In this document: positions 1-61,767 of the stretch, piece after piece | Layout: the number at the start of each line of letters is the position of its first letter | Position numbering within the stretch: the first letter of the stretch is position 1 | Virus record (IMG/VR): IMGVR_UViG_3300046532_001253 | Location: 1 to 61,767 of that record | From: a virus | Lineage: Duplodnaviria; Caudoviricetes | Strand: one strand, 5' to 3' | DNA: 61,767 bases | Made by a program: the position numbers and the translations under genes | Notes under the pieces: generated by a model | Seen by the model: the letters and a program-made list of their open reading frames with translations, nothing else | The model's database searches: none | Told to the model about the DNA's origin: nothing

Positions 1-1161
1 TGGAGCAAAAGGTCTAAATTTTTGTCTACGTTTAATTTCGTTTACTTGATCTTTTATATTAGTCCCTCGTGGATCTGCTAGTAAACTTCTATTGCCTAGT
101 GCTCTAGGGCCAAACTCTGCACGACCACTAGCAACACCTACAATCTTGTTTTCTAATAGCTCATCAATGATATCATTAACTGGATACTCACCGCTAATAT
201 TGTATCCTAAAAATGGGCCTTGCCAGTTTAACTTTTTACCATATGAAAGTGCCGCGGCACCTAAACTACTACCAGCATCCCCCGGGTTAGGCATAATCCA
301 AATATTATCAAAGCCATCAATTTTACTATTAGCAACACAGTTAAGAGCAACGCCTCCCATTAACACTAGATTTTTACTGTAGAAACTATGCCTTGCTCTA
401 TTACATAAACGAGTTACTAGGTGTTCGGTAATAGCTTGTACACTAGCCGCAATATCAATATCTAATGCACCTACTAGGTAATCTTCATCAATCCCAGCAT
501 GGCAGTTTTGTTTAAAAGTAAATTCTCTTGTATTCTGTATAAAGTCGTTATAAATTCTGTCAAAGTGTTTGTTCTCTCCCCAGGCCGCCATTCCCATAAA
601 GATATATTCTTCATCCATTGGTTTAAGTCCAACGTGTTTAGTCATTGCACTATAAAATAATCCTAAACTATGTGGATACTTCTGTCTCCAGATAAGTTTG
701 TATTGACTTCTGCCATCAAGTAGTGTTATAGCTCGCCAGATACTTGCTGTAGTAAATTCACCAATGGCATCAATAACAACTACGGTTGCTTGATCAAACG
801 GACTAGTTGAAAACCCTGCGGCGGCATGACTTAAATGGTGATCGTATTTTTTAACTGGAATCCTACAAGACAGTGGAATACCTTGTGCTTTTAAAATACT
901 CCAAGCATTTATTTTATTCCATTCAATTTTTTGTCCTGCATATGCTTGTCTAAGTTGTTTTTTAACTGGATTTTCGTAATACGCAACTTCCTTAACTTCA
1001 TCAAAATCAATTTCATGCAGTAACTCACGACATAAATCTTTATCGTTCTTATTTCTACTATAACGTTCACTATGACTAGCAAACTTAATGTTACCAACTT
1101 CGTCAACTAACGTTACCGCCGCATCATGAAATCCTGCACTCACACCTAGAATTGTTTTCAT
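1..1161 (-). CDS. Carbamoyltransferase, NodU/CmcH family (runs off the left edge; missing from the ORF track)
   Basis: Manual translation from ATG at 1161 gives MKTILGVSAGFHDAAVTLV...SHSERYSRNKND. The frame also contains HHLSHAAAGFSTS, EYILMGMAAWG, GRAEFGPRALGNRSLLADPR and IKRRQKFRPFAP, which are hallmark family motifs. Confidence 0.93.
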   Translation of the reverse strand, partial: MKTILGVSAGFHDAAVTLVDEVGNIKFASHSERYSRNKNDKDLCRELLHEIDFDEVKEVAYYENPVKKQLRQAYAGQKIEWNKINAWSILKAQGIPLSCRIPVKKYDHHLSHAAAGFSTSPFDQATVVVIDAIGEFTTASIWRAITLLDGRSQYKLIWRQKYPHSLGLFYSAMTKHVGLKPMDEEYIFMGMAAWGENKHFDRIYNDFIQNTREFTFKQNCHAGIDEDYLVGALDIDIAASVQAITEHLVTRLCNRARHSFYSKNLVLMGGVALNCVANSKIDGFDNIWIMPNPGDAGSSLGAAALSYGKKLNWQGPFLGYNISGEYPVNDIIDELLENKIVGVASGRAEFGPRALGNRSLLADPRGTNIKDQVNEIKRRQKFRPFAP

Positions 1162-1404
1162 TTAGCTTTGTCCTATCCAATTATAAACGCCGGCTAAGGC
1201 CGCAATAAGGTAACATAGTTCCATTAGGCATCTAGGTTTATCTCTATCTAAATAAGCAAAATATGCCCACGCTACACAAGTTACACTACTAAGTGCCCAT
1301 CCTATCCATTGTAGTGCTATTACTCCACTAGCAAGAAAAAACAAACAACTAATAGCTCCAATGAATGCAAGCCATTTAGCGGTTGTTAATGAAATTCGAA
1401 ACAT
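1162..1404 (-). CDS. Small membrane protein (~3 TM helices)
   Basis: 80 aa, three hydrophobic segments; its stop codon abuts the carbamoyltransferase ATG. Confidence 0.7.
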   Translation of the reverse strand: MFRISLTTAKWLAFIGAISCLFFLASGVIALQWIGWALSSVTCVAWAYFAYLDRDKPRCLMELCYLIAALAGVYNWIGQS

Positions 1405-2071
1405 GCTCTTTGATTACCTTTGCTATACGTGTGTGTCCAAATTCCAACGGATGTCCTCTAGGACCTTTAACACAATTTCCTTGCCACTCTAATATACCAT
1501 CTATAGGCCATCCAACGAACCGTTCAATATCAATTGCATTAAACTGATTTTTAAGAAACTCTCTATATTCATTGTAGTAACCTTGCAGGCCAGCAACATT
1601 ATACATAAAGTATTCTTGGTCTCTATTTTTTAAAAAGTCTTGTAGTGCTATTATTTGGTTAAACTGTTTGCGAAATCCCCAAGAGGTTTCATAACTGTAC
1701 TTATAGTACTCTTGAACCCACGCAGGTTCTTTTCTAGGTCGGTTAATTAGTCCAGGTTTATGTATTAAACAAGTAACAGGCTCAGTATGAGGTTTTAAAT
1801 TAGTGGGTACAAAATTAGGATTATTGTGTATTGCCTCAAATCGATTCTCAGCAGGCCACGACACTAATACCAGATCAAATTTCTGTCCGCTAATTAATGT
1901 TTCAATTACTTGCCTAAAGACGTAATCGGAACTTGCTCCCGACATGCCTAGGTTAACTACTTCGTTAAATTGTAAATCATTTTTTAATAAGTAAGGATAC
2001 GCACTAACTTTTCTGTCGTCAAGTTCTTCACCAAAAGTAAAGCTATCGCCAACTGTTAATAACCTACGCAT
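1376..2071 (-). CDS. SGNH/GDSL-like hydrolase or acyltransferase
   Basis: N-terminal VGDSFTFG (block I), NLGMSGAS (block II) and C-terminal GHPLEFGH (block V). Confidence 0.75.
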   Translation of the reverse strand: MRRLLTVGDSFTFGEELDDRKVSAYPYLLKNDLQFNEVVNLGMSGASSDYVFRQVIETLISGQKFDLVLVSWPAENRFEAIHNNPNFVPTNLKPHTEPVTCLIHKPGLINRPRKEPAWVQEYYKYSYETSWGFRKQFNQIIALQDFLKNRDQEYFMYNVAGLQGYYNEYREFLKNQFNAIDIERFVGWPIDGILEWQGNCVKGPRGHPLEFGHTRIAKVIKEHVSNFINNR

Positions 2072-2175
2072 TATTTGTATATAAACGGATCTCGTTTACG
2101 TAACTCTTTTAATTTTTTACGATATGAAATCTCAAGTTTTACTCTATTAATTATATTTTTAACCCATTGAATCAT
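2071..2175 (-). CDS. 34-aa basic micro-protein MIQWVKNIINRVKLEISYRKKLKELRKRDPFIYK (not in ORF track)
   Basis: AGGAG 7 nt upstream of the ATG; the TAA overlaps the next ATG (TAATG); fills the gap between two genes. Confidence 0.75.
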   Translation of the reverse strand: MIQWVKNIINRVKLEISYRKKLKELRKRDPFIYK

Positions 2176-3031
2176 TGAATTTCTCCTGGAGTAACTCTGC
2201 GGCGGCCGCGTGGGCCTCTTCGAGTGGATGCGTTGTTCCTACTTTATATTTATTTTCTACAGCCCATTGATAAAATCCTCTTGGATTGGATGTCTCGTGT
2301 TCGTTATCTCCCTTAGGGAACCACCACCACGCACCAAAGTCTATACTGTTATATAAACCTAGTATAGTATAATCAATCTTAATGTCGTGTTCACTAATAG
2401 CAGGTTCGTCAAAGCCATCCGGCATGTTGTTTTTTTTGCCATTAGTTCCAGCAGATATTGTCCAATTATCAAGTATACAATTATCTGCTCCTGTAAACAA
2501 GTAAGGAATATTATGTACTTTTAAATAGTTCTGTAACATGACTATTTCTTTGAGTGTATTATACATTTCCCAATATTCATCTATTGCAATATTTTTATAA
2601 AACATTTTTGCAAACTTCTCTACTCCAGTAACTCGGTCTAGTTCCTGTCGTTTAAGATGATATTCAAGAATACTGTCATCCGGATTGTGGAACGAACTTT
2701 GAATATCATCAGTGGTCTGCAGATTCCAGGCACTAAAGTCGCACCAAGGAGTCTTTTTATTCCTTGTATTGTATGCAAATCTAAATTCATAGCGAGACGG
2801 AAAAGTCCATTGCACTAAAACAAACTCCGGTTTAAATTCTTCACAACCAGCGATAGTAGTACGACTTATTGCTGTATTACTAGCACCTGGGTTTGCTATA
2901 CAAATATATTCTTTGCTACTTTTCTTGCTTAACAGAGCAGGATATGTAGTTTGACTATTATGTTTCCCGCCATAAGTATCTTTCAATTCACTACCGTAAA
3001 TGAAACTGCACCCATTTGCAAGAACTGTCAT
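2159..3031 (-). CDS. SGNH-like protein with Cys-Ser variant motif (ANGCSF)
   Basis: ANGCSFIYG, IANPGASN and THPLEEAH motifs. Start refined to ATG 3031, which makes an ATGA overlap with the upstream micro-ORF. Confidence 0.7.
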   Translation of the reverse strand: MTVLANGCSFIYGSELKDTYGGKHNSQTTYPALLSKKSSKEYICIANPGASNTAISRTTIAGCEEFKPEFVLVQWTFPSRYEFRFAYNTRNKKTPWCDFSAWNLQTTDDIQSSFHNPDDSILEYHLKRQELDRVTGVEKFAKMFYKNIAIDEYWEMYNTLKEIVMLQNYLKVHNIPYLFTGADNCILDNWTISAGTNGKKNNMPDGFDEPAISEHDIKIDYTILGLYNSIDFGAWWWFPKGDNEHETSNPRGFYQWAVENKYKVGTTHPLEEAHAAAAELLQEKFNDSMG

Positions 3032-3120
3032 GATACCGTGACCATCCAAGGTTCACCAAATACAATAAGGTGAATAGTGTTGACAACTATTGCCCCAACT
3101 AACAATTCCAAATAACCCAT
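3028..3120 (-). CDS. 30-aa hydrophobic micro-protein MGYLELLVGAIVVNTIHLIVFGEPWMVTVS (not in ORF track)
   Basis: AAGGA upstream of ATG 3120; its TGA overlaps the next gene's ATG (ATGA); one predicted TM helix. Confidence 0.55.
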   Translation of the reverse strand: MGYLELLVGAIVVNTIHLIVFGEPWMVTVS

Positions 3121-3124
3121 AATA

Positions 3125-4198
3125 TTATTCCTTACTACTGTGATCGTAACCAGCTTTTAATTTATCAATTTGTATTGCATAATAATCCTTATCATACCAA
3201 CAATAATCAAAATTGCATGCGGCTTCTCGTGTTTCAATTCTTATAATGTCTAAATGTTCGCCGATGATCTGCCAAACTGTTTCAGGGTGGTCTGTACCAA
3301 AACTACCTACTAAATCAACTTGTCCTACGGAATGATATCCGTAGTTGTATTGAGGATCAGTATGTTTAAATCCTTGACGTTCTAGCCAAATTGCATATTC
3401 ATCCATACGTTGTTTATGCCACGGGTAATCACCAGTATAGGTAATGTCACGTGACCATTCAATATCAAATTCGCCGCTATAGTATCGCAAGTGTGTAATC
3501 TCTTCGCACATTGCTTCTGTTAAGTCTGGAGCGCCTTCATCGACAAACACTTCGTATAATGTTTTTCCTACTTGAGTCCAGTGTTGGTAGACAGTACCAA
3601 AGGTACGATCATATCTTTCCTTATTGAATTCCCTTTTATGTTCGGTGGGGTATTCAAATCGAGGAGCGTTTAAAAACGTTGTGATCTGAGACGGTCGCAT
3701 CCACTGCGGCGCCTCGATTTGTTTCTTCTGGCTCAGCATTAATGATTCTGCTTCATGACATAAATTGTTTAACTGCCTAATAGCAAATTTAGTTTCGTAA
3801 TTTGCTTTCTTATACCAGTCACTCAATCCCCATGCACTACCTTGTAGTACTTCAAAATGATTATGCAACCTGTTCATAATATCTTGATTTGGGTTCATGC
3901 CATCTCTGAGTGTTTTTGGTGTAAATATTTCTCGTATCGTATACTCCTTATTAAAGAAATTATTAATGGTATCTTTAGCCCATTGTAGTTCTTTACATAT
4001 AAAGTCAATATCTCTAGTAGTGTCTGGAAAACCTAAGAACAAAAAATTCTTTTCTAAGTATGCGTTATTTAAGAGCAAGCCGTTTAACGCACCTAACCAG
4101 CTTTGTCCCATTGTAGTTTTCTCAACATCAATATGAAAGTCAACTGTTTTATTTTTTAAAACTGGATTTCTTAATACTACTTTAACTTCATGTGTCAT
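3125..4198 (-). CDS. Hypothetical protein in the radical SAM operon
   Basis: Long ORF; start refined to ATG 4198 (GGGAG RBS, ATGA overlap with the upstream stop). No recognised motif. Confidence 0.75.
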   Translation of the reverse strand: MTHEVKVVLRNPVLKNKTVDFHIDVEKTTMGQSWLGALNGLLLNNAYLEKNFLFLGFPDTTRDIDFICKELQWAKDTINNFFNKEYTIREIFTPKTLRDGMNPNQDIMNRLHNHFEVLQGSAWGLSDWYKKANYETKFAIRQLNNLCHEAESLMLSQKKQIEAPQWMRPSQITTFLNAPRFEYPTEHKREFNKERYDRTFGTVYQHWTQVGKTLYEVFVDEGAPDLTEAMCEEITHLRYYSGEFDIEWSRDITYTGDYPWHKQRMDEYAIWLERQGFKHTDPQYNYGYHSVGQVDLVGSFGTDHPETVWQIIGEHLDIIRIETREAACNFDYCWYDKDYYAIQIDKLKAGYDHSSKE

Positions 4199-5493
4199 AT
4201 CTTCTCCCACCAATCTAATACGTCAGGTCGAGTGGATAAGATGTCCTTCATCGTCAGCGACTGAGTTCTAATTTGTTCTAATTTTAAAATACGTTCTTTA
4301 CCTTTACGAAGCCCTGCTTCGTATTGGTCTGGCCATTGCTCAGCGAATGTAGGTCTATCCTTTAACTGTACCAGTACATCATTCATTGCTCCTGTGCTAG
4401 ACTTACTTAATTCGTCTAGCCACGGATGTAATAGTTCACGTGGTAATGCTAAAGGAGATAATATAATGTCAGGACTAAAACTAAAGACTACTTTAGCAAG
4501 TACACCAACACCTAATCTTTCTGCGAGTTCTTGGATCGGTTCGACTTCAAAGAGTCCCGGTAAGGTAAGAGTGAAGTCAATACGAACTTGGCGCGGGTGG
4601 TTGCTGATCTCAATTCCTTTATTGAAGTTTTCAAGCCACTTGTTAAAATCAAGACCTGTTCGAATATACTCTCCAATTCGTCCCGTTCCGTCGATGCTTG
4701 CACATATTTGCCAATCACGTAGCCTAGACAAAATGTCAGTATACAGATTAGTGCCACCATAATCAATGCGACTAAGATTAGTGTTGTATCTTGCGTAAAC
4801 ATTTGGACCATCTCCTAGTTCTATAATGCGTTTCATATACCTCCAATGCTGTTCATACATTAAAGGTTCTCCGCCGACCCAGTACACCTCTTCTACCCGA
4901 TGTTCCTCAACTGCGTCTGAAAATTCTTTTTCAATTTGTGTGGACTGAAAGTCCTCAATTTGTTTTTTAATAGCAGGTTTCATCCAATTGTTCTTTGGAT
5001 CATCCCAGTTAATCATATTATATTTTCTTTGCTCAGCTTCCCAGCTTGATGAAAGCATGTCGCCGCACATACGACATTTAAAGTTGCATAGGTTTGAGAA
5101 TCTGTAATCCCAACTTACAGGTTTTAACGAAGTAGTGCCGTTTGAATCAGTGTTATCCCATATTGACTCATATTTATGACCAAACAATTGATTAAAATAA
5201 CTTCTATATACATCAGTGTTTAATAACTTACTAGTACACACGTCACACTCACTAAGCTCTTCACCTGCCATCATCCGACGTCGAACACTTTTCATATGTT
5301 CGCTATTCCAGTGTTCATCTAATGTTATTGGCGTATATGTTCCTGTGCCAGATTTAGTATCAATATATTGCTCAAAATTTTGTGCAGGCTCACGACTAGC
5401 ACAACACAAACGTCTTTCAGTTTGTGGACTTAAATACGTATGAGTCCACGGTGCCATACACAAATTTTCAGGTTTTTTATCTGGTTTTATCAT
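4195..5493 (-). CDS. Radical SAM protein with N-terminal SPASM/twitch domain
   Basis: CNFKCRMC (CX3CX2C), GGEP, YNTN; N-terminal CMAPW...LCC...ECDVC. Confidence 0.92.
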   Translation of the reverse strand: MIKPDKKPENLCMAPWTHTYLSPQTERRLCCASREPAQNFEQYIDTKSGTGTYTPITLDEHWNSEHMKSVRRRMMAGEELSECDVCTSKLLNTDVYRSYFNQLFGHKYESIWDNTDSNGTTSLKPVSWDYRFSNLCNFKCRMCGDMLSSSWEAEQRKYNMINWDDPKNNWMKPAIKKQIEDFQSTQIEKEFSDAVEEHRVEEVYWVGGEPLMYEQHWRYMKRIIELGDGPNVYARYNTNLSRIDYGGTNLYTDILSRLRDWQICASIDGTGRIGEYIRTGLDFNKWLENFNKGIEISNHPRQVRIDFTLTLPGLFEVEPIQELAERLGVGVLAKVVFSFSPDIILSPLALPRELLHPWLDELSKSSTGAMNDVLVQLKDRPTFAEQWPDQYEAGLRKGKERILKLEQIRTQSLTMKDILSTRPDVLDWWEKI

Positions 5494-5494
5494 A

Positions 5495-6001
5495 TTAAAA
5501 ATTTACATATAAAGATTTTCGAATAACATTGTCGGGAACCTTACCTTTCATGCCGTGTTGTATTGTGTGCGAATTTAATAACATTAGTCCGGTATTTACT
5601 TCATAGTCAACTTCGTACTTGATATCATTTTCGTACCAGTAAGTACCCATTGATTCACTGTTACTTTCTTCTCCTAAGTATAACATAATAATATTACGAA
5701 CACTATCAGGATCATCATGATGCATTGCGTTTTCATACCCAGCATAATCAAACCATATTTCAACAGCTTGCACCTTTTGTTTGTCGATGTCGAGGCTAGA
5801 AAATCTACCTGCTATTTCATTGCGTACAATGTCACGATCAGGCTCTAACCACCACGACTCTCTGTAGCCTCCAAGATGCCATGCTTCAGTAATAGGGTTA
5901 AATTGTGTTGTATGATTAAACAACTTGTTTTTAACACCATTGGGGATATTGTGTTTTAACTTGTATCCGTTTGCGGATATTTGTTGTACTTCACGTATCA
6001 C
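5495..6001 (-). CDS. 2OG-Fe(II) oxygenase-like protein
   Basis: HxD (MHHDD), distal His (IQHG) and RxS (RKSL) in a ~170-aa beta-rich protein. Confidence 0.7.
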   Translation of the reverse strand: MIREVQQISANGYKLKHNIPNGVKNKLFNHTTQFNPITEAWHLGGYRESWWLEPDRDIVRNEIAGRFSSLDIDKQKVQAVEIWFDYAGYENAMHHDDPDSVRNIIMLYLGEESNSESMGTYWYENDIKYEVDYEVNTGLMLLNSHTIQHGMKGKVPDNVIRKSLYVNF

Positions 6002-7211
6002 TGTAACCCATTGCCTCTGCTATTTGTGTATGTGTTTCTAAGAAATTTTCCTTACGATATGCGTCGGTCTGTTTCATTAGTCTAACAAATCGACTGCCGT
6101 CACTAGTTGGACCGTTCTTAATAAACTGTATTAAGTTATCAATCTCAATTTTATCACGCGGAATAAATTCATCTTGTGATAATCTATCCAGTACTAATTT
6201 CTTTGCATCCGATGTCATTTCACCAATATTCTGATGTCGTGGATCATGTAACATATTAAAGTGATGATAATCAAAGTCTTGTGTATTCATCCAATCACAT
6301 AAATCCTTTAGGTAATAGACGTTCTGAATATTTACAGTTAAACAAATCTGCAATTTAATATTAGTATTACGGTTACGTAATTCTCTAAAGCGTTTTATGT
6401 TCTCACATACCTGATCCCATTTTGCACCATAACGTTCATATTCAAATCGATTACCAACGTTATCAATACTAAATGCAATCTCCACATACTTAAATTCTTT
6501 CCACAAATGTACAAATTCTTCAGGATACTTTGTGCCATTTGTATTATAATGTATTTCAATGTTCTTTGCAAAACCGCCATCAACGGCTTGTTGTAATAAT
6601 TGAAAATGTTCTTTGATCATAAACGGTTCGCCGCCGGTAAACTCAAAGTACTTAACGTTAGGGAGTAATTCAATCATATTCTCCCAAAATACTTCAGACT
6701 CACGAGGCCATTTACCATCCTTTAACCATTTATAAGCAATATGGTCTTTAGCATCTCTATTCTTATATTTGCGTATATAATCAATTTCTTCTCTGGCCCA
6801 TTTACTGCTAGACCAAGATCCACATATACGACATTTAAGATTACAAATGTTTCCAAGTTTTAAATCAATAAACCAAAGACTGTCAGGGTTAGTATCTGTA
6901 AAATCTAATAAAGGTCGTTCATGTTTAAAACGCACATCAGTGTTCATGCGTTTACTTGTGCGGCCAGCATCTTCTTCATCCCAACAACGACTACATGTTT
7001 TAGGCTTTAAGCCACTCAAAAATTGCTTGCGTAGATCAATCATGTATTCACTTTTATAGCTATCTTCTAATGTATGTTCTTTAAGTGTATACTTTGACCC
7101 GTCGGGTTTTGTAATCTCATCCATTGCTAAACAGCAAGGTCGAGTAGTGCCCATTGGTGTAGTTTCCATACTAACCCAAGGTAACATACAAATTGTGTTA
7201 GGCAGTGACAT
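5991..7211 (-). CDS. Radical SAM protein with N-terminal SPASM/twitch domain
   Basis: CNLKCRIC, TGGEP, YNTNG; N-terminal CMLPW...PCC...CSRC. Confidence 0.92.
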   Translation of the reverse strand: MSLPNTICMLPWVSMETTPMGTTRPCCLAMDEITKPDGSKYTLKEHTLEDSYKSEYMIDLRKQFLSGLKPKTCSRCWDEEDAGRTSKRMNTDVRFKHERPLLDFTDTNPDSLWFIDLKLGNICNLKCRICGSWSSSKWAREEIDYIRKYKNRDAKDHIAYKWLKDGKWPRESEVFWENMIELLPNVKYFEFTGGEPFMIKEHFQLLQQAVDGGFAKNIEIHYNTNGTKYPEEFVHLWKEFKYVEIAFSIDNVGNRFEYERYGAKWDQVCENIKRFRELRNRNTNIKLQICLTVNIQNVYYLKDLCDWMNTQDFDYHHFNMLHDPRHQNIGEMTSDAKKLVLDRLSQDEFIPRDKIEIDNLIQFIKNGPTSDGSRFVRLMKQTDAYRKENFLETHTQIAEAMGYSDT

Positions 7212-8535
7212 TTTTTAACTCCTGGAATTCAGGGAATGTTGCCCAGAAGTCTTCATTACGAATCTCATCTAACTTCGTTACTTCCTCTTTAAACCGCCCC
7301 CAGTTTTGTTTATGATTGTCCTGACTATTCATAAAATTAATAGCACTTTCAAATCCTGTTGTTGCTCTACGTAATTGATCCTGTGGATCTAACCATTCAA
7401 TGTGCTTACGATACGCCGGCTCAATTACATTACGTTTAAACTCTTCTGGGAAGATATCAATACGATACCAGTCTGGACTCTGACAGATGTTTACATTAAA
7501 ATCCTGTGGCTTAATAAACCCTTTATCAACCCAGTCTCTATGGAAGTCTAATACGTGTAGTACATTCTGACTTGTAACTGTAGCACTAACATAAAAATCA
7601 ACATGTGGTACTTCTGCCATCATGCGTACTCTGTTATCTTCAGTTTGTTTCCAATTTGCACCCTTACGTATTAGTTCTGCTTGCGGACCCATACCATCAA
7701 GACTAGCACCTACGTTTACTGTTTCAAACTTGTTCCAATAATCAAATACATGCTTTTTCTTATAACGCATTTCTGAGAAGTTAGTATTGTACACTAAACG
7801 TACATCAGTCTTACCTAAGTCAATTAACCGATCAAGTAAGTAGTAATGCTCTTTCATGATTAGAGGTTCGCCACCAGCAAAGTACACTTGTTCTAAATGC
7901 GGAATATGCTCTTCCATCTGAGCTAACATTCCATCTTCGTCGCCTGTGGTGTACTCTACTCGTGCCATGTCTCTTTTCAACACATCAGGCACCTTTCCGT
8001 ATAGTTTTACGTGGTCGTTGAACCAATTACTGCTAAAAATCGGGCCACAACTACGGCATCTAAAGTTACATAGGTTACTGAAGCGTATATCCCAATATCG
8101 GAGTTTAAACTCAGGATGTTCGCCATCTTCGTGCGTTTGATCTACTTCAGGGATTAAATGCCCGTAGTTACGATTGGCATCATTACGCATTGAAAAGAAG
8201 CCATTTTGCTCTTGCTCGTAGCACTTAGTACATTCTTTACAAGGTTTATCTTCAAGCATATTTTTACGCATAGTTTTATACGCATCCTGATTCCAAACCT
8301 CTGTCATTGTGTTTTTACGAAGATCGCCAATTGGATGCCAGTAGTCGCCTAAACAACACGGATAAACCCTACCATCTGGAAATGCATGCATATGCACCCA
8401 CGGCATCATACAAAAGTTATCTTCTTTGACCAACCTATCATATTGCTGTTTAGTTAATTCTTCTGGTTTAACAAAATGTGGAGTTCTTTCGTTATAGTCA
8501 TATTTTTCATAAAAGTCTTTTTTACTTGAGTCCAT
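7198..8535 (-). CDS. Radical SAM protein with N-terminal SPASM/twitch domain
   Basis: CNFRCRSC, AGGEP; N-terminal CMMPW...GRVYPCC...CKECTKC. Confidence 0.93.
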   Translation of the reverse strand: MDSSKKDFYEKYDYNERTPHFVKPEELTKQQYDRLVKEDNFCMMPWVHMHAFPDGRVYPCCLGDYWHPIGDLRKNTMTEVWNQDAYKTMRKNMLEDKPCKECTKCYEQEQNGFFSMRNDANRNYGHLIPEVDQTHEDGEHPEFKLRYWDIRFSNLCNFRCRSCGPIFSSNWFNDHVKLYGKVPDVLKRDMARVEYTTGDEDGMLAQMEEHIPHLEQVYFAGGEPLIMKEHYYLLDRLIDLGKTDVRLVYNTNFSEMRYKKKHVFDYWNKFETVNVGASLDGMGPQAELIRKGANWKQTEDNRVRMMAEVPHVDFYVSATVTSQNVLHVLDFHRDWVDKGFIKPQDFNVNICQSPDWYRIDIFPEEFKRNVIEPAYRKHIEWLDPQDQLRRATTGFESAINFMNSQDNHKQNWGRFKEEVTKLDEIRNEDFWATFPEFQELKNVTA

Positions 8536-9877
8536 TATACCACTCCGCTAATTGGGGAAATGTAGAAGCAAAATCTTTGTGTCTACGGTTGTCGTATTGT
8601 GCATAAAACTGTTTAAAATCATTATGCAGTTTTGGCATTTCGAATGAATCGCTATGTGGAGTTTTTACAACATCTAAGTAATCTATTAGACGTTGCACAT
8701 GATTACGTTCATGTTCGTGTAGCACTTTGCTATTCTTATGACGTTCAATCCAATCCTGCAATCTATTCTTGTGTTTCGTTCGAATCTCATCGGGCAATAC
8801 TAATGCACTTTGGAAACTTGGAAATCGTAAAATGTTTAATGTAAAATTAGGATAGTCTCTACCGTATTGGTTCTTGTAACCAACCATAAGATCTAGAAAT
8901 TCCGGAAGGCTTTCTAAACACAATGCATTAATAGTACACATGCAATGTAATCCACGTAGCTTACCGCCACGCATCAACAATTCCATATTTGATGTCCACT
9001 GGTTCCAGTCTAATCCGTCACGTATGTATTCTGCATGCGGCTCAAGGCTTTCGTTGCTAGTATACAGGTCTAACTCAACGTGTTCGCTTGCTTCTAATAG
9101 CCGTTCTACTTTATCGTTATCAAATCCTAAATTACTATTAATTGCTAAACGTGTCTTAGACTTTCCTTTGTTTATTTTAAACCAATCTAATAGATCCCAG
9201 GTATGTCCGCTCATTAATGGCTCGCCGCCTGTAATACGTAGCTCTTGAAGTGTTTCGTGTAAGTCACTTTCCCACCATTTAAAAAATGCATCTACGTATG
9301 GATTTGATTCGTTATACTTAAACAAACTGGCTTCTTTATGTTCGTGCGTAAAGTGATTGCGACCGTCGCTAACTAGATCCGTATAAGCACCGTTCTTCTT
9401 AATATCTTTAGCCCATGTTGTTGAAAACGCTGGGTTACAATAACTACATGCAAACTGACAAGTTCTATCAAATGCAATTTCAAGTGTACGCAAATTAACA
9501 TCGGCATCAGGAGGAGTATCGTATGCATTTTGTAATTCTTTATCTGAATAGATAACGCTCTTATAAACTCTATCGCTAATGTTGTCCCTGCCAATGTCTT
9601 CAATCTTCCAGCAATACTCACAGCCCTTAGGTCGTACACCGTCGAGCATATCAGCACGGTCTTGTTTTTTCTGTGAACTATTATGCAATGCTTTAGGATT
9701 AAACTTAACTTCTTCAGCGTCTATTTTATGTGCTGGTGGATGATGACAACTTGTAGTCATCCCCGATCCAAGCCATATAGTAGCATTATACCATTTAGCT
9801 CCACAGAAGCTATCACTTTTAGGATCAAGCACTCTTCTTCTAAACGCCAAATCAGTTTCATTTATTAATTTAGGCAA
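8522..9877 (-). CDS. Radical SAM protein with His-substituted twitch domain
   Basis: CQFACSYC, TGGEP; N-terminal CGAKW...SCHHP...CEYCW. Confidence 0.92.
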   Translation of the reverse strand: MPKLINETDLAFRRRVLDPKSDSFCGAKWYNATIWLGSGMTTSCHHPPAHKIDAEEVKFNPKALHNSSQKKQDRADMLDGVRPKGCEYCWKIEDIGRDNISDRVYKSVIYSDKELQNAYDTPPDADVNLRTLEIAFDRTCQFACSYCNPAFSTTWAKDIKKNGAYTDLVSDGRNHFTHEHKEASLFKYNESNPYVDAFFKWWESDLHETLQELRITGGEPLMSGHTWDLLDWFKINKGKSKTRLAINSNLGFDNDKVERLLEASEHVELDLYTSNESLEPHAEYIRDGLDWNQWTSNMELLMRGGKLRGLHCMCTINALCLESLPEFLDLMVGYKNQYGRDYPNFTLNILRFPSFQSALVLPDEIRTKHKNRLQDWIERHKNSKVLHEHERNHVQRLIDYLDVVKTPHSDSFEMPKLHNDFKQFYAQYDNRRHKDFASTFPQLAEWYNGLK

Positions 9878-10961
9878 AGTGTTTCTCCATTTCAGATATA
9901 TAGTTTACTATCTTTGTGCCGCGATGTCTATCTCTAATGGTAATCATATCTAAGAATTCTTTCCAGTTTTCTTCATTAGAGTTATCCAGTGTATTGATAA
10001 TTCCTTCTAAACCATTTTGTGCTTCGTAATCAACAGCACGAAGTCTGTCTTGTGCAAGTTGAGCTAATTCCTTTGGCAAGCACACAGGCGCTAGGTAATG
10101 AGGCTTTGTTAATATATCAAACTGCACAAAAAGCTCTTCCTGTTTAGCCCACTCTAATAATCTATCAATGTATAATACATTTAAATTTTGCACGACTGTG
10201 TTTACAAAAATATTAGCATCAGGTATTTGACGCATCAACTCTATATTCTTAGTTATAATATTCCATTTGCTTGGATATCTTATGTAATGGTTAAGTTCTG
10301 CATATCCGTCAATACTTAAACACATCTTAATATCGTGTGCTGACAATACATCAACCCAACTTTGATCAAATTTAGTTCCGTTAGTTGCAATCATTATTTC
10401 TTTGCGTTGTGTTAATGATGAAAGAATATCACGAACCCAAGGCAACATAAACGGTTCGCCTCCCCTTAGGATAAAGCTATCACTGTGTTCCATTATTTCA
10501 AGTATTTTGTAATTGTCTTTTTCATTCCAATTGTATTTTTTTTGATCCCATACCTTGCCAAACAGTTTGTTTTCTTCAACTAAAAATTGGCTACTAGACT
10601 GCGGGTTACACATCAAGCATTTCAAGTTACATACATTTGATAACTGTATTTCCCAATCTAATGGTTGTTCTGTTTGTTCTGTTATGTCACTCCAACGTTC
10701 ATTGCTGTACTGCCGAAAACTTTTTGATCCTTGTTCTTCTTGTTTATAGCAACGAACACATTCATCACTATGTTCATTGTTCTTGATACGCTTTCTTAGA
10801 TCATTGAGATAATTGCTATTCCACCATTCGTCAACAGAGTGCGTTTTCATATTAAAATCTGTTGTTACAAAACTACGACAACAAGGCATAAAACGTCCTT
10901 GGGTGTCTACCAGACTATGCATAAACGGACGCACACAAAATTTATCGTTATCTTTGAGCAT
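9870..10961 (-). CDS. Radical SAM protein with N-terminal SPASM/twitch domain
   Basis: CNLKCLMC, RGGEP, ATNG; N-terminal CVRPF...MPCC...CVRC. Confidence 0.92.
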   Translation of the reverse strand: MLKDNDKFCVRPFMHSLVDTQGRFMPCCRSFVTTDFNMKTHSVDEWWNSNYLNDLRKRIKNNEHSDECVRCYKQEEQGSKSFRQYSNERWSDITEQTEQPLDWEIQLSNVCNLKCLMCNPQSSSQFLVEENKLFGKVWDQKKYNWNEKDNYKILEIMEHSDSFILRGGEPFMLPWVRDILSSLTQRKEIMIATNGTKFDQSWVDVLSAHDIKMCLSIDGYAELNHYIRYPSKWNIITKNIELMRQIPDANIFVNTVVQNLNVLYIDRLLEWAKQEELFVQFDILTKPHYLAPVCLPKELAQLAQDRLRAVDYEAQNGLEGIINTLDNSNEENWKEFLDMITIRDRHRGTKIVNYISEMEKHFA

Positions 10962-12354
10962 AATATCTACCTTGTTTCCAAAACTCTTCCATTTCTGGAA
11001 ATGTCTTTAAGAAATCTGTGCCTCTACGTTTATCATGTTCAGTAAAAAACCTATAAAAGTCTGCTCTATTTTTCTGTAAGTATTCTGGTGATAATTCTGA
11101 TCCTTTACGCATCCAAGTAATATCTCTACGCATGCGTTGTACTTCGTAATCTTTAAATCCATGAAATGGATCATCTTTAGTTTCTAAATTCTGTTCCATC
11201 CAGTCAGCAACATCTGTTAATTTATCAGCATAAGGCCAAGGAAGTATCTGCAAACTCTGCCAGGCAGGTTGTCGTAGTAAAGGAGTATCAAACCATACAC
11301 GTTGATATGTTGTACTAAATGATTTACGTAAATCAAGTATCCATTCTAGTTGCTTCCTAATACCAGATACACTTAAATTATTCATTGTAATAATAAATGT
11401 TAAGCTATTACGTTCCGGAACTTCAGTTAGGTACCTATGAACATTGTTTGCCATGCGAGGCCAACTAAGTCCGTGTCTAATGTATTCAGCATGAGCAGGA
11501 ATGCCGGTATCTAAACTAACATATTGCATAAAATGCTCAATTTGAGACTTGCATAATTTCTTTACGTAACCTATATATTTTTCAAACAGTTTATCTTCTA
11601 CACTAAAGTTACTAGTTACATTTAAGTGTAACTCAGGATTTGGCAATGCTAATACATAATCAAACACACGATAGGTATTATTATCCATTAATGGCTCGCC
11701 TCCGGTCATTCGAAAATGCTTTAGGTGTGGATATAATGAGGGCCACCATTCCCAAAACGCATCTACGTATGGATTTTCTTCTCTGTGCGGAATTGGTCTA
11801 TTACGACCAGTAAAATGCTCAGGTGCATTATGCGGAGTACTAGTAGGATATGCTCCGGCCTTTTTAATCTCTTTCATCCAGGTAGTGCTAAACTGCGGAC
11901 TACAATATGAACAAGCTAAGTTACACGCATTGTTAAAATTAACCTCAACATAACTAGGCTTCCAATCTTCGTCGCCTGAGCTATTCTTAATTGCTTCGTA
12001 ATCACTAGCCGCCCAAGGTTCGCCGCTTCGGTAATGTCTATCACTTAGGTTACCCGAATCTTCGATGTTCCAACAATACTGACATTCTGATGGTCGCTCA
12101 CCTTTGAGCATTATTTTACGTTGCTCTTTTTTATGCTCTGTGTTATGTAATGCATCAGGATTAATCTTTACTGCATCGGCATCAATCTTATGCAATGGAG
12201 GATGGTAACAACTGTTGTTTAGACCAGTAGGCAAATGAAAACTTACTTGTTTCCATTTAGCCAGACACAATCCTTTACCAAGGTTGTCTTTCATAAATTC
12301 TGCACTAGCCATAAACTTACTTTTATTGCCTACGGACTCATCACCTTTATTCAT
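10948..12354 (-). CDS. Radical SAM protein with His-substituted twitch domain
   Basis: CNLACSYC, TGGEP; N-terminal CLAKW...SCYHP...CQYCW; clear paralog of 8522-9877. Confidence 0.92.
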   Translation of the reverse strand: MNKGDESVGNKSKFMASAEFMKDNLGKGLCLAKWKQVSFHLPTGLNNSCYHPPLHKIDADAVKINPDALHNTEHKKEQRKIMLKGERPSECQYCWNIEDSGNLSDRHYRSGEPWAASDYEAIKNSSGDEDWKPSYVEVNFNNACNLACSYCSPQFSTTWMKEIKKAGAYPTSTPHNAPEHFTGRNRPIPHREENPYVDAFWEWWPSLYPHLKHFRMTGGEPLMDNNTYRVFDYVLALPNPELHLNVTSNFSVEDKLFEKYIGYVKKLCKSQIEHFMQYVSLDTGIPAHAEYIRHGLSWPRMANNVHRYLTEVPERNSLTFIITMNNLSVSGIRKQLEWILDLRKSFSTTYQRVWFDTPLLRQPAWQSLQILPWPYADKLTDVADWMEQNLETKDDPFHGFKDYEVQRMRRDITWMRKGSELSPEYLQKNRADFYRFFTEHDKRRGTDFLKTFPEMEEFWKQGRYYAQR

Positions 12355-12637
12355 AGTTAATCATTCCAATCGCTACAAGATATCCTAATATATTAACACA
12401 TGCAAAGTAGATTGTCAAGAGAAAAGGCCAAACTAATTGTCTACGTTTATATGCTACAATAGCTAAAACACTACCAATAAAAAACCCAGGATATACTAGT
12501 GTCATATCTGGGTTGTTAGCAGTAACCGCAAGTATTAGACTTGCTCCAACAGTAAATACAAAACTAAGCATCTCATAATAAAATGCTGTTTTATCACTGC
12601 GATAACTATTAATCCAAAATTCTTTTACTTTATTCAT
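12347..12637 (-). CDS. Small membrane protein (~3 TM helices)
   Basis: Hydrophobic ~96-aa ORF; start refined to ATG 12637, which overlaps the upstream TGA. Confidence 0.75.
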   Translation of the reverse strand: MNKVKEFWINSYRSDKTAFYYEMLSFVFTVGASLILAVTANNPDMTLVYPGFFIGSVLAIVAYKRRQLVWPFLLTIYFACVNILGYLVAIGMINYE

Positions 12638-12936
12638 CACCATCCCATTATCATCTTTGTTTCTTCAGAAACGCTGTCCATAGTAAACGGAGGATCAAAT
12701 GTAGTAACTACTTCTACGTTGAGAACTCCAGGTGCATATCCTGCTTTCTTAATATCGTCTACAATTTGATCCGCAAACGGACAAAATGCACTTGTTAATG
12801 TATGTGTAATTTCTACCCACTGATCTGCTTTATTAATCTTAATATCATATATCAATCCAAGATCGTATATATTAATGCTTATTTCAGGGTCAAAAACTTC
12901 ACGTAAATTTGCTATAATCTGCTCTTTGTCTATCAT
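12637..12936 (-). CDS. MIP18/SufT/PaaD (DUF59) Fe-S cluster assembly protein
   Basis: LREVFDPEISINIYDLGLIY, TLTSAFCP and FDPPFT signatures; start refined to ATG 12936. Confidence 0.9.
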   Translation of the reverse strand: MIDKEQIIANLREVFDPEISINIYDLGLIYDIKINKADQWVEITHTLTSAFCPFADQIVDDIKKAGYAPGVLNVEVVTTFDPPFTMDSVSEETKMIMGW

Positions 12937-12937
12937 A

Positions 12938-13870
12938 CTACCATCCTTCAATTCGACGAATAACGTCAATCTCTTTTGTCATCATATCTAAATTGTTATG
13001 ACCCGTTTCGTAATGATACTTAAAAAATTGGCTTGTTGATGCATCTAATTCAACAATGTTTAATGCTAATCTGTTATTAAGCATTTCAGTTACTTGTTCC
13101 ATACTATTATGTCTACCAACGCTAGTAGTCTCTAAGTATTCAGCATAGACTTCTGCAAGTTTATCAAAATCTTGTACCTGTGTAAAATCCCAGTCTGTTA
13201 ACATTGTTAGATAGGTTCCATATCTAGCACCGTTAATTGCTTCTTCTCCGTGTTCTACATCACGTCCTATAGTTTGCCAAATCTGCAAGTGGTCGAGGTT
13301 ACGTTTCTTAGCATTATCATCGAACTCTTGCAAACTTGGCTTGCGTCCACGATCTAAGCACATTTTAACACCTTCTCGGAACCCTGCCCGCCAGGCATGA
13401 AATGGGCTACCGTTAGGATATGTAGTGCTGTAGCAGTTGTGCATAGGGTAATAAGTTTCCTCGAAACAGAATTCTACGGCTGTTTCGTGACTCCCGTCAC
13501 TTGCTTCGTGGGTACGCATATTGTTAACAAATCCTTTACTCCATACACTCATACCACCATTACCGTACATCAGTCCGTTAATGTGATTACGTGCTTTCCA
13601 TCTGAATGCACAATCGTTATTAGGAGTTTCAATTTGTAAATTAAAAAAGTCTGCATCTGGAATATTGTCGCCGTCGATTAATACAAAAAAATTAGTATCA
13701 CTTGTTTCAGCCGCGGCCTTATGTGCGGCATCACTGCCCTTTATTCCGTCAACACGTTTAGCCCATGGAACAATATTTAGAATCTTAATCCAAAACTCTT
13801 CCTTTTGCGGTTCGTCATAGCTTAGATAGATACAATCTAAATCTGCTATATCAGTTATACTTAAATCCAT
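12938..13870 (-). CDS. Putative GT-A fold glycosyltransferase
   Basis: FVLIDGDN DxD motif following AHKAAA; GMSVW strand. Confidence 0.6.
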   Translation of the reverse strand: MDLSITDIADLDCIYLSYDEPQKEEFWIKILNIVPWAKRVDGIKGSDAAHKAAAETSDTNFFVLIDGDNIPDADFFNLQIETPNNDCAFRWKARNHINGLMYGNGGMSVWSKGFVNNMRTHEASDGSHETAVEFCFEETYYPMHNCYSTTYPNGSPFHAWRAGFREGVKMCLDRGRKPSLQEFDDNAKKRNLDHLQIWQTIGRDVEHGEEAINGARYGTYLTMLTDWDFTQVQDFDKLAEVYAEYLETTSVGRHNSMEQVTEMLNNRLALNIVELDASTSQFFKYHYETGHNNLDMMTKEIDVIRRIEGW

Positions 13871-14144
13871 AATATTGACCTTCTCCAGCGTCGGTTAAAA
13901 TTCCTGCATGATTTTTAGCAGACCTATACTTACTAACTTCTTTTTTTTCTAATAGAAATTTATTAGTGTTAGTATCAATGCGAGTTAACTTACCGTCAAT
14001 TACTCGCATACTTGAATAATTTGGTTTGTTATAGAGTGCTTTACTAATCCGAATATACCGACCAGGTAACTCTTCGTTAACTGACATACGTGTGGGTACG
14101 CCTGTTTCATCATAGTATAATCGATATTCAAAGTTGGTTTTCAT
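13851..14144 (-). CDS. Hypothetical protein
   Basis: 97-aa ORF overlapping both neighbours in the operon. Confidence 0.7.
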   Translation of the reverse strand: MKTNFEYRLYYDETGVPTRMSVNEELPGRYIRISKALYNKPNYSSMRVIDGKLTRIDTNTNKFLLEKKEVSKYRSAKNHAGILTDAGEGQYYGFKYN

Positions 14145-14970
14145 ATTGATTAATTAAATCCTTTACTATAAAGTTCTTGTCATGATAATGAACTGGATAA
14201 AGTTGCAGTACGTTATTAATACGCATCTCAGCTAAATCATTTTCAACATGTACTGAATCAAATACCTTAACAGTTTCTGCCCATCCTTGAATACCAGGTT
14301 TCATATGTGCAAAACGAAAGAAATCTAAACTAGGAATATAAGGTTCTTGATCAACCATTGTTGATACTATACCATATACAACATCTGTTGTTGGGTGCTC
14401 GTCTCTAACATTAGTTAATCCAAAGTCACGTATACTATCCCAGTTTTTATAAATCTCTTTAGCTAAAGTAAAAAACTCTGAGGCTTCTTTGCTATAACGA
14501 AAATACATCATACCGTTATAAACATCTGGCATGTTATTATAATCAAATAATTTACGATAATTACGGTTAGTACTGTGTCTCTGTTGGTAATCAACTACTC
14601 CATAACTTAATACTACATTCCGCAATCTAAGTGCTTGCCACCAATGAGATATATCTCTAGTAAACAATAAATCAGATTCAAGTTTAATGGTCTCTTTAAA
14701 AGGTGTTAGCCAGAAAATTTGCCACTCGTTGGAGAGTTTCCAATTAGCATCTTTTGCATTATCTTGTTTTAAGGTAATAACGTAGTCGAACGCACGGCGT
14801 TGAGTGTCTGTTATTTGAGACTGTGTAAGCTCATCCACTATTACAGCATATAGGCTGTTAGGTTGTGTTACCTTTATATTTAGCGCCTGAAGGTATGCCA
14901 GCTCTAAATAGTTTACATCATTGGTATTCTGTGCTATTGTAAGGAAACCTTTGTCAGCTTTATGTTGCAT
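14128..14970 (-). CDS. Putative glycosyltransferase (GT8-like, ExD variant)
   Basis: TPFKETIKLESDLL, YNGMMYF, TTDV and a C-terminal HYH. Confidence 0.65.
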   Translation of the reverse strand: MQHKADKGFLTIAQNTNDVNYLELAYLQALNIKVTQPNSLYAVIVDELTQSQITDTQRRAFDYVITLKQDNAKDANWKLSNEWQIFWLTPFKETIKLESDLLFTRDISHWWQALRLRNVVLSYGVVDYQQRHSTNRNYRKLFDYNNMPDVYNGMMYFRYSKEASEFFTLAKEIYKNWDSIRDFGLTNVRDEHPTTDVVYGIVSTMVDQEPYIPSLDFFRFAHMKPGIQGWAETVKVFDSVHVENDLAEMRINNVLQLYPVHYHDKNFIVKDLINQYENQL

Positions 14971-15706
14971 TGATTATCCTTTCAAACTGCTCAGACTGTA
15001 AATAGAGCTTGTCATGGAAGTGTATAGATGTATATGGTAACACGTATGCTCCATTATCTGTAACTACTTTAATCCAATCATCTATGATAATTTCATTAAC
15101 TTTACCTTGTATTGTTAATAACGGCCACGGAATCTTTGTAGCGTCAGACTCTACATAACCGTTAACCAATCTATCAGCAATAGTAAATGCAACATCATTG
15201 CGAAAGTTTCCCATCTGTATCCGGTAGAGTTCTCTATAGTAAGGATAATTGTCTTGCACCATTTTAGCAAAGGTAAACAAATCTTTTGATTTCTGTGTTT
15301 TATTAAATGCAATTACTGTAGCCCACAACATTGGGCTAATTGCAACTTCTCCTAATGTATCAATAGCATTAGTATTAACATAGACATTAGTTTTCGCTAT
15401 GCTATAATCTGTTACAGTATCTAGTACTTTAAGGAGATTATCATCAAATATTAAATAGTCTCCGTCTAACACTAGTGTTTGGTCATATGGAGATAAGTCG
15501 TATGCCTCACACCTTCCGGCGTTTTGCCATTCAACTACTTTACCGTCAAGATATCGTTTATTATTAGATTTACTACCACTAACTATAGTAGTAGGTAATC
15601 CAAGATATCTTTTAATTAGTTTAGCATTAATATTTGCAATTTTAACATAGTCAATTTCTTTTGTATTAGTTGCAAATATCAATACACCTCTAGACTTTTC
15701 TGACAC
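14960..15706 (-). CDS. Putative glycosyltransferase (GT8-like)
   Basis: LSPYDQTLVLDGDYL (DxD), FRNDVAF and a C-terminal IHFHDK. Confidence 0.7.
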   Translation of the reverse strand: MSEKSRGVLIFATNTKEIDYVKIANINAKLIKRYLGLPTTIVSGSKSNNKRYLDGKVVEWQNAGRCEAYDLSPYDQTLVLDGDYLIFDDNLLKVLDTVTDYSIAKTNVYVNTNAIDTLGEVAISPMLWATVIAFNKTQKSKDLFTFAKMVQDNYPYYRELYRIQMGNFRNDVAFTIADRLVNGYVESDATKIPWPLLTIQGKVNEIIIDDWIKVVTDNGAYVLPYTSIHFHDKLYLQSEQFERIINAT

Positions 15707-16013
15707 TTTTAAGTTCCTGATATTGTGTATGCCAAGTATTCATTACCGCTTGGTAACGTTCTTTAGCTAATAATACTAGTTCACTACGTTTAATTGGAAC
15801 AGGATTATTATATGTATCTTCAAGAAACATATCTTCGGTATGCCAGCTTTCTAAAAAAGCAATCAAAGTAGGAGTAACATAAAACAATCCACTATTGTAA
15901 GTTACATGTAACTCAGCCTGGATTGATTCACGTAATGCTTTCTTATTAGTCTGAAACTTGGTAGATGCTTTAACTCTATCAACTAAGTTCTGGTTCACGT
16001 TTTGCTTCAACAT
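15690..16013 (-). CDS. Hypothetical protein
   Basis: ~105-aa ORF coupled to both neighbours; exact start uncertain (possibly GTG near 15998). Confidence 0.7.
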   Translation of the reverse strand: MLKQNVNQNLVDRVKASTKFQTNKKALRESIQAELHVTYNSGLFYVTPTLIAFLESWHTEDMFLEDTYNNPVPIKRSELVLLAKERYQAVMNTWHTQYQELKSVRKV

Positions 16014-16275
16014 TTATTGTTTTCGATTCTATTGCATTATTAATAAATTTAACGGCGTCATCTACGTCATTAAAGGTCGCGGCTTCGTGGTCTTCGATTT
16101 CAATTTCGAATTCTTCTTCAAATGCCATTGCTAATTCAATATTGTCTAGGCTGTCTGCGCCAAGGTCGTCTACGAAACTTGAGTCAGTATCAACAGCCGT
16201 GGGCTCAACACCTAGGTGTACTTCTAAAATATTTTTCACTCGAGTCAGAGTGTCTTGGTAACTCGGTTTGACCAT
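15979..16275 (-). CDS. acpP: Acyl carrier protein
   Basis: FVDDLGADSLDNIELAMAFEEEFEIEI contains the phosphopantetheine Ser; acidic; AGGAG RBS. Confidence 0.93.
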   Translation of the reverse strand: MVKPSYQDTLTRVKNILEVHLGVEPTAVDTDSSFVDDLGADSLDNIELAMAFEEEFEIEIEDHEAATFNDVDDAVKFINNAIESKTINVEAKREPELS

Positions 16276-16306
16276 CTATATCTACTCCTGTATAATGATT
16301 ACTAGT

Positions 16307-16335
16307 AGTATATAACAAAAAACCCACTCTGTCAA
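16307..16335 (-). promoter_or_regulatory. Sigma70-type promoter for the ACP/radical SAM operon
   Basis: Minus strand reads TTGACA-17 nt-TATACT, with the -10 box ~30 nt upstream of the ACP ATG. Confidence 0.85.
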
Positions 16336-16345
16336 GTGGGTTTTT
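16317..16345 (-). terminator. Intrinsic terminator ending the structural operon (probably bidirectional)
   Basis: AAAAACCCACT-ctgtca-AGTGGGTTTTT perfect inverted repeat with a U-tract on both strands, ~30 nt after the stop at 16378. Confidence 0.85.
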
Positions 16346-16377
16346 CATTTATGGTTAAATTTGTTTTAAATTAAGTA

Positions 16378-17301
16378 CTAGCCAGTTGTAACACCGCCCC
16401 ATACGTTTGAAAGGTTACTTGTTGATGGTGGGCGTACTGTTAATGTTGATGTAACTGAAAAGTTAATTGAATCATCAAAGTTATCAGCGGCTGTATCAGT
16501 AAAAGTAAGTACTATAGTAACAATCTGTCCAACATCTCCATTGGATCCTTGTACACCATTAGTCTTAATGAATACTTGAATATCGTTGCTGTTATAATCG
16601 CCAACGCCATTTGCACCGTACACTCTTAGTATAGATGCATTAGAAGTTCCAGCATTCCAGTAACCTAGAGCAGTGTTTGAAGAGTTAACTGTGCCGCCCG
16701 AGCCTGTTCTACTGTTTGTTGCTTGACCAATAATAATACTACCAAGGTTAGCAACTAGTGCAACCCATGCAGTACCTTTAGCGTTACCAGACGTATTTGA
16801 AGCTGAGAGGTTCCAAATTAGTTTTCCGCCTGCGTTAAAGAAGTAACGTGCTTGGTCCGCACTAGCAAATGTTGCTGTACGTGTAATTGATTGTGAACCT
16901 GTATTAATTGCTGTTGCACTACTGCCTGCGGCGGCAACGTCTGATCCGTTTGAAGCAAAGTTTAAACGGTTGTTAAATCCATTAGTAACCGATGTACTTA
17001 AAGTACTTAAGAAAGTAATAGTATTACCAGCACTTGGTTGCGTAAGTCCTGAACCAGATCCTGCTTGATGTGAAAGAATTGAATCAATACGTGCAATTAA
17101 TGTTGCCCACTGTGTTGCTGTTACAGTATCACTACCGCCAGTAACTGTTGACAATGTTGTTGATTGTCCGTATCCTTTATTTCCGCTTCCTACACCCCAG
17201 ACAGTATTAATGTTTGCTGTGTTGTGGCTTACAGCCGCTCCACCTTGTGCAAAAGTATTATAATCGGTTGCTTGGATTAATCCACCTTGGCTATATGTCA
17301 T
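16378..17301 (-). CDS. Virion structural protein (fibre/baseplate associated)
   Basis: G/S/T/A/N-rich beta protein with an ARYFFNAGG motif, at the end of the fibre cluster. Confidence 0.65.
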   Translation of the reverse strand: MTYSQGGLIQATDYNTFAQGGAAVSHNTANINTVWGVGSGNKGYGQSTTLSTVTGGSDTVTATQWATLIARIDSILSHQAGSGSGLTQPSAGNTITFLSTLSTSVTNGFNNRLNFASNGSDVAAAGSSATAINTGSQSITRTATFASADQARYFFNAGGKLIWNLSASNTSGNAKGTAWVALVANLGSIIIGQATNSRTGSGGTVNSSNTALGYWNAGTSNASILRVYGANGVGDYNSNDIQVFIKTNGVQGSNGDVGQIVTIVLTFTDTAADNFDDSINFSVTSTLTVRPPSTSNLSNVWGGVTTG

Positions 17302-17320
17302 GTTATTTTACCCTTGTTTA

Positions 17321-18865
17321 TTATGAAGTTAGTTTTACAATAGCTTCGACTGAGCCGAGCCCGTCATACCATTTATCTTCTAGCGAACGCCCAATTACGT
17401 TCCAGGGGGTAATTTCATCTTTAGAAGCGGCTCTAGCACGGCCATTACCAGCACTTACCAATCTGTCACCCTTGTTTACTTGTCCAACTACTGTTACTGG
17501 AACTCTTCCACTAACTGCAATAGCTGGATGTGTTTGATCGTCTCCAGCGCCGGCATTCATTAAGTATGCCGCTCTACTACTTACCACGCCAAAGACCTCG
17601 TCGGATAAATCTTCTCCAACTTTGGTAATTTCTTCAACGCCGCCAAGTGCAACCACTGTGCCAGGAGCATATGTTGCATCAGATGCAAAACGCTCCGCCA
17701 AATCCGCGTATTGTGCTTGTGTAGATGTTCCACTAAATGTGGAAGCGTAAATTGTATTAAATTTATGTGTAGCGTTACCTAAGCTAAATGAGTTTCCAGT
17801 TGAAACTCTGATACTTCCAGTAATTTCGTTTGTACCGTCTCTCTTAAGATATGTTGCTAATTGTGTTTGGATGTCGGAAATATCACCACCTGATCCAGCA
17901 ATGGAATCTACTAATGTTGTAATCTCAGCATCTACGTATCCTTTAGTTGCAATACCGTTAGTAGTAGTTGGACTACCTACTACTACTTCTGCTTTTCCTG
18001 TTCCTGTTAATGAAATAATCTTTGTGTTAGTGTTTGCTACCTTAACATAAAAATCCAAAGCATTACCGTTAGTAACACTAGAAACGTTTGAAGCTGATCC
18101 TGTAACTGTTAGTGCAAAGTCGTTACTTGCACCAACTGTTAAACCACTATTGTTTTGAATTGACTGTGCGGCTGTAAACGCAGTAGAACCTGCTAGTGTT
18201 GCATATGCACTTGCCGCTACACCGTTAAGTGAAGTTGCGTTATCAGCATTGCCCCAATATTTAAGTCCCGAAATACTTGTACTTAGATTAAATCCAGGCT
18301 TAATTGAAGTAAAGCCAGGAGCACTAGATGCTGATAACGGAGTAAATTCAGCGTCTCTACTTAAAATACTAGTTAACTGGTTGTTAACAAAGAACTTAAC
18401 AACAACGTGTGTTGCATTGCCTGCGGCATTATCTGCAATAACGTCTGCAATAGCACCTGTTTGTCCTGATGTTGCTGTAAATGCTGGGCCAATTGTTACA
18501 AAGCTAGTTCCGGAGTAAACTTTGAGCTGAGTATTTGTTGTGTCCCACCATAAATCTCCAACAACTGGATCAGCTGGTGCAGAGGAACTACTAATGGAAC
18601 TTGAAATAACTTTCCATGCTGTTCCTGTGAATACTTTAAGCAATTTATTAGCACTATCATACCATAATTGACCAGTAAGTGGATCATCAGGGGCGGCACT
18701 ATTTGAAAAGTTCTCTAGGATTTTAACAAAATTCTGGTTAAGGAACGCACCGTAGCCTGAATAGTTCTTACCGATAAGAACCAGACTAGTGGTTGTCTCG
18801 TCAGTTAGGCCATCTGCTAAGTTTAATAGCGTTGTACCATCCGTTTTTGTAATTGTATATGGCAT
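17321..18865 (-). CDS. Tail fibre/spike protein with shared N-terminal anchor and C-terminal chaperone-like domain
   Basis: N-terminal GKNYSGYG...ENF...GQLWYD; C-terminal AQYADLAERF...GTVV...GRVPV...KGDRLVS. Confidence 0.7.
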   Translation of the reverse strand: MPYTITKTDGTTLLNLADGLTDETTTSLVLIGKNYSGYGAFLNQNFVKILENFSNSAAPDDPLTGQLWYDSANKLLKVFTGTAWKVISSSISSSSAPADPVVGDLWWDTTNTQLKVYSGTSFVTIGPAFTATSGQTGAIADVIADNAAGNATHVVVKFFVNNQLTSILSRDAEFTPLSASSAPGFTSIKPGFNLSTSISGLKYWGNADNATSLNGVAASAYATLAGSTAFTAAQSIQNNSGLTVGASNDFALTVTGSASNVSSVTNGNALDFYVKVANTNTKIISLTGTGKAEVVVGSPTTTNGIATKGYVDAEITTLVDSIAGSGGDISDIQTQLATYLKRDGTNEITGSIRVSTGNSFSLGNATHKFNTIYASTFSGTSTQAQYADLAERFASDATYAPGTVVALGGVEEITKVGEDLSDEVFGVVSSRAAYLMNAGAGDDQTHPAIAVSGRVPVTVVGQVNKGDRLVSAGNGRARAASKDEITPWNVIGRSLEDKWYDGLGSVEAIVKLTS

Positions 18866-18910
18866 TTACATGTTCTCCGTGCAAGTATGTATATTTACTT
18901 TATATGTTTT

Positions 18911-18917
18911 TATTTAT
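18911..18917 (-). promoter_or_regulatory. T4-type late promoter box (ATAAATA)
   Basis: Intergenic, ~45 nt upstream of ATG 18865; recurrent motif; gp55 is in the window. Confidence 0.6.
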
Positions 18918-18934
18918 CCAGTTTCCACTAATGC

Positions 18935-20458
18935 TTATGCATCAAGTACAAACCAGAAGTCGCCGTCGTCTCCGTCGCTCGATTGCGGCGTTGCTCCCGA
19001 CACTGTTTTCTTTGACGAACCCCATTTATCATCAAGTACCAACGCTTGTGTCACAAATTCTGTTGTAGCAATCTGTGATGTTGATGCCAATGCAGGTGCT
19101 GTTGGTGCTTTAGGTGAACCCAGGAGCTCAGGATTTATAAGTGGTGCTTTAGGATTAATATCGGCTGTTAGTTCTTGTTTAAGTTCGAAATCTCGTTGTG
19201 TTGCCCATTGTTGTAGTTCTGCAATAATTTGTGCTTTAATTAAGTTAACAAATGAAGTTGTTGCTAATTTTCCATCATTACTATCAATATTTGGAGTCTC
19301 AGCTGTTGGAGTTCCAATGAACTGAGGTGCATTAATACTTGCTTTTGTTTCTAAACTAGTATTAATTGTTCGTATATCTGCTCCGTGTCCAGCTACTGTA
19401 GTTTCAGCAGTTATCAACCGAGTATTAATTGCATTAATTGTGTTAGTTAATTCAGTTTTAGTAGTACTAATTGCAGAGGTATATTCCGATGTAATTGTAT
19501 TACGGACATCAGTAACATACCCTCTGTGAGCAATTCCTTGCTCCGTTGATGGTTGTGTGCTTGTAAAACTTGGACCAACTTGAGTTTCGCCAGTGTCACC
19601 ATTAATTGTTAATGCTCTAGTTGGTGTACCGTTATAGTTAATAAAGAACTCAACGTCTTTATTTTGCTGTTTATTTTCTATTCTAATTACTTTAGTGTCG
19701 GCATTAGTACTAATTGTTCCATTAACTACGTTACTAGCTGATATACTAGTAATTCCATTAATTGTTACGTTAGCATTAATAATGCTGTCTTGATTCTTTC
19801 TAACATAATTAGTAGCTAATTGTCCGCCTAATGATTTTGAATCTGTACTTATACCATGAAAGTTAAAGTTAGGTGTTGCTGAATTAATATTAATACCATT
19901 CTTAATAGTATTAAATCCAGCCAGAGCTGGTGATGGTGTAAATTCGCCGTCTTGACTAATAATAGCTGAAGTGGTTCCACCTGTTGCTATTTTTAAAACA
20001 ACGTGTGGAATAGTATTATTATCGGTTACAATAAAAGGAATAACACCAGACTCGCCCCAATTCTTTTCAAAGTCCGGGCCAATAACTTTCCATCCAGTTC
20101 CGGAATACATCTTTAATTGGTCTGTACCAATATCCCACCAAAGATCACCAACTGCTGGAGTTAATGGTGCTTCTAACTGGATACTTTCAGACGCAAGAGG
20201 CTTCCAGCCGTCAGTAGTACCTTTATATAGATAGAGTATTTTGTGAGCTGTATTATACCAGCATTGCCCAACAACAGGGCCTACTGGTTGACCATCCGAA
20301 GCAAAGTTTTCAGCTAATCGAATTGTGTTTTCATTAAGGACCTTACCGTATCCAGCAAAGTTTCTGCCTGCAAGGATAACTGGTGCATCATTAGCATTTG
20401 TGGTTGTGCCATCTGCTAATGATGTAAATAAATCTCCGTTGCTTTTGTAAATATCCAT
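18935..20458 (-). CDS. Tail fibre protein (paralog of neighbouring fibres)
   Basis: Same N-terminal module (GRNFAGYG...ENF...GQCWY); two P-x-F/L-x-G-x-P-x-A-x-T...ATTxFV fibre repeats; C-terminal GDDGDFWF. Confidence 0.75.
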   Translation of the reverse strand: MDIYKSNGDLFTSLADGTTTNANDAPVILAGRNFAGYGKVLNENTIRLAENFASDGQPVGPVVGQCWYNTAHKILYLYKGTTDGWKPLASESIQLEAPLTPAVGDLWWDIGTDQLKMYSGTGWKVIGPDFEKNWGESGVIPFIVTDNNTIPHVVLKIATGGTTSAIISQDGEFTPSPALAGFNTIKNGININSATPNFNFHGISTDSKSLGGQLATNYVRKNQDSIINANVTINGITSISASNVVNGTISTNADTKVIRIENKQQNKDVEFFINYNGTPTRALTINGDTGETQVGPSFTSTQPSTEQGIAHRGYVTDVRNTITSEYTSAISTTKTELTNTINAINTRLITAETTVAGHGADIRTINTSLETKASINAPQFIGTPTAETPNIDSNDGKLATTSFVNLIKAQIIAELQQWATQRDFELKQELTADINPKAPLINPELLGSPKAPTAPALASTSQIATTEFVTQALVLDDKWGSSKKTVSGATPQSSDGDDGDFWFVLDA

Positions 20459-20481
20459 CTCTGCTCACTCTTTGTTAGTAG

Positions 20482-20488
20482 TATTTAT
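20482..20488 (-). promoter_or_regulatory. T4-type late promoter box (ATAAATA)
   Basis: ~25 nt upstream of ATG 20458, overlapping the previous stop codon. Confidence 0.6.
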
Positions 20489-20670
20489 GTTATCTTATGA
20501 GACTGTGCTTGTGCAAGTCTAGGCATGCCTTCAAATAATTCAGGACCAAGAATTTTAATTAATGTAGTTGCATGTTCTTCACGTACTGCTTCTCTAATAT
20601 GTTCTTTTTCTGCGTCTGTTAGTGCATCATATCTATTTTTAACAGCTATTTTATATTCATCGAATGTCAT
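20485..20670 (-). CDS. Small hypothetical protein
   Basis: AGGAG RBS before ATG 20670 (refined start). Confidence 0.65.
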   Translation of the reverse strand: MTFDEYKIAVKNRYDALTDAEKEHIREAVREEHATTLIKILGPELFEGMPRLAQAQSHKIT

Positions 20671-22297
20671 CAATTGATCTCCTATGTGATTGTACATTGT
20701 AATTGGTTAAACTAAAAATTGAAATAAACCTTGCAATCCCAAGCACTGCTAATAAAATAATTAAATGCTTTTTCTCAACTTTTCTATTGTTGTTTGCTAG
20801 ATGTCTACAGATAGGTTTACCAATTAACATTAATAACTTGCCAACATAACTTCCTTTGTCTACATAACCCATTTGATATGCCATTTCTGTAGTCCAAGGA
20901 ATAGCAATAGGAAGAGTCCAGTTTAATGCCCATTGCTTAGTTTTTTTAATTCTTGTTTTATCGTCTTTAATCCAAGGCATAATATTAGAATCATCTCTAT
21001 TCTCTAACCATCCAACAACATGCTCAGCCCATTTTAAATAACCTTTATAAACAGCAGGGTCATGCGTTTTCATAGATTCACCAAATTTTTGATCTGCTTG
21101 GTATATATGGTGCGGCAGGTAACCAAGTTTATGCAAGGCAGTACAAATAATACTGTCGCCTCCGCCTCCGCCGTCGCCTCCGCCAAAATCCGTATCGTAC
21201 CACGAATCATGATTGTCATGGCTGGGATAATTACGGACCGGTGGAGGTGGTGGTGGAGGTGGCTCAGTATATTGATTAGTTCTGGAGTCTCTACTAAACA
21301 AACCCATTTCTGGAGTTGTATCCATAACCCATTGATCTACTCTGTTTACAATTTTCCATTGTCCGGTGAAGTTATTAACTTCTGCAGTTTCATCTTTAAC
21401 ATACGCTGAGCGTATTTCTTTCCAAACTCCACCAATTTTTTGATATGCTGTGGCAATTTCTACCCACTCGTTTGCTTCTTTAACGTAGCCAATACCCCCA
21501 CTAATAAATTCAATTTCAGCATAACCATTACCTCCTGGTTCACCATTGGAGAGGCCTCCCATTCCGTACTTAAATGTCCCATCGTCAAATCTATATGGTG
21601 TTCGGCCTACCGGAGCTTGAAAAGCAGAAGGTCCTGTGCTACTCAAAGTAGCGCCGCCACTTTGGCCGCCGCCTCCGCCACGTGTTCCATCTGGACCATT
21701 AGCTCCCCCAGTGCCTGCATTAGGGCCACCGCCGCCACCACCGCCACCAGCTCCATTTCCGATCATTTCGTTGCCTGGACCGCCTTGGCCGTGTTGATAA
21801 TTTCCTAGCTGAGATAAACCGTGTCCTCCAGGATGAACACTACTTGCTCCTCCGCCACCACCGCCGCCTCCGGCCGCGGCAATCATGTTTAATCCAGCAC
21901 CAACGCCGCCCTTTTGCAGAAAACTTGCTCCTCCGCCGCCGCCTCCTGCGCCGTACGTAGATGATGTATTTTTATGCCCGGGCCATCCGCCCCAGCCGCC
22001 GCTTGATTTGTATTGAGTTCCTGAGGTCTCATATAACGATCTGCCTCCAGAGGATATTCCAGATTGTCCACCACCCTCACCTACAGTAATGAATATTGGT
22101 TGTTCGTATTCTAAGCCTATAAAATCAGTCCTAATGTAATAGCTACCGCTACCAGATCCACCAGTCTGACCACTAGTATTATAACCTGCTTGTCCGCCGC
22201 CGCCCCACATGCGTACTCTTCCGTAGGATTCTACACCGTCGGGTACCGAAATTCTATATACACCAGGGCTTGCAAAAGTAATTTTTCTAATAGTCAA
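20657..22297 (-). CDS. Glycine-rich virion/fibre protein with poly-Pro linker and C-terminal 'IICT' domain
   Basis: Multiple GGGGG runs, PPPPPPPP, GGGGGDSIICTALHKLG and a terminal hydrophobic helix; TTG start with AAGGGA RBS. Confidence 0.7.
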   Translation of the reverse strand: MTIRKITFASPGVYRISVPDGVESYGRVRMWGGGGQAGYNTSGQTGGSGSGSYYIRTDFIGLEYEQPIFITVGEGGGQSGISSGGRSLYETSGTQYKSSGGWGGWPGHKNTSSTYGAGGGGGGASFLQKGGVGAGLNMIAAAGGGGGGGGASSVHPGGHGLSQLGNYQHGQGGPGNEMIGNGAGGGGGGGGPNAGTGGANGPDGTRGGGGGQSGGATLSSTGPSAFQAPVGRTPYRFDDGTFKYGMGGLSNGEPGGNGYAEIEFISGGIGYVKEANEWVEIATAYQKIGGVWKEIRSAYVKDETAEVNNFTGQWKIVNRVDQWVMDTTPEMGLFSRDSRTNQYTEPPPPPPPPVRNYPSHDNHDSWYDTDFGGGDGGGGGDSIICTALHKLGYLPHHIYQADQKFGESMKTHDPAVYKGYLKWAEHVVGWLENRDDSNIMPWIKDDKTRIKKTKQWALNWTLPIAIPWTTEMAYQMGYVDKGSYVGKLLMLIGKPICRHLANNNRKVEKKHLIILLAVLGIARFISIFSLTNYNVQSHRRSIDDIR

Positions 22298-22311
22298 TTT
22301 AATTTGTCCCT

Positions 22312-24126
22312 TTACGAATTCAGTCTGACGATAGCTTCAACCATTCCTAAACCGTCCGATGTCTTGTCTTCTAAACTACGTCCGATTACATTTAAGTTTG
22401 TAATCTCAGACCTCGTAGCGCCTTTTGCTATTCCGCTACCAGCACTAACTAAACGTTGTCCTTTTTTAATTTTTCCTACTACTTTAACTGGAACTCTTCC
22501 ACTAATAGCAACAGCAGGGTGAGTTATATCCGTTCCTGCTCCGGCATTCATTAAGTGAGCTGGGCGTGTACTAATTACACCAAACACTTCTTCACTTCCT
22601 TCTTCAACACTAGCAGTAATTTCTGCTACTCCACCTAATGCAACAACTGTTCCAGGACCATATACTTGATCGGCATGAAAGCGTTCTGCAACGTCAGCGT
22701 ATTGTGCTGAAGTACTAGTTCCGTTAAATGTGGTTGCATATACATTAGCAAATGTATTAGCAGAAGAACCTATATTTAGTACTCCGGTGTTAGTTGGTAT
22801 TATGTTGCCTGACAATGCAGTAGTTCCAGCTAATGGAATTGCATCTGCTGGTTTACCCGACAAATCCCCATATGCACCTGACGTAGCTACTGTAGATAAA
22901 GCTGGTTTATTAACAAGATCAGTGTAGTCTCCTGTTGTCGCTACACTAGCAAAACTTGGTTTACTTGTAATGTCAGCCCATGCATTTGATCCTGCTGGGC
23001 CAGCAACTCCTTGTACGCCCTGTGGACCATCTGGTCCTTCTGGTCCAGTTAATCCTTGTGGTCCAGTTGGTCCTTGTATTCCTGTATTACCAATTGGGCC
23101 TTGCACTCCTTGTGGACCTTGTGGTCCTGTATTACCAATTGTTCCTTGCACTCCTTGAGAACCCTGTGGGCCAGTTGGTCCTTGTGGACCTTGTGGTCCT
23201 GTATTACCAGTTGTACCCTGTGGGCCAGTTGGTCCTGTATTACCAATTACACCTTGTGGTCCTTGGATGTTACCAACGTTCTCCCATACACTACCGTTCC
23301 ATACATACAAAGTACCGCTAATTAAATAACCATCGCCTAGTGAACCACTTGCTGGCAAAGCGGCTTCATTTGCTACACTACCAAGAATTGTAATACTTGT
23401 TCCGTTTGATCCTGCGGCTCCAGTGTCTCCTTGCGGGCCTGTTGCTCCTTGCGGGCCAGTGTCTCCTGTTACTCCTTGAATTCCTCGTAGTCCTTGAACA
23501 CCAATCGCTCCTGCTGGGCCAGCGACACCTTGTGGTCCGCGTTCGCCAGTTGCTCCTTGCACTCCTGCTGGGCCAGTTGGTCCTTGTACTTCTCCAACAT
23601 TAGTCCAACGCTCTGAATCCCAAATATGTAAATTGCCGTCTACTAAGTAAGCATCCCCTGATGTTTGACCAGTAGTTGGCAGTCCAGCTATAGTTGCTTT
23701 GGTACCCGTAATATATACACTTGCAAGTCTTGACAGATCGGTTGGTCCAATTAATGTGAAACTTGTGCCGTTCCACATGTAAAACTCGTTCTCATCAGTA
23801 TTGAACCATTGATCACCAATATTGGTGTTTAGCGGTTTGCCAGATGCACCAGCTACTGTTAAATTACTAATTGGTTTAAACACACTACCGTTATAATACT
23901 TTAACGATCCAACTGAAGTATCAAACCACAGTTGTCCTGTTAATGCTGAACTAGGTCTTGTTGTGTTTGCAAAGTTTTCTAATAGTTTAATAAAGTTTTC
24001 TTGTTGGAGTTCGCCAAATCCGATATAATTACGACCAACCAACGATAGCCCGGTACTAGTATCTAGTGATCCATCGGGCAGGTTAACTAATATATCACCA
24101 TTGGTTCTGTTTATAACGTATGACAT
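22312..24126 (-). CDS. Collagen-like tail fibre
   Basis: Two Gly-X-Y blocks (GPQ/GPT/GNT); shares N- and C-terminal modules with 17321-18865. Confidence 0.85.
22990..23590 (-). repeat. Gly-X-Y collagen-coding 9-nt periodic repeats (two blocks)
   Basis: Repeated ccttgtggacc / ggtcctgtattacca units; boundaries approximate. Confidence 0.85.
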
Positions 24127-24136
24127 TCTATATTCC

Positions 24137-24790
24137 TTAGCTAATACTACTTAGATTTGTTAACGTTTGAATTCTCACAGTGTAATCGATTTGTATAAGT
24201 CTATTCAATGACTTTTGTACTGGGTGAAACACCACATGCGTTAGTAGTTTGCCTGTTGTTGTTAGGCCGCTCGTGCCGTCTGTACTTTTTGCTCGTAACC
24301 CCAATTCGTCAAACACGTAATCGCCGTTTAAGTCTTGTACATTATCAAATGCCGACTGATCACTTGGCTCACCATAATCAAGTAAGCATGTTACTAAAAT
24401 ATCAGTATATGGTTGACCTGGTGTGTGTCTAATTTCCATTTTGTTTCGTGTTGCATCAAGGTTATTACTGTCTGTATCATCAACAATCTTAGTGTAAGTT
24501 GGATTGTACAAACTACTATTCTGTGCATTGGTGTTTGCAGGATTGTATGTAATAACACCAGTTGCATTAACAGTAGTACCGCCGTTTCCAAAATGCATTT
24601 CGTAGACGTAATTAGTTCCTTTGTTTGCTAAGTTGTATGCTAATGCTTCACTAATATTTTCGTAGTGAATAGCATTTCGTTTATTAACAAACACTTCACC
24701 AGATTCTGGGTCGTGAATTTTAATATGCCCTTGTAGGTGTATTCCGCCTACCTCGTCGGGCTTTTTGTTTTTGTCTGTATTGTTTTCCAT
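24137..24790 (-). CDS. Baseplate/tail-fibre attachment protein
   Basis: NAIHYEN...FGNGG...FDELGL...[11 protein letters not shown]...IDYTVRI; start refined to ATG 24790, downstream of the late-promoter box. Confidence 0.6.
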
Positions 24791-24825
24791 ATTTTCAGTA
24801 TCCTGCTGACGTGTTGTACTATCAT

Positions 24826-24832
24826 TATTTAT
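24826..24832 (-). promoter_or_regulatory. T4-type late promoter box (ATAAATA)
   Basis: Immediately at the stop of the 4481-aa gene and upstream of ATG 24790. Confidence 0.55.
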
Positions 24833-27800
24833 CATGGGTTATACGCCGATGCTTTTGATAAGAAAGTGGCTTGCTCTGTAGCCGCGCCGCCCGAAGAAAT
24901 ACTAATATTATAATCAAACGGTGCATCACCAGCGTCACTGTCTGCATCATTTGGACTATCCGGGTAGGCTACGTTATATGCGTAACCAAATCCAGCGCCT
25001 TGATAATCATAATCACCTACTTCAACGAAGCCAAACTCACCTAAACTGTTCATCCAGTCTGTGTAGTCTGAATTTTCTGATAATTCTTGTAGTTTCCCGA
25101 GGTCGTCAGCTCTAGTACCAACTGGGATTGTAGTTGACATTCCTGTCCCAAGCACACCTCTGCGTATTCTTCCAAGTGTGTTGTTTGTTTGGTCTTTTTC
25201 GTAATAGTATATAATTTCACCTTGCACGTAAATAACTCCTGGAATTCCGCTACCGGCGTCAGGATCTGGTACTTTCCCAACATCCTCTAAGTGCATTACA
25301 GTATCTGTGCTTGCAAATGCTTGCGTTAATAGAGTTGATCTTGATGCTGAAATCCTGTAATACTTGCGTGAATCATTTGGGCTGAACTTTACAGGACAAT
25401 CCAATGTTGCATCATACGTACTAGCATTAACTTTTTGCCAAATAATTGGCATACTCAACGGAGTACTGCCTAATGTTTCTGTAATATCTGTTCTTGGTAA
25501 CCAAAACGCACCTTGTGCATTTGGTGTAGGTCCTGCGGCAATCCACGAATTGCCATTCCAGTAGTAATAAGAAGCTTCGTTTGTAACATAATGCACGTCA
25601 CTTACAAGTTGTCCCATTGCTGGCAAATTAGCAATCAATGCTACTTCAGTTTTATAATTAAACCCTCGTTTTGCATTATATAACACTCCGCTATATAGTA
25701 CCCAGTCACCTCTACTATAAGATATCTTGCCAGTCCATGTACCAGCAGTTGCATGTTGCCAGCTGTTATCAGTTTCATTCCAATAGTAATACGAAGATTC
25801 GCTTGTAACATAATATAGATCAAAGTTAATATTGCTAGCCGATACTACTAAGTCTGCTGTGGTTGCTACTGTTCCTTTGTAATCTATTTTGTGATTACTT
25901 GCATAAGTTAGACCTGCATGAGTTACATATGCTGACTTATCATAATCTAACGCTCCGTCCCATGCTGTTGGTGTTTTCCATACAAATCTCCAACGTGTTG
26001 CACTACTGTCCGGCGTAGTTGATAGTTCAAGGTTAACGTTCTCTAATGCTACATAGTAACTTCCGCTGTGTAGTACGTAATCACCTTTGTTGTAAGTAGT
26101 AGCACTCCAAGTAGTTGGGCATCGTTCTTGACTTTGAGTTAAATCTTGTATAATTCTAAATCCTAACGGAGGCCCGCTAACAATTTCGCCGTTGTTATCT
26201 GTGATTCGGGTAAACACACTTAGTACAAGAGTATCAAAGTTAATTCCTGGAACTAATTCCTCAGGAGCATGTGAGCTATACTTGTCAACAAACGCACCGC
26301 CGTCAACTGTAATATCCTCTGCACGAGTTCCTAATGTTGTGTCTAAGTACGTACTTTGCATGTAAGTATCAATATAAGAAGTTGCACTTGCATCATCTTC
26401 AAAAGTTAAACCTGTGACACGAACACCTGGGTAGTTAATACCACTAATTAAATTAGTAAGTAAATCTGCACCGGCTACGCCATCTGCGTTAACATAATAT
26501 GCAACGATTCTATCTAGTGCATTTCCATAATCATGACTTAATTGAGTAAAGTATCTAAAGTCAAAGATACTAGAAGCTGATAGGTCTTGTGTTGCTTGGT
26601 ATATTTCATTTTGATAATACACATAATCGTTCTCTTTTACAACCATCATAGCAGTCCATTTAACAAGGTTACTACGATATGTATTTCTATCAAACTTAAT
26701 TGTAGTACGAATTCCTCTAATCTTATCGTTAACCATAACTGGGTATGCTTTAGCTCCTGTGCCGTTACCATTAATTACAATAGTTGGAGTTGAGTTAAAT
26801 GTGTATGATCCAGAGAAAGTAATACTTGTAACTTTTCCTGTAGATGGATTAATTTTAGCAATTGGTTTAATTAATGAAAGTGCTCCAGTGACACCATCTT
26901 TAACAGTAACAACAGGAGGTAGTGTATATCCAGTACCACCCTGAGCAACTTGAATACTTTCAAGTGTTAATGCTTTATTTTTTACCCAGTCTTGATATTG
27001 ACGTTGCTCGAGCAATGTATCATCATTAATACCTTCGCCGGTTGGACTACGGAATGAGTTAATTGTATCTTCGTAGTACGCTGGTAGATCAAAGTCTGAA
27101 ACATTACCTTGGTAGGTATCGTTACCAGCGTAACTAATTAAGTACTCTCGTATCTTACTTCTATAAGGTTTAACTTCATTGATGTAATCAATATAGTAAT
27201 CCTGGTTATCTTTAACATAACTTGGATACTGTGTTAATTCACGTAACTGATGCAATACTGTAATGAAACTAGTCTTAAAGATCCAATCTGCATTTCTTTC
27301 AGACTGTAGTATATAATAAACTAATGTAAAGAATAGTTTATTAAATTCGTTACGTAATGTTCCAGTATATACATCATGTTGCAATGCGTTAAAGATATTA
27401 CGTATCTCTACACTTGGGTTAATATCAAATCTCTGACTATCAAAGTTTTCAGTAGCAAAACCTAGTGTATACTTGCCGCTATCATATAAACGATCACTTA
27501 GTTTAACTGTTCCGTTTCCTAATCCAATTAATGTTAAGTTGTCAATATCGTTATAGTTCTGAGTTTTATAAAGTGTAAATGTTCCAATATTATTATAACG
27601 AACTCTAATAATACTTCCTGCTGGAAGCAACGATAATGACTTAACATCTTTTTCATAATCAACTGTGTAATCTTCTTTTGTTGTTGAGTTGTAACCAGTA
27701 GCATACCAATCGGTGTAATCCCAATAAAATTCAGTATTAAATGCTTGCACTCTAGTAAGTATAAATTTGTTACTAGCGTTTAGTGTATAAATTGACCAGC

Positions 27801-30800
27801 GATTCTCAATGGTACTATCTACACTAACAAATACTTTATATCCTGTTGCCAATGATGCAACATCAAGGTATGCCAATTCGTCATACAGGTCAACTGCAAA
27901 ATCATATTCCGTTGTTGCTGGTATTTTTTCATGACTTAAAAACTTAGTTAAAATCTTTTGTTGTCTAATAGGATGCTGAATTAGTACATCATTAACTGTA
28001 CCTACAAAGTTTTTAAGGGCCTGCTGTCTATCTCTAATCATAGTCTGTCGAGGTCTTACACTAATACCATATTTGTCTTGAGTTAACAATGATGGGTCAG
28101 GAACAACAAATCCAGAACTATCTTCGCCGGCTAAACTATCAATTAGCTTGTTAATAATACTTGTAGGAATATTACTGTCTGGATTTCCTTCTTGTATAAG
28201 TTCATACTCAGTGTGAACACTATTGTTATTACGTATTAAATCATATCTAATTTGTAAGACAACATCAGTTCCATTTAAGTAATCATTTACATTATATAAA
28301 CTTACAGCATTCTCGGCTACTAGAGCCGCATACGGAATACCTTGAAGTTCAGGATTTTCAATCATCTCAGTGATACTAACAATACTGCGAGTTTTATTAA
28401 TAGCACTATTTTTCTTAGTAACCCAATAATAGTATTTCTCTTTTACAATCCCTGTGCTTTCGTCAACTACTGTAGTTTGGACATAAGTTCCGTCGGCAGT
28501 GTATTTTGGCACACCGTCTGCATCTAATGTTAACGTGTAACCACTCGGAGGAACAGTACTTTCAATCCATTCACTAACAGATACAGAACTACCCGGGAAC
28601 ATCTTCCCCCAATTTTTAATTCTATATGTAAGTGAGTCTTGTTCATAATCAATATAACGAACTAAACTTAAATCCCACCATGTCATACCAACTTGATCTG
28701 CTCCCCAATGCAAGTTAGCATCAACTTGAATTTCAACATTGGATGCTGGATTATTTGTATAAAATGCTGGATCGGTTGCTGTTTTAAAATCTAAGTTAAT
28801 TTCAGCTTGTCCTAGTATCTTTCCTTTAGCAGGATCAATATAGTCAAAGTTTGATAGAATATTATTAGACTTCTTGCTATAAATTAACATACGACTTAGT
28901 GTGTCAATATCAACTTCAGTTCCTTGTTCTCTGGTCCTTGACCAAATACGCTTGCCGCCTGTCTTATAAAGCCATGCAGTACCACCATTGGGTGCAATCT
29001 GATCGTCTCCAGGATCGCCAACAATAATATATTCTTTCTTTAAATCAAGTGCTAAACCAAAGAAGTCAAATCTACGATTAGCTATTAAATCAAATTTTTG
29101 TGCAAATATGTGCTGTCCGGTGTTAGTTAAATTAGTTTGATCATTTTCAAATAATTCGTAAATGTAAGCATTGCTTCCAAATACTTTATCAATGAATAAT
29201 GTACTGCTACCATCAAATGTAGTAGTTGAAGTTGAAGCTGTTGCTAATTTGTCAATTAATAATGCTTGAATTGTTAACGCATTTCCGCTACCAATTAGTA
29301 GCGTTTCATCATTGTCGCCTACGCTAACACTTAATCCAAATGTTTCAGATACTCCGCCACCTGGAGCTTCAATAGTTTGTGAGTACTCAAAATCTCCTAT
29401 ACCTAAATCAGCACATAAAGTTGAGTTGTTTGCACAAGCAAGGAATAACTTATTTCTAGTAAGTTTACTACTACTAGTAATTGTTAGTTTACCAGCAACA
29501 ACTGAACTCGTTATACCTGGTATATTACTTCCATTAATCTTTGTACTCAGTGATTCAACAGTAGTACTGTCAAGTGCAACTATAAAGCCATTAATATATA
29601 AGTTGTCACCTACGGTTAGCACTGGATCAGCTACTGTTCCAGTAACTTTTCCTAAGTGCCTACTAGGTTTAATATAACGATAAACTTTACCACTATCATA
29701 CGTATTTGTTTTGTACCCAGGTGCTGTAATATATATACTAGCACTACTAAAGTCAACCGCTATTTGTGATCCAAACAATGTATTAGCAATAACTTCGTCA
29801 CTAGGTGCAAGTATTTCTTGCATACTGTGCCAAATGTTTGATGCAATTTTAATCTTCTGTCCAGCGTCAATTGCTGTAGTTAGAATAACTTCGTTTGTTC
29901 CACCAACATTATAAGTATAATCAACTCCGACAATTAATTCGGTATCTCCAACAAACACATCAACAACAGAATCTGCAACGCTTGTAATATCCGAAGATGG
30001 ACGGTATGCAGTTGTCTGCGGATTACTCTTTTGGAATTCAGTATGTCTAATGTAATGATAAACTTTACCAACATTTGTTAAACTATTAACTGTTTCACTT
30101 GGAGCTCCAACAAATAACTCTGTTCCGTCATTATCGCAATATAAGAATCTACCAAATTCTGCATCACTATTAACACTACCTGGTGGTGTTAGTACATTTT
30201 CATATTTCCAATGTCTGGCTTGAGTAATAGTTAATGCTGTAACTAATGATGTTAAGTCCGGAATAACAGTAAGTGTTGTTCCTGAAATAGTATAATCAAG
30301 ACCTTCTGTAAGTATATCGTTGTCATTAATTTTAACAACCACCGAACTACTATCAGTTACTGTCCATCCAAGTTCGTAGTTACGATTTACACCTGTAGCA
30401 ACACTTAAAAAGTGATTGTCGTTATTGCCTAAAGCAGTTGTAATTGCATCTACGTGTGTTTGTAACAGAGTAAGTGTTGTTCCTGAAATAGTATAATCAA
30501 CATTGTATGTAAGTAATGTTTCTGATGGGTTGTTTAAATAAACAACCAATGCACTAGGAGCAACTGGTGTAAATCCAAGGTTGTACTCAGCGAGCGTACT
30601 ACCATCAGTATTACTTCTAATTGGAGTTGTTGTTAGCGTTATTGATTTACTTTGATTAATTACACTATTATCTCTATGATATACATAAACCTTGTTTGCA
30701 TCAGGAGCACCAACAAATAACCATTTGTTATTATCACTAATACGAACACTCTTTCCAAAGCCCTCACTGGTTGTTGGAGCTTGAATAATCTGAGTGGCAT

Positions 30801-33800
30801 GATCCGTTGCACTAATTCTAAAGTTATGAACAAATACTGTACCTGGGTTAGTACGTGGTGCGCCAACTACTGTAATATAATCGCTTACATCAATTGCATC
30901 ACCATAGCCTGTAACTGTACCACTATGCTGTGTAGGTATAAATTTACCAGTCTGTGCAAACGTGCCTTCGGGTAATAACGAATGCACTGCAATACGTCCG
31001 GCTCCACTGTCGCCAGCACCAACAACAATTAAGTCACCATTACTATTAATTTTAACATTTGATCCATATCCATCAGCACCAATGTATTCACTACTTTGAC
31101 TACCTATTTCTTGTGAATTGGTCCATGTATTTTCTTTCTGATAAACTCCCCATCTGTTGGTTAAGTCAAAACTCTCAACCCAAACATTATCGCCGTTTTT
31201 CCAACCACGCTTAGGAGCAATAGAATTAAGTAACATTGGATCTGCAATACGCATACTATCCATTTCAAATAGCATTCCGGTATCATTGGTAATTGACCGT
31301 GCTTCTTTAAGGAATTGTTCGCCTTGGTACATGTCTACTAATATAGTTTGTAAGTCTTCTGTAGTTTTTACTTTATAAAACCCATCATATGCAGGATCAA
31401 ATCCTTTGATACAAAATACATCATTAATTTTAAGGTTATGAGGAGCATTAAATTGAATACTCATAATTCCATCAGTTTCAAACGTTAAACTAACTGGTCC
31501 AGCATCACTTACTGTTAATCTATAAACATTCCAATTTAACGAAAAGTCTTTAGCAACCCAAATCTTAAAGCCGTCACCTAACTCTTTAAGGTACGTATTA
31601 AGTGCATTGAAGTTTGTAATATCGTATAGTGTAGCATCAACATCTGCACTATTAACAAAACCTGCTTTACTAATATCATTTGAGTAATTGCTATCGTCAC
31701 TTCTTGCATGGAAGATATTCTTATTGAACGTTGCCGCTGTTGTTTTATATAATTTGTTTGATTGAATTCCAATTACACCTGGTGTATTAGCATCCGTTTT
31801 GTTTAATAATTGTAATGAACTTGGATTATCAGTTAGTTTACTATCATCAAGTTCAATCTCAAGTTGAGCATCACTTTCTAGTGATCCGTATTCGCCAACT
31901 CGCACTGCCCATTCTTCATAAGTTTTAATCTTACTAGAGATGTTATTAAAGGTAGCACTAGTTAATGCAGTAACACTATTTGCAGTACCTTTTTCTTTAA
32001 TAAATCCTTGATAGAATTTAGTTTGACTTTGAAAATCTAAGTTTAGGTCTGACAGGTATTTTCTATTACGTAACCCAATTAAGCCTGAACTAAACTCCTG
32101 TAGAGTTTCGTCAATTGGCATATTCTCAATATCGTATAAGTTAACAAACTTCTGTGCGTTAAATGCAAAGTTTGGAAGAAGTCCAGTTTTGATTGCAAAT
32201 CTATCAATCTGACTCCACTTACTTAAATCAAACGCCGCTGTACCAATAGCATTAGTTAATGCTACATAATAATTTCCTTTAGATGTAACCAATGATCCTT
32301 TTTTGTAATCAGTATTGGATACCCATGCATCAATTTTAGGATCATTATAAACAAATCCTGCTGGAGATAGTTCACCGTTCCAATCTGCTGTTTTATTTCC
32401 AATTACCTTCAGACGGAACTGTCTATTACCTAATGCTGGCAAGTAAATGATATCATTGAATACTGTAGTATTATCAAATACTAATACATGTTCCCATTGT
32501 ACTACTCTGCCCTCAAACAAACAAATAGTGTTATTGTTTAGTGTTTCTAAACTAAACTCATTTGGTTGTCTACTAACTGTAAATTCTGTATTCTTAATAA
32601 CACCATAGTTCTGATTTAATACTTTGTTACCGTTTGTCTCATTTGACACATAATCAACTGTTCCGCCTGCAACGTTAAGATCAATACGATCGTATGTTGG
32701 ACTTAACACAACTAAGCTACCGTCATCCCATTCTTGTTGTTCCCAAGCCAAGAATTCTTTACAACTTAATTCCCAGTTACGCTGTTCGCCTAAGGCCGCA
32801 TCATAATGATTAAAAGTAAAACCTTGTCCAACTAAGTAACGTCCGTAACTGATTAAGAAATCACAAATTTGTTGTACATTTGAAAACTCATGTCCGTATG
32901 GAATTAGTATCTTCTTACGTTGGTAATTGTGATAAATTACTGCTCGACGATCTAGTACTGAAAGAGTATGATTTTCATTATCTGCAACACTTGGAATAAT
33001 TGAAAAATACGGGTTACTTAAATCATAACCAGTAATAGTAAATCCATTGCCACTACGCTCAACAATAACTCCACTATATACTAACTTCCTAATAGGAGTA
33101 CTTTTGTTTAAGATAATCTTATAGTTCTCATCCGGAACCATAATACTTTCATTCTTACTAGTTGGGCTTGACTGTTCAGCTAAAACATTAATATAGTTTT
33201 TGCCTGTGTAGCCTGCTGATTTGTATGCTAGTTGTACTTCAATATTTTTAAAGTAACCAGCAAGTGTTGTTTGAGGATCAATTCCTCTGTACGTCATGTA
33301 GTCAACAACCCAGTTTAGATAACCAGCAACAAAGTTTCTTGTAGATGGAGTTGATGCAGTTGCAGTTGTCATGCTGTCTGGAATTACTACAGTATTAGGA
33401 CTAATACGTTTTAGACTTTGCATGTTTACTAGTTGTTTTAGTTTTGTATCTCTGTAATATCGTTTAATGTTTAACAAACTACCAAAGTAGAATGCTGGTT
33501 TAATTAATGCAAGGCCACGCTGTACTGCAAATGGATAATCACTTGACTTAATCCATGAATACTCTGCAGGACTAACTGCTCCAACCGAAAAACTCTGATT
33601 CACTTTAGTTGGGTCTAATGCTCTAACTATAAACTGGTCCGGGCTTTTTAAAACACCATACTCATCAACCGGAATCATACTTGTTAATCCAGTTCGTTTA
33701 AAGTTGTCGTTATAACCTTGTCTTGTTCCACTGTGAATGTAACCTAATTCTAGATCTTCCCACAGAAGTGTGTTTCCGCCAGTGTATGGTGCTGTTCCGT

Positions 33801-36800
33801 ATCTTGCTTCCCACCACAGTGGCTTAATAGCAAAGCCTAACATCTCCCAAGGGTGTGTATGTGGTCTCGTTGTGTCAAACATACTTAGATAAATTGCACG
33901 TGAACTACCAGTTAATACTTTACTGTCTAGGTTGCTTATTTGTCCACTAAAGTTCCATGTCCATGGATCTGACGATTTAAACGTTTTGTTAGTTGAGTAA
34001 TCAACTTGGTTAGCGCCAGCCCATTTTAAGAAGCTACGACTAACAATTCTTTTCCATTCAATTTCAGTGTAATCGCTGTCTCTAAAATAACCTGGAATAT
34101 ATTCATGAATATCAAAAATATTTTCATCATAGTTAATTTTAATGTTATTGTATATTCTTCTTTCAAATTCTAATAACAAGTCATCTCTAAAATCGTTAAA
34201 CGCTGGAATAACACTGCCATCGTGTCCTTGTATAACGTTAATAGGAGTTCTAAACGTTTCATCAAAATACTTTTCAGGCTGATACTTTGGATACAATCCT
34301 AATTTACTTGGAGTAGCAGGCAAATAACTACCGTCGGTGTTATTGTATACAACAACTCTAATTTTATCATCAACTGTAAGTGTATATGTGGAGTTAACAA
34401 TAATTGCTGACCGGTCCTGCGGGAAATAATAATCCTTGCCTTTAGTTAGCTGTACATCATTAACGTACACTAATGTTGCAGTATTACCAAGAATATTATC
34501 ATTAAACACTGCTGGTAAATCAAACTGTTTAAGATTTGGATTAATAACAGTATCGTTGTATACTGTTCTATTATTACCAAACGGCAACATATCACTATTG
34601 TAAAACGGAAAAGTACTGTCTTTAGTTAAATTAATTGCTTCAATAATCGTATCAACATGTTGCTCAGTTGTTTTACTATCAACAGTTGATATTTGGCCAC
34701 CAAGCTCTAAAAACTTATTCTTAAACTTTGTGTATTCTCTACTAGCAAGTTCAATACTTTCAACAAAATTTGTGTTGTCGTTTGTTAAAAATAAGTTGCT
34801 ATACAGCAATGGAAAACCATGCTGTAGAATAGTACCTGAACTATTTTTATAATAAAGATCTCGTTGGCTGGTAAATGTACCGCTTGCTTCATATATAACG
34901 TTTGTGTTTTCTTCAAGTTTAGCAATATGGTCTTTAAGCTGACCAAGTGTTAAACTTGTAAAATCAACGTTTTCAGCATTAAAATCTAAGTTACTCGGAA
35001 CTTCATAATAACCTTTTTCGCTAATACCTTTTCTACTATATAGCAAAATGTCAACTTTGTCAAATTCATTTATTAGATACTGCGGATCAATAACAACACA
35101 TAGTTTTGTTCCAATTAATTCTAAAGTAAAACTACCTCTTTTTAATAGTTTATTCTTAACCCAAACTTTAAGGTTTGGAGTTGTTTTAACTTCATCGCTT
35201 AGTAAATCAATTTCAAAATAGTTAGTAGCACCATCAAACTCAAATGTTAGGATTTGATATTGTTTACTTAATTCTGTATTCTTAACCCATGTGTTGCGAT
35301 ATTCTTTTAGTGTCTTAGTATAATTCTTAACCAAGAAACCTGTGTTAATATTACGCACTACTGTATCTAACAATACAGTGCTAGACAACGTATCACTATT
35401 GAACGTAGTTTCAAATTCTAAATCACTAATACTGTTAAAGTTTCTATAGCTGACAGGAAAGCCTAATACTTCGTCGTTTGCTGTCCCGGTACTTTTTTTG
35501 TATTGAAAAATTGTTGTGCCAGTAAAGGTACTGTTTGGATATGTAGTTGCATCACCAAAACTAATGTCGTTTCCGTCAAACACATCAAACATTGGACTTT
35601 CGTTAATTTTAGATTTTAATTGTCCTGCAAACCATAGACTGCCATCAAACCAATAGTTCTTTTTAGCATTCTTGCCCGCCAACACAACAACAACATCACC
35701 GTTCTCTAATGGAGTTTTTGTCTTTTGCGTTAGGTGGATTGTTGGAGTCCCAGCAATTGTTACAAGACTAATTGTGTAAACTTGTTTTCTAACCTCAGGA
35801 TCTAATTCGTTAGCAAAAATAATAGTTTTGTTATTGCTCAATGAGAATAATAATTCCCAGCTTGTTGAATTTGTAGCAGTTGGGGATTGTGCAATATCTT
35901 CATTTGCTTCGTATGCAATGCTATTATAATTAACAACACCACCTTTAACAATGGTGTTTGCAGTAGCACTATTATACACTGTGAATGGAAATAACTGAAA
36001 CCAAGTTATATCTTTATTATCATCTGTTGGTATATCGTTAATAGCAACATTCTTTAATGCTTCGTATGCAAATCCGCCGGATGATATACGTTCGCCTTTT
36101 GTGTAAGTTCTTGATGCATCAAACGGTACTAGCGGAAAGCGTTCTTTCCACACAACAGAATCTGTTGGAAGTGTTTGTGTATTCTTTATTGCACCGTATA
36201 CATTAGTTCCGTTAATAACAACAGAATTTTTAACGTAATTCTTTATATCAGAGTATATACTGCCTGAGCGTTCAATATCAGAAAAAGCATCTGTTACTGT
36301 AAAGTCTAAATAATCAACTGGTTCAATAGCATCAATACCAAAGTTGTAGAGTTTAAGCGAATGCTCAAATTCAACGATCGGACGTTTGGCTCTAAATTCT
36401 TGGTCTGGCAGACTAGTATTCTTAGCTCTATAATTATTAACATCTGTTAATGTTATTAAATCAGCACCAAGTTGATAAAAGTTATCTTCGCCGTATGCAT
36501 AAAAGATTTGACCATTAGTATATTCATATGCTAGATTTTGAATAGCAACTTTACTACGTATTGTAGTAACAATATTTACATTGTCAGGAATAGCAATAAA
36601 TTCGTTATTGAAGTTTGGATCATATGTAAATGTATAAATTAATACTTCTTTATTTAGGTTTGCTGTTTGTGTAAGCACATCAATATGAAACCAGCGATTA
36701 CTTCGTGACCAGCCATTTAAATCAATACTACCTCTATTAATACTAATATAGTCTGGCGTTGTTAATCCATTTTCAGCATATGCTTCAGTGGTAACTAAAT

Positions 36801-38277
36801 CTGTTACAGCTACCAACCTAATACCAGTACCAACGCCTTCAACATAGTATTCACTATTTGCGTAATCAACAGGTGAAACAGTAGAATTAAATGAGATCTT
36901 TAATCCATTAGTAAAGTCAACTCCATTTGGACTTGCATAACTTATTTGTCCAATAATATCTTTATCAACGTCGATTGTGAAGTTTTCAGCATCAACAATA
37001 CGAATCTCACCAAAGAATGTACTGCTCGTTGAGTCTTGATAATATAGCCTATCAAGTATACTTGTAATAACCGGGACCTGATGATATGTATGATCAAAGT
37101 CTAAGTGATATTCTTTGGTACCACTAACAATACCATTCTTAATATATACTTTTTGGTCAAACGTTACTACAGTAGATGGTACTAAATTAATAATATAATC
37201 GTCTGCAACCCCAGTGGTTTGATCAATTTCACCAATGGGTAAAATATTGATTCTCCAAACATTACGTCTATCAGTGTTTGGGACAACTTGAACAGTTGGA
37301 ACAATGCCAAAGTTTAGCATGTCAAAGAATTCGTTATTAGTCCACGGTAGGTCTGTTACTACATCATCATTGGTAATAAAAACTAAACTTTTATTTTGTA
37401 GATCTGCGTAGGTAGTTTGTCCGTCAATCCCAGTTGGGTTAGTAGCTAGGAACGTGCTTAACAAATTTCCTTGGATCTTGCTGTAGTGTAAACTACTGGC
37501 CATGTCCACTGTTTCAATAGTAGGCATAAGAGTAAATCTATTTTGTGCATCAGCAAGAGGAACTTTAAAGGTAAGTGTTCCATCGTCAGTGCCGTTGTTA
37601 GTTACACCAAATATTTCTCGTGTACTAATATTAGTTTGATTTAACCGTCTTCCAGTTACACCTGGTTCAGTTTGAATCCAAAACTTGTGCCCGACGTCGT
37701 CAACTTTAAATGTATATGTACCACCACGTGCTAATACTAGCACTGGATTACTTTCAATACCTCTTTCGCTAAAGTTAAAGCCTGCAACACTAAGGTTACG
37801 TGTTACATCATAATCTTCTTCTGTTTCAACGTTACCAGCAAATACGTCTACACTTGCTGGTCCATTTGGTACCCAGTAGTAGTTCTTAAAGTTTGTAAAT
37901 TTGTCATAATCAAACATACCATCATAACTATAACTCTCATTTGAGAATAGTCTATTATGGTTATCAATTATACCACCATTATACTGTATTTGTTGTAATA
38001 AGTCAAGATAAGAACTGAAAAAATCAACAGTATCAGTCTGTTTATCTGTAATAACTACTGCTGGTTCTAACTGATAATTCTGCCTACTCGTACTTGGTTC
38101 AACAATATAATTGTCATTAGTATTATGAGTTGGACTAAACTTGCGACCAATGTATCCGTTAACTTTAGTAAAGTTTGGTTCAGTTACTAATTGATCCAAT
38201 GTAGCATTCAGAAACTTCTTATTAGTTTCTGTTCTAAAGATCTCAGGAAGAAAATTAACTGTTTTAACTATTGCCAT
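24832..38277 (-). CDS. Giant 4481-aa baseplate wedge/structural protein (gp7 position) with FG-GAP-like and carbohydrate-binding-like repeats
   Basis: Follows the gp6-like gene; INEVKPY motif; FG...VGAP repeats; W..Y.KG..V...G..Y.A repeats. Confidence 0.7.
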   Translation of the reverse strand: MAIVKTVNFLPEIFRTETNKKFLNATLDQLVTEPNFTKVNGYIGRKFSPTHNTNDNYIVEPSTSRQNYQLEPAVVITDKQTDTVDFFSSYLDLLQQIQYNGGIIDNHNRLFSNESYSYDGMFDYDKFTNFKNYYWVPNGPASVDVFAGNVETEEDYDVTRNLSVAGFNFSERGIESNPVLVLARGGTYTFKVDDVGHKFWIQTEPGVTGRRLNQTNISTREIFGVTNNGTDDGTLTFKVPLADAQNRFTLMPTIETVDMASSLHYSKIQGNLLSTFLATNPTGIDGQTTYADLQNKSLVFITNDDVVTDLPWTNNEFFDMLNFGIVPTVQVVPNTDRRNVWRINILPIGEIDQTTGVADDYIINLVPSTVVTFDQKVYIKNGIVSGTKEYHLDFDHTYHQVPVITSILDRLYYQDSTSSTFFGEIRIVDAENFTIDVDKDIIGQISYASPNGVDFTNGLKISFNSTVSPVDYANSEYYVEGVGTGIRLVAVTDLVTTEAYAENGLTTPDYISINRGSIDLNGWSRSNRWFHIDVLTQTANLNKEVLIYTFTYDPNFNNEFIAIPDNVNIVTTIRSKVAIQNLAYEYTNGQIFYAYGEDNFYQLGADLITLTDVNNYRAKNTSLPDQEFRAKRPIVEFEHSLKLYNFGIDAIEPVDYLDFTVTDAFSDIERSGSIYSDIKNYVKNSVVINGTNVYGAIKNTQTLPTDSVVWKERFPLVPFDASRTYTKGERISSGGFAYEALKNVAINDIPTDDNKDITWFQLFPFTVYNSATANTIVKGGVVNYNSIAYEANEDIAQSPTATNSTSWELLFSLSNNKTIIFANELDPEVRKQVYTISLVTIAGTPTIHLTQKTKTPLENGDVVVVLAGKNAKKNYWFDGSLWFAGQLKSKINESPMFDVFDGNDISFGDATTYPNSTFTGTTIFQYKKSTGTANDEVLGFPVSYRNFNSISDLEFETTFNSDTLSSTVLLDTVVRNINTGFLVKNYTKTLKEYRNTWVKNTELSKQYQILTFEFDGATNYFEIDLLSDEVKTTPNLKVWVKNKLLKRGSFTLELIGTKLCVVIDPQYLINEFDKVDILLYSRKGISEKGYYEVPSNLDFNAENVDFTSLTLGQLKDHIAKLEENTNVIYEASGTFTSQRDLYYKNSSGTILQHGFPLLYSNLFLTNDNTNFVESIELASREYTKFKNKFLELGGQISTVDSKTTEQHVDTIIEAINLTKDSTFPFYNSDMLPFGNNRTVYNDTVINPNLKQFDLPAVFNDNILGNTATLVYVNDVQLTKGKDYYFPQDRSAIIVNSTYTLTVDDKIRVVVYNNTDGSYLPATPSKLGLYPKYQPEKYFDETFRTPINVIQGHDGSVIPAFNDFRDDLLLEFERRIYNNIKINYDENIFDIHEYIPGYFRDSDYTEIEWKRIVSRSFLKWAGANQVDYSTNKTFKSSDPWTWNFSGQISNLDSKVLTGSSRAIYLSMFDTTRPHTHPWEMLGFAIKPLWWEARYGTAPYTGGNTLLWEDLELGYIHSGTRQGYNDNFKRTGLTSMIPVDEYGVLKSPDQFIVRALDPTKVNQSFSVGAVSPAEYSWIKSSDYPFAVQRGLALIKPAFYFGSLLNIKRYYRDTKLKQLVNMQSLKRISPNTVVIPDSMTTATASTPSTRNFVAGYLNWVVDYMTYRGIDPQTTLAGYFKNIEVQLAYKSAGYTGKNYINVLAEQSSPTSKNESIMVPDENYKIILNKSTPIRKLVYSGVIVERSGNGFTITGYDLSNPYFSIIPSVADNENHTLSVLDRRAVIYHNYQRKKILIPYGHEFSNVQQICDFLISYGRYLVGQGFTFNHYDAALGEQRNWELSCKEFLAWEQQEWDDGSLVVLSPTYDRIDLNVAGGTVDYVSNETNGNKVLNQNYGVIKNTEFTVSRQPNEFSLETLNNNTICLFEGRVVQWEHVLVFDNTTVFNDIIYLPALGNRQFRLKVIGNKTADWNGELSPAGFVYNDPKIDAWVSNTDYKKGSLVTSKGNYYVALTNAIGTAAFDLSKWSQIDRFAIKTGLLPNFAFNAQKFVNLYDIENMPIDETLQEFSSGLIGLRNRKYLSDLNLDFQSQTKFYQGFIKEKGTANSVTALTSATFNNISSKIKTYEEWAVRVGEYGSLESDAQLEIELDDSKLTDNPSSLQLLNKTDANTPGVIGIQSNKLYKTTAATFNKNIFHARSDDSNYSNDISKAGFVNSADVDATLYDITNFNALNTYLKELGDGFKIWVAKDFSLNWNVYRLTVSDAGPVSLTFETDGIMSIQFNAPHNLKINDVFCIKGFDPAYDGFYKVKTTEDLQTILVDMYQGEQFLKEARSITNDTGMLFEMDSMRIADPMLLNSIAPKRGWKNGDNVWVESFDLTNRWGVYQKENTWTNSQEIGSQSSEYIGADGYGSNVKINSNGDLIVVGAGDSGAGRIAVHSLLPEGTFAQTGKFIPTQHSGTVTGYGDAIDVSDYITVVGAPRTNPGTVFVHNFRISATDHATQIIQAPTTSEGFGKSVRISDNNKWLFVGAPDANKVYVYHRDNSVINQSKSITLTTTPIRSNTDGSTLAEYNLGFTPVAPSALVVYLNNPSETLLTYNVDYTISGTTLTLLQTHVDAITTALGNNDNHFLSVATGVNRNYELGWTVTDSSSVVVKINDNDILTEGLDYTISGTTLTVIPDLTSLVTALTITQARHWKYENVLTPPGSVNSDAEFGRFLYCDNDGTELFVGAPSETVNSLTNVGKVYHYIRHTEFQKSNPQTTAYRPSSDITSVADSVVDVFVGDTELIVGVDYTYNVGGTNEVILTTAIDAGQKIKIASNIWHSMQEILAPSDEVIANTLFGSQIAVDFSSASIYITAPGYKTNTYDSGKVYRYIKPSRHLGKVTGTVADPVLTVGDNLYINGFIVALDSTTVESLSTKINGSNIPGITSSVVAGKLTITSSSKLTRNKLFLACANNSTLCADLGIGDFEYSQTIEAPGGGVSETFGLSVSVGDNDETLLIGSGNALTIQALLIDKLATASTSTTTFDGSSTLFIDKVFGSNAYIYELFENDQTNLTNTGQHIFAQKFDLIANRRFDFFGLALDLKKEYIIVGDPGDDQIAPNGGTAWLYKTGGKRIWSRTREQGTEVDIDTLSRMLIYSKKSNNILSNFDYIDPAKGKILGQAEINLDFKTATDPAFYTNNPASNVEIQVDANLHWGADQVGMTWWDLSLVRYIDYEQDSLTYRIKNWGKMFPGSSVSVSEWIESTVPPSGYTLTLDADGVPKYTADGTYVQTTVVDESTGIVKEKYYYWVTKKNSAINKTRSIVSITEMIENPELQGIPYAALVAENAVSLYNVNDYLNGTDVVLQIRYDLIRNNNSVHTEYELIQEGNPDSNIPTSIINKLIDSLAGEDSSGFVVPDPSLLTQDKYGISVRPRQTMIRDRQQALKNFVGTVNDVLIQHPIRQQKILTKFLSHEKIPATTEYDFAVDLYDELAYLDVASLATGYKVFVSVDSTIENRWSIYTLNASNKFILTRVQAFNTEFYWDYTDWYATGYNSTTKEDYTVDYEKDVKSLSLLPAGSIIRVRYNNIGTFTLYKTQNYNDIDNLTLIGLGNGTVKLSDRLYDSGKYTLGFATENFDSQRFDINPSVEIRNIFNALQHDVYTGTLRNEFNKLFFTLVYYILQSERNADWIFKTSFITVLHQLRELTQYPSYVKDNQDYYIDYINEVKPYRSKIREYLISYAGNDTYQGNVSDFDLPAYYEDTINSFRSPTGEGINDDTLLEQRQYQDWVKNKALTLESIQVAQGGTGYTLPPVVTVKDGVTGALSLIKPIAKINPSTGKVTSITFSGSYTFNSTPTIVINGNGTGAKAYPVMVNDKIRGIRTTIKFDRNTYRSNLVKWTAMMVVKENDYVYYQNEIYQATQDLSASSIFDFRYFTQLSHDYGNALDRIVAYYVNADGVAGADLLTNLISGINYPGVRVTGLTFEDDASATSYIDTYMQSTYLDTTLGTRAEDITVDGGAFVDKYSSHAPEELVPGINFDTLVLSVFTRITDNNGEIVSGPPLGFRIIQDLTQSQERCPTTWSATTYNKGDYVLHSGSYYVALENVNLELSTTPDSSATRWRFVWKTPTAWDGALDYDKSAYVTHAGLTYASNHKIDYKGTVATTADLVVSASNINFDLYYVTSESSYYYWNETDNSWQHATAGTWTGKISYSRGDWVLYSGVLYNAKRGFNYKTEVALIANLPAMGQLVSDVHYVTNEASYYYWNGNSWIAAGPTPNAQGAFWLPRTDITETLGSTPLSMPIIWQKVNASTYDATLDCPVKFSPNDSRKYYRISASRSTLLTQAFASTDTVMHLEDVGKVPDPDAGSGIPGVIYVQGEIIYYYEKDQTNNTLGRIRRGVLGTGMSTTIPVGTRADDLGKLQELSENSDYTDWMNSLGEFGFVEVGDYDYQGAGFGYAYNVAYPDSPNDADSDAGDAPFDYNISISSGGAATEQATFLSKASAYNP
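30268..30500. repeat. Exact 32-nt direct repeat (30268-30299 and 30469-30500) encoding DYTISGTTLT
   Basis: agtaagtgttgttcctgaaatagtataatcaa occurs twice, 201 nt apart and in frame. Confidence 0.9.
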
Positions 38278-38293
38278 GTTATATACTTCTGCC

Positions 38294-41200
38294 TTATACT
38301 GTTATCACTGTTGCTTGGTTCAGTTGACTTGCTGTAATTGAAGTAATTACATCAACGTCATCAACTGTTGCACAACTAATTAGAATCTCGTCTGGTTCTG
38401 CATTAATTTGATATAAATTACCAAATTGTGCTGAACTGTTATTAGGAACAATAATAATACTTGCTAACTCTGGAGTTAGTTGAGAGTGTAAGAAAGCACT
38501 CAATTCACTAAAGTAAAATGTTTCACCAAAGTCCCAGTTGTTAATATCAAAGTAAGCATTAATTGCATTAATAACTCTGGTCTTAACATCACTATCTGAA
38601 ATAATCATATTAGGATTCTTAACTACTTTAAATTTTGCCTTTAATGCTACGTCAGACAGTGAACCAAATACTGGTTTAAACTTAGCACTATTATAAATTA
38701 TTGTGTCGCTCATTGCTTTGAAGTTTTCAAGAGTTGCAAACTCAGATTTTAGTTCTTCTTGCGTTGGCGCCAATGGTAATGTTAACACGTTAGTAGTGTC
38801 GGTAATAAATGCAGTATAATCTGTTGCATATTGTTTTGTTAATACAAATATATCCATTAAGTTGTTTGGACTTGGATCTATACGTCTGTTGTTTGGACTA
38901 GTATGTTTATACTGGAAGTTTAATGTGTCTCTTCCTACATATGCTTTATAATTAGCTGTAACATCTGTTACAGAACGTATATTAGCACTATTAATCGATA
39001 GTTCATAAAAACTCTTATTAGTATATGCATAGAAGATTTGTCCAGTTAAGTAACTGTCAAGACTTAATTTAATACTTTCTAAATTAGAATCAATAACAAT
39101 ATCGCTATATGTAACTGGCGAGAATTGATCAAAACTTGTAGTTGATTGTGTCTTCTTTAAAAACACATACTTCTCTGTTGAGTTAACTGCACTAGCAACA
39201 ATTAGATTAAATAGGTCAGGATTGTCAGGAACACCGTCGTTATCAAAATCTGGAAATGTAACTAATACTTTACTGTTATCTCTGTAGCCATCGCTTGCAA
39301 TGATACTCTTATAAACATTCCAAGTTAAGTTTTGTGCTAACGGATATGCACTATCAGCTTGACTATTAAACTTTAGTACAGTAATTTCATCGTTTTGAGT
39401 CTTACCAGACTTACTATCAAACACCTTTGCGTTTTCATCAAAGTAGAATTTAGTTTCTGCTTTACTCTCAAAGTAATAGTCTAATCCACGGTAGCTAATA
39501 ACATATTCAGTTCCAGTGTAAATTAATTTAACTATCCAACTTGCATCTTTGCCTAAGCCATCTGTATTGCCAGCGTTTGTATTATCGTATATGTTGCTAC
39601 CTATGTCGGAACTATCAATTAATGCCCAACCATTAATAGTCGTATCATAACGTAGAGCAAAGTTCTTATAAATCTTAACAAGTGTTACCATTTGATTAAT
39701 AAGACTGTCACTTAGTACACTCTTAAACACTGGAATAATTTCTAACGGAATAGCTTTAGTTGGAACAGTTTCGCTAATAGTAATTGCATTTGTTGTTTGA
39801 TTAACTCCAGTAACACTAGCATAGATAAACGTACGATCTTTATCCTTACTAACAACGCCAGCCTTAATCTTATTACGTGCATCAAAATAGTTGCCCGTTC
39901 CGGCACCAAATTTAATAATAGCACCTGGCAATATATTCTTTAGGATGCCAGATATACCTGTACCAATTGGCATAGTAACAAAAGGCAATCCGTCAGTGTC
40001 TGAGCTGTCAGGGCCTGTAATATATCCAATGCTCTTATTAGTACTTGCTGAGGAGAACGACCAGGTTAAATCAGTAACCGATGTTCCGCCACTAATGGGC
40101 CAACTTAATTGTGAAAGATTAAATCTGTCACTCTTATCGTAATGTAAATGTTGTACTGGCTTGTCTTTAAGTATTGGACTAATAGTATTGTAGATAACGT
40201 TAAAAATTTCGTTAACTGTCTGATATGTAAAGTTTGTAGTTTTAATATACTCGTCTCTATACAATAGACCATCTGCACTAAAAATATTAGTACTTGAATA
40301 CTTGCCTGTAACGTCAACAACGTCAAGGAAACGACTTACTCCAGAACTACTACGGTTAGTAGCTTTTACTTTTTGAATATTACTAAATGCAGTGTAAGGG
40401 AAAATGTTGTAGTCTTCCCCTGTGATCATTCTATTTTGTGTATAATATTGTTGTGGTGCTTTTTGTCTAATTTCACTAAGTGTTTCACGTGGACTAGAGT
40501 TAGCTACAGTGTATTGTAAACTTACCTTAACAGTTAATGTTGCAGTTCTACCATTGCGATCAATATAAGAAATAGGAATATTGACATTTTGAATTTCGTC
40601 AGGTGTAATCTTATAGCTTGCACCAACACTTTGTCGGTAAAATAATCTAAAGCCACCCTGGGGAATATTTGCAAAAGATCCGTCACCAAAGCTCAATGTT
40701 ATTTGATCATCGTTGCGTGTAACAACTTGATATAAGTTACGTTCTACTTCGTTATTGTATGCAATGTTAATTCCGTTAATTGCAGGAACTTGAGTCCACC
40801 TATTTCCAATTGAGCCATCGGAGTTTAGTTTGTATAACCAAACATCCTGATTGTTAATATCATTAAAATCAATATTAACACCTCTATTAGGTAGTGCATC
40901 ATTTATGTTAAAGTCAACACTATTAAGTGTACCTTGTTTAAAGTACACAAAGAATCCAGTATTGTTTGAACTGTTGCCAAGATTATCAGTACGATATAAA
41001 ATATTAAATAAACCGGTCGGCGCAGGTTCTTTTTCGTAAAGGTATGTTTGATCTACACTGGTTGGTGTTATTGCTTCAAAGTCTAGTTGACTGCCTTCTA
41101 CTTCTGTTGAGAAACGGAACACAGGCATAATATTTTCTAGAATTCTTAGTGTGTACTCTTGAGTTCTAATTCCATTAATAACTTGAGTGTTGCCGCTTTT

Positions 41201-41713
41201 ACCTACAGTTTGTGAATCAACTAACGCACCATTTAAAATAGTATTAAACTGTTCTTGCCAGTTATCGTTGCTTGGATCATCCCAACTAATAATTAAATTA
41301 GATAAGTCTGTGCCGTTACTATCATATACTTGTTCGGTTGTTGTAAGACTTTCAATCTTTAATAAGCCGTTACTAGTAATGTTACGTTTAGGGTTGTAAT
41401 TAATTAAACGTGCAAGTTTAAGTACGCTGTCACGTCGTTCGGCTGTATCAATGAAATTTTCACGTGCATTTAAGTCAGTACGGAAAGCAAGAGTTTGGCC
41501 TAGGAATGCAATTAAGTCAATTAAGGCAATGTATTCACTTGATTCAGTGAAATCGTTAAAATCTTCAGGATAGTATGTACGCAAGTAATCAATCATAGTC
41601 TTGCGTAGAGTTTCAAAATCGTAACTTTGGAAGTCCGCTTCTTTGAAAGTCTCGTAGACTTTGGTCCAGTCTTGCTGTACTAATAAACTGGTTTGTCTGT
41701 CGTTCAGCGCCAT
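38294..41713 (-). CDS. Baseplate wedge subunit (T4 gp6-like)
   Basis: DFETLRKTMIDYL...FNDF..SS...LIDLIAF...ENFIDTA.RRDSV..LA...Y.P; ETLSEIRQKAP...QNRMITGEDY. Confidence 0.88.
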   Translation of the reverse strand: MALNDRQTSLLVQQDWTKVYETFKEADFQSYDFETLRKTMIDYLRTYYPEDFNDFTESSEYIALIDLIAFLGQTLAFRTDLNARENFIDTAERRDSVLKLARLINYNPKRNITSNGLLKIESLTTTEQVYDSNGTDLSNLIISWDDPSNDNWQEQFNTILNGALVDSQTVGKSGNTQVINGIRTQEYTLRILENIMPVFRFSTEVEGSQLDFEAITPTSVDQTYLYEKEPAPTGLFNILYRTDNLGNSSNNTGFFVYFKQGTLNSVDFNINDALPNRGVNIDFNDINNQDVWLYKLNSDGSIGNRWTQVPAINGINIAYNNEVERNLYQVVTRNDDQITLSFGDGSFANIPQGGFRLFYRQSVGASYKITPDEIQNVNIPISYIDRNGRTATLTVKVSLQYTVANSSPRETLSEIRQKAPQQYYTQNRMITGEDYNIFPYTAFSNIQKVKATNRSSSGVSRFLDVVDVTGKYSSTNIFSADGLLYRDEYIKTTNFTYQTVNEIFNVIYNTISPILKDKPVQHLHYDKSDRFNLSQLSWPISGGTSVTDLTWSFSSASTNKSIGYITGPDSSDTDGLPFVTMPIGTGISGILKNILPGAIIKFGAGTGNYFDARNKIKAGVVSKDKDRTFIYASVTGVNQTTNAITISETVPTKAIPLEIIPVFKSVLSDSLINQMVTLVKIYKNFALRYDTTINGWALIDSSDIGSNIYDNTNAGNTDGLGKDASWIVKLIYTGTEYVISYRGLDYYFESKAETKFYFDENAKVFDSKSGKTQNDEITVLKFNSQADSAYPLAQNLTWNVYKSIIASDGYRDNSKVLVTFPDFDNDGVPDNPDLFNLIVASAVNSTEKYVFLKKTQSTTSFDQFSPVTYSDIVIDSNLESIKLSLDSYLTGQIFYAYTNKSFYELSINSANIRSVTDVTANYKAYVGRDTLNFQYKHTSPNNRRIDPSPNNLMDIFVLTKQYATDYTAFITDTTNVLTLPLAPTQEELKSEFATLENFKAMSDTIIYNSAKFKPVFGSLSDVALKAKFKVVKNPNMIISDSDVKTRVINAINAYFDINNWDFGETFYFSELSAFLHSQLTPELASIIIVPNNSSAQFGNLYQINAEPDEILISCATVDDVDVITSITASQLNQATVITV

Positions 41714-41750
41714 ATTAAGTTACACCCTAAATAATACATTGTTATTCTAT

Positions 41751-41757
41751 TATTTAT
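41751..41757 (-). promoter_or_regulatory. T4-type late promoter box (ATAAATA)
   Basis: Intergenic, ~40 nt upstream of ATG 41713. Confidence 0.6.
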
Positions 41758-41778
41758 GTGTTTTAAAAACGGCGTAGA

Positions 41779-42153
41779 TTAAGATTGGGCGGAGAGGCCA
41801 GAGTCTCTGTCAAAGCTAAGAACTAACCGCTCTTGCTGACTAGTTGTGACATATTCTATGTCAATTTCAAGTTGGAGGCCAGTATCGTACTGGTCAATAG
41901 TAATGTCTACTACTTGTGTTCTTGGATCGTAGTTAACAATTTTAGTTACATCGTCAATGATAATACCTCGAATCTCATCTGTAATTGGTTCATATAAGCA
42001 ATTCCAAATAATTGATCCAAATTCTGGGTTCATTAGCTTTTCACCACGGCGGATAGCAAAGTGATTAAGTAGGTCTTGCTTAACAAGTGCTACATCTGTC
42101 ACTCTGAACTTTTTATAACGCCCAACGGTACTAAAACCTTTATATCTTGCCAT
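41779..42153 (-). CDS. Baseplate wedge subunit (GPW/gp25 family)
   Basis: IRRGEKLMNPEFGS...LYEP...YDPR signature. Confidence 0.9.
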   Translation of the reverse strand: MARYKGFSTVGRYKKFRVTDVALVKQDLLNHFAIRRGEKLMNPEFGSIIWNCLYEPITDEIRGIIIDDVTKIVNYDPRTQVVDITIDQYDTGLQLEIDIEYVTTSQQERLVLSFDRDSGLSAQS

Positions 42154-42176
42154 TGTTTTTCCTATTAACTATATAG

Positions 42177-42183
42177 TATTTAC
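42177..42183 (-). promoter_or_regulatory. Late promoter variant (GTAAATA)
   Basis: Intergenic, ~25 nt upstream of the gp25 ATG. Confidence 0.45.
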
Positions 42184-42189
42184 CTAAAA

Positions 42190-44469
42190 TTATGCTGAGG
42201 CTTGGTTAACTGCATGCTGACCTCTATTGAAATACGCAATGCCAGTAGTTCCGTTTGCATCTTGTCCGCCGCCTCCGTTGCGCCAGGACTTTGCTCCACC
42301 TGCACCTAATAAATGAGCAGTTTGTAACATGCCGCCAACGGTGCCAGCATCGTCCCCAGTTCGTAATCCCCCAATACGCTTTAATGTTTTGGAATTTGAA
42401 ACTAGTAAGTTATCCATAACCTGTTCTTGTACTGCACTATTAGCTAAGAAATCTCCTTGATTTGTAATACCTAACTTATGTGCTTTAGAAGTCCAAGCCG
42501 CAGGATGCAATGCGGCTTTGTTACCATATTTTTTAACAAACTCAGGGCGTAGTAATCCTTGGTCTTGTAACACTGCTCCACCAACTTGGTATCGACCTAA
42601 ATAATTAAATTGATTAACAGCACCATAATCTCCCCTTGATTCATTGTGAGAAATTTGAGCTTTAAGTGCTTGTGTTTGCTCAGGAGATAATCCGCCAACT
42701 CCAATTGTAACTGGAGGTGCATCTTTACTACTCAAATCGCTAGGAACAATGCCATCTGTACGGGCAACACCTGCAGAACTAGTAGTAGCATCGTTACTAG
42801 AAGTAGTTTGAACTGGTGATTTAGCCGACGGCTTACCAGTTGCATCTGCTCTTGCAATAGGAGTTTTGCTTCCACTTGCCGCTGAACTAGCTGTATTTGT
42901 AGGTTTATTGTTAGTAGCAGATCCAAATCCACCAGCTATAGTACCTTTTGTTTCAGCAAAACCAACTACGTCTTTTCTTGCTAACGAAGCGGCTTCTAAT
43001 ACTTGTCCTACTACAAAGCCAGTATCTGTAACAGCTTGCCCTGTTTGTCTAATCCACGGCTCATGTGCTGGAACAACACTATTAATACTAATATTTGAAT
43101 TTGTTTTAGTTGTCCAAATTGACTTCTCATCAATTCGAGTTACATCATCGTGGTAGAATTTTTTAAGGTTGCCTGGATCAGGAACTGTTGGCCCTTTGGC
43201 AGTATTTAGATCTATTGTTGAACCCCATAAGTTCATTGGGCCGCCTGCTGTAGTATCAATTTTTGCTCCAGCACTAGTTACAATGTTTCCTGAAGCACCA
43301 ATGGATATTTGTCCGCTGTACTGTGTCAATGCTACATTTGATTTAAGTGTTAGATTTGCTTGGCTATCTAATGCAATATTGCCATCAGCGTGAACGTTAA
43401 AGTTCTTCTTAGTGTGCATATTAATGTTTCCATCGGCATGGAAATTCATTTCTTTTTCTGTACGTACATGAATTCCACCATATGCATAAATCATCAATTG
43501 ACCGTCGCCGGCTAATTCCATCCATACACTACCATTGCCATTAATAATATTAATTAACTTATTGTCATCGCTCATTAAGATCTGATGACCTGCACTTGAC
43601 CGTAATCTTAATACTTGGTTTTCAGCATTATTATCCCCGTCGTCCATAATAAAACTATGTCCGCCTCGGCGTTGTCTTATAGCATAATCTTCTTCTGACA
43701 ACTTGCCTTCATTTAATTTTGTTATGTAATCAGGAGCAAGTGTTGGATCTTGAGTAGGTCTACCTGGGGTGCTAATACCAAACACATTACTTGGTGTTTC
43801 TCTTTGGCTACTTGATGTTATAGGACCTCTAACAATATCTCCGTCGAGTCCTTGATTAATTAAAATATCGGCTTGATATTCATGCACTGAACGTTTATTT
43901 TGTAAGTACGTATCACTAATGTTTTCTTTAATATTTTGGTTAAACTCGCCAGCTGGTTGTGTTCTGCCTGCCGCTATACTTGCGGTCACCGCACTAAAGT
44001 CGGGGGAAGAAGGTACTGTGGATGTGTCTAAAGTACCTTCGTCAAACGAAGCATTAACACCTGGTAAACCATTATGAGACAAATGCTTGTCTATGCAAGC
44101 AAACCAATAACCACGCCCTGGATCACCCGCAACAAACGTACATAGTACTTCGTTGCCAATGTCAGGCGGCACCATCCACATACCATAAGTATGATGTACT
44201 TTATCATGAGCAGTTATTTCTGAAGATTCTGGCTGGAACGTACTACCAAAGAACGGACTTGCATAAACTAGTGTACGCCAGTTCTGGACTTCATCTTCTG
44301 CGCCTCCTAGGTCGGGAATATATACTTGGAGACGTCCACTTCGTGTAGGATCTAGGTTATTTTTAATAACACCAACAAACGGTCCTGGATCAGTAATTTG
44401 GCCTCCAGATTTTGTTTTATCTGCCCAATCTGCAACTCTATTACCGCCGCCTCTTCTTCCCACTGACAT
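42190..44469 (-). CDS. Baseplate central spike (gp5/VgrG-like) with C-terminal lysozyme-fold domain
   Basis: OB-fold DPTRSGRLQV...PDIGNEV; GHSFIMDD / GHQILMSD beta-helix start; C-terminal ESRGDYGAVN...LGRYQ...HLLGAGG. Confidence 0.8.
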   Translation of the reverse strand: MSVGRRGGGNRVADWADKTKSGGQITDPGPFVGVIKNNLDPTRSGRLQVYIPDLGGAEDEVQNWRTLVYASPFFGSTFQPESSEITAHDKVHHTYGMWMVPPDIGNEVLCTFVAGDPGRGYWFACIDKHLSHNGLPGVNASFDEGTLDTSTVPSSPDFSAVTASIAAGRTQPAGEFNQNIKENISDTYLQNKRSVHEYQADILINQGLDGDIVRGPITSSSQRETPSNVFGISTPGRPTQDPTLAPDYITKLNEGKLSEEDYAIRQRRGGHSFIMDDGDNNAENQVLRLRSSAGHQILMSDDNKLINIINGNGSVWMELAGDGQLMIYAYGGIHVRTEKEMNFHADGNINMHTKKNFNVHADGNIALDSQANLTLKSNVALTQYSGQISIGASGNIVTSAGAKIDTTAGGPMNLWGSTIDLNTAKGPTVPDPGNLKKFYHDDVTRIDEKSIWTTKTNSNISINSVVPAHEPWIRQTGQAVTDTGFVVGQVLEAASLARKDVVGFAETKGTIAGGFGSATNNKPTNTASSAASGSKTPIARADATGKPSAKSPVQTTSSNDATTSSAGVARTDGIVPSDLSSKDAPPVTIGVGGLSPEQTQALKAQISHNESRGDYGAVNQFNYLGRYQVGGAVLQDQGLLRPEFVKKYGNKAALHPAAWTSKAHKLGITNQGDFLANSAVQEQVMDNLLVSNSKTLKRIGGLRTGDDAGTVGGMLQTAHLLGAGGAKSWRNGGGGQDANGTTGIAYFNRGQHAVNQASA

Positions 44470-44484
44470 ATTAAGTATCCTAAC

Positions 44485-47166
44485 TTATGTTATTATATTT
44501 TTTGCTGTGCCGGTAATAATTGGAGCATTATCTGTTTCCGGACTTCCGGCGTTGCTTGAAATAACACCGTCAATGTCAACTCCATCAACAAAACTTGCTA
44601 ACTGCATTAAATCTGATTTTGCACCTGCTACACCAACACCTTCGTTAAATTTGTTTACTAAATTCAATCCTGATTGCACTACGCCAGACCCTACTCCAGC
44701 AAACTGCTGGATATCTGCCAGTCTAGTTCCTGTGCCTATTGCTCCGGTTAATTCATCAATTGATCCAGGTAGTACATTACTAATTCCAGGAATACCAAGG
44801 TTGGATGTAAAAGATGTTGACAAGTCTGCTACTTTATCAGACAATGCTCCTAATCCTCCGCCAAGGTCAGAAACTAATCCACCTTGAACTTTAGATTTAA
44901 TAGCATCAAGACTCGATGGTTCAGGTAGTCCTGGTGTTTTCCCAAGGCTATCTTTAATACTGCTAGTGTTCGCTCCACCTATTTCAATTGGTTTTTTAAC
45001 AGTTAGAGGTGCAATTGGTTTAACTCGTGTACTTACCTTTCTGCCTTTCAGGAAGGACTGGTCTCGTTCTGGGTTTTTAGTATCAGCGGATTCTAATTTA
45101 TATGATCTAATTAGATCAACACTTTGTTTAAATTGTCCTTGTCTAAACGTACTTGTAACTCCAAGTATTCTGTACATACCACTAAAGGCACTTTCTTTAT
45201 ATTTGCCATCATTGCGTATTAAACCTGTTTCGGGTTCAATGTCGGTTGGCGTTCGCCATCGAACTAATGCATACAATTCACCTTTGTCCATTGCTAAACT
45301 ACCGGTATTACCAACGTATGATCCAGCGGTGTCATCGTTGTAACTACTTTGAGAAGGATTAACAAACACGTCATCTTGTTTAATAAAGTCAGGATCGCCA
45401 ATAATGTCTACTTGAACATTAAGCATGTCTGCTTTAGAGTTTTGATAAAGATTTTTTTGAATGTCATTTATCGTAATTGATCGTGTGTCGGATTCTGTAT
45501 CGGCACCACTGGCGTTCACGTCGCCAGCAATGGGCTCAACCCGCGTCGGAAAGACCTTGTTCGCTCCACCGTCAGGATTTTTTACCTCAGTTGTGTTAGC
45601 TTCTTTACCACCAGGTGTTATAGTACTTGTTTGGGCAGAACTTCTATTAATAGTAACAACATTATAATAAAGAGCATTGAATTGAATCTTAAAATCAATT
45701 ACATCTCTATTCCTGCCGCTATACAAATAATCATATGTTTTATGATAGTACGTTGGTGTTGTTTTAGGTCCGTGTGGATGTTTAGTATCAGTAACAATAT
45801 ATTGTATAACATTATACTGAATAATTTTAGAAAATCTATTAGCCTTTTCGTCAAACTCTCCAAGTTTTATAGAAGGAATAACCTTATACCATTTAAAGGG
45901 TTTATTAAGTGCTTTGGCAACTTCCTCTGGAGTCATCTTTTTTACGTTAATACTTTTGTCATCAAGTAACTGTCCGGTAACATAGTCACTGTTACGCATA
46001 ACCATATCAATTGTTTTTTCAATGGTAGTTCCTGCATTAATACTAAACTCTTTAGAATTAAAATCGGGTCCGGCGCCGCCGGTCCTCTGGGTGGCGCTGG
46101 CTTGTGAAGTTCCCACCCGGGCCAGTTTGGTTTTAGATGCGTCTGTTTTTTCAGGTCTAACAATTTTTGAGTTTGCTATTTCAGTATCAAAGTTAAATAT
46201 AACTTGGTCAGGATGTTCTCTTGCTTTTTCAAGAACTTGATATTTGAACCATTGGTTAATCCCGTTAGCATATGTGTCAACGCTAATTGTTAAGTCTTTA
46301 AGAGATACTTTTGGAGCTGGCTTCATGCTAAGACCACCATTTCCGCCATCGGGTCCGGATACGGCAGCGGCACGAGAATTTTCAGCTCGAGTAGTTGCCT
46401 CGGCTATTTTGTTACCATGGGGATTACCTAATCCTTGTGTTTCTTTAGAAGCAAAAAATTCTGCAACTGTACTTGCGGTTACTTGTAAGTTAACTGGAGT
46501 TGTTGCTATATTAACATCAAATGCTCCGTGGCTATATGGACTTGCTTTAATTTTATATACAGAACCTTTAGTACTTACATCAATTTCCATCGCTAATATG
46601 CGTATTGGGAATCGTTTTGTTGATCCTGGTATAGGTTTAAAGTCAGTTACACCGTCATCGGTGTGACCAAAGAACTCAATTTGTAATAGGTACGGCATAT
46701 CTAAATAGTTCTTAGATCCTACACTAGCACTTCCTTGTACTAACCTGTCAAGAAATGTTAAGCCATACGGCTCAATTAATGTAAAATCAAGATCTAGTAC
46801 ATTACTTGCTTTAGATCTAGCGTTTAGACCAACCATTGTTAATATTTTTAATTCGTCAAAATAGAAATCATCTTTAAACTCTGGATGCCTTCGATCCATA
46901 ACAGGATCATGTTTACCTGCACCTGCAACTATGCAGTTTTTAGGTCTCCAAGCAAACGGCGTTTCACTTAACGTAGTATAATCTTCTTTTGATAACATAT
47001 ACAACGAAAGCCTATATGTATAACTAGCGTAGTTGTGTAATATATTTTCTCTGCCAACTAGGTTAGCTTTGGTTATTGGCGGCTTGGCCTGGGTTTTGTC
47101 TTGGGTTGACGCTTGGGGCGATTGTGCTACCGGGTTTCCTTTTTCGTCTGTAACTTTGAGGCCCAT
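44485..47166 (-). CDS. Baseplate hub protein (gp27/GpD-like)
   Basis: Lies just upstream of the spike gene; IIGDP...FSGMYRILGV..TF.QGQF.Q.VDL.R motif typical of hub proteins. Confidence 0.6.
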   Translation of the reverse strand: MGLKVTDEKGNPVAQSPQASTQDKTQAKPPITKANLVGRENILHNYASYTYRLSLYMLSKEDYTTLSETPFAWRPKNCIVAGAGKHDPVMDRRHPEFKDDFYFDELKILTMVGLNARSKASNVLDLDFTLIEPYGLTFLDRLVQGSASVGSKNYLDMPYLLQIEFFGHTDDGVTDFKPIPGSTKRFPIRILAMEIDVSTKGSVYKIKASPYSHGAFDVNIATTPVNLQVTASTVAEFFASKETQGLGNPHGNKIAEATTRAENSRAAAVSGPDGGNGGLSMKPAPKVSLKDLTISVDTYANGINQWFKYQVLEKAREHPDQVIFNFDTEIANSKIVRPEKTDASKTKLARVGTSQASATQRTGGAGPDFNSKEFSINAGTTIEKTIDMVMRNSDYVTGQLLDDKSINVKKMTPEEVAKALNKPFKWYKVIPSIKLGEFDEKANRFSKIIQYNVIQYIVTDTKHPHGPKTTPTYYHKTYDYLYSGRNRDVIDFKIQFNALYYNVVTINRSSAQTSTITPGGKEANTTEVKNPDGGANKVFPTRVEPIAGDVNASGADTESDTRSITINDIQKNLYQNSKADMLNVQVDIIGDPDFIKQDDVFVNPSQSSYNDDTAGSYVGNTGSLAMDKGELYALVRWRTPTDIEPETGLIRNDGKYKESAFSGMYRILGVTSTFRQGQFKQSVDLIRSYKLESADTKNPERDQSFLKGRKVSTRVKPIAPLTVKKPIEIGGANTSSIKDSLGKTPGLPEPSSLDAIKSKVQGGLVSDLGGGLGALSDKVADLSTSFTSNLGIPGISNVLPGSIDELTGAIGTGTRLADIQQFAGVGSGVVQSGLNLVNKFNEGVGVAGAKSDLMQLASFVDGVDIDGVISSNAGSPETDNAPIITGTAKNIIT

Positions 47167-47387
47167 TAGTTTATTCCTACTAATTTAATATTAGTTGTCT
47201 CGCCATCTGGTCCTGCATTATTAAGATAACTTATTTCTTCAGCGGTTAACCATGCAGTGTCACCTTTAGATAAATCAACAGGTGTTGATACTCCGGCGTG
47301 TATTGAATTACTTCTTACTTGGTCAGCCGCAATATCTCTAGATGCCTGTTCATTATTAACTCGTTTTTCAGCAAACGTATTAGACAT
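47166..47387 (-). CDS. Hypothetical protein
   Basis: 73-aa ORF tightly coupled to its neighbours. Confidence 0.6.
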   Translation of the reverse strand: MSNTFAEKRVNNEQASRDIAADQVRSNSIHAGVSTPVDLSKGDTAWLTAEEISYLNNAGPDGETTNIKLVGIN

Positions 47388-47388
47388 A

Positions 47389-47700
47389 CTATATTCCTAA
47401 GTCATCAACAAGTGTAGTTTTATACGGAACTTTAATCCAAGTGCCCGGAACAAAGTCTAATAGAGGGTTAACTAGTGTGTCGGGATTTCGTTGTGCAAAA
47501 ACCCACCAAAGTCTAGTGTCGCCGTACAAGTCGTAAGCTAACTTCTGTGGTCGATACGCATACCCAGCTTCGATTTGGTAATCCACATCGTCGGCTCGAT
47601 ACGTAAATGGTCTATATTCCAATGTATCTAAATAAGGTCCATACAACTTTGTAGTATAATATGGACTTGTTGGATCATATTCGTGTTTTTTAGTAGCCAT
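47389..47700 (-). CDS. Baseplate wedge protein (gp53/LysM-like)
   Basis: RPQKLAYDLYGDTRLWWVFAQRN...PGTWIKVP. Confidence 0.85.
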   Translation of the reverse strand: MATKKHEYDPTSPYYTTKLYGPYLDTLEYRPFTYRADDVDYQIEAGYAYRPQKLAYDLYGDTRLWWVFAQRNPDTLVNPLLDFVPGTWIKVPYKTTLVDDLGI

Positions 47701-48590
47701 TAAATAAATCCACCTTTAACTAACCTGCCAGCGGCAAAGTCATCTAAGTTAAAATCTTCATGCAATGTACGTCTTGAGTAAATTGGTTGTAATGAAATTT
47801 GAATATTGCTGTTAGTAGGCATTCTTGTATTTCCTGGGCCGTTTGTTGTACCAATATAGTCAACATCATTTGGCATAACATGTGTAAAGTTTGTTACCAC
47901 ACATGGTACATTTGGAAAGTAATGTTGTCCAAATCCATTTAGAAACACCATTGGTGGTGGAGTTCCTGCTCTTTGACTTTTACCAAACCACATCTTAGTA
48001 CATCCACGTAAAAAATATACTACTGCGAGTAAATACTGAGCTTCTGTTTGGGTTTGGCAACTAAATTCACCATCTACTTGGATCGAAGACACTTCTGACC
48101 CCTCGTAGAAGAAAGCGTCATAATTACTATGTGTAAGTTTTTGATTACCGTACCGTGCGGTATGACTTAATGATATAGTTGGGTTGTAAGGAAAAATAAC
48201 ACCTTTGAACCCTTCTGGATTTTTATATAAAGGAGACATAACACCAGCGTTTGCAGGGTCATTATAAAAATATCCTGCTTTTGATGATAATGCAATTTTA
48301 ACTCGCCAGTCAGACCCAGTGGTACCTCCACCTTTGTTACCACCTAATGTTTGATTTGCAGGAGCAAGTGCATTTTTTCCACCGCTGGCACCAAGTAGAC
48401 CTGACATCTTTGCAAGAACTGATTTTACCCCTGGTGGAATCGGCGCATTAATAGCATCCATAGCCGCACCTAGATCGGGCGGTGTTTGTTCACTTATGTT
48501 TGTACCTACATCAGACGAACCAGTAATTACTGTTTTGCCCATGTTAACACCATTTGATGAAATGATGCCATTTTTAAAAACTGTTGCCAT
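47700..48590 (-). CDS. Baseplate tail-tube initiator (gp48/gp54-like)
   Basis: IFPYNPTI...PPPMVFLNGFG...PCVVTNF...MPT..I.L.PI; start refined to ATG 48590 (GAGGAG RBS). Confidence 0.65.
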   Translation of the reverse strand: MATVFKNGIISSNGVNMGKTVITGSSDVGTNISEQTPPDLGAAMDAINAPIPPGVKSVLAKMSGLLGASGGKNALAPANQTLGGNKGGGTTGSDWRVKIALSSKAGYFYNDPANAGVMSPLYKNPEGFKGVIFPYNPTISLSHTARYGNQKLTHSNYDAFFYEGSEVSSIQVDGEFSCQTQTEAQYLLAVVYFLRGCTKMWFGKSQRAGTPPPMVFLNGFGQHYFPNVPCVVTNFTHVMPNDVDYIGTTNGPGNTRMPTNSNIQISLQPIYSRRTLHEDFNLDDFAAGRLVKGGFI

Positions 48591-48619
48591 TATGGTTAAA
48601 TCTCCTCTTGCATTAGTTG

Positions 48620-48626
48620 TATTTAT
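48620..48626 (-). promoter_or_regulatory. T4-type late promoter box heading the baseplate operon
   Basis: ATAAATA ~30 nt upstream of ATG 48590. Confidence 0.6.
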
Positions 48627-48659
48627 CGTGTACAATATGTACATATATTATCATAGGGA

Positions 48660-49619
48660 ATGAATATGAGACACAATTATTTAAACAACAAAGATATACT
48701 CAAAGAGATTGCTAAAAGTAAGAATACTTACTGTAGCTACCTTAATCCTGAGGATTCAGCATACGATATGATCTTACCAGAGCTAAAAAAGATTAATAAA
48801 ACTAATATCTTAGCCGCTCGCAAAGCACGTTGTGAACGACTTGCTAAACTAGCACACGAAGTTGAGGTTAAAAAAGGAATCAAAGTCAAACTTGCTGAAT
48901 TTGCAATTCCTCTTAAAGATGTAGCATCAACTGATGTTGTATTTCGTGTTACTTGCTGGGAACACGTTCCGCAAGAAGTAATTAAACGTAAACCTAAGAA
49001 TAATAAAGAAGTTGGGCTAAAACTCGAAGATAATCAAGACGGTGAAGTAACACTATCGCATGACGAAGCAAATTTGCCAACTAAATTTGTACGTTGTAAG
49101 TTTCCTCCGTTCTACCATTACAAGGTAGACGAAAACAATGTTCCTTATATTGTAGGTAAAAGTCACTGGGAAGGCGGACTTGACAATGGTTGGTTTAGTC
49201 AACAGCACGGCCAGATGACAAATACTTTAGCTAGAATGTTTATGAAACTAGTAGAGCGATATGCTACTCGTAGCAACTGGCGTGGATATACATACAACGA
49301 TGAGATGCGTAGCACGGCTTTATTGCAACTATCGCAAATTGGATTGCAGTTTGATGAATCAAAATCTGCTAACCCGTTTGCTTATTATACAGCCGCAGTT
49401 ACTAATTCGTTTACTCGTGTACTACTTAACGAGAAAAAAGGACAAAATCTTAGAGATGACATTCTAGAAGCAAATGGACTTAATCCAAGTTATACTAGAC
49501 AAGCGGCAAACGAATGGGGCAGTTCTACAAGTAAAGAGCAAAGAGGCGACGAATCAAACCTAGTACCGTTGTCTAAAATGAAACGTCACCCTCAAAAACC
49601 AATCAAGGTTGTTGAATAA
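48660..49619 (+). CDS. Late-transcription sigma factor (T4 gp55-like)
   Basis: NYLNNKDIL; NWRGYTYNDEM...FDESKSANPFAYYT...EKK; sits just upstream of gp47 as in T4-like phages. The start may be 48666. Confidence 0.85.
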   Translation: MNMRHNYLNNKDILKEIAKSKNTYCSYLNPEDSAYDMILPELKKINKTNILAARKARCERLAKLAHEVEVKKGIKVKLAEFAIPLKDVASTDVVFRVTCWEHVPQEVIKRKPKNNKEVGLKLEDNQDGEVTLSHDEANLPTKFVRCKFPPFYHYKVDENNVPYIVGKSHWEGGLDNGWFSQQHGQMTNTLARMFMKLVERYATRSNWRGYTYNDEMRSTALLQLSQIGLQFDESKSANPFAYYTAAVTNSFTRVLLNEKKGQNLRDDILEANGLNPSYTRQAANEWGSSTSKEQRGDESNLVPLSKMKRHPQKPIKVVE

Positions 49620-49636
49620 GCCCGAGGTAACAGGTA

Positions 49637-50653
49637 ATGAACTTATTTAAGAAGGCGGCTGTATTCACCGACATCCATTTTGGACTTAAGAGTAACAGTA
49701 TAGCTCACAACGAAGACTGTCTTAACTTTGTTAAGTGGGCTGTTGCTAAAGCTAAAGAAGAAGGTTGCGAAACATGTATTATGATGGGAGACTGGCATAA
49801 TAACCGAGCAAGTATTAGTTTAATTACATTAAATTATAGCATAAGAGCACTTGAGGAGATGAGTGCTGGGTTTGACCGTGTAATAGTTATCCCAGGTAAT
49901 CATGATTTGTACTATCGAGATAAGCGTGATGTTCAAGGAATTGAATGGGCAAAGCATTTACCTAATGTTGAGCTGATTAACGACTTCCATACAGAAGGTG
50001 ATGTATTAATTGCACCGTGGCTAGTTGGCGATGAACATAAGCGTTTGCCAAAGTTTGGAGCAAAATATTGTTTTGGACACTTTGAACTTCCTGGGTACTT
50101 TATGAATGCAATGGTACAGATGCCTGATTTGGGAGAAATTAATCCTGACCGAGACCTAATGGGATTTGAAGAAGTATTCACTGGACACTTTCATAAGCGT
50201 CAAAGCAAAGGAAATGTAAATTACATTGGTAATGCGTTTCCACACAACTATGCTGATGCTAGTGATGATGCTCGTGGCATGATGATACTAGAATGGGGTA
50301 AACCTTCTGTGTATTATACTTGGGAAGATCAACCAACCTATCGTGTGTATCAACTTGGTGATGTACTTAAGAACCCAGATTCACTTCTGCGGGCCGGCAT
50401 GCATTGTAGAATTACTTTAGATATTGATATCAGTTACGAAGAAGCAACTTTTATCAAAGAAGAGTTTATACCAAAGTATAACCTACGTGAACTTACATTG
50501 ATTCCAAATAAAGACGTTGACCTAAATACTCATGCATTCCAAGGTCAGGTTAAATTCGAAAGTGTTGATCAAATTGTAACACAACAACTTGAAGCAATAT
50601 CAAGTGAACAATACAATCGAAACTTGCTTATGGACATATATAGAAATCTATGA
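49637..50653 (+). CDS. Recombination nuclease subunit (gp47; SbcD/Mre11-like)
   Basis: Metallophosphoesterase motifs DIH, GDWH, GNHD, GHF and GHFH. Confidence 0.93.
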   Translation: MNLFKKAAVFTDIHFGLKSNSIAHNEDCLNFVKWAVAKAKEEGCETCIMMGDWHNNRASISLITLNYSIRALEEMSAGFDRVIVIPGNHDLYYRDKRDVQGIEWAKHLPNVELINDFHTEGDVLIAPWLVGDEHKRLPKFGAKYCFGHFELPGYFMNAMVQMPDLGEINPDRDLMGFEEVFTGHFHKRQSKGNVNYIGNAFPHNYADASDDARGMMILEWGKPSVYYTWEDQPTYRVYQLGDVLKNPDSLLRAGMHCRITLDIDISYEEATFIKEEFIPKYNLRELTLIPNKDVDLNTHAFQGQVKFESVDQIVTQQLEAISSEQYNRNLLMDIYRNL

Positions 50654-52158
50654 AATATAATGTTGAAGATATGCTTGATATGCCGTGGGGTGAGTTTTTT
50701 ACCACTTTGGCTGGTATGGCTAAAGAAGTATACGAACCCAACGAAAAGCTAGTGTTTGAACTAAGCAGTGATGTTAATTATAGTTTACTAACGAAATTTT
50801 TCAAAGATTTTTATAAAAATATTCGTACACTAGATATTCCAAATTTTTTTATACACATTTATGTACCAAATGAAGAAACAAAAAACGCTATTTTAGAAGC
50901 ATATAACATTGTTGGAGCAGATTCTGAACCTAACATACACGTTAATACTCTATTAAGTAACGGACTAAAAATAGAAAATAGCAATACAACATTTGACTTA
51001 CCAGAAACGGTATGCCCAATGCCATGGAACTCCTTAGACGTTGATCCATTGGGCACTATTAGTCCGTGCTGTTTTTACCAAGGACATATAGTAGATGAAA
51101 CCGGTAAAGCGTACCACCCAAATACATCAACACTCAAAGAAGTATATGATAGCAAACATATGAAAACACTTCGGAGCCAGTTTAGAAGAGGTGTTAAACC
51201 TACAGGATGTTTTCGCTGTTGGAAAGAAGAAGAAAGTGGTACTGTTAGCAAACGTCAAATGTATGCTGGCCGATTTGGCAACGACAGTAAAGCAATTAAC
51301 TGGGACGAAGACAATATACGCAACTTAAAAATGTTATCTGTTTCGTTTGGTAATGTATGTAACTTTAAGTGTCGTATTTGCTCAAGCAAAAGTTCATCAA
51401 AAATTGCAGTAGAAACACAAGATAACATTGCGTTAGAAAAAGGTAAATGGATTCGCAGTTCTAAGCATCTTTGGGATCAAGTCATTGCTAATCCTCAGTT
51501 GCGTTACTTTGACTTTGCAGGCGGTGAACCGTTGCTTGATAAGGATCACTTAAAAGCATTACGTTATATGATGGATGCCAATATTGCACACACCATTACA
51601 CTACATTATAATACAAACGGTAGTATTATTACAGACGAATTACTTGAAATTTGGACTCACTTTAAAACTGTAGACTTAGCTGTTTCAATTGACGACCTTG
51701 GCGAACGTTTTAACTATCAACGTCCAGGTCTAGGACAAAAATGGAACTGGGACTTAGTTGAGCAAAATGTAAAATACATTAAACAAAACAAAAGTTCAAA
51801 TGTACAACTTAGTTTGCATGGTGCAGTTAGTATATTAAACGTTTACTACTTGCCGGAACTATTTGAATGGATAGATTCAATTGGGTTTGATGATGTGCAT
51901 TTTTCTATTGTATATAACCCAAAGCATTTAAGTTTAACAAATATACCTAAAAATGTTGCCAAGATAGTGTTAAAGAAATTAACTACGTCTAGTTTTAATA
52001 CAAAATATCAACGTTATATAGAACCTGTTATACAAGAATTAAACAATGCAAAACTTGTAACTAACCAACCATTTATTAACTATATTAAAAATTTAGATAA
52101 GATTCGCAATGAATCGTTTGAGCAAGTACTACCCGAAATATCGGTTGCTTTTTACTAA
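50650..52158 (+). CDS. Radical SAM protein with twitch domain and N-terminal extension
   Basis: CPMPW...SPCC...CFRCW; CNFKCRIC; AGGEP; YNTNG. Confidence 0.9.
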   Translation: MKYNVEDMLDMPWGEFFTTLAGMAKEVYEPNEKLVFELSSDVNYSLLTKFFKDFYKNIRTLDIPNFFIHIYVPNEETKNAILEAYNIVGADSEPNIHVNTLLSNGLKIENSNTTFDLPETVCPMPWNSLDVDPLGTISPCCFYQGHIVDETGKAYHPNTSTLKEVYDSKHMKTLRSQFRRGVKPTGCFRCWKEEESGTVSKRQMYAGRFGNDSKAINWDEDNIRNLKMLSVSFGNVCNFKCRICSSKSSSKIAVETQDNIALEKGKWIRSSKHLWDQVIANPQLRYFDFAGGEPLLDKDHLKALRYMMDANIAHTITLHYNTNGSIITDELLEIWTHFKTVDLAVSIDDLGERFNYQRPGLGQKWNWDLVEQNVKYIKQNKSSNVQLSLHGAVSILNVYYLPELFEWIDSIGFDDVHFSIVYNPKHLSLTNIPKNVAKIVLKKLTTSSFNTKYQRYIEPVIQELNNAKLVTNQPFINYIKNLDKIRNESFEQVLPEISVAFY

Positions 52159-52173
52159 GAAGGATGCTATAAT
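52145..52173 (+). promoter_or_regulatory. Sigma70-type extended -10 promoter for gp46
   Basis: TTGCTT-17 nt-TATAAT with TG at the extended position; ATG follows 6 nt after the -10 box. Confidence 0.7.
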
Positions 52174-52179
52174 TATACA

Positions 52180-53949
52180 ATGTTTAAAATAAAAGACTTG
52201 ACAGTTAAGAACTTTATGAGTGTGGGTAATGCTACCCAAGCGGTAAACTTTAATCGCCAAGATCTCACGTTGGTATTAGGTGAAAACTTAGACTTAGGTG
52301 GTGACGATAGCGGAGCAAGGAACGGTACAGGCAAGACAACTATTCTTAATGCACTAAGTTATGCATTATACGGCGAAGCGTTAACTAAGATTCGAAAAGA
52401 TAATCTAATTAATAAAACCAACAGCAAAGGTATGATGGTTACCCTTGACTTTGCCATTGGTGGTAATGATTATCGAGTTGAACGTGGTCGTAAGCCAAAC
52501 ACATTTAAGTTCTATGTAAATGCACAAGAACAAGAAATGACCGACGAGAGTCAAGGCGACAGCCGAGAAACCCAAGCCGAAGTTGAACGTTTGTTGCGTA
52601 TGAGTCACGAGATGTTTAAGCATGTTGTAGCACTAAACACGTACACGGAACCTTTTTTAAGTTTACGAGCTAACGATCAACGAGCACTAATTGAGCAGTT
52701 GCTAGGTATTACTATACTAAGTGATAAAGCTGAAAAACTTAAAGATCTGCAACGGGCCACTAAAGAAGCAATCACCGAAGAAGAATATCGTATTAAAGCA
52801 GTTACTGACGCAAATGTTAGAATTGAACAACAAATTGACAGTTTGCGTAAACGTCAACGACTTTGGTATGCACAACACGACGAAACAGTAACAAAACTAA
52901 CTACAGGAATAGCAGATCTATCTAAAATTGACATTGATAACGAACTAGTAATGCATAACGAGTTAGACAAATGGAATGAAAAAGAAAAAACATATAACGA
53001 AGCTGAACGTTGGTTAGCAAGTGCATGGAATGATACGCAAAAACAACAAAACTTAATAGATAGAATTGATAAAGAAATTGCATTACTTGAAGAACATAAA
53101 TGTCACTCCTGCGGGCAAGACATTCATGATGAAAAGCAAGACGCACTTTTAAAAAGCAAAGAAAAAAGTAAGAAAACAGCAAACGATGCGGTTATTGCTA
53201 ACAGTCGAACAGAAGAAGAACATGCTGAAGTAATGTCTAAACATAAAAATGTAGGAGACAAACCAAGTACATTCTACCCTGCTCGCGACGGTGCAATTGA
53301 ACACAAGAACAATTTAGCAAATTTAGAAACACAACTAGAAAACAAAGCAAAAGAGCAAGATCCATACGGCGAACAAGTTGATGAAATGGAAACTGCTGGT
53401 ATTGAACAAATTAGTTACGATACACTCAATGAACTAGTGAATATTAAAGAACACCAAGAGTTCTTAATGAAATTGCTAACAAACAAAGACAGTTTTATTA
53501 GAAAACGAATTATTGATCAGAATTTAAGTTTCTTAAATGCCAGACTGCATGTGTACTTAGACAAAATTGGACTTCCGCATCAAGTAAAATTCTTAAATGA
53601 CTTAAATGTAGAGATTACTGAATTAGGTCGTGATCTAGATTTTGATAACCTAAGTCGTGGTGAACGCAATCGTTTAATTTTAAGTTTAAGTTGGGCATTC
53701 AGAGACGTATGGGAAAGTTTATATCATCCAATTAACTTATTGTTCATTGACGAACTTGTTGATAGCGGCATGGATAGCTCGGGTGTTGAAAACGCACTTA
53801 GTATACTTAAAAAAATGAGTCGTGAAAGTAACAGAAGTGTGTGGTTAGTATCACATAAAGATGAACTAGCTGGTCGTGTTAATAATACACTGCATGTTGT
53901 AAAAGAAAACGGATTCACTAGTTATAACACGGACGTTGATATTGTTTAG
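52180..53949 (+). CDS. Recombination ATPase (gp46; SbcC/Rad50-like)
   Basis: Walker A GTGKTT, zinc hook CHSCG, signature LSRGE, Walker B LLFIDE and H-loop VSH. Confidence 0.95.
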   Translation: MFKIKDLTVKNFMSVGNATQAVNFNRQDLTLVLGENLDLGGDDSGARNGTGKTTILNALSYALYGEALTKIRKDNLINKTNSKGMMVTLDFAIGGNDYRVERGRKPNTFKFYVNAQEQEMTDESQGDSRETQAEVERLLRMSHEMFKHVVALNTYTEPFLSLRANDQRALIEQLLGITILSDKAEKLKDLQRATKEAITEEEYRIKAVTDANVRIEQQIDSLRKRQRLWYAQHDETVTKLTTGIADLSKIDIDNELVMHNELDKWNEKEKTYNEAERWLASAWNDTQKQQNLIDRIDKEIALLEEHKCHSCGQDIHDEKQDALLKSKEKSKKTANDAVIANSRTEEEHAEVMSKHKNVGDKPSTFYPARDGAIEHKNNLANLETQLENKAKEQDPYGEQVDEMETAGIEQISYDTLNELVNIKEHQEFLMKLLTNKDSFIRKRIIDQNLSFLNARLHVYLDKIGLPHQVKFLNDLNVEITELGRDLDFDNLSRGERNRLILSLSWAFRDVWESLYHPINLLFIDELVDSGMDSSGVENALSILKKMSRESNRSVWLVSHKDELAGRVNNTLHVVKENGFTSYNTDVDIV

Positions 53950-54952
53950 TTATTCTGAATTGCATATTGAGATCAGTAGTAGATGTGTACTTAAATGTCC
54001 TCGGTGTCCTCGAACTGAACTTTCTGAAAAATTACGAGACGTATTAAACACTGACTACAGTCTTAGCGAGTTTAGTGCTATCTTTACTCCTGAGATCCTA
54101 ATAGACGTCAAACGTATACTATTTTGCGGGGATAAAGGGGATCCTATATACACTCGTGAATTTTTAGAAATAATAAAATACATTAAGCAAACTAAGCAGT
54201 CCATCCGCATTAGTATTACTACTAACGGAAGCTATAAATCAGAAGTTTGGTGGACTGAGCTTGGCGAGTTACTAGAACCACATGATACCATTACGTTTAG
54301 CGTTGATGGGTGGGATCAGAAAAGCAACAACCTATATCGTATCAATAATAATTTTGAAAGTATTCTTCTTGGCATAGCTACACTAAGCAAACTGCCGGAC
54401 ACCCAAAGACCATTTATTAAATGGAGTACAGTATCGTTTAGGTTTAATCAAAACAACGAACAACGTATTTTAGATTTAATTAAGGTCCAAGGTTTAAAGG
54501 TTGATATATTCCAATTAGTAAAAAGTACTAAGATTGGAAGCATTGATCAAAACTATCTGGACAAAAATGGTATGGACGAACTAGAGCCTATAAGTATTAA
54601 TAACGCACAACCATTAAAAGTATACGATAAAAGTGAGAGTACTCGGCTCTCAAAGAGGCGCGAAGACATTCCGTGGGAACGAGTTATTCCAGTTGGAAAC
54701 CCATGGCAGGGTTGCTTACGTGGAGAACAGATACCTTTTATTGATGTTGACGGGAAATTTTATCCGTGTGCTTGGTTTAATAGTGGTTACATGCCAAATG
54801 ATTTTGTAGAAAAGTATGCAGACGAAATTAATATTCGAAAGAACGGACTACTTGCAGTGATTAACCACCCGTGTTGGGGAGAACTTGAATCTCGTTGGTT
54901 ACTAGCGCCGTTAGAAATATGTAAATTAAAGTGTTATAAACATGCCCAATAA
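53936..54952 (+). CDS. Radical SAM protein with C-terminal SPASM-like domain
   Basis: CVLKCPRC near the N-terminus; CGDKGDP; TTNGS; C-terminal DGKFYPC...ICKLKC. Confidence 0.88.
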   Translation: MILFSYSELHIEISSRCVLKCPRCPRTELSEKLRDVLNTDYSLSEFSAIFTPEILIDVKRILFCGDKGDPIYTREFLEIIKYIKQTKQSIRISITTNGSYKSEVWWTELGELLEPHDTITFSVDGWDQKSNNLYRINNNFESILLGIATLSKLPDTQRPFIKWSTVSFRFNQNNEQRILDLIKVQGLKVDIFQLVKSTKIGSIDQNYLDKNGMDELEPISINNAQPLKVYDKSESTRLSKRREDIPWERVIPVGNPWQGCLRGEQIPFIDVDGKFYPCAWFNSGYMPNDFVEKYADEINIRKNGLLAVINHPCWGELESRWLLAPLEICKLKCYKHAQ

Positions 54953-56237
54953 AGATATATTTTGTAATATTCCATGGTTCGAATTGAACATTAATAATGA
55001 TGGCAGTTTTGATCTATGCGGGTGTCAGAATGATAAAATCATTAACACCGAGCTTGGTGAAGAATGGAATATTAAGAAAATGACCATCGACGAGTATTGG
55101 AATAGCTCACGCATGCAAGAGAAACGTGCTATTAAGTTAGGCGATACAGTTGACCCAATGTGTAAAATGTGTCAAATGAAAGATGCGGCTGGGTATACTA
55201 GTGCTAGACAAAAAGAAAATTTAAAAAGTGTTATCTTTCAAGATGCATTTGATCGTAGCTTCAAACAAAGCCCACATTTAGCTCAGTTTACAGAAGTAAC
55301 ACAAACTAAAATACACAGTTTGCATTTAAATATTGGTAATACGTGCAACTTAGCTTGTAAATTCTGTGCTCCTGAATCTAGCTCACGTATTGCTAGTTTT
55401 CAGAAGAGTGTTAATTGGATTCCGCAGACATGGAAAATGCAATCGTGGCTTAAAGACCCAATTGCATATCAAAATTTCCGTGATTGGTTTGACGAAAATT
55501 ACAAACATATTCATGTAATACACTTAATTGGCGGAGAGCCAGCGTTAATTGACGAGTTTGCAGATCTAATTGATTTGTTCACAGAGCATAAAATGTCATG
55601 GCTTAACCTAAGTTTTACTACTAACGCAACATACCCATACACTGAGTATGCTAAACAATTTAAGAAGTTTAAACGTGTAGAGATAGGTATTTCAATTGAA
55701 ACAGCCGACGAAAGTAATAATTATATTCGCTCAGGCAGTGTAATTGGAGAGATTTTATCTAATGTAGATACTATGCAAAAGAAAATGCCTTTTGTTGATT
55801 TTGCATTCAGAACAGTACCAAACTTGCTTAGTGTTGGGCGTTACGACACCCTATTAAAAGAAGGGTTAAAACGACGTATTCCAATTGATGCAAGTTACCC
55901 ACACAGACCGAGTTGGATGCTCTCAGAACTATTACCCGACGGACATAAAGGTCTTGCTATTAAAAAGTTACAAACATTTGCTGACAGCATCAACTTAACT
56001 GATAAGAAATTTAATAACACTAAGAACGCAAACAACGTTGAATTGTCACTCAAACGGGAAGCAGAAGCGTTAATACGACACCTGCAGAAGCCAGTATTAG
56101 ACGAAGACGAAGCATTTAGGGGCCGTGCAGAAGCCGCTAGTCGTATTGCTACACAAGATAGATATCATGGTATTAGTATTTTTGATGCTATTCCAGAGTA
56201 CAACGGATGGTTAAAAGAGCATGGATACAGTAATTAA
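54942..56237 (+). CDS. Radical SAM protein with N-terminal SPASM/twitch domain
   Basis: CNIPW...LCGC...CKMC; CNLACKFC; IGGEP. Confidence 0.9.
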   Translation: MPNKDIFCNIPWFELNINNDGSFDLCGCQNDKIINTELGEEWNIKKMTIDEYWNSSRMQEKRAIKLGDTVDPMCKMCQMKDAAGYTSARQKENLKSVIFQDAFDRSFKQSPHLAQFTEVTQTKIHSLHLNIGNTCNLACKFCAPESSSRIASFQKSVNWIPQTWKMQSWLKDPIAYQNFRDWFDENYKHIHVIHLIGGEPALIDEFADLIDLFTEHKMSWLNLSFTTNATYPYTEYAKQFKKFKRVEIGISIETADESNNYIRSGSVIGEILSNVDTMQKKMPFVDFAFRTVPNLLSVGRYDTLLKEGLKRRIPIDASYPHRPSWMLSELLPDGHKGLAIKKLQTFADSINLTDKKFNNTKNANNVELSLKREAEALIRHLQKPVLDEDEAFRGRAEAASRIATQDRYHGISIFDAIPEYNGWLKEHGYSN

Positions 56238-56661
56238 ATTTACCCTTAATCCAGTATGGCATAACGATCCTCCGGAGTTTCGTGTTGACTGGAATGACGA
56301 TTGGTTATTCAATGGGGTGTTAAAAGAAAAACAAGAGTTTACATATCGTGTCGAAGGAAACGCCGGCAAACACGAATTAGGATTTAGTCTGCTTAATAAA
56401 ACAGACGAAGATACTGTTATGGAAGGCAAAGAAATTGTTAAGGATAAAGCAGTAAAGATTGAAAATATAACCATTGAAGGTTTTGAATTTGATAGCTTTA
56501 TGCATATTATTCAATATCAAGACCGTTACAAGCGAAAAAAGAAAAATTACGGTAACTACGTATGTTGGAATCAACGTTGGGTTTTACCAATGGAGTTTCC
56601 AGTGTTTACCTGGGTTCATAAATTAGAAAATTTAGGTTGGATCTACGGAGACACTATATAA
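56221..56661 (+). CDS. Hypothetical protein
   Basis: 146-aa beta-rich ORF overlapping the upstream radical SAM gene. Confidence 0.7.
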   Translation: MDTVIKFTLNPVWHNDPPEFRVDWNDDWLFNGVLKEKQEFTYRVEGNAGKHELGFSLLNKTDEDTVMEGKEIVKDKAVKIENITIEGFEFDSFMHIIQYQDRYKRKKKNYGNYVCWNQRWVLPMEFPVFTWVHKLENLGWIYGDTI

Positions 56662-56665
56662 TAGT

Positions 56666-57106
56666 ATGTCGTGGACCTACAAAGATCAACTAGTAACAGA
56701 TTTACCAGAAGATTGCGTAGGTTTTGTTTACTTAATTACTAATACCAACAGCGACCGCAAATACATTGGTAAAAAACTAGCTAAGTTTGCTAGGACAAGG
56801 TATCGGGTAGTAAAACTAAAAAACGGTACTAAGAAGCGTAAGAAGATAAAAGACAAAGTGGACAGCGACTGGCAAGAATATTATGGCTCATCAAACGAAT
56901 TAAACAAAGACATCGAAGCACTCGGCAAAGACTGCTTCACACGTGAAATACTTTACTATTGTTACAGCAAGGCAGAGTGTAGTTACGTTGAAGCAAGAGA
57001 ACAATTTAGGCACAAAGTATTAGAATCTGATAACTGGTATAACGGACTTATCCGTGTAAGAGTTAACAGAAGCCAATACATTTTAAACGAAAACAATCAA
57101 GATTAA
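56666..57106 (+). CDS. GIY-YIG family endonuclease (stand-alone)
   Basis: GFVYLITN...KYIGKK...YYGSS...REIL...E...N. Confidence 0.85.
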   Translation: MSWTYKDQLVTDLPEDCVGFVYLITNTNSDRKYIGKKLAKFARTRYRVVKLKNGTKKRKKIKDKVDSDWQEYYGSSNELNKDIEALGKDCFTREILYYCYSKAECSYVEAREQFRHKVLESDNWYNGLIRVRVNRSQYILNENNQD

Positions 57107-57583
57107 GAGCTCTGTTTGGTCGAGGTAGCTCGACCCGTCAAGATACTGCAAGCGAAGGTTTGCCGTTGGGTGTGATGTGCTCAAGGAAAATGCTAACTTA
57201 AGGCTCAAATGGTCGTGGCTCTGTGAAAAAGATACAACCACAATTGAATACATGCTGATTGGATGTGTGTAGGAGATTCCGTTGACACGTGAATGCTATA
57301 GTAAGGGGTACAGATCAACCGCCTCTGCTGTACTATATACAATACATTAACGCATTTAATGTACTGTATAAAGTACAAATCTATTCAAACCAATTGGCTG
57401 ATGATACTCGGATGATGCTATCTCAGACACTGTTCACCCGGCAACGGGTGAATTGTGGCTAATTCATCTGGATGATACTAGAGTATATTAATATATACTA
57501 TATTCATATTAGAAGTAAAAATTAAAGAAGTAAAAAAAATATTTACGAACGACAGTGAAGTAAATAGATCACGTAAGTGATCT
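57107..57583 (+). ncRNA. Candidate large structured ncRNA or structured origin region
   Basis: No ORF of note; at least 8 hairpins, including GNRA tetraloops (GCAA at 57441, GTAA near 57573), G-U pairs on the + strand and a long-range TTGAATA/TATTCAA helix. Confidence 0.5.
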
Positions 57584-57822
57584 TAAAAGAATGGCATCTT
57601 AGTAGTTTTAGTTGTTTCTAAATTACCATCTATGATTTTACCAATTAGTTTACGTTCTGATTGATCAAGATTAAATGCTTCGATGTAGGAAAGACCTCCA
57701 CGCATATACCAACACATTCGTAACAGTTCTTCTTTTATTGCCTCCACCTCTCTATCAAACTTCTTTAAGAAGTCAATGATATCCTGTTCTGAGCTTAACT
57801 GGAGGAGGCTTCTGCGAAAAAA
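57583..57822 (-). CDS. -1 frame extension of the gp26-like gene (tail chaperone GT-like); not in ORF track
   Basis: Open frame from slippery T TTT TTC: FFRRSLLQLSSEQDIIDFLKKFDREVEAIKEELLRMCWYMRGGLSYIEAFNLDQSERKLIGKIIDGNLETTKTTKMPFF*. Confidence 0.7.
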   Translation of the reverse strand, partial: FFRRSLLQLSSEQDIIDFLKKFDREVEAIKEELLRMCWYMRGGLSYIEAFNLDQSERKLIGKIIDGNLETTKTTKMPFF

Positions 57823-58706
57823 CTTGTATAATCAAACTCTAATGGAGTTTCCCATGCATGTTCGCAACTGTTACATTTAAGTTTTAAATCTGTAGGAGAT
57901 GCTTCTTTTGCTATTGCAACGATCTTATCTTGTACTGAACGTAATGCACCTGCGTCTGCTTGCTGGTAGAAATCTCTAATATGCGTTTTCTCATTGACTA
58001 GTGTGCCGTCTGGCATTTCAATATGTGAAGTGCTTTCAGTTACGTTGTCAAACCCAAGGTTCATAATACGAGTAAAACTTTCATTTACTTGTTTTAATTT
58101 GTCTTCTTCAGGCATTGTTAAATCAGCAACAACAGAACTAATACGCTCTTCTTGGAATCTTAGTTGATTAAGCCTTGAGATAGCATCATAATACTGAGGC
58201 TGGATATATATTTTTAATCCTAGGACTTCAACCGGTGAGGCATAATCAGGTAAACGTAGCAATCCAAGTTTTTCTGGTAACGGTACAGCATACGTATTTT
58301 CTTCATTGCATTCCGGACAATCAACTTTGACATCCATGCCTTCGCCAAAACTTGCAATACGAATTGCAATTAATAACGCATCTGTGTCAATACTTGGCAT
58401 TCCCCACGCATCTCGTACTGCTGGACAGCAACTTTCAATTACAGAAACTACTGATTGTCCGTTCATTAATCCGTCTGGTGTGCGTAGTGCAATTTCATCT
58501 TTAGCTGTCATTGCATAAACTGGAACTTCTCCAGTGGCTGGGAGTTCTAGTGCGCCTTGTTTCCAGTATTTGCCTCCGCTTGGCAAAGATAAATGAATCT
58601 TTGGTTGCCTAAAGTGGGCAGTTAGCGGATTAAATGCTGGCTCAGGCCCAGGATTTGCTTGTGTAACGCCTGGCATAGGAACACTCTGCATATTTTGATT
58701 TTCCAT
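57795..58706 (-). CDS. Baseplate hub / tail assembly chaperone (gp26-like)
   Basis: LSLPSGG...VYAMTAKDE...DALLIAIRIASFGE...CPEC...CNSC...FDYTSFF. Confidence 0.8.
   Translation of the reverse strand: MENQNMQSVPMPGVTQANPGPEPAFNPLTAHFRQPKIHLSLPSGGKYWKQGALELPATGEVPVYAMTAKDEIALRTPDGLMNGQSVVSVIESCCPAVRDAWGMPSIDTDALLIAIRIASFGEGMDVKVDCPECNEENTYAVPLPEKLGLLRLPDYASPVEVLGLKIYIQPQYYDAISRLNQLRFQEERISSVVADLTMPEEDKLKQVNESFTRIMNLGFDNVTESTSHIEMPDGTLVNEKTHIRDFYQQADAGALRSVQDKIVAIAKEASPTDLKLKCNSCEHAWETPLEFDYTSFFAEASSS
57816..57822 (-). other. -1 ribosomal frameshift slippery heptamer U UUU UUC
   Basis: In-frame AGT TTT TTC a few codons before the stop; the -1 frame stays open to 57583. Confidence 0.65.
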
Positions 58707-58719
58707 AGTTTTTAGATCC

Positions 58720-58727
58720 TATAAATA
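58720..58727 (+). promoter_or_regulatory. T4 late promoter TATAAATA for the tape-measure gene
   Basis: Exact T4 late consensus, ~75 nt upstream of ATG 58804. Confidence 0.65.
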
Positions 58728-58761
58728 CATTATATAAATGTGATGATTAGTTAACTTACTG

Positions 58762-58768
58762 TATTTAT
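58762..58768 (-). promoter_or_regulatory. Late promoter box (ATAAATA) for the gp26-like gene
   Basis: ~55 nt upstream of ATG 58706 on the minus strand. Confidence 0.55.
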
Positions 58769-58803
58769 GGTAAAAAACACCCACATTAAGGAAAAAGTAT
58801 TTT

Positions 58804-61500
58804 ATGGCTGACGGACTAACACCAGAACAAATATCAAGAGCGTTTCTTGATGCAATGCGTGAATATAATTCCGGTGGAAACCTACCCGGTGCAGGTGGTG
58901 CTGGTGGTGGTAGATCGACTGGACCAAATGTGGGCCCACCTGCCGCTGATATGTCTGGGTTAATCAAGCAAGTAAAAGAATATACTGACAAAGTTAAAAA
59001 AGGCAACGGAGCATTAGACAGTTATACACGTATGATGCAACTTGCGGGTGGCAACTACGTTGATGTTAGTCAACAGCTTGGCCAAATGGATTCTGCTATT
59101 AAAAAAGCTAAGGATTCAGAAGATCTTAATACTCAAGCTAAATTAGAAAATACAAAAGCCGCATTAGTAAACGCGGCTGAGATTAAAAATGTTAATGCGG
59201 CTTTAAAAACTGTTGCGGCAACCACATTAAAATCTATAATTGCCGCGGCACCAGCTCTTGGAAACTTTGTTAAAGGGTTACAATCAGGTACTGATTCAAA
59301 TGCATTAGCTACTGGAATAATGGGCGCCGGTATTGATATGGCGGCTGGTGCAATAGGTGGGGCCGCCGCGGCGGCATCTGGTGCAGGTTCTGCAATGGCA
59401 GGTCTTCCTGGTCCGGCTGGCAAAGTTGGTAAAGCCTTATCGGTTCTTGGACCACTAGTAGGTATGGCCGGTAATGCAATGTCGGCAATGGCTAAAACCG
59501 GTCTGTCTGTTATGGCAAAAGAAGTTGCACGTACTACTGACACATTTCTAACAGCATCTAGGTCAGGGGCAATTTTTGCTGATGGCATGACTGGTATGAA
59601 AAATGCCGCATTAGGCGCTGGCCTTACAACCGAACAATACAGTAAAGTTCTACAACAAAATAGTTCAACATTAGCGGCCGCCGGTGTTGGTGTAGCAGAA
59701 GGTACACTATTACTTGGTGCTACAATGAAAAAAGGCGGCGACAGCATGCGCCGCGAGATGTTAAATTTAGGATATAGTTACGAAGAGCAAGGCGGATTAG
59801 TTGCTGAAGTTATGGCAAACATGCGTCAAAGTGGTAAAGCACTAACACAAGGCGACACAGCCGCTATTGCAGACCAAACTAGAAAATATGCAGAAAACTT
59901 AAGAATTGTTTCATCTATAACAGGTGAAGATGCTAAAAAGAAAATGGATCAGGTTAAAGCTGAAGCTCAGCAGTTAGCCATGCAACAAAAACTTGCTGAA
60001 ATGGATGCTACCCAGCGTGATAATGTCATTAATGCAATGGCAAATATGAGCGATCAACAGCGTAAAAACTTCCAAGAAACTTTAATCTTTGGTCAAGTTA
60101 TTAATAAAGAAGGCGCCGCGTTAGAAGCAACAAGTTCGGCATACGCCGCTAGTACAACTGCAATGGTTGCCGCCGCTAATAAAGGCACCTTAGACGCTGA
60201 ATCCGCAAGAAAAATTATTGCGGCCTCAAGCGAACAAATTAAGAAAGACTTATTATCACAAAAAGAAATTGGCATGGCTGGCATGGCTGGAGTGGGTGGG
60301 CTATCTCAATCACTGTCAGATGCAATGGGCAAAGAATTATTATATAGAAATAAATTTAACACCGATGCTATTGCGGCGGCGACTAAAGCCACTAAAGACG
60401 CTAAAGTAACAGAAGATAAGCTAACAACTACAGTAACTGATAATATGACGATTGCTCAAGATTTAGCTCTTAAGATGCAATCAGCACTAGAATCGTTATT
60501 ACCTCACTTTACAACATATCAAAACAAAACACTATCAGCAGTTCAAGATATTGTTAATGCAGTATCGAAGTTTACAAAGTCAGAAGAAGGTCAAAACGAG
60601 GACGGCAGTGACAAAGACTGGGTTGAAAAGCAAATGAATAAAGTTGGCCTTTCAAAACAAACAGAAGAAAATGCTGGTGTTGGTGGAGCTCTTAAAGGTG
60701 CCGCAAGTGGAGCAATGACTGGTGCGATGATAGGATCACTTGTTCCTGTTGTTGGTACTGCAATTGGTGCCGCAGTTGGTGGCATCATTGGCGGAGCATT
60801 AGGTTGGTTTAGTAAAGGTAGCTCCGACGGAGGTATTGTTACAGGGGCCGACGAAGGATTCTTACATAAGTTACACGGAACAGAGTTAATTGTCCCGCTT
60901 GACAGTGGCGTACCAAGAGAAGGGTCAAAAGGTTACGAACATGCAATGAAACTATTTAATAACGGCAAAGAAGAAGCAGGTGGTGCCGGTAAAGTAGTTG
61001 AGAGTGCGTGGGGATGGGCTAAATCCGCATTAGGATTTGGTGGCGATAAAAAGAATAAACCCGGAGAAGTTAAAGAATCAAGTGGCGTAACCGAAGCATT
61101 AGCACTAGCGGCAAATGCAATCCCAGTTGTTGGTGCAATCACATCAGGCATAAAAGCAATTAGTAGTTGGTTTGGCGGTGGAGATGACAAAGAAACTGTA
61201 TCTGCTAAGTCTGTTACAGGCACCGATGAAGAGCCCGCAGGAGGATTACTGTCTGGATTAATATCTAAAGTAACAGCTATAGCTGACCAAGCACAAATTA
61301 AATTAGGGTTAAAAGAAGACGATACTGCTGACACCGCAGTTGATGGTGAAGTACAAATACTTGCAAACGATAATTTAAAAACTCTACTAGAAGAACAATT
61401 AATGGTATTGCACCAACTAAATGAACACTTAATGATTATGTCTAACACTACAGTAGATGGTGTTGGTTATCAAAAGCAATTAGTTGAGAACAGTTGGTAA
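58804..61500 (+). CDS. Tape-measure-like protein
   Basis: Long Ala/Gly-rich helical protein with a GAMIGSLVPVVGTAIGAAVGGIIGG hydrophobic segment and a GGIV...LHGTE motif; adjacent to the chaperone gene. Confidence 0.7.
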   Translation: MADGLTPEQISRAFLDAMREYNSGGNLPGAGGAGGGRSTGPNVGPPAADMSGLIKQVKEYTDKVKKGNGALDSYTRMMQLAGGNYVDVSQQLGQMDSAIKKAKDSEDLNTQAKLENTKAALVNAAEIKNVNAALKTVAATTLKSIIAAAPALGNFVKGLQSGTDSNALATGIMGAGIDMAAGAIGGAAAAASGAGSAMAGLPGPAGKVGKALSVLGPLVGMAGNAMSAMAKTGLSVMAKEVARTTDTFLTASRSGAIFADGMTGMKNAALGAGLTTEQYSKVLQQNSSTLAAAGVGVAEGTLLLGATMKKGGDSMRREMLNLGYSYEEQGGLVAEVMANMRQSGKALTQGDTAAIADQTRKYAENLRIVSSITGEDAKKKMDQVKAEAQQLAMQQKLAEMDATQRDNVINAMANMSDQQRKNFQETLIFGQVINKEGAALEATSSAYAASTTAMVAAANKGTLDAESARKIIAASSEQIKKDLLSQKEIGMAGMAGVGGLSQSLSDAMGKELLYRNKFNTDAIAAATKATKDAKVTEDKLTTTVTDNMTIAQDLALKMQSALESLLPHFTTYQNKTLSAVQDIVNAVSKFTKSEEGQNEDGSDKDWVEKQMNKVGLSKQTEENAGVGGALKGAASGAMTGAMIGSLVPVVGTAIGAAVGGIIGGALGWFSKGSSDGGIVTGADEGFLHKLHGTELIVPLDSGVPREGSKGYEHAMKLFNNGKEEAGGAGKVVESAWGWAKSALGFGGDKKNKPGEVKESSGVTEALALAANAIPVVGAITSGIKAISSWFGGGDDKETVSAKSVTGTDEEPAGGLLSGLISKVTAIADQAQIKLGLKEDDTADTAVDGEVQILANDNLKTLLEEQLMVLHQLNEHLMIMSNTTVDGVGYQKQLVENSW

Positions 61501-61506
61501 AAAATA

Positions 61507-61513
61507 ATAAATA
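61507..61513 (+). promoter_or_regulatory. Late promoter box (ATAAATA) for the portal gene
   Basis: Intergenic, ~30 nt upstream of ATG 61542. Confidence 0.55.
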
Positions 61514-61541
61514 CATACATAATGATACGGATGAATAACAC

Positions 61542-61767
61542 ATGAGTTGGAAAAAATATTTTAAATCTTCTAGTATGCCAGGTAATATGTCTGGTGCTAT
61601 GAGTCCTATCAGTGGTGGAGAACAAGCACCACAAGATCCCGGGTATGCAAATTACCAAAGTAGACTTCCTGAAGTATATGTTGGACACCCTAATCGTGTT
61701 GAGCGTTATAATCAATATGAACAAATGGATCTTGACAGCGAAGTTAATGCCGCTTTAGATATTATTT
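61542..61767 (+). CDS. Portal vertex protein (T4 gp20-like), N-terminal part; not in ORF track
   Basis: MSWKKYF...NRVERYNQYEQMDLDSEVNAALDII matches the gp20 N-terminal 'Y..M...EV..A.D.I' pattern; runs off the right edge. Confidence 0.8.
   Translation, partial: MSWKKYFKSSSMPGNMSGAMSPISGGEQAPQDPGYANYQSRLPEVYVGHPNRVERYNQYEQMDLDSEVNAALDII

Follow-up and report, generated by a model that had tools for sequence, protein, structure and literature searches.

A candidate glycan-building and radical-tailoring gene cluster beside the tail-fibre genes of a marine T4-related jumbo phage

In marine T4-like phages, GT8 genes and radical-SAM cassettes have been noted in the tail-fibre region (PMC7029224), and T4-like genomes rich in radical SAM enzymes (rSAMs) and carrying paaD are also in print (PMC5332604); in the available text of these sources such cassettes are noted but never characterised. 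For the cultured soil Ralstonia jumbo phage RsoM2USA, the available text reports that ORF356, 359 and 361 were detected in virions by mass spectrometry (PMC8504454). Here we describe a cluster of this general kind in a fragment of a marine T4-related jumbo phage; the whole stretch of 61,767 nucleotides that was analysed is referred to as the window.

ORF calling on the minus strand from 16275 to 1 gave 20 tightly packed, co-directional ORFs of at least 80 aa (Table 1), rather than the approximately 22 genes counted in an earlier note on this DNA. Consistent with that note, stop and start codons mostly overlap or abut: with first-start ORF calls the genes overlap at 16 of 19 junctions and abut at one more, the gap is 0 or 1 nt at two, and the only real gaps are of 75 and 87 nt. 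Also as the note had it, the cluster lies next to tail-fibre genes, being directly downstream of ORFs of which several match tail-fibre PHROGs. In related loci t1–t3 always precede the cluster. Note that we call t1 fibre-like from its position and composition. The strong sigma70 promoter claimed for the cluster fared less well. TTGACA-17-TATACT is the top promoter-like site of the region (11/12), but the number of such sites (68) equals that in shuffled sequence (68.2), and the -35 hexamer falls within the loop of a terminator-like hairpin located 3' of the fibre-like gene. At the same junction in 12 relatives read by eye, hairpins recur and a -10-like hexamer is present in about 10, with no recurrence of the -35 hexamer. 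The hairpin and promoter-like element between t1 and the cluster argue against treating the cluster as a mere extension of the fibre transcription unit. In metatranscriptomes, matches of at least 95% to cluster genes came from short contigs in 4 runs, which belong to 4 studies; none of these contigs bridges two cluster genes, and DNA may be present in RNA libraries.

Table 1. Features of the cluster and of the adjoining region, in window positions.
Feature	Position	Strand	Description
g20	1..1161	-	NodU/CmcH-type carbamoyltransferase, core; cut by window edge at residue 387
g19	1162..1404	-	Small hydrophobic protein, 80 aa; seen in this window only
g18	1376..2071	-	SGNH-like / DUF6071-like, 231 aa
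g17	2159..3049	-	SGNH-like; DUF6071 only at E 0.042
g16	3125..4213	-	362 aa, core; predicted cyclophilin-like barrel with helical insertion
g15	4195..5493	-	N-twitch rSAM, 432 aa, core; NF033640 298.6 bits; most conserved (67-86% identity)
g14	5495..6001	-	Small 2OG-Fe(II)-oxygenase-like, 168 aa, variable
g13	5991..7211	-	N-twitch rSAM, 406 aa, core; NF033640 345.4 bits
g12	7198..8535	-	N-twitch rSAM, 445 aa, core; NF033640 400.2 bits
g11	8522..9877	-	N-twitch rSAM, 451 aa, core; NF033640 305.9 bits; 35% identity to g09
g10	9870..10961	-	N-twitch rSAM, 363 aa, variable; NF033640 277.5 bits
g09	10948..12354	-	N-twitch rSAM, 468 aa, core; NF033640 319.6 bits; orthologs 47-90% identical
g08	12347..12643	-	Small hydrophobic protein, 98 aa; outside the core, seen at one other locus
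g07	12637..12969	-	DUF59 / SufT-PaaD-like Fe-S assembly factor, variable
g06	12938..13870	-	GT-A fold (residues 4-153), helical C-terminal half; core, very conserved
g05	13851..14144	-	97 aa, mostly conserved
g04	14128..14970	-	GT8-like GT-A candidate, 280 aa, core; E98-x-D100 motif
g03	14960..15706	-	GT8-like GT-A candidate, 248 aa, core; invariant D81 and D83 (DxD)
g02	15690..16013	-	107 aa, core; orthologs 23-71% identical
g01	15979..16275	-	ACP, 98 aa, DSL phosphopantetheine site; PF00550 E 1.8e-10
Hairpin and promoter-like site	16307..16345	-	Terminator-like hairpin with overlapping sigma70-like site (16335-16307), 3' of t1; then AGGAG and ACP start codon
t1	16378-17301	-	Upstream fibre-like gene; no family match
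t2	17321-18865	-	Match to tail-fibre PHROGs
t3	18935-20458	-	Match to tail-fibre PHROGs
ORF	22312-24126		Matches tail-fibre PHROGs

The six rSAMs named in the earlier note were all recovered: each matches the NCBIfam family NF033640, which has an N-terminal twitch domain, at 277–400 bits against a cut-off of 170, and the CxxxCxxC motif and four N-terminal cysteines are kept in all six. Pairwise identity among the six is 21–35% whereas each has orthologs at approximately 47–90%, which argues that they are old, non-redundant paralogs. Clear orthologs of g10 occur in about 10 of 32 related viral loci. For g12, 6811 homologs were found at E ≤ 1e-10 among 8000 candidates scored, and its twitch part aligns with the auxiliary-cluster domain of BtrN (E 3e-4), a carbohydrate-type rSAM. 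NF033640 is uncharacterised, with no member of known substrate, so we infer a sugar substrate from context only. The protein g16 is a probable partner of these enzymes. Among its 685 representative relatives, one (the metagenomic protein P0382) is fused to a g12-type N-twitch rSAM; the AF2 model (pLDDT 80.6) gave borderline scores against cyclophilins (VIA-wide Z 8.0–8.7) and no Foldseek match.

The claim that the cluster encodes glycosyltransferases (GTs) held at the level of profile and fold, but g03, g04 and g06 have no family match in Pfam, NCBIfam or PHROGs. Over some 110 residues the g04 profile matches glycogenin (GT8; E 1e-5), and the closest ESM Atlas clusters that carry a name are GT8/Nucleotid_trans (0.96). 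Taken alone, g03 has no direct PDB or Pfam match, and comparison with the g04 family by hhalign (99.1%) indicates that the two are paralogs. In g06, for which at least 8000 metagenomic homologs were found, D66 and D68 are invariant (IDGDN); its AF2 model (pLDDT 81) has a best Foldseek E of 6.6e-4, with the top rows all GT-A folds or nucleotidyltransferases, and a VIA Z of 9.3 (rmsd 3.9, 141 aligned), little more than the 7–8 that this tool typically gives by chance. These likenesses tentatively suggest that the three are GTs.

Among the remaining genes, g20 was assigned as a NodU/CmcH-type carbamoyltransferase, as claimed, with PF02543 (150 bits, E 1.5e-43) and PF16861 (73.6 bits, E 1.8e-20) both above curated cut-offs; the full ortholog in relatives has 494 aa and both domains, with a 139-aa ORF and a peptide deformylase next downstream in the same orientation. 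The DUF59 assignment of g07 also stood (PF01883, 49.1 bits, cut-off 23.5), TIGR02945 being matched at 92.4 bits, under its cut-off of 143.4; the gene is present in 8 of 32 loci. An ACP is indeed encoded by g01 (PF00550, 41.4 bits, cut-off 20.8; TIGR00517, 82.2 bits, cut-off 70.45), but it is accessory and lies outside the conserved core. The 2OG oxygenase and the SGNH proteins were each upheld in part. ESM Atlas likeness is the sole support for g14 (features 0.95, TM 0.70–0.75 to PF13640 clusters), which has no Pfam or PDB match; H94, D97 and H149 are invariant among 4 sequences. The SGNH-like paralogs g17 and g18 align over a conserved GDS block and a GHPLExxH block (ExxH), but Pfam scores are below cut-offs (for g18, DUF6071 25.4 bits, cut-off 27, and Lipase_GDSL_2 23.2 bits, cut-off 32.9); the true start of g17 is probably the ATG 6 codons in. 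Catalytic motifs are retained in the rSAMs, in g03 and g06 (DxD), and in g17 and g18. No family match to g02 was found with Pfam, NCBIfam or further profile searches.

We compared the cluster with 32 viral loci centred on g12. Gene order proved well conserved across divergent relatives: g11-g12-g13-g15-g16 occur in order in 23 of the 32, and the order from t1 to g20 (fibre genes, g02–g06, five rSAMs, g16 and the carbamoyltransferase) is kept in all 18 loci that span the whole stretch, while g07, g10 and g14 vary. The clusters of relatives hold further genes: a cytidylyltransferase, a cupin and a PNP_UDP_1 nucleosidase-like gene in L023; UDP-glucose dehydrogenase, a sugar C-methyltransferase, a sulfotransferase and a B12-rSAM in L039; an APS kinase in L013; and, close to the cluster in L003, a DegT aminotransferase. 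Around bacterial N-twitch rSAMs, GT, sugar-nucleotide or polysaccharide-export genes lie within 5 kb in 9 of 22 loci examined, a raw count with no background control.

Because enzyme classes are mostly present, core order is conserved, catalytic motifs are kept and sugar-nucleotide genes occur in relatives, the self-contained pathway proposed earlier remains, as one of glycan tailoring, the best reading, except that the ACP, DUF59 protein, g10 and 2OG-like protein fall outside the core. From these data we infer one pathway with its individual chemistries and acceptor. The GT8-like g03 and g04 and the GT-A-fold g06 would transfer sugars from nucleotide sugars. The five core rSAMs (g09, g11, g12, g13 and g15) and the variable g10, each with a SAM cluster and a second, four-Cys cluster and partnered by g16, could each carry out a different radical step on sugars, for example oxidation, epimerisation, deoxygenation or C-C/C-methyl chemistry. 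Hydroxylation by g14, addition or removal of O-acyl groups by g17 and g18, and O-carbamoylation by g20 may be further steps, with Fe-S cluster loading aided by g07 and, in the closest relatives only, an acyl group perhaps supplied by g01.

That this is a glycoconjugate pathway, whatever the acceptor, we consider rather probable. Our fuller reading, that the conserved module assembles a short glycan and afterwards modifies it by radical chemistry, on a cytoplasm-reachable acceptor, namely the virion, is the one we prefer to the rivals weighed here, though we hold it tentatively, at less than an even chance. More tentative again is the preferred acceptor itself, the fibre proteins of the phage, whose genes lie immediately upstream and which are slightly favoured over host LPS; if so, these fibre proteins would carry a decorated glycan (virion glycosylation). 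Note that adjacency to fibre genes is weak evidence on the target, since T4-like structural gene order is conserved anyway. The same chemistry could instead act on the host envelope, altering its LPS core or a different surface glycan during a long infection and so blocking superinfection or keeping progeny from adsorbing to debris. GT8 is a family of LPS-core transferases, bacterial N-twitch rSAMs occur beside ABC-2 exporters, PMT_2 and GT2/GT4 genes (L067 and L083), the hairpin and promoter-like element set the cluster apart from the fibre gene, and the available text of the pelagimyophage paper reads GT8 genes of the tail-fibre hypervariable region as altering the host O-chain (PMC7029224). 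We nonetheless judge an envelope target rather unlikely: family searches of the cluster found no initiating phosphoglycosyl transferase, flippase, polymerase, ligase or exporter, neither of the two small membrane proteins is conserved among loci, and the place beside virion genes is fixed even in the distant RsoM2USA. The lack of any match in profile searches of the cluster to a lipid-carrier transferase, flippase or ligase was counted in favour of glycan tailoring on a virion acceptor. We doubt that the product is an ACP-dependent acylated small molecule or glycolipid, secondary-metabolite-like, with no macromolecule decorated. Carbamoyltransferases, SGNH proteins and 2OG enzymes are typical natural-product tailoring enzymes, an ACP heads the cluster in the window, and in two Paenibacillus genomes (L080, L090) an N-twitch rSAM has an ACP on one side and KR, two KS, AMP-ligase, GT2, thioesterase, FabA-like and PPTase genes on the other. 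However, by tblastn the ACP is present in only 5 of 32 loci, all of one near-identical phage, in other relatives the interval from t1 to g02 is too short to hold it, and family searches found no KS, AT, adenylation or thioesterase gene in the cluster.

Equally doubtful, or slightly more so, is the idea that there is no single pathway and that at least two independent modules (a fibre-tied GT set, and an array of rSAMs together with g16 and the carbamoyltransferase) are simply neighbours in a plastic region. N-twitch rSAM arrays occur without g03, g04 and g06 in 8 of 32 viral loci (L027, L029–L031, L034–L037) and in a second array in the window, between gp47-like and gp46-like genes, so the two sets may be separable modules; L013 has eight extra ORFs of 174–348 aa between g06 and g09, and T4-like phages gather accessory genes near fibres, according to the available text of PMC7029224. 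Set against this, both marine phages and the soil phage RsoM2USA keep one or more g09/g11-type rSAMs next to the GT set, and stop and start codons overlap through g06-g07-g08-g09. A role of the rSAMs in maturing peptides or proteins, either RiPP-like or directly on the fibre proteins, with the GTs secondary, is improbable. Characterised SPASM/twitch rSAMs mostly modify peptides, g02 and g05 are small conserved ORFs within the cluster, and some bacterial homologs have PqqD or a C39-ABC exporter nearby (L091 and L088); but the many NCBIfam peptide-maturase models that weakly match g10 and g13 fall far below their cut-offs whereas that of NF033640 is exceeded, PqqD/RRE, protease and exporter have no family match in the phage cluster, g02 is conserved over its full length with no Cys-rich, Ser-rich or hypervariable core, and t1 has no cysteine. 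Hypermodified DNA, for instance a glycosylated and decorated hydroxymethyl-pyrimidine, had been listed as a possible target and is highly improbable, even though available text describes DNA-glycosylating phage GTs as well known (PMC12619734) and has rSAMs taking part in thymidine hypermodification (PMC8989533). Each of 5 relatives has 0 or 1 PF00303 gene, of canonical ThyA strength (350–363 bits), and the gene is absent from the two most complete (91% and 99%); these counts, with no hydroxymethylase paralog seen, argue against DNA glycosylation. Moreover, ThyA adjoins DHFR in one relative (G001), and no DNA-binding or nucleotide-kinase family was matched in the cluster.

How, then, does a pathway of glycan tailoring on the virion compare with described systems? 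Consistent with the earlier note, literature searches found no characterised phage pathway of like composition, although cassettes of this sort had been noted before, as the available text of PMC7029224 and PMC5332604 records. RsoM2USA carries a reduced form of the module, with two GT8-like genes, one GT-A gene and one N-twitch rSAM: g03-g04-x-g06 and a single g09/g11-type rSAM (35% identity to g09) directly follow virion genes, with an NDP-sugar epimerase/dehydratase among these genes. To what was already in print, our analysis adds this reduced form, the core order kept in 18 of 18 loci, the accessory nature of the ACP, the absence of a hydroxymethylase paralog in relatives and the fusion of a g16 relative to an N-twitch rSAM.

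All six of the radical SAM (rSAM) genes that the earlier note had placed in the minus-strand cluster do belong to it, and all are members of one family. In particular, the products of g09 to g13 and g15 (cluster genes are numbered g01 to g20 from 16275 down to 1) each exceed the 170-bit cut-off of NF033640, the NCBIfam model of proteins with an auxiliary-cluster domain before the SAM domain (N-twitch rSAMs), with scores in the range 277-400 (g09 319.6, g10 277.5, g11 305.9, g12 400.2, g13 345.4 and g15 298.6 bits). Elsewhere in the window are two more copies, at 325 and 226.7 bits. Each of the eight copies has one CxxxCxxC motif and four upstream cysteines, and in the cluster rSAMs the Pfam matches to PF13186 SPASM lie N-terminal to those to PF04055 Radical_SAM; the cluster enzymes are predicted to bind both a SAM cluster and an auxiliary cluster. 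The paralogs are only 21-35% identical to one another. Among solved structures, the g12 profile comes closest to viperin for the core (E 1.9e-5) and to BtrN for the auxiliary-cluster domain (E 3e-4), the BtrN twitch domain aligning to profile positions 17-90. Against cultured phages, megablast of window positions 1-16400 gave no match and tblastn with g12 gave five records, all at 24% identity or less; a wider search with g12 returned at least 6811 proteins at E <= 1e-10, on contigs of up to ~360 kb. No characterised NF033640 member was found in the open-access full-text literature, and a PHROGs search with the cluster proteins matched only "radical SAM", ACP and carbamoyltransferase.

Scanning viral contigs with g12 yielded 32 loci, some of which are near-identical copies (L008, L009, L010, L014 and L018, which are one phage; L016 and L017; L029-L031; L034-L037). 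Orthologs of g11, g12, g13, g15 and g16 occur in this order in 23 of the 32 loci. Moreover, the fibre-like gene t1, which lies just upstream of the cluster, and g02, g03, g04, g06, g09, g11, g12, g13, g15, g16 and g20 keep the window's order in all 18 loci that span the whole stretch. This core order holds down to ~47% identity for g12 and ~30% for g02-g04, and the rSAMs are far better conserved than the glycosyltransferase (GT)-like genes (g15, for example, at 67-86% where g03 drops to 32%). Other parts vary: the DUF59 gene (g07) is found in 8 loci, g10 in ~10 and g14 in 7, and two small membrane proteins are likewise variable. Extra genes in the clusters of relatives point to sugar chemistry. 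The 316-kb relative L023 has a cytidylyltransferase, a cupin and a PNP_UDP_1 nucleosidase-like gene (12480-14222) that might clear the rSAM by-product 5'-deoxyadenosine; in L039 these are a UDP-glucose dehydrogenase, a sugar C-methyltransferase, a sulfotransferase and a B12-rSAM; the extra gene in L013 encodes an APS kinase; and L003 has a DegT aminotransferase gene close by.

The view that the cluster encodes GT-A glycosyltransferases finds partial support in the fold of g06, in DxD motifs and in a glycogenin-like profile for g04, and none in Pfam, in which g03 and g04 had no match even at E 5. The g04 profile matches glycogenin (GT8) at E 1e-5 over only ~110 N-terminal residues, including the DxD region, where D100 is invariant and E98 nearly so and where both align to the DAD motif of glycogenin. 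Its paralog g03 (hhalign 99.1%) has a DxD motif of which D81 and D83 are invariant in 12 sequences. The model of g06 (pLDDT 81) has a GT-A fold at residues 4-153, and Foldseek matched it to GT-A and nucleotidyltransferase chains with probabilities of 0.94-0.99 (best E 6.6e-4); VIA gave an rmsd of 3.9 with 141 aligned and a Z of 9.3, barely over the chance range of the tool. PBCV-1 A64R is among the g06 fold matches, and D66 and D68 of the g06 DGD motif are invariant. A search with g06 returned at least 8000 homologs (8000 of the 8000 scored candidates), nearly all unnamed. Judged from its model, g06 appears to be a GT-A-fold protein, possibly a sugar nucleotidyltransferase instead of a glycosyltransferase. 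(Profile searches against PDB sequences gave nothing significant for g03, g06, g14 or g16.)

The family assignments of the remaining enzymes were confirmed to differing degrees. The ACP (g01) passes both PF00550 (41.4 vs 20.8 bits) and TIGR00517 (82.2 vs 70.45 bits), and its translation carries GADSLD with the conserved DSL serine. The carbamoyltransferase g20 also stands: the cut window copy scores 150 bits to PF02543 and 73.6 bits to PF16861, a full 494-aa ortholog scores 138.3 and 168.8 bits, and g20 falls below the cut-off of the NodU equivalog model (86 vs 1000 bits). DUF59 holds for g07 at the level of PF01883 (49.1 vs 23.5 bits) but not at that of TIGR02945 (92.4 vs 143.4) or SufT (82.4 vs 202.6). 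The SGNH assignment of the paralogs g17 and g18 finds support in their GDS and ExxH blocks, but both remain below Pfam cut-offs (g18, Lipase_GDSL_2 23.2 vs 32.9 and DUF6071 25.4 vs 27; g17, DUF6071 at E 0.042); across 20 sequences G13, S15, G19, E21, H274, L276 and H280 are invariant and E277 nearly so, with the block II and III glycine and asparagine conserved in part only. The likeness of g14 to small phage 2OG-Fe(II) oxygenases was found in the ESM Atlas only (features 0.95, 181 shared; TM 0.70-0.75 to PF13640 clusters; model pLDDT 0.61), there being no Pfam or PDB-profile match; H94, D97 and H149, the first two in HxxD spacing, are invariant in four sequences. The products of g02 and g05 have no family match.

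The conserved gene g16 has a model (pLDDT 80.6) for which a wide structural search returned a run of cyclophilins at a borderline Z of 8.0-8.7, around a helical insertion, and Foldseek returned no match (best E 0.06, TM below 0.2). Its profile finds 685 representative proteins at E <= 0.001. Among the 150 relatives listed, P0382, a metagenomic protein of 754 aa, is g16-like at residues 19-302 and aligns over residues 332-751 with full-length g12 (35% identity, E 3e-91). This natural fusion points to g16 acting together with the rSAMs, with the proviso that it is a single representative and possibly a gene-calling artefact. (In P0312-P0314, P0327, P0331, P0345 and P0348, metagenomic proteins of 712-775 aa, a g16-like domain follows an N-terminal domain of ~390 residues; in P0312, hhalign found no relation between those 390 residues and the g06 and g04 profiles.)

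As to the layout, we count 20 minus-strand ORFs of at least 80 aa from 16275 down to 1 where about 22 genes had been claimed. The tight packing is largely real, as 16 of the 19 junctions overlap (counted from first-start ORF calls) and one more abuts, but there are real gaps of 75 and 87 nt. The last gene, g20, is truncated by the window edge; past it, relatives have a 139-aa ORF and then a peptide deformylase gene, both on the strand of g20. A terminator-like hairpin lies 3' of t1, upstream of the first cluster gene; TTGACA sits within its loop and TATACT 17 nt beyond. This is the best site of the region (11/12), but promoter-like sites are no commoner than in shuffles (68 vs 68.2), and the strong sigma70 promoter of the earlier note is not established, TTGACA or a close variant being present, among 12 relatives, only in the nearest ones. 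By eye, the t1/cluster junction of these 12 has a GC-rich hairpin with a T-run in ~9 and other hairpins in the remainder, and a TAnAnT-type hexamer follows shortly in ~10. With the hairpin after t1 and these recurring junction elements, the cluster seems to form a transcription unit of its own. In the window the octamer of the T4 late promoter, TATAAATA, is depleted (1 occurrence vs ~10 expected), and CATAAATA-like elements precede structural genes instead (upstream of 18935-20458 and 38294-41713), so that the long gp55-like sigma factor of the phage may recognise a displaced motif. By eye, the ACP gene is preceded by an element (TATATACTACTA) that resembles the one (TAAATACTACTA) before the fibre gene at 18935-20458.

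Transcription of the cluster genes is plausible, since short metatranscriptome contigs (~160-940 nt; four runs from four studies) match cluster and fibre genes, mostly at 99% or more, although RNA libraries can hold DNA. No contig from these four runs spans two genes, and 2669-5336 (g15-g17) is without any contig in them; depth is greater over the fibre genes and is unfit for ranking genes. RNA contigs from the library runs X15 and X17 join window position 15069 to 18476 with 31 other letters between and 21 letters on the shorter side, a junction that probably stems from a variant strain or from an artefact of assembly.

The window is the whole IMG/VR record (61,767 bases, 18% estimated completeness), and because contigs related to it are as long as 343.6 kb (99% estimated completeness) we regard it as a jumbo-phage fragment. 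Its structural genes are T4-related, and its 1139-aa baseplate wedge protein shares 36% identity with its counterparts in the jumbo phages Atu_ph07 and GAP32; it also encodes a gp55-like late sigma factor, SbcCD-like gp47/gp46, baseplate hub genes and several fibre genes. At least 75% of the sampled words of the phage sequence are found in each of 14 runs from 12 studies, mostly labelled seawater or marine metagenomes, with three of the samples behind that count perhaps being the record's own source. Three extra rSAM genes (50650-56237, plus strand) are interleaved with the gp47-like and gp46-like genes, and directly past them lies a SegE-like GIY-YIG homing endonuclease gene (PF19835, E 8e-33; 56666-57106, plus strand). 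Between the fibre genes and the baseplate wedge gene is a giant ORF of 4481 aa (24832-38277, minus strand), for which Pfam gives only weak CBM5/12 and FG-GAP repeats; the Ralstonia jumbo phage RsoM2USA has a 2541-aa virion protein at the matching position. In one relative, G001, the locus L119 (172000-192000) has a PTPS/QueD-like protein beside a small rSAM, possibly for 7-deazaguanine chemistry, together with a DctP-type solute-binding protein, a DUF2201 metallopeptidase with an AAA ATPase, and adjacent DHFR and ThyA genes.

Genes of the sigma factor, SbcCD and second rSAM region of the window
Feature	Position	Strand	Remarks
gp55-like sigma factor	48660-49619		319 aa, long
gp47-like SbcCD gene	49637-50653		
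N-twitch rSAM	50650-52158	+	~100-residue N-terminal extension; 36% identity to g13
gp46-like SbcCD gene	52180-53949		
rSAM of a different kind (non-N-twitch)	53936-54952	+	
N-twitch rSAM	54942-56237	+	followed by a 146-aa protein without assignment

In the cultured-phage collection, g06 and g04 match only RsoM2USA (38% and 33% identity). ORF349-354 of that phage (MG752970.1) comprise, in this order, a g03-like gene, a g04-like gene, a 184-aa ORF, a g06-like gene, an N-twitch rSAM gene and a second g06-like gene, so that the GT set and the rSAM follow the order of the window; the rSAM is closest to g09 (35%) and g11 (32%). The difference is that RsoM2USA has one rSAM where the window has five or six, and its 33-kb stretch gave no match to g16, the carbamoyltransferase or the SGNH proteins. 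The module comes directly after virion genes, among them one for an NDP-sugar epimerase/dehydratase (E 1e-52); the products of ORF356, 359 and 361 were detected in virions by mass spectrometry (PMC8504454). In excerpts of that paper, ORF349-354 are annotated as hypothetical and radical SAM is not mentioned. The shared module implies that the GT set and an N-twitch rSAM were already associated before the marine lineage arose, which would later have expanded the rSAM set and gained g16, the SGNH pair and the carbamoyltransferase.

A scan of bacterial genome contigs with an ortholog alignment (that of the eight paralogs being too divergent for the purpose) yielded 79 loci, 29 of them with two or more N-twitch rSAM copies. 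At least six (L042, L043, L044, L068, L092 and L094) carry fibre genes together with g03, g04 and g06, and for that reason are probably jumbo-phage contigs mis-binned as bacterial; their bins are Legionellales, Haliscomenobacter, Verrucomicrobia and Rickettsiales. Neighbours were scanned for 22 loci, and GT, sugar-nucleotide or polysaccharide-export genes lie within ~5 kb in nine of these (raw count; L067, L083, L088, L091, L069, L076, L080, L090 and L106), the remaining context being uninformative. In L067 the N-twitch rSAMs accompany an ABC-2 exporter and PMT_2. In the Saprospiraceae locus L069, three copies are accompanied by DegT, an NDP-sugar epimerase, two PhyH dioxygenases and a UbiA prenyltransferase. 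Arrays in which three to five copies stand in tandem (L047, L048, L053, L056, L060, L063, L111, L069, L073 and L087) are mostly in contigs labelled Bacteriovoracaceae, Halobacteriovorax or Bdellovibrionales.

From what is observed, namely the families or folds, the motifs, the conserved order, the old association of GTs with an rSAM and the g16 fusion, we infer as the best-supported reading a single pathway with a sugar substrate. The three GT-A-fold enzymes g03, g04 and g06 would assemble a short glycan, which would then be tailored by five to six N-twitch rSAMs, non-redundant and acting together with g16; the 2OG-like oxygenase g14, the SGNH-type acyl enzymes g17 and g18 and the O-carbamoyltransferase g20 would tailor it further, with DUF59 (g07) as an optional Fe-S helper, each chemical step being a prediction. 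As acceptor we tentatively favour the phage's own fibres, because the cluster has a fixed place after virion genes in all relatives, RsoM2USA included, and has no match to lipid-carrier, flippase or ligase families. The same lack of matches speaks against the host LPS or another envelope glycan, which we rank closely behind the fibres as a possible but rather unlikely acceptor; in its favour, the LPS core is the typical target of GT8 enzymes, and excerpts of a paper on pelagimyophages read their GT8 genes in that way (PMC7029224). The fuller proposal, in which the five conserved N-twitch rSAMs and g16 serially radical-modify a GT-attached glycan of the tail fibre, is doubtful as a whole.

Four other readings are less probable, here in descending order. 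An ACP-dependent small molecule or glycolipid is unlikely: in the Paenibacillus loci L080 and L090 the rSAM does lie within a cluster of ACP, KS, KR, dehydratase, AMP-ligase, GT2 and PPTase genes, and among the 32 viral loci tblastn matches to the ACP occur in five, all one phage, the relatives having no room for it between t1 and g02. Two independent modules that merely lie side by side are likewise improbable, although they would fit the eight viral loci of another array type with no match to g03, g04 or g06; L039 is intermediate. Peptide or protein maturation is more improbable again. Two bacterial loci have peptide-type neighbours (PqqD in one, a C39-ABC exporter in the other), whereas of the hallmarks of a RiPP cluster (a precursor peptide with a variable core, an RRE/PqqD domain, a protease or exporter) the 20 cluster proteins gave no PqqD, peptidase or ABC match, and g02 is uniformly conserved; a recognition element of a novel type is possible. 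Hypermodified DNA, one of the targets that the earlier note had suggested, is very unlikely. The thymidylate-synthase family includes dCMP and dUMP hydroxymethylases, and in five relatives its genes are a single canonical copy in three (350-363 bits) and absent from the two most complete (91% and 99%); since no hydroxymethyl-pyrimidine route is seen in these five, glycosylated DNA in particular is improbable, and DNA modifications other than glycosylation are possible.

If the phage does make an rSAM-tailored fibre glycan, this would be the first radical-SAM-tailored virion glycan and the first function for NF033640, whose thousands of members occur both in abundant uncultured marine jumbo phages and in Bdellovibrionota, Bacteroidota and other bacteria. 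An outlay of ~16 kb and of five to six Fe-S enzymes sensitive to oxygen, all for one product, suggests that selection rewards it strongly, most likely in adsorption, host range or particle protection, and the module marks a widespread lineage. Once one substrate is solved, thousands of genes in phages and bacteria would gain an annotation, and the one-rSAM module of a cultured phage and the natural g16-rSAM fusion are simple entry points.

Uncharacterised bacterial N-twitch clusters (Saprospiraceae L069; Bacteriovoracaceae L047, L060 and L067; Paenibacillus L080 and L090) share with the window tandem arrays of two to five copies, and the genuinely bacterial loci have no homologs of g03, g04, g06 or g16. 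BtrN, the butirosin 2-deoxy-scyllo-inosamine dehydrogenase, is the founding twitch-domain radical SAM and acts on a carbohydrate-like substrate. The phage enzymes resemble it in having a radical SAM core and a four-cysteine auxiliary domain, which in BtrN aligns to their N-terminal part, but they are only weakly similar to it, have their domains in the opposite order, with the twitch domain N-terminal, and are 100-200 residues longer. Nod-factor tailoring employs the NodF ACP, the GT2 enzyme NodC, the NodU/NolO carbamoyltransferases and the NodL acyltransferase, with which the window would share its ACP, its putative GT-A enzymes and the predicted O-carbamoylation and O-acylation of an oligosaccharide; it differs in that equivalents of NodA, NodB and NodE are absent here, that Nod pathways are not known to have rSAMs and that the window ACP is not conserved. 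Virion glycosylation (the capsid and tail glycans of mycobacteriophages; A64R of the chlorovirus PBCV-1) likewise involves virus-encoded soluble GT-A-fold enzymes near structural genes. For the window phage it is a candidate process. To our knowledge, these virion-glycosylation systems have no rSAM array, carbamoyltransferase or g16.

In agreement with the earlier note, no characterised phage pathway of this composition was found in the open-access full-text literature; excerpts of a "moraphage" paper mention four GT families and not radical SAM (PMC12619734). The closest published parallels, as excerpted, are marine T4-like myophages with uncharacterised GT8 genes and rSAM cassettes in a tail-fibre hypervariable region (PMC7029224) and T4-like environmental genomes with up to 12 rSAM genes plus paaD (PMC5332604). 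Like the window phage, with its GT8-like candidates, these are T4-related marine phages with GT8-type and rSAM genes beside fibres, a DUF59/PaaD-type Fe-S helper and a peptide deformylase nearby. The cassettes of PMC7029224 are hypervariable, whereas the window block is a conserved, ordered core of a jumbo lineage with relatives of up to 343.6 kb. GT8 genes and rSAM cassettes beside fibres are in print already, possibly in closely similar clusters, and what is unusual here is the conserved array of five to six N-twitch rSAMs.

Follow-up and report, generated by a model that had tools for sequence, protein, structure and literature searches.

The gap at positions 57107-57582 of the window, by which we mean the whole 61,767-nucleotide stretch of viral DNA under analysis, is a single gene for a heavily base-paired, pseudoknotted noncoding RNA of ∼470 nt read from the + strand. 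The RNA belongs to a modular superfamily of mobile elements, whose members occur in jumbo myoviruses, uncultured and of marine or freshwater origin, and in islands of small Burkholderiales genomes. As judged from their alignment, the members share a pseudoknotted core (PK1, P10, P11, and helix A), a module with twin boxes, and the hairpin T1, while their 5′ scaffolds differ. The twin boxes stay identical to each other while being rewritten dozens of times, which is an unusual evolutionary signal; identity covariation of this kind is the mark of addressing or template-switching mechanisms. We propose, as an even call, that mobile elements carry this RNA as an autonomous unit, which acts in trans and displays two identical address sequences.

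Locus, strand, and fold of the RNA

The gap is flanked by the stop codons of a GIY-YIG ORF (56666-57106, +) and a convergent 54-aa ORF (57583-57747, −), the latter being, with the baseplate-hub-like gene beyond it, a syntenic right-hand neighbor of the RNA. Folding of the gap beats 100 of 100 shuffles on either strand (z = −4.3 for + and −5.5 for −). We assign the RNA to the + strand because of its invariant G-U pairs and the GNRA-type loops of T1, as a sequence-only reading of this DNA had also argued. That reading ended the element at 57480; it continues to ∼57582, since T1, a 3′ hairpin conserved in sequence, is part of the RNA. The probable 5′ end was set at a conserved UGUUUGG and the probable 3′ end beyond the hairpins T1 and T2 (Table 1). 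Evidence for expression of the gene is weak: contigs from RNA libraries, which are of low depth, may hold DNA, and cannot show rare isoforms, cover mostly the GIY-YIG gene together with 56998-57204 and 57356-57506, and leave 57215-57337 uncovered. The motif of TAGGCACA, present once in the GIY-YIG gene as a candidate promoter or operator element, forms tandem arrays just upstream of other type-1 RNAs (L022 and G004); across the whole window the motif TAGGCAYA is not enriched (4 found vs 4.7 expected).

Table 1. Features of the RNA gene and its neighbors, in window coordinates
Feature	Position	Strand	Basis
Stand-alone GIY-YIG protein, 146 aa, frequent upstream neighbor	56666..57106	+	Pfam PF19835, E 8e-33
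TAGGCACA, candidate promoter/operator element	57007..57014	+	one copy of the motif
Whole RNA gene, type 1 family member	about 57113..57582	+	homolog conservation and covariation; probable ends
Hairpin H1 (GGUCGAG/CUCGACC)	57118..57135	+	7 pairs, 16 unique type-1 sequences
Helix H2, encloses H3	57136..57177 (57136-39 with 57174-77)	+	type-1 alignment
Variable hairpin H3	57144-51 with 57160-67	+	1-5 unpaired cells per pair
Small hairpin H4, conserved loop AACUUAA	57192-94/57202-04	+	RNAalifold, type-1 alignment
Hairpin H5	57215-18/57238-41 plus 57222-24/57234-36	+	RNAalifold, type-1 alignment; compensatory changes
Hairpin P9	57248..57268	+	6 pairs at family level, all changed on both sides
Pseudoknot helix A, P9 loop AUUGG with CCAAU	57258-62 with 57390-94	+	direct complementarity
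Pseudoknot PK1, GUUGA with UCAAC of the P11 loop	57281..57285 with 57315-19	+	
Helix P10, encloses P11 and the inserted hairpin	57298..57384 (57298-301 with 57381-84)	+	
Helix P11, loop UACAGAUCAACCG	57304-09 with 57321-26	+	97% paired
AT-rich 49-nt hairpin, lineage-specific variable insertion	57329..57377	+	relatives lack it or have short hairpins
Arm 1: UUGGC..., CUC (57407-09), box 1 GGAUGAU (57410-16)	57394..57416	+	identity covariation with box 2
Hairpin P12 between the boxes, 8 bp, GCAA loop	57432..57453	+	94% paired, compensatory changes
Arm 2: GUGGC..., UCU (57467-69), box 2 GGAUGAU (57470-76)	57455..57476	+	identical to box 1
3′ hairpin T1	57541-46/57560-65, inner 57549-50/57555-56	+	family covariation
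3′ hairpin T2	57567-82	+	called terminator-like on − strand
Convergent 54-aa ORF and baseplate-hub-like gene (57795-58706)	57583..58706	−	Pfam PF12322, E 6e-14

The proposed structure has 84 pairs in 22 helices, with four pseudoknots. In 56 sequences, its pairs are 94.0% formed vs 75.5% in shuffles, none of 500 shuffles reaches 94.0%, and its covariation score is 0.504 vs 0.07-0.09 with the partners slid, scores that are inflated to some degree in that the structure was derived from the same alignment used for the counting. RNAalifold gives 45 pairs, 35 of them compensatory. The element noted in the sequence-only reading is confirmed, and more firmly than that reading had it: homologs exist, and 69 of the 84 pairs have changed on both sides. 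PK1 is paired in 100% of the 56 sequences, with compensatory changes at four of its five pairs; P10 (four pairs, 96% paired) and helix A (six pairs at family level) have changed on both sides at every pair, and a near-invariant GGUAC.G...ACCGCC sits within the P10/P11 region. We note that the window coordinates of P9 and helix A come from direct complementarity, the automatic mapping being off by 1-2 nt. Within the type-1 domain, H1 shows GC/GU/AU and GC/UA exchanges among the 16 unique sequences and H2 two to four pair types per pair, both with zero unpaired cells. All 6+2 pairs of T1 carry compensatory changes; on the + strand it has the conserved UGAGCGNNAGCGAAA and the GNRA-type loops, and its sequence is kept in phage and bacterial copies. 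On the − strand, T1 and T2 occupy the expected termination place of the convergent operon, with a T-run after T1.

These alignments also sort the individual hairpins that had been picked out by eye. Those at 57118-35 (H1) and 57433-52 (P12) are kept in homologs, the former with compensatory changes and the latter covarying. The hairpin at 57148-63 survives in part, as the variable H3, and the 49-nt stem at 57329-77 does exist in the window, as an insertion of this lineage that relatives lack or have in another form; the weak miRNA-like Rfam matches all come from it. Homologs lend nothing to the TTGGGTG/TGCTCAA pairing (57166-84), and the long-range TTGAATA(57244)/TATTCAA(57382) helix clashes with the covarying P10 and is missing from the closest relative (L082). 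Two of the three GATGAT copies are the conserved twin boxes, while the copy at 57400 is specific to the window.

A modular family that contains RF01718

Profile nhmmer with a family HMM, which included the window sequence, detected the RNA at 104 of the 160 viral loci anchored on proteins and at 91 of the 120 retrieved with GGTACCGGNNNACCGCC; among the bacterial-genome matches to GGTACCGGNNNACCGCC listed (at least 121), there were no profile matches. Queried by itself with nhmmer, the window sequence retrieves loci that carry RF01718 (L002, 3e-13; L004, 7e-8; L016, 7e-7). It aligns through all of the shared elements, namely, PK1, P10, P11 with GGUAC.G...ACCGCC, helix A, the twin boxes, and T1, and its pairs fit the covarying helices.

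The commonest relatives are those of type 2, whose 5′ domain is formed by RF01718 (Polynucleobacter-1, 141 nt). The RF01718 covariance model (cut-off 37 bits) matches 13 of 13 type-2 loci tested, at 59-119 bits, and 0 of 13 loci of other types. All 141 positions of the model lie inside the type-2 RNAs and cover only their 5′ third, and downstream these RNAs share the core, the twin boxes, and T1 with the window RNA. The type-1 5′ domain of the window, in contrast, does not match the model, either at the gathering threshold or at E ≤ 10 within 56900-57800. The 141-nt motif from 2010 is therefore one interchangeable 5′ domain of an RNA of ∼450-480 nt that is common in uncultured jumbo phages and is found also in Polynucleobacter-like genomes. 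The RF01718 motif occurs in 3 of 151 sampled Burkholderiales genomes, and all three have full-length copies of the RNA, with the core, T1, and identical boxes (AGCGAAA or GGCGAAA). Polynucleobacter-1 is an orphan motif of fresh-water and estuary sequences and of Polynucleobacter; most copies here lie in jumbo-phage contigs between convergent genes.

The view of the element as possibly undescribed is not quite right: Infernal and ARAGORN place the window RNA in no known family, but its type-2 relatives carry the catalogued RF01718. No covariance model of a group I or II intron, RNase P, 6S, GOLLD, ROOL, HEARO, or another Rfam 15 family matches in the window, the sub-threshold matches being the miRNA-like ones on the inserted hairpin (E 0.057-7.8) and the pestivirus 3′-UTR RF04324 (E 6.4, 57558-57732). 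In the literature available to us, in which one paper names the motif, we found neither the core nor the pseudoknots nor the twin boxes described. Among cultured phages, blastn of the gap and type-2 RNAs against 50,697 records yields zero matches (at E ≤ 10, only four chance-level matches of 26-31 nt), and the Melnitz and Phosso loci have zero profile matches.

Two known groups of large RNA resemble this family in general build. GOLLD and ROOL are orphan RNAs of several hundred nucleotides with many helices and pseudoknots, borne by phages and mobile elements, and the window RNA is likewise a large pseudoknotted RNA of such genomes; unlike them, it has no Rfam match to those families and no tRNA neighbors, and we know of no reported pair of identical, reprogrammable boxes in GOLLD or ROOL. 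tmRNA is pseudoknot-rich as well, 300-450 nt long, and sometimes phage-encoded, but the window RNA lacks an Rfam match, a tRNA-like end, and a tag frame, and ARAGORN detects no tRNA or tmRNA gene in the window or in 10 related loci.

Twin boxes that change together

The universal part of the family is the 3′ module, in which two arms, single-stranded in the derived structure, surround P12 and end in CUC (arm 1) or UCU (arm 2) followed by 7 nt. In the window these 7 nt are GGATGAT at 57410-16 and 57470-76, a spacing of 60 nt; across the family, the boxes stand 47-64 nt apart, around a stable hairpin. GGATGAT as such is not enriched across the window (8 found vs 4.8 expected). The two boxes are the same in all but one of 144 unique cores (143), while the sequence varies between RNAs, with at least 24 variants and further ones in divergent RNA types. 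On the tree, about 55 box changes are needed, each of which alters the two boxes jointly, and mutual information equals the column entropy at every variable box position. Genome G004 even has two RNAs, each with a different box sequence. A second identity site between the arms, RUGAC, is 91% identical, and in arm 2 the distance from RUG to the box is 15 nt in about 137 of the 144 cores. A back-reference regular expression recovers the module in 185 of 195 HMM-positive loci, with 0 modules in reversed sequence and 0 in a 242-kb bacterial control. The 5′ strand of P12 covaries also with an upstream AAAGA, which suggests a possible alternative pairing.

We searched for a partner of the boxes in cis and in phage genomes. 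No Watson-Crick column of the alignment covaries with the boxes, and sporadic third box copies do not covary with them. Box complements show no enrichment between −700 and +500 nt and, if they depart from expectation at all, are depleted (6 vs 12.9 ± 3.1), a scarcity that fits boxes kept unpaired. Across the window and the four near-complete genomes G001-G004, orthologous sites bearing a box complement are confined to the RNA loci themselves, and no inverted-repeat self target turned up in G001. That genome does have a 14-nt complement of arm 1, within a 366-aa ORF, but it was set aside because five other RNA-bearing genomes lack the ORF.

Several familiar elements were also considered for the boxes and rejected. 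By eye, box variation speaks against CsrA-type GGA sites, k-turn or C/D boxes, and a hammerhead core, and in an anticodon-loop pairing position 37 would be a pyrimidine. CRISPR repeats are identical over about 23-37 nt and flank a variable spacer. As a CRISPR mini-array or solitary repeats, the module would have an identity of only 7 nt plus RUGAC, flanking triplets that differ in a fixed way (CUC vs UCU), and a "spacer" that is a conserved, covarying hairpin.

What the RNA may do

In the mechanism that we propose, the folded body would hold two arms of ∼25 nt single-stranded, one on each side of P12, each presenting the same 7-nt address box after its pyrimidine triplet. These two boxes, identical and freely reprogrammable, would let the RNA act in trans as a bivalent guide, decoy, or sponge, in that they may pair with a complementary sequence present in two copies.

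The absence of a partner in cis or in the phage genomes examined suggests another reading, which we think unlikely. Any third party would need to have coevolved three ways about 55 times, which is hard for an external partner, and the fast joint turnover of the boxes would be simpler to account for with two parties. The boxes would then be the matched take-off and landing sites of a copy-choice or hop element that needs no external partner and for which their identity would be a mechanical requirement. A nascent strand from box 1 would re-pair at box 2 and so skip or duplicate the P12 unit, through template switching by RNA polymerase or DNA polymerase or through an RNA-templated product. That only identity is kept while the box sequence drifts, with some 55 joint changes and 24 or more variants, agrees with such a hop, as do the 47-64-nt spacing and the stable hairpin between the boxes. 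A natural variant without arm 1 and P12 (L287) speaks for it as well, but the junction there is not at the boxes. No joint was seen among the low-depth RNA-library contigs, which cannot show rare isoforms, and a hop leaves the second identity site (RUGAC) and the elaborate conserved body unexplained. Two identical short sites whose identity is conserved are also known from the bypass of the 50-nt gap in T4 gene 60 and from coronavirus TRS switching, and the arrangement here, identical boxes ∼50 nt apart with a hairpin between, is alike. Unlike in T4 gene 60, however, no reading frame enters box 1. A ribosomal version, with a RUG start and a URA stop codon at box positions 3-5, is ruled out by frame, by internal in-frame stops, and by L091, in whose box no stop codon occurs; moreover, the start of arm 1 lies 15, 16, or 17 nt from the box.

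A more specific form of pairing in trans, to which we give rather little credence, has the boxes as programmable guides: the two identical addresses of 7 nt (up to 11 nt) would bring an effector, or the RNA itself, to equal half-sites, for which a palindromic or repeated DNA site or two RNA copies may serve. IS110 bridge RNAs and the omega RNAs of TnpB and IscB are structured scaffolds beside a nuclease gene with variable segments flanking a hairpin. The RNA here resembles them as a scaffold by a nuclease gene, with short, freely changing segments around a hairpin, and differs in that the two segments are identical and the nuclease neighbor is dispensable. Six neighboring ORFs tested contain no IS110, TnpB, or IscB domain, and no target covarying with the boxes appears in the four genomes examined on the phage side. 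If the guide reading is true, the sequence of the box determines a specificity, one that diverges fast among competing elements, and the family would be a new class of RNA-addressed system beside the omega and bridge RNAs.

The GIY-YIG gene was the partner favored by the sequence-only reading, and its adjacency is indeed pervasive. A GIY-YIG match occurs in 97 of 104 RNA-positive loci, across RNA types 1, 2, and 3, and usually ends a few nucleotides from the RNA or overlaps its 5′ end; the protein is 51-93% identical across loci vs 29-67% for the baseplate neighbor, the RNA-library contig 56998-57204 spans its stop codon, and twin short programmable boxes look like guide segments. These observations could suit an RNA that guides or regulates the nuclease, as an RNP, or travels along with it as a homing cassette, which we nonetheless hold to be very unlikely. 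The RNA follows a RusA-like gene in three loci (L022, L024, and L035) and another gene in two (L011 and L015), and neither G004 (302 kb, 85% complete, with two RNAs) nor three bacterial genomes with the RNA have a GIY-YIG match. Conversely, 18 distinct GIY-YIG loci continue directly into a protein gene, the complete genome G007 (162 kb) has the GIY-YIG gene and lacks the type-1/2 core motif, and cyanophages and Melnitz have GIY-YIG homologs with no such RNA adjacent. The RNA is thus autonomous of the nuclease, which is a usual neighbor and not an obligate partner, and to annotate the RNA as partner of the adjoining nuclease would be wrong. The 146-aa protein itself, a candidate homing endonuclease, has the GIY-YIG catalytic domain and matches PHROG 447 over its full length (E 6e-37), with no DNA-binding domain detected and no meaningful match to solved structures; PADLOC finds no defense family among the neighbors other than a weak homing-endonuclease match.

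It is just as doubtful that the element works in cis, as a 3′ UTR, terminator, or insulator between convergent operons or as a 5′ leader for a downstream gene. It lies exactly between convergent genes, T1/T2 with the T-run could serve as a − strand terminator, and the three bacterial copies have a same-strand ORF starting 60-170 nt downstream. A table in Weinberg et al. 2010 (PMC2864571) marks Polynucleobacter-1 as cis-regulatory ("y"), provisionally placing it among such leaders as a likely cis-regulatory motif of Burkholderiales. In phages, however, nothing lies downstream on the + strand, the upstream and downstream genes vary among loci, and ∼470 nt with four pseudoknots, near-invariant loops, and twin boxes far exceed what termination needs.

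Least probable is a DNA-level site with a secondary fold, in which the boxes are identical crossover cores for site-specific recombination, a replication origin, or packaging: an identical 7-bp core between conserved but different arms is what recombination needs, some loci adjoin replication or recombination genes (RusA-like and gp46-like), and an integrase fragment lies near a bacterial copy, but the strand-specific G-U pairs and the 69 of 84 compensatory pairs point to RNA, direct repeats 47-64 bp apart would merely delete P12, and no recombinase is consistently linked.

The seed alignment of RF01718 includes the cultivable Polynucleobacter asymbioticus (NC_009379.1), which makes the question testable.

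A + strand RNA gene in the intergenic gap

The gap downstream of the GIY-YIG gene holds a folded + strand RNA gene, which belongs to a modular family, is autonomous of the nuclease and carries two identical, re-programmable boxes. Folding of the gap beats 100 of 100 shuffles on each strand. A search for tRNA or tmRNA found none in the gap, and an Rfam scan gave nothing at the gathering threshold; at E ≤ 10 there were five hits below that threshold, four of them miRNA-like and lying in the 49-nt AT hairpin, the fifth to a pestivirus 3′-UTR model (RF04324, E 6.4) at 57558-57732. We place the RNA on the + strand because of invariant G-U/U-G pairs (e.g., alignment columns 176/207, 296/303, 356/368, and 485/503) and the GNRA-type loops in T1, a 3′ hairpin (UGAGCGNNAGCGAAA). 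T1 is conserved in sequence in the window and all relatives, with its GNRA-type loops on the + strand, and on this basis the RNA occupies the entire gap, as far as the convergent gene's stop codon. On the − strand, T1 and a second 3′ hairpin, T2, are followed by a T-run at the position expected for the terminator of the convergent operon.

Features of the window named in the text
Feature	Position	Strand	Remark
9-nt-periodic repeat run	22990-23595	−	reads as collagen-like Gly-X-Y
Two adjoining radical SAM/SPASM-domain genes	53936-56237		upstream of GIY-YIG gene
GIY-YIG ORF	56666-57106	+	146 aa; PF19835, E 8e-33
Single TAGGCA(C/T)A copy	57007-57014		inside GIY-YIG gene
Gap with RNA	57107-57582		between GIY-YIG ORF and convergent 54-aa ORF
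Box 1 (GGATGAT)	57410-57416	+	after CUC
Box 2 (GGATGAT)	57470-57476	+	after UCU
T1	57541-57565	+	3′ hairpin

In an alignment of 56 sequences, RNAalifold predicts 45 pairs, with compensatory changes in 35. A second structure, put together from mutual information, has 84 pairs spread over 22 helices and contains four pseudoknots. In this structure 94.0% of cells are paired versus 75.5% when shuffled (0/500 shuffles as high), both sides change in 69 of the 84 pairs, and the covariation score is 0.504 versus 0.184 shuffled and 0.07-0.09 with partners slid by 1-3 columns; these figures are inflated, since the structure derives from the alignment on which they were counted, yet the margin is still large. 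Helix coordinates in the window come from a 16-sequence alignment of type 1 (the window's RNA type) and family mapping, and the alignment of type 1 with type 2, described below, is imperfect upstream of the pseudoknot PK1. The 5′ strand of P12, the hairpin between the boxes, also covaries with an upstream AAAGA, and thus an alternative pairing is possible.

The sequence-only reading had proposed a structured + strand RNA that it could not match to tRNA, tmRNA, RNase P or intron cores, and had called for homologs and covariation as the check; the shuffles, compensatory changes, G-U pairs, GNRA-type loops, and Rfam scan all agree with it. Relatives confirm its hairpins at 57118-57135 and 57433-57452, and that at 57148-57163 in part only. 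The 49-nt stem is present in the window but is a lineage-specific insertion, and conservation among relatives is absent for both the hairpin at 57166-57184 and the TTGAATA/TATTCAA helix thought to close a domain.

Contigs from RNA libraries cover the GIY-YIG gene, 56998-57204 (across its stop codon), 57356-57506, and the 54-aa gene at a depth of 2-14, a weak hint, given possible DNA carry-over, that the region is transcribed. Near-identical DNA is present in seawater and marine runs, some of them from three studies (P2, P11, and P12) that were not flagged as the possible source. In six RNA-library runs (five studies), between one quarter and one third of the words sampled are present.

A modular family and its spread

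The RNA had been thought possibly undescribed, a view that holds only in part: in the RNAs of type 2, which are commoner, the 5′ domain is RF01718 (Polynucleobacter-1; full model 1-141, 59-119 bits, cut-off 37). This link emerged from an Rfam scan of the relatives; a scan of the window, which has no RF01718 match, could not show it. All 13 type-2 loci tested match the model, and none of nine type-1 loci (L022, L024, L032, L029, L042, L061, L082, L112, L160), none of four loci of other types (L018, L051, L085, L091), and not the divergent locus L319. The account of Polynucleobacter-1 within Weinberg et al. 2010 (PMC2864571) presents a likely RNA, likely cis-regulatory, of Burkholderiales and fresh water or estuary, with a seed alignment spanning only ~135-170 nt; a literature search found no other paper naming it. 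Among 151 sampled Burkholderiales genomes of 1.8-1.9 Mb, three carry RF01718, one copy lying near a tyrosine-integrase fragment. Beyond RF01718, all three copies have the core, twin boxes, and T1 seen in the other members, and the family is thus modular: its 5′ scaffolds are interchangeable, and the core, 3′ module, and T1 to which they are attached are common to its members. Besides type 1 and type 2 (RF01718), the scaffolds comprise type 3, present in loci such as L018 and L051, and one more type, carried by the second RNA copy in G004, a 302-kb phage genome. G004 holds two family RNAs (~165750-166110 and 275682-276121), which differ in 5′ scaffold and in boxes (GCATGAA, AGATGAA).

The gap sequence alone retrieves relatives (blastn, nhmmer), even at ~40% baseplate-protein identity. 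A family profile built from 43 distinct copies, the window included, matches 104 of 160 viral loci retrieved through one or the other flanking protein (80 through each). With GGTACCGGNNNACCGCC, a 14-base motif in the best-conserved loop, at least 120 viral loci were retrieved, 91 of 120 being true copies; among the matches listed in genome contigs, 0 of 121 were. No copy was found by blastn in cultured phages (50,697 records). A natural variant at L287 (~300-420) has neither arm 1 nor P12 and lacks the 3′ strand of both P10 and helix A, which leaves a single box; either a deletion or faulty assembly may account for it.

The GIY-YIG nuclease and neighboring genes

Along its whole length the GIY-YIG protein matches PHROG 447, and it has homologs in Melnitz and T4-like cyanophages at 39-49% identity. 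The "NAD synthetase" label of that group, repeated in GenBank cyanophage records, appears to be a wrong annotation that has spread through a small GIY-YIG nuclease family. The gene is present in 97 of the 104 RNA-positive loci, its stop codon often within the 5′ end of the RNA, and the RNA had been proposed as its partner. The link is not obligate, however, and the RNA is autonomous of GIY-YIG. Upstream of the RNA, a RusA-like resolvase gene takes its place in L022, L024, and L035 and another gene in L011 and L015; neither G004 nor the three RNA-bearing bacterial genomes have a GIY-YIG match. Conversely, 18 of 24 distinct GIY-YIG loci lacking a profile match run straight into a protein gene (the other six have divergent RNAs with twin boxes), and the complete 162-kb genome G007 has the nuclease and no type-1/2 core motif. 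Compared with its relative L082, the window is missing 9 nt at the RNA junction. Other type-1 RNAs have tandem TAGGCA(C/T)A arrays before them, which suggests a promoter or operator belonging to these RNAs. Arrays of the TTAGGCA(C/T)A type, with 3 to 7 copies, lie immediately upstream of the RNA at L022:5661-5720 (− strand) and G004:275601-275700.

The window, a 61.8-kb piece of a virus record in IMG/VR, is 18% complete by CheckV, and therefore the genome size is near 340 kb. Among cultured phages, its baseplate-hub-like protein is closest to those of Sinorhizobium phage Phosso and PBECO4/Rak2-like jumbo phages (~350 kb), at ~30% identity; the baseplate gene comes next after the convergent 54-aa ORF. 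Near the baseplate homolog of Phosso (L404), a 1-kb unannotated gap (6293-7306) has RNase HI and Holliday-junction resolvase genes on either side; the family profile has no match in it. Repeat families suggest further radical SAM/SPASM paralogs elsewhere in the window (5063-12000), and the collagen-like run probably belongs to a fibre protein.

Twin boxes and how the RNA may act

The twin-box module is the most universal part of the RNA. Arm 1 consists of RUGAC, 6-9 nt, CUC, and the box, followed by a linker and P12; arm 2 consists of RUGAC, 6 nt, UCU, and the box. In the 56 sequences, mutual information at the four variable box positions equals their entropy, box-box identity is 100%, and no other columns pair with them. 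The boxes are identical in 143 of 144 unique cores, where they take 14 sequences that fit [AG][GCA]AT[GA]A[TAG]. Divergent members add others, always twice: ACATGAA, AGTTGAA, TGGTAAT, ATGAAGA, GGTTAAT(GTAA), GGTGAAT, GCCAAAT, GCATGAA, AGCGAAA, and GGCGAAA. The near-misses are L024 (last position differs) and L079 (6/7 match). On a tree built without the box columns, ~55 box changes are needed, a number that tree error inflates, and both boxes switch jointly every time. Identity stops abruptly at either end of the box, and the triplets next to the boxes are fixed but differ between the arms; the R of RUGAC forms a second site of identity (91%). A back-reference regex locates the module in 185 of 195 profile-positive loci; reversed sequence and 242 kb of bacterial DNA gave no match.

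We propose that the RNA would act in trans through its boxes; for the whole statement, a folded RNA gene with twin boxes acting in trans, our confidence and our doubt are evenly balanced. Pairing of the boxes to an external partner is only modestly favored over a self-contained two-party mechanism, which would better account for the speed of joint change and which we nonetheless consider unlikely. An RNP, despite the frequent adjacency of nuclease and RNA, is improbable, and we rate a cis-element equally so. A role as a DNA site is very improbable. A ribosomal reading, tempting for its codon, URA stop, +4 base, and RUG placed 15 nt before, fails because arm 1 varies in frame, in-frame stops occur, and one box has no stop codon.

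No conserved phage-encoded box target was found in G001-G004 or the window, and G001, another of the phage genomes compared, has no palindromic self target. In cis, complements of the boxes number 6 versus 12.9 ± 3.1 in permuted controls. Within a 366-aa ORF, 14 nt at G001:C1:66604-66616 are exactly complementary to arm 1 of the RNA in that genome; the ORF was not found in five other RNA-bearing genomes, and the complement is probably due to chance. The inner motif of T1, GA / GC-GNRA-GC / GAA (UGAGCGNNAGCGAAA), is conserved, and the bacterial boxes (A/GGCGAAA) look like its AGCGAAA.
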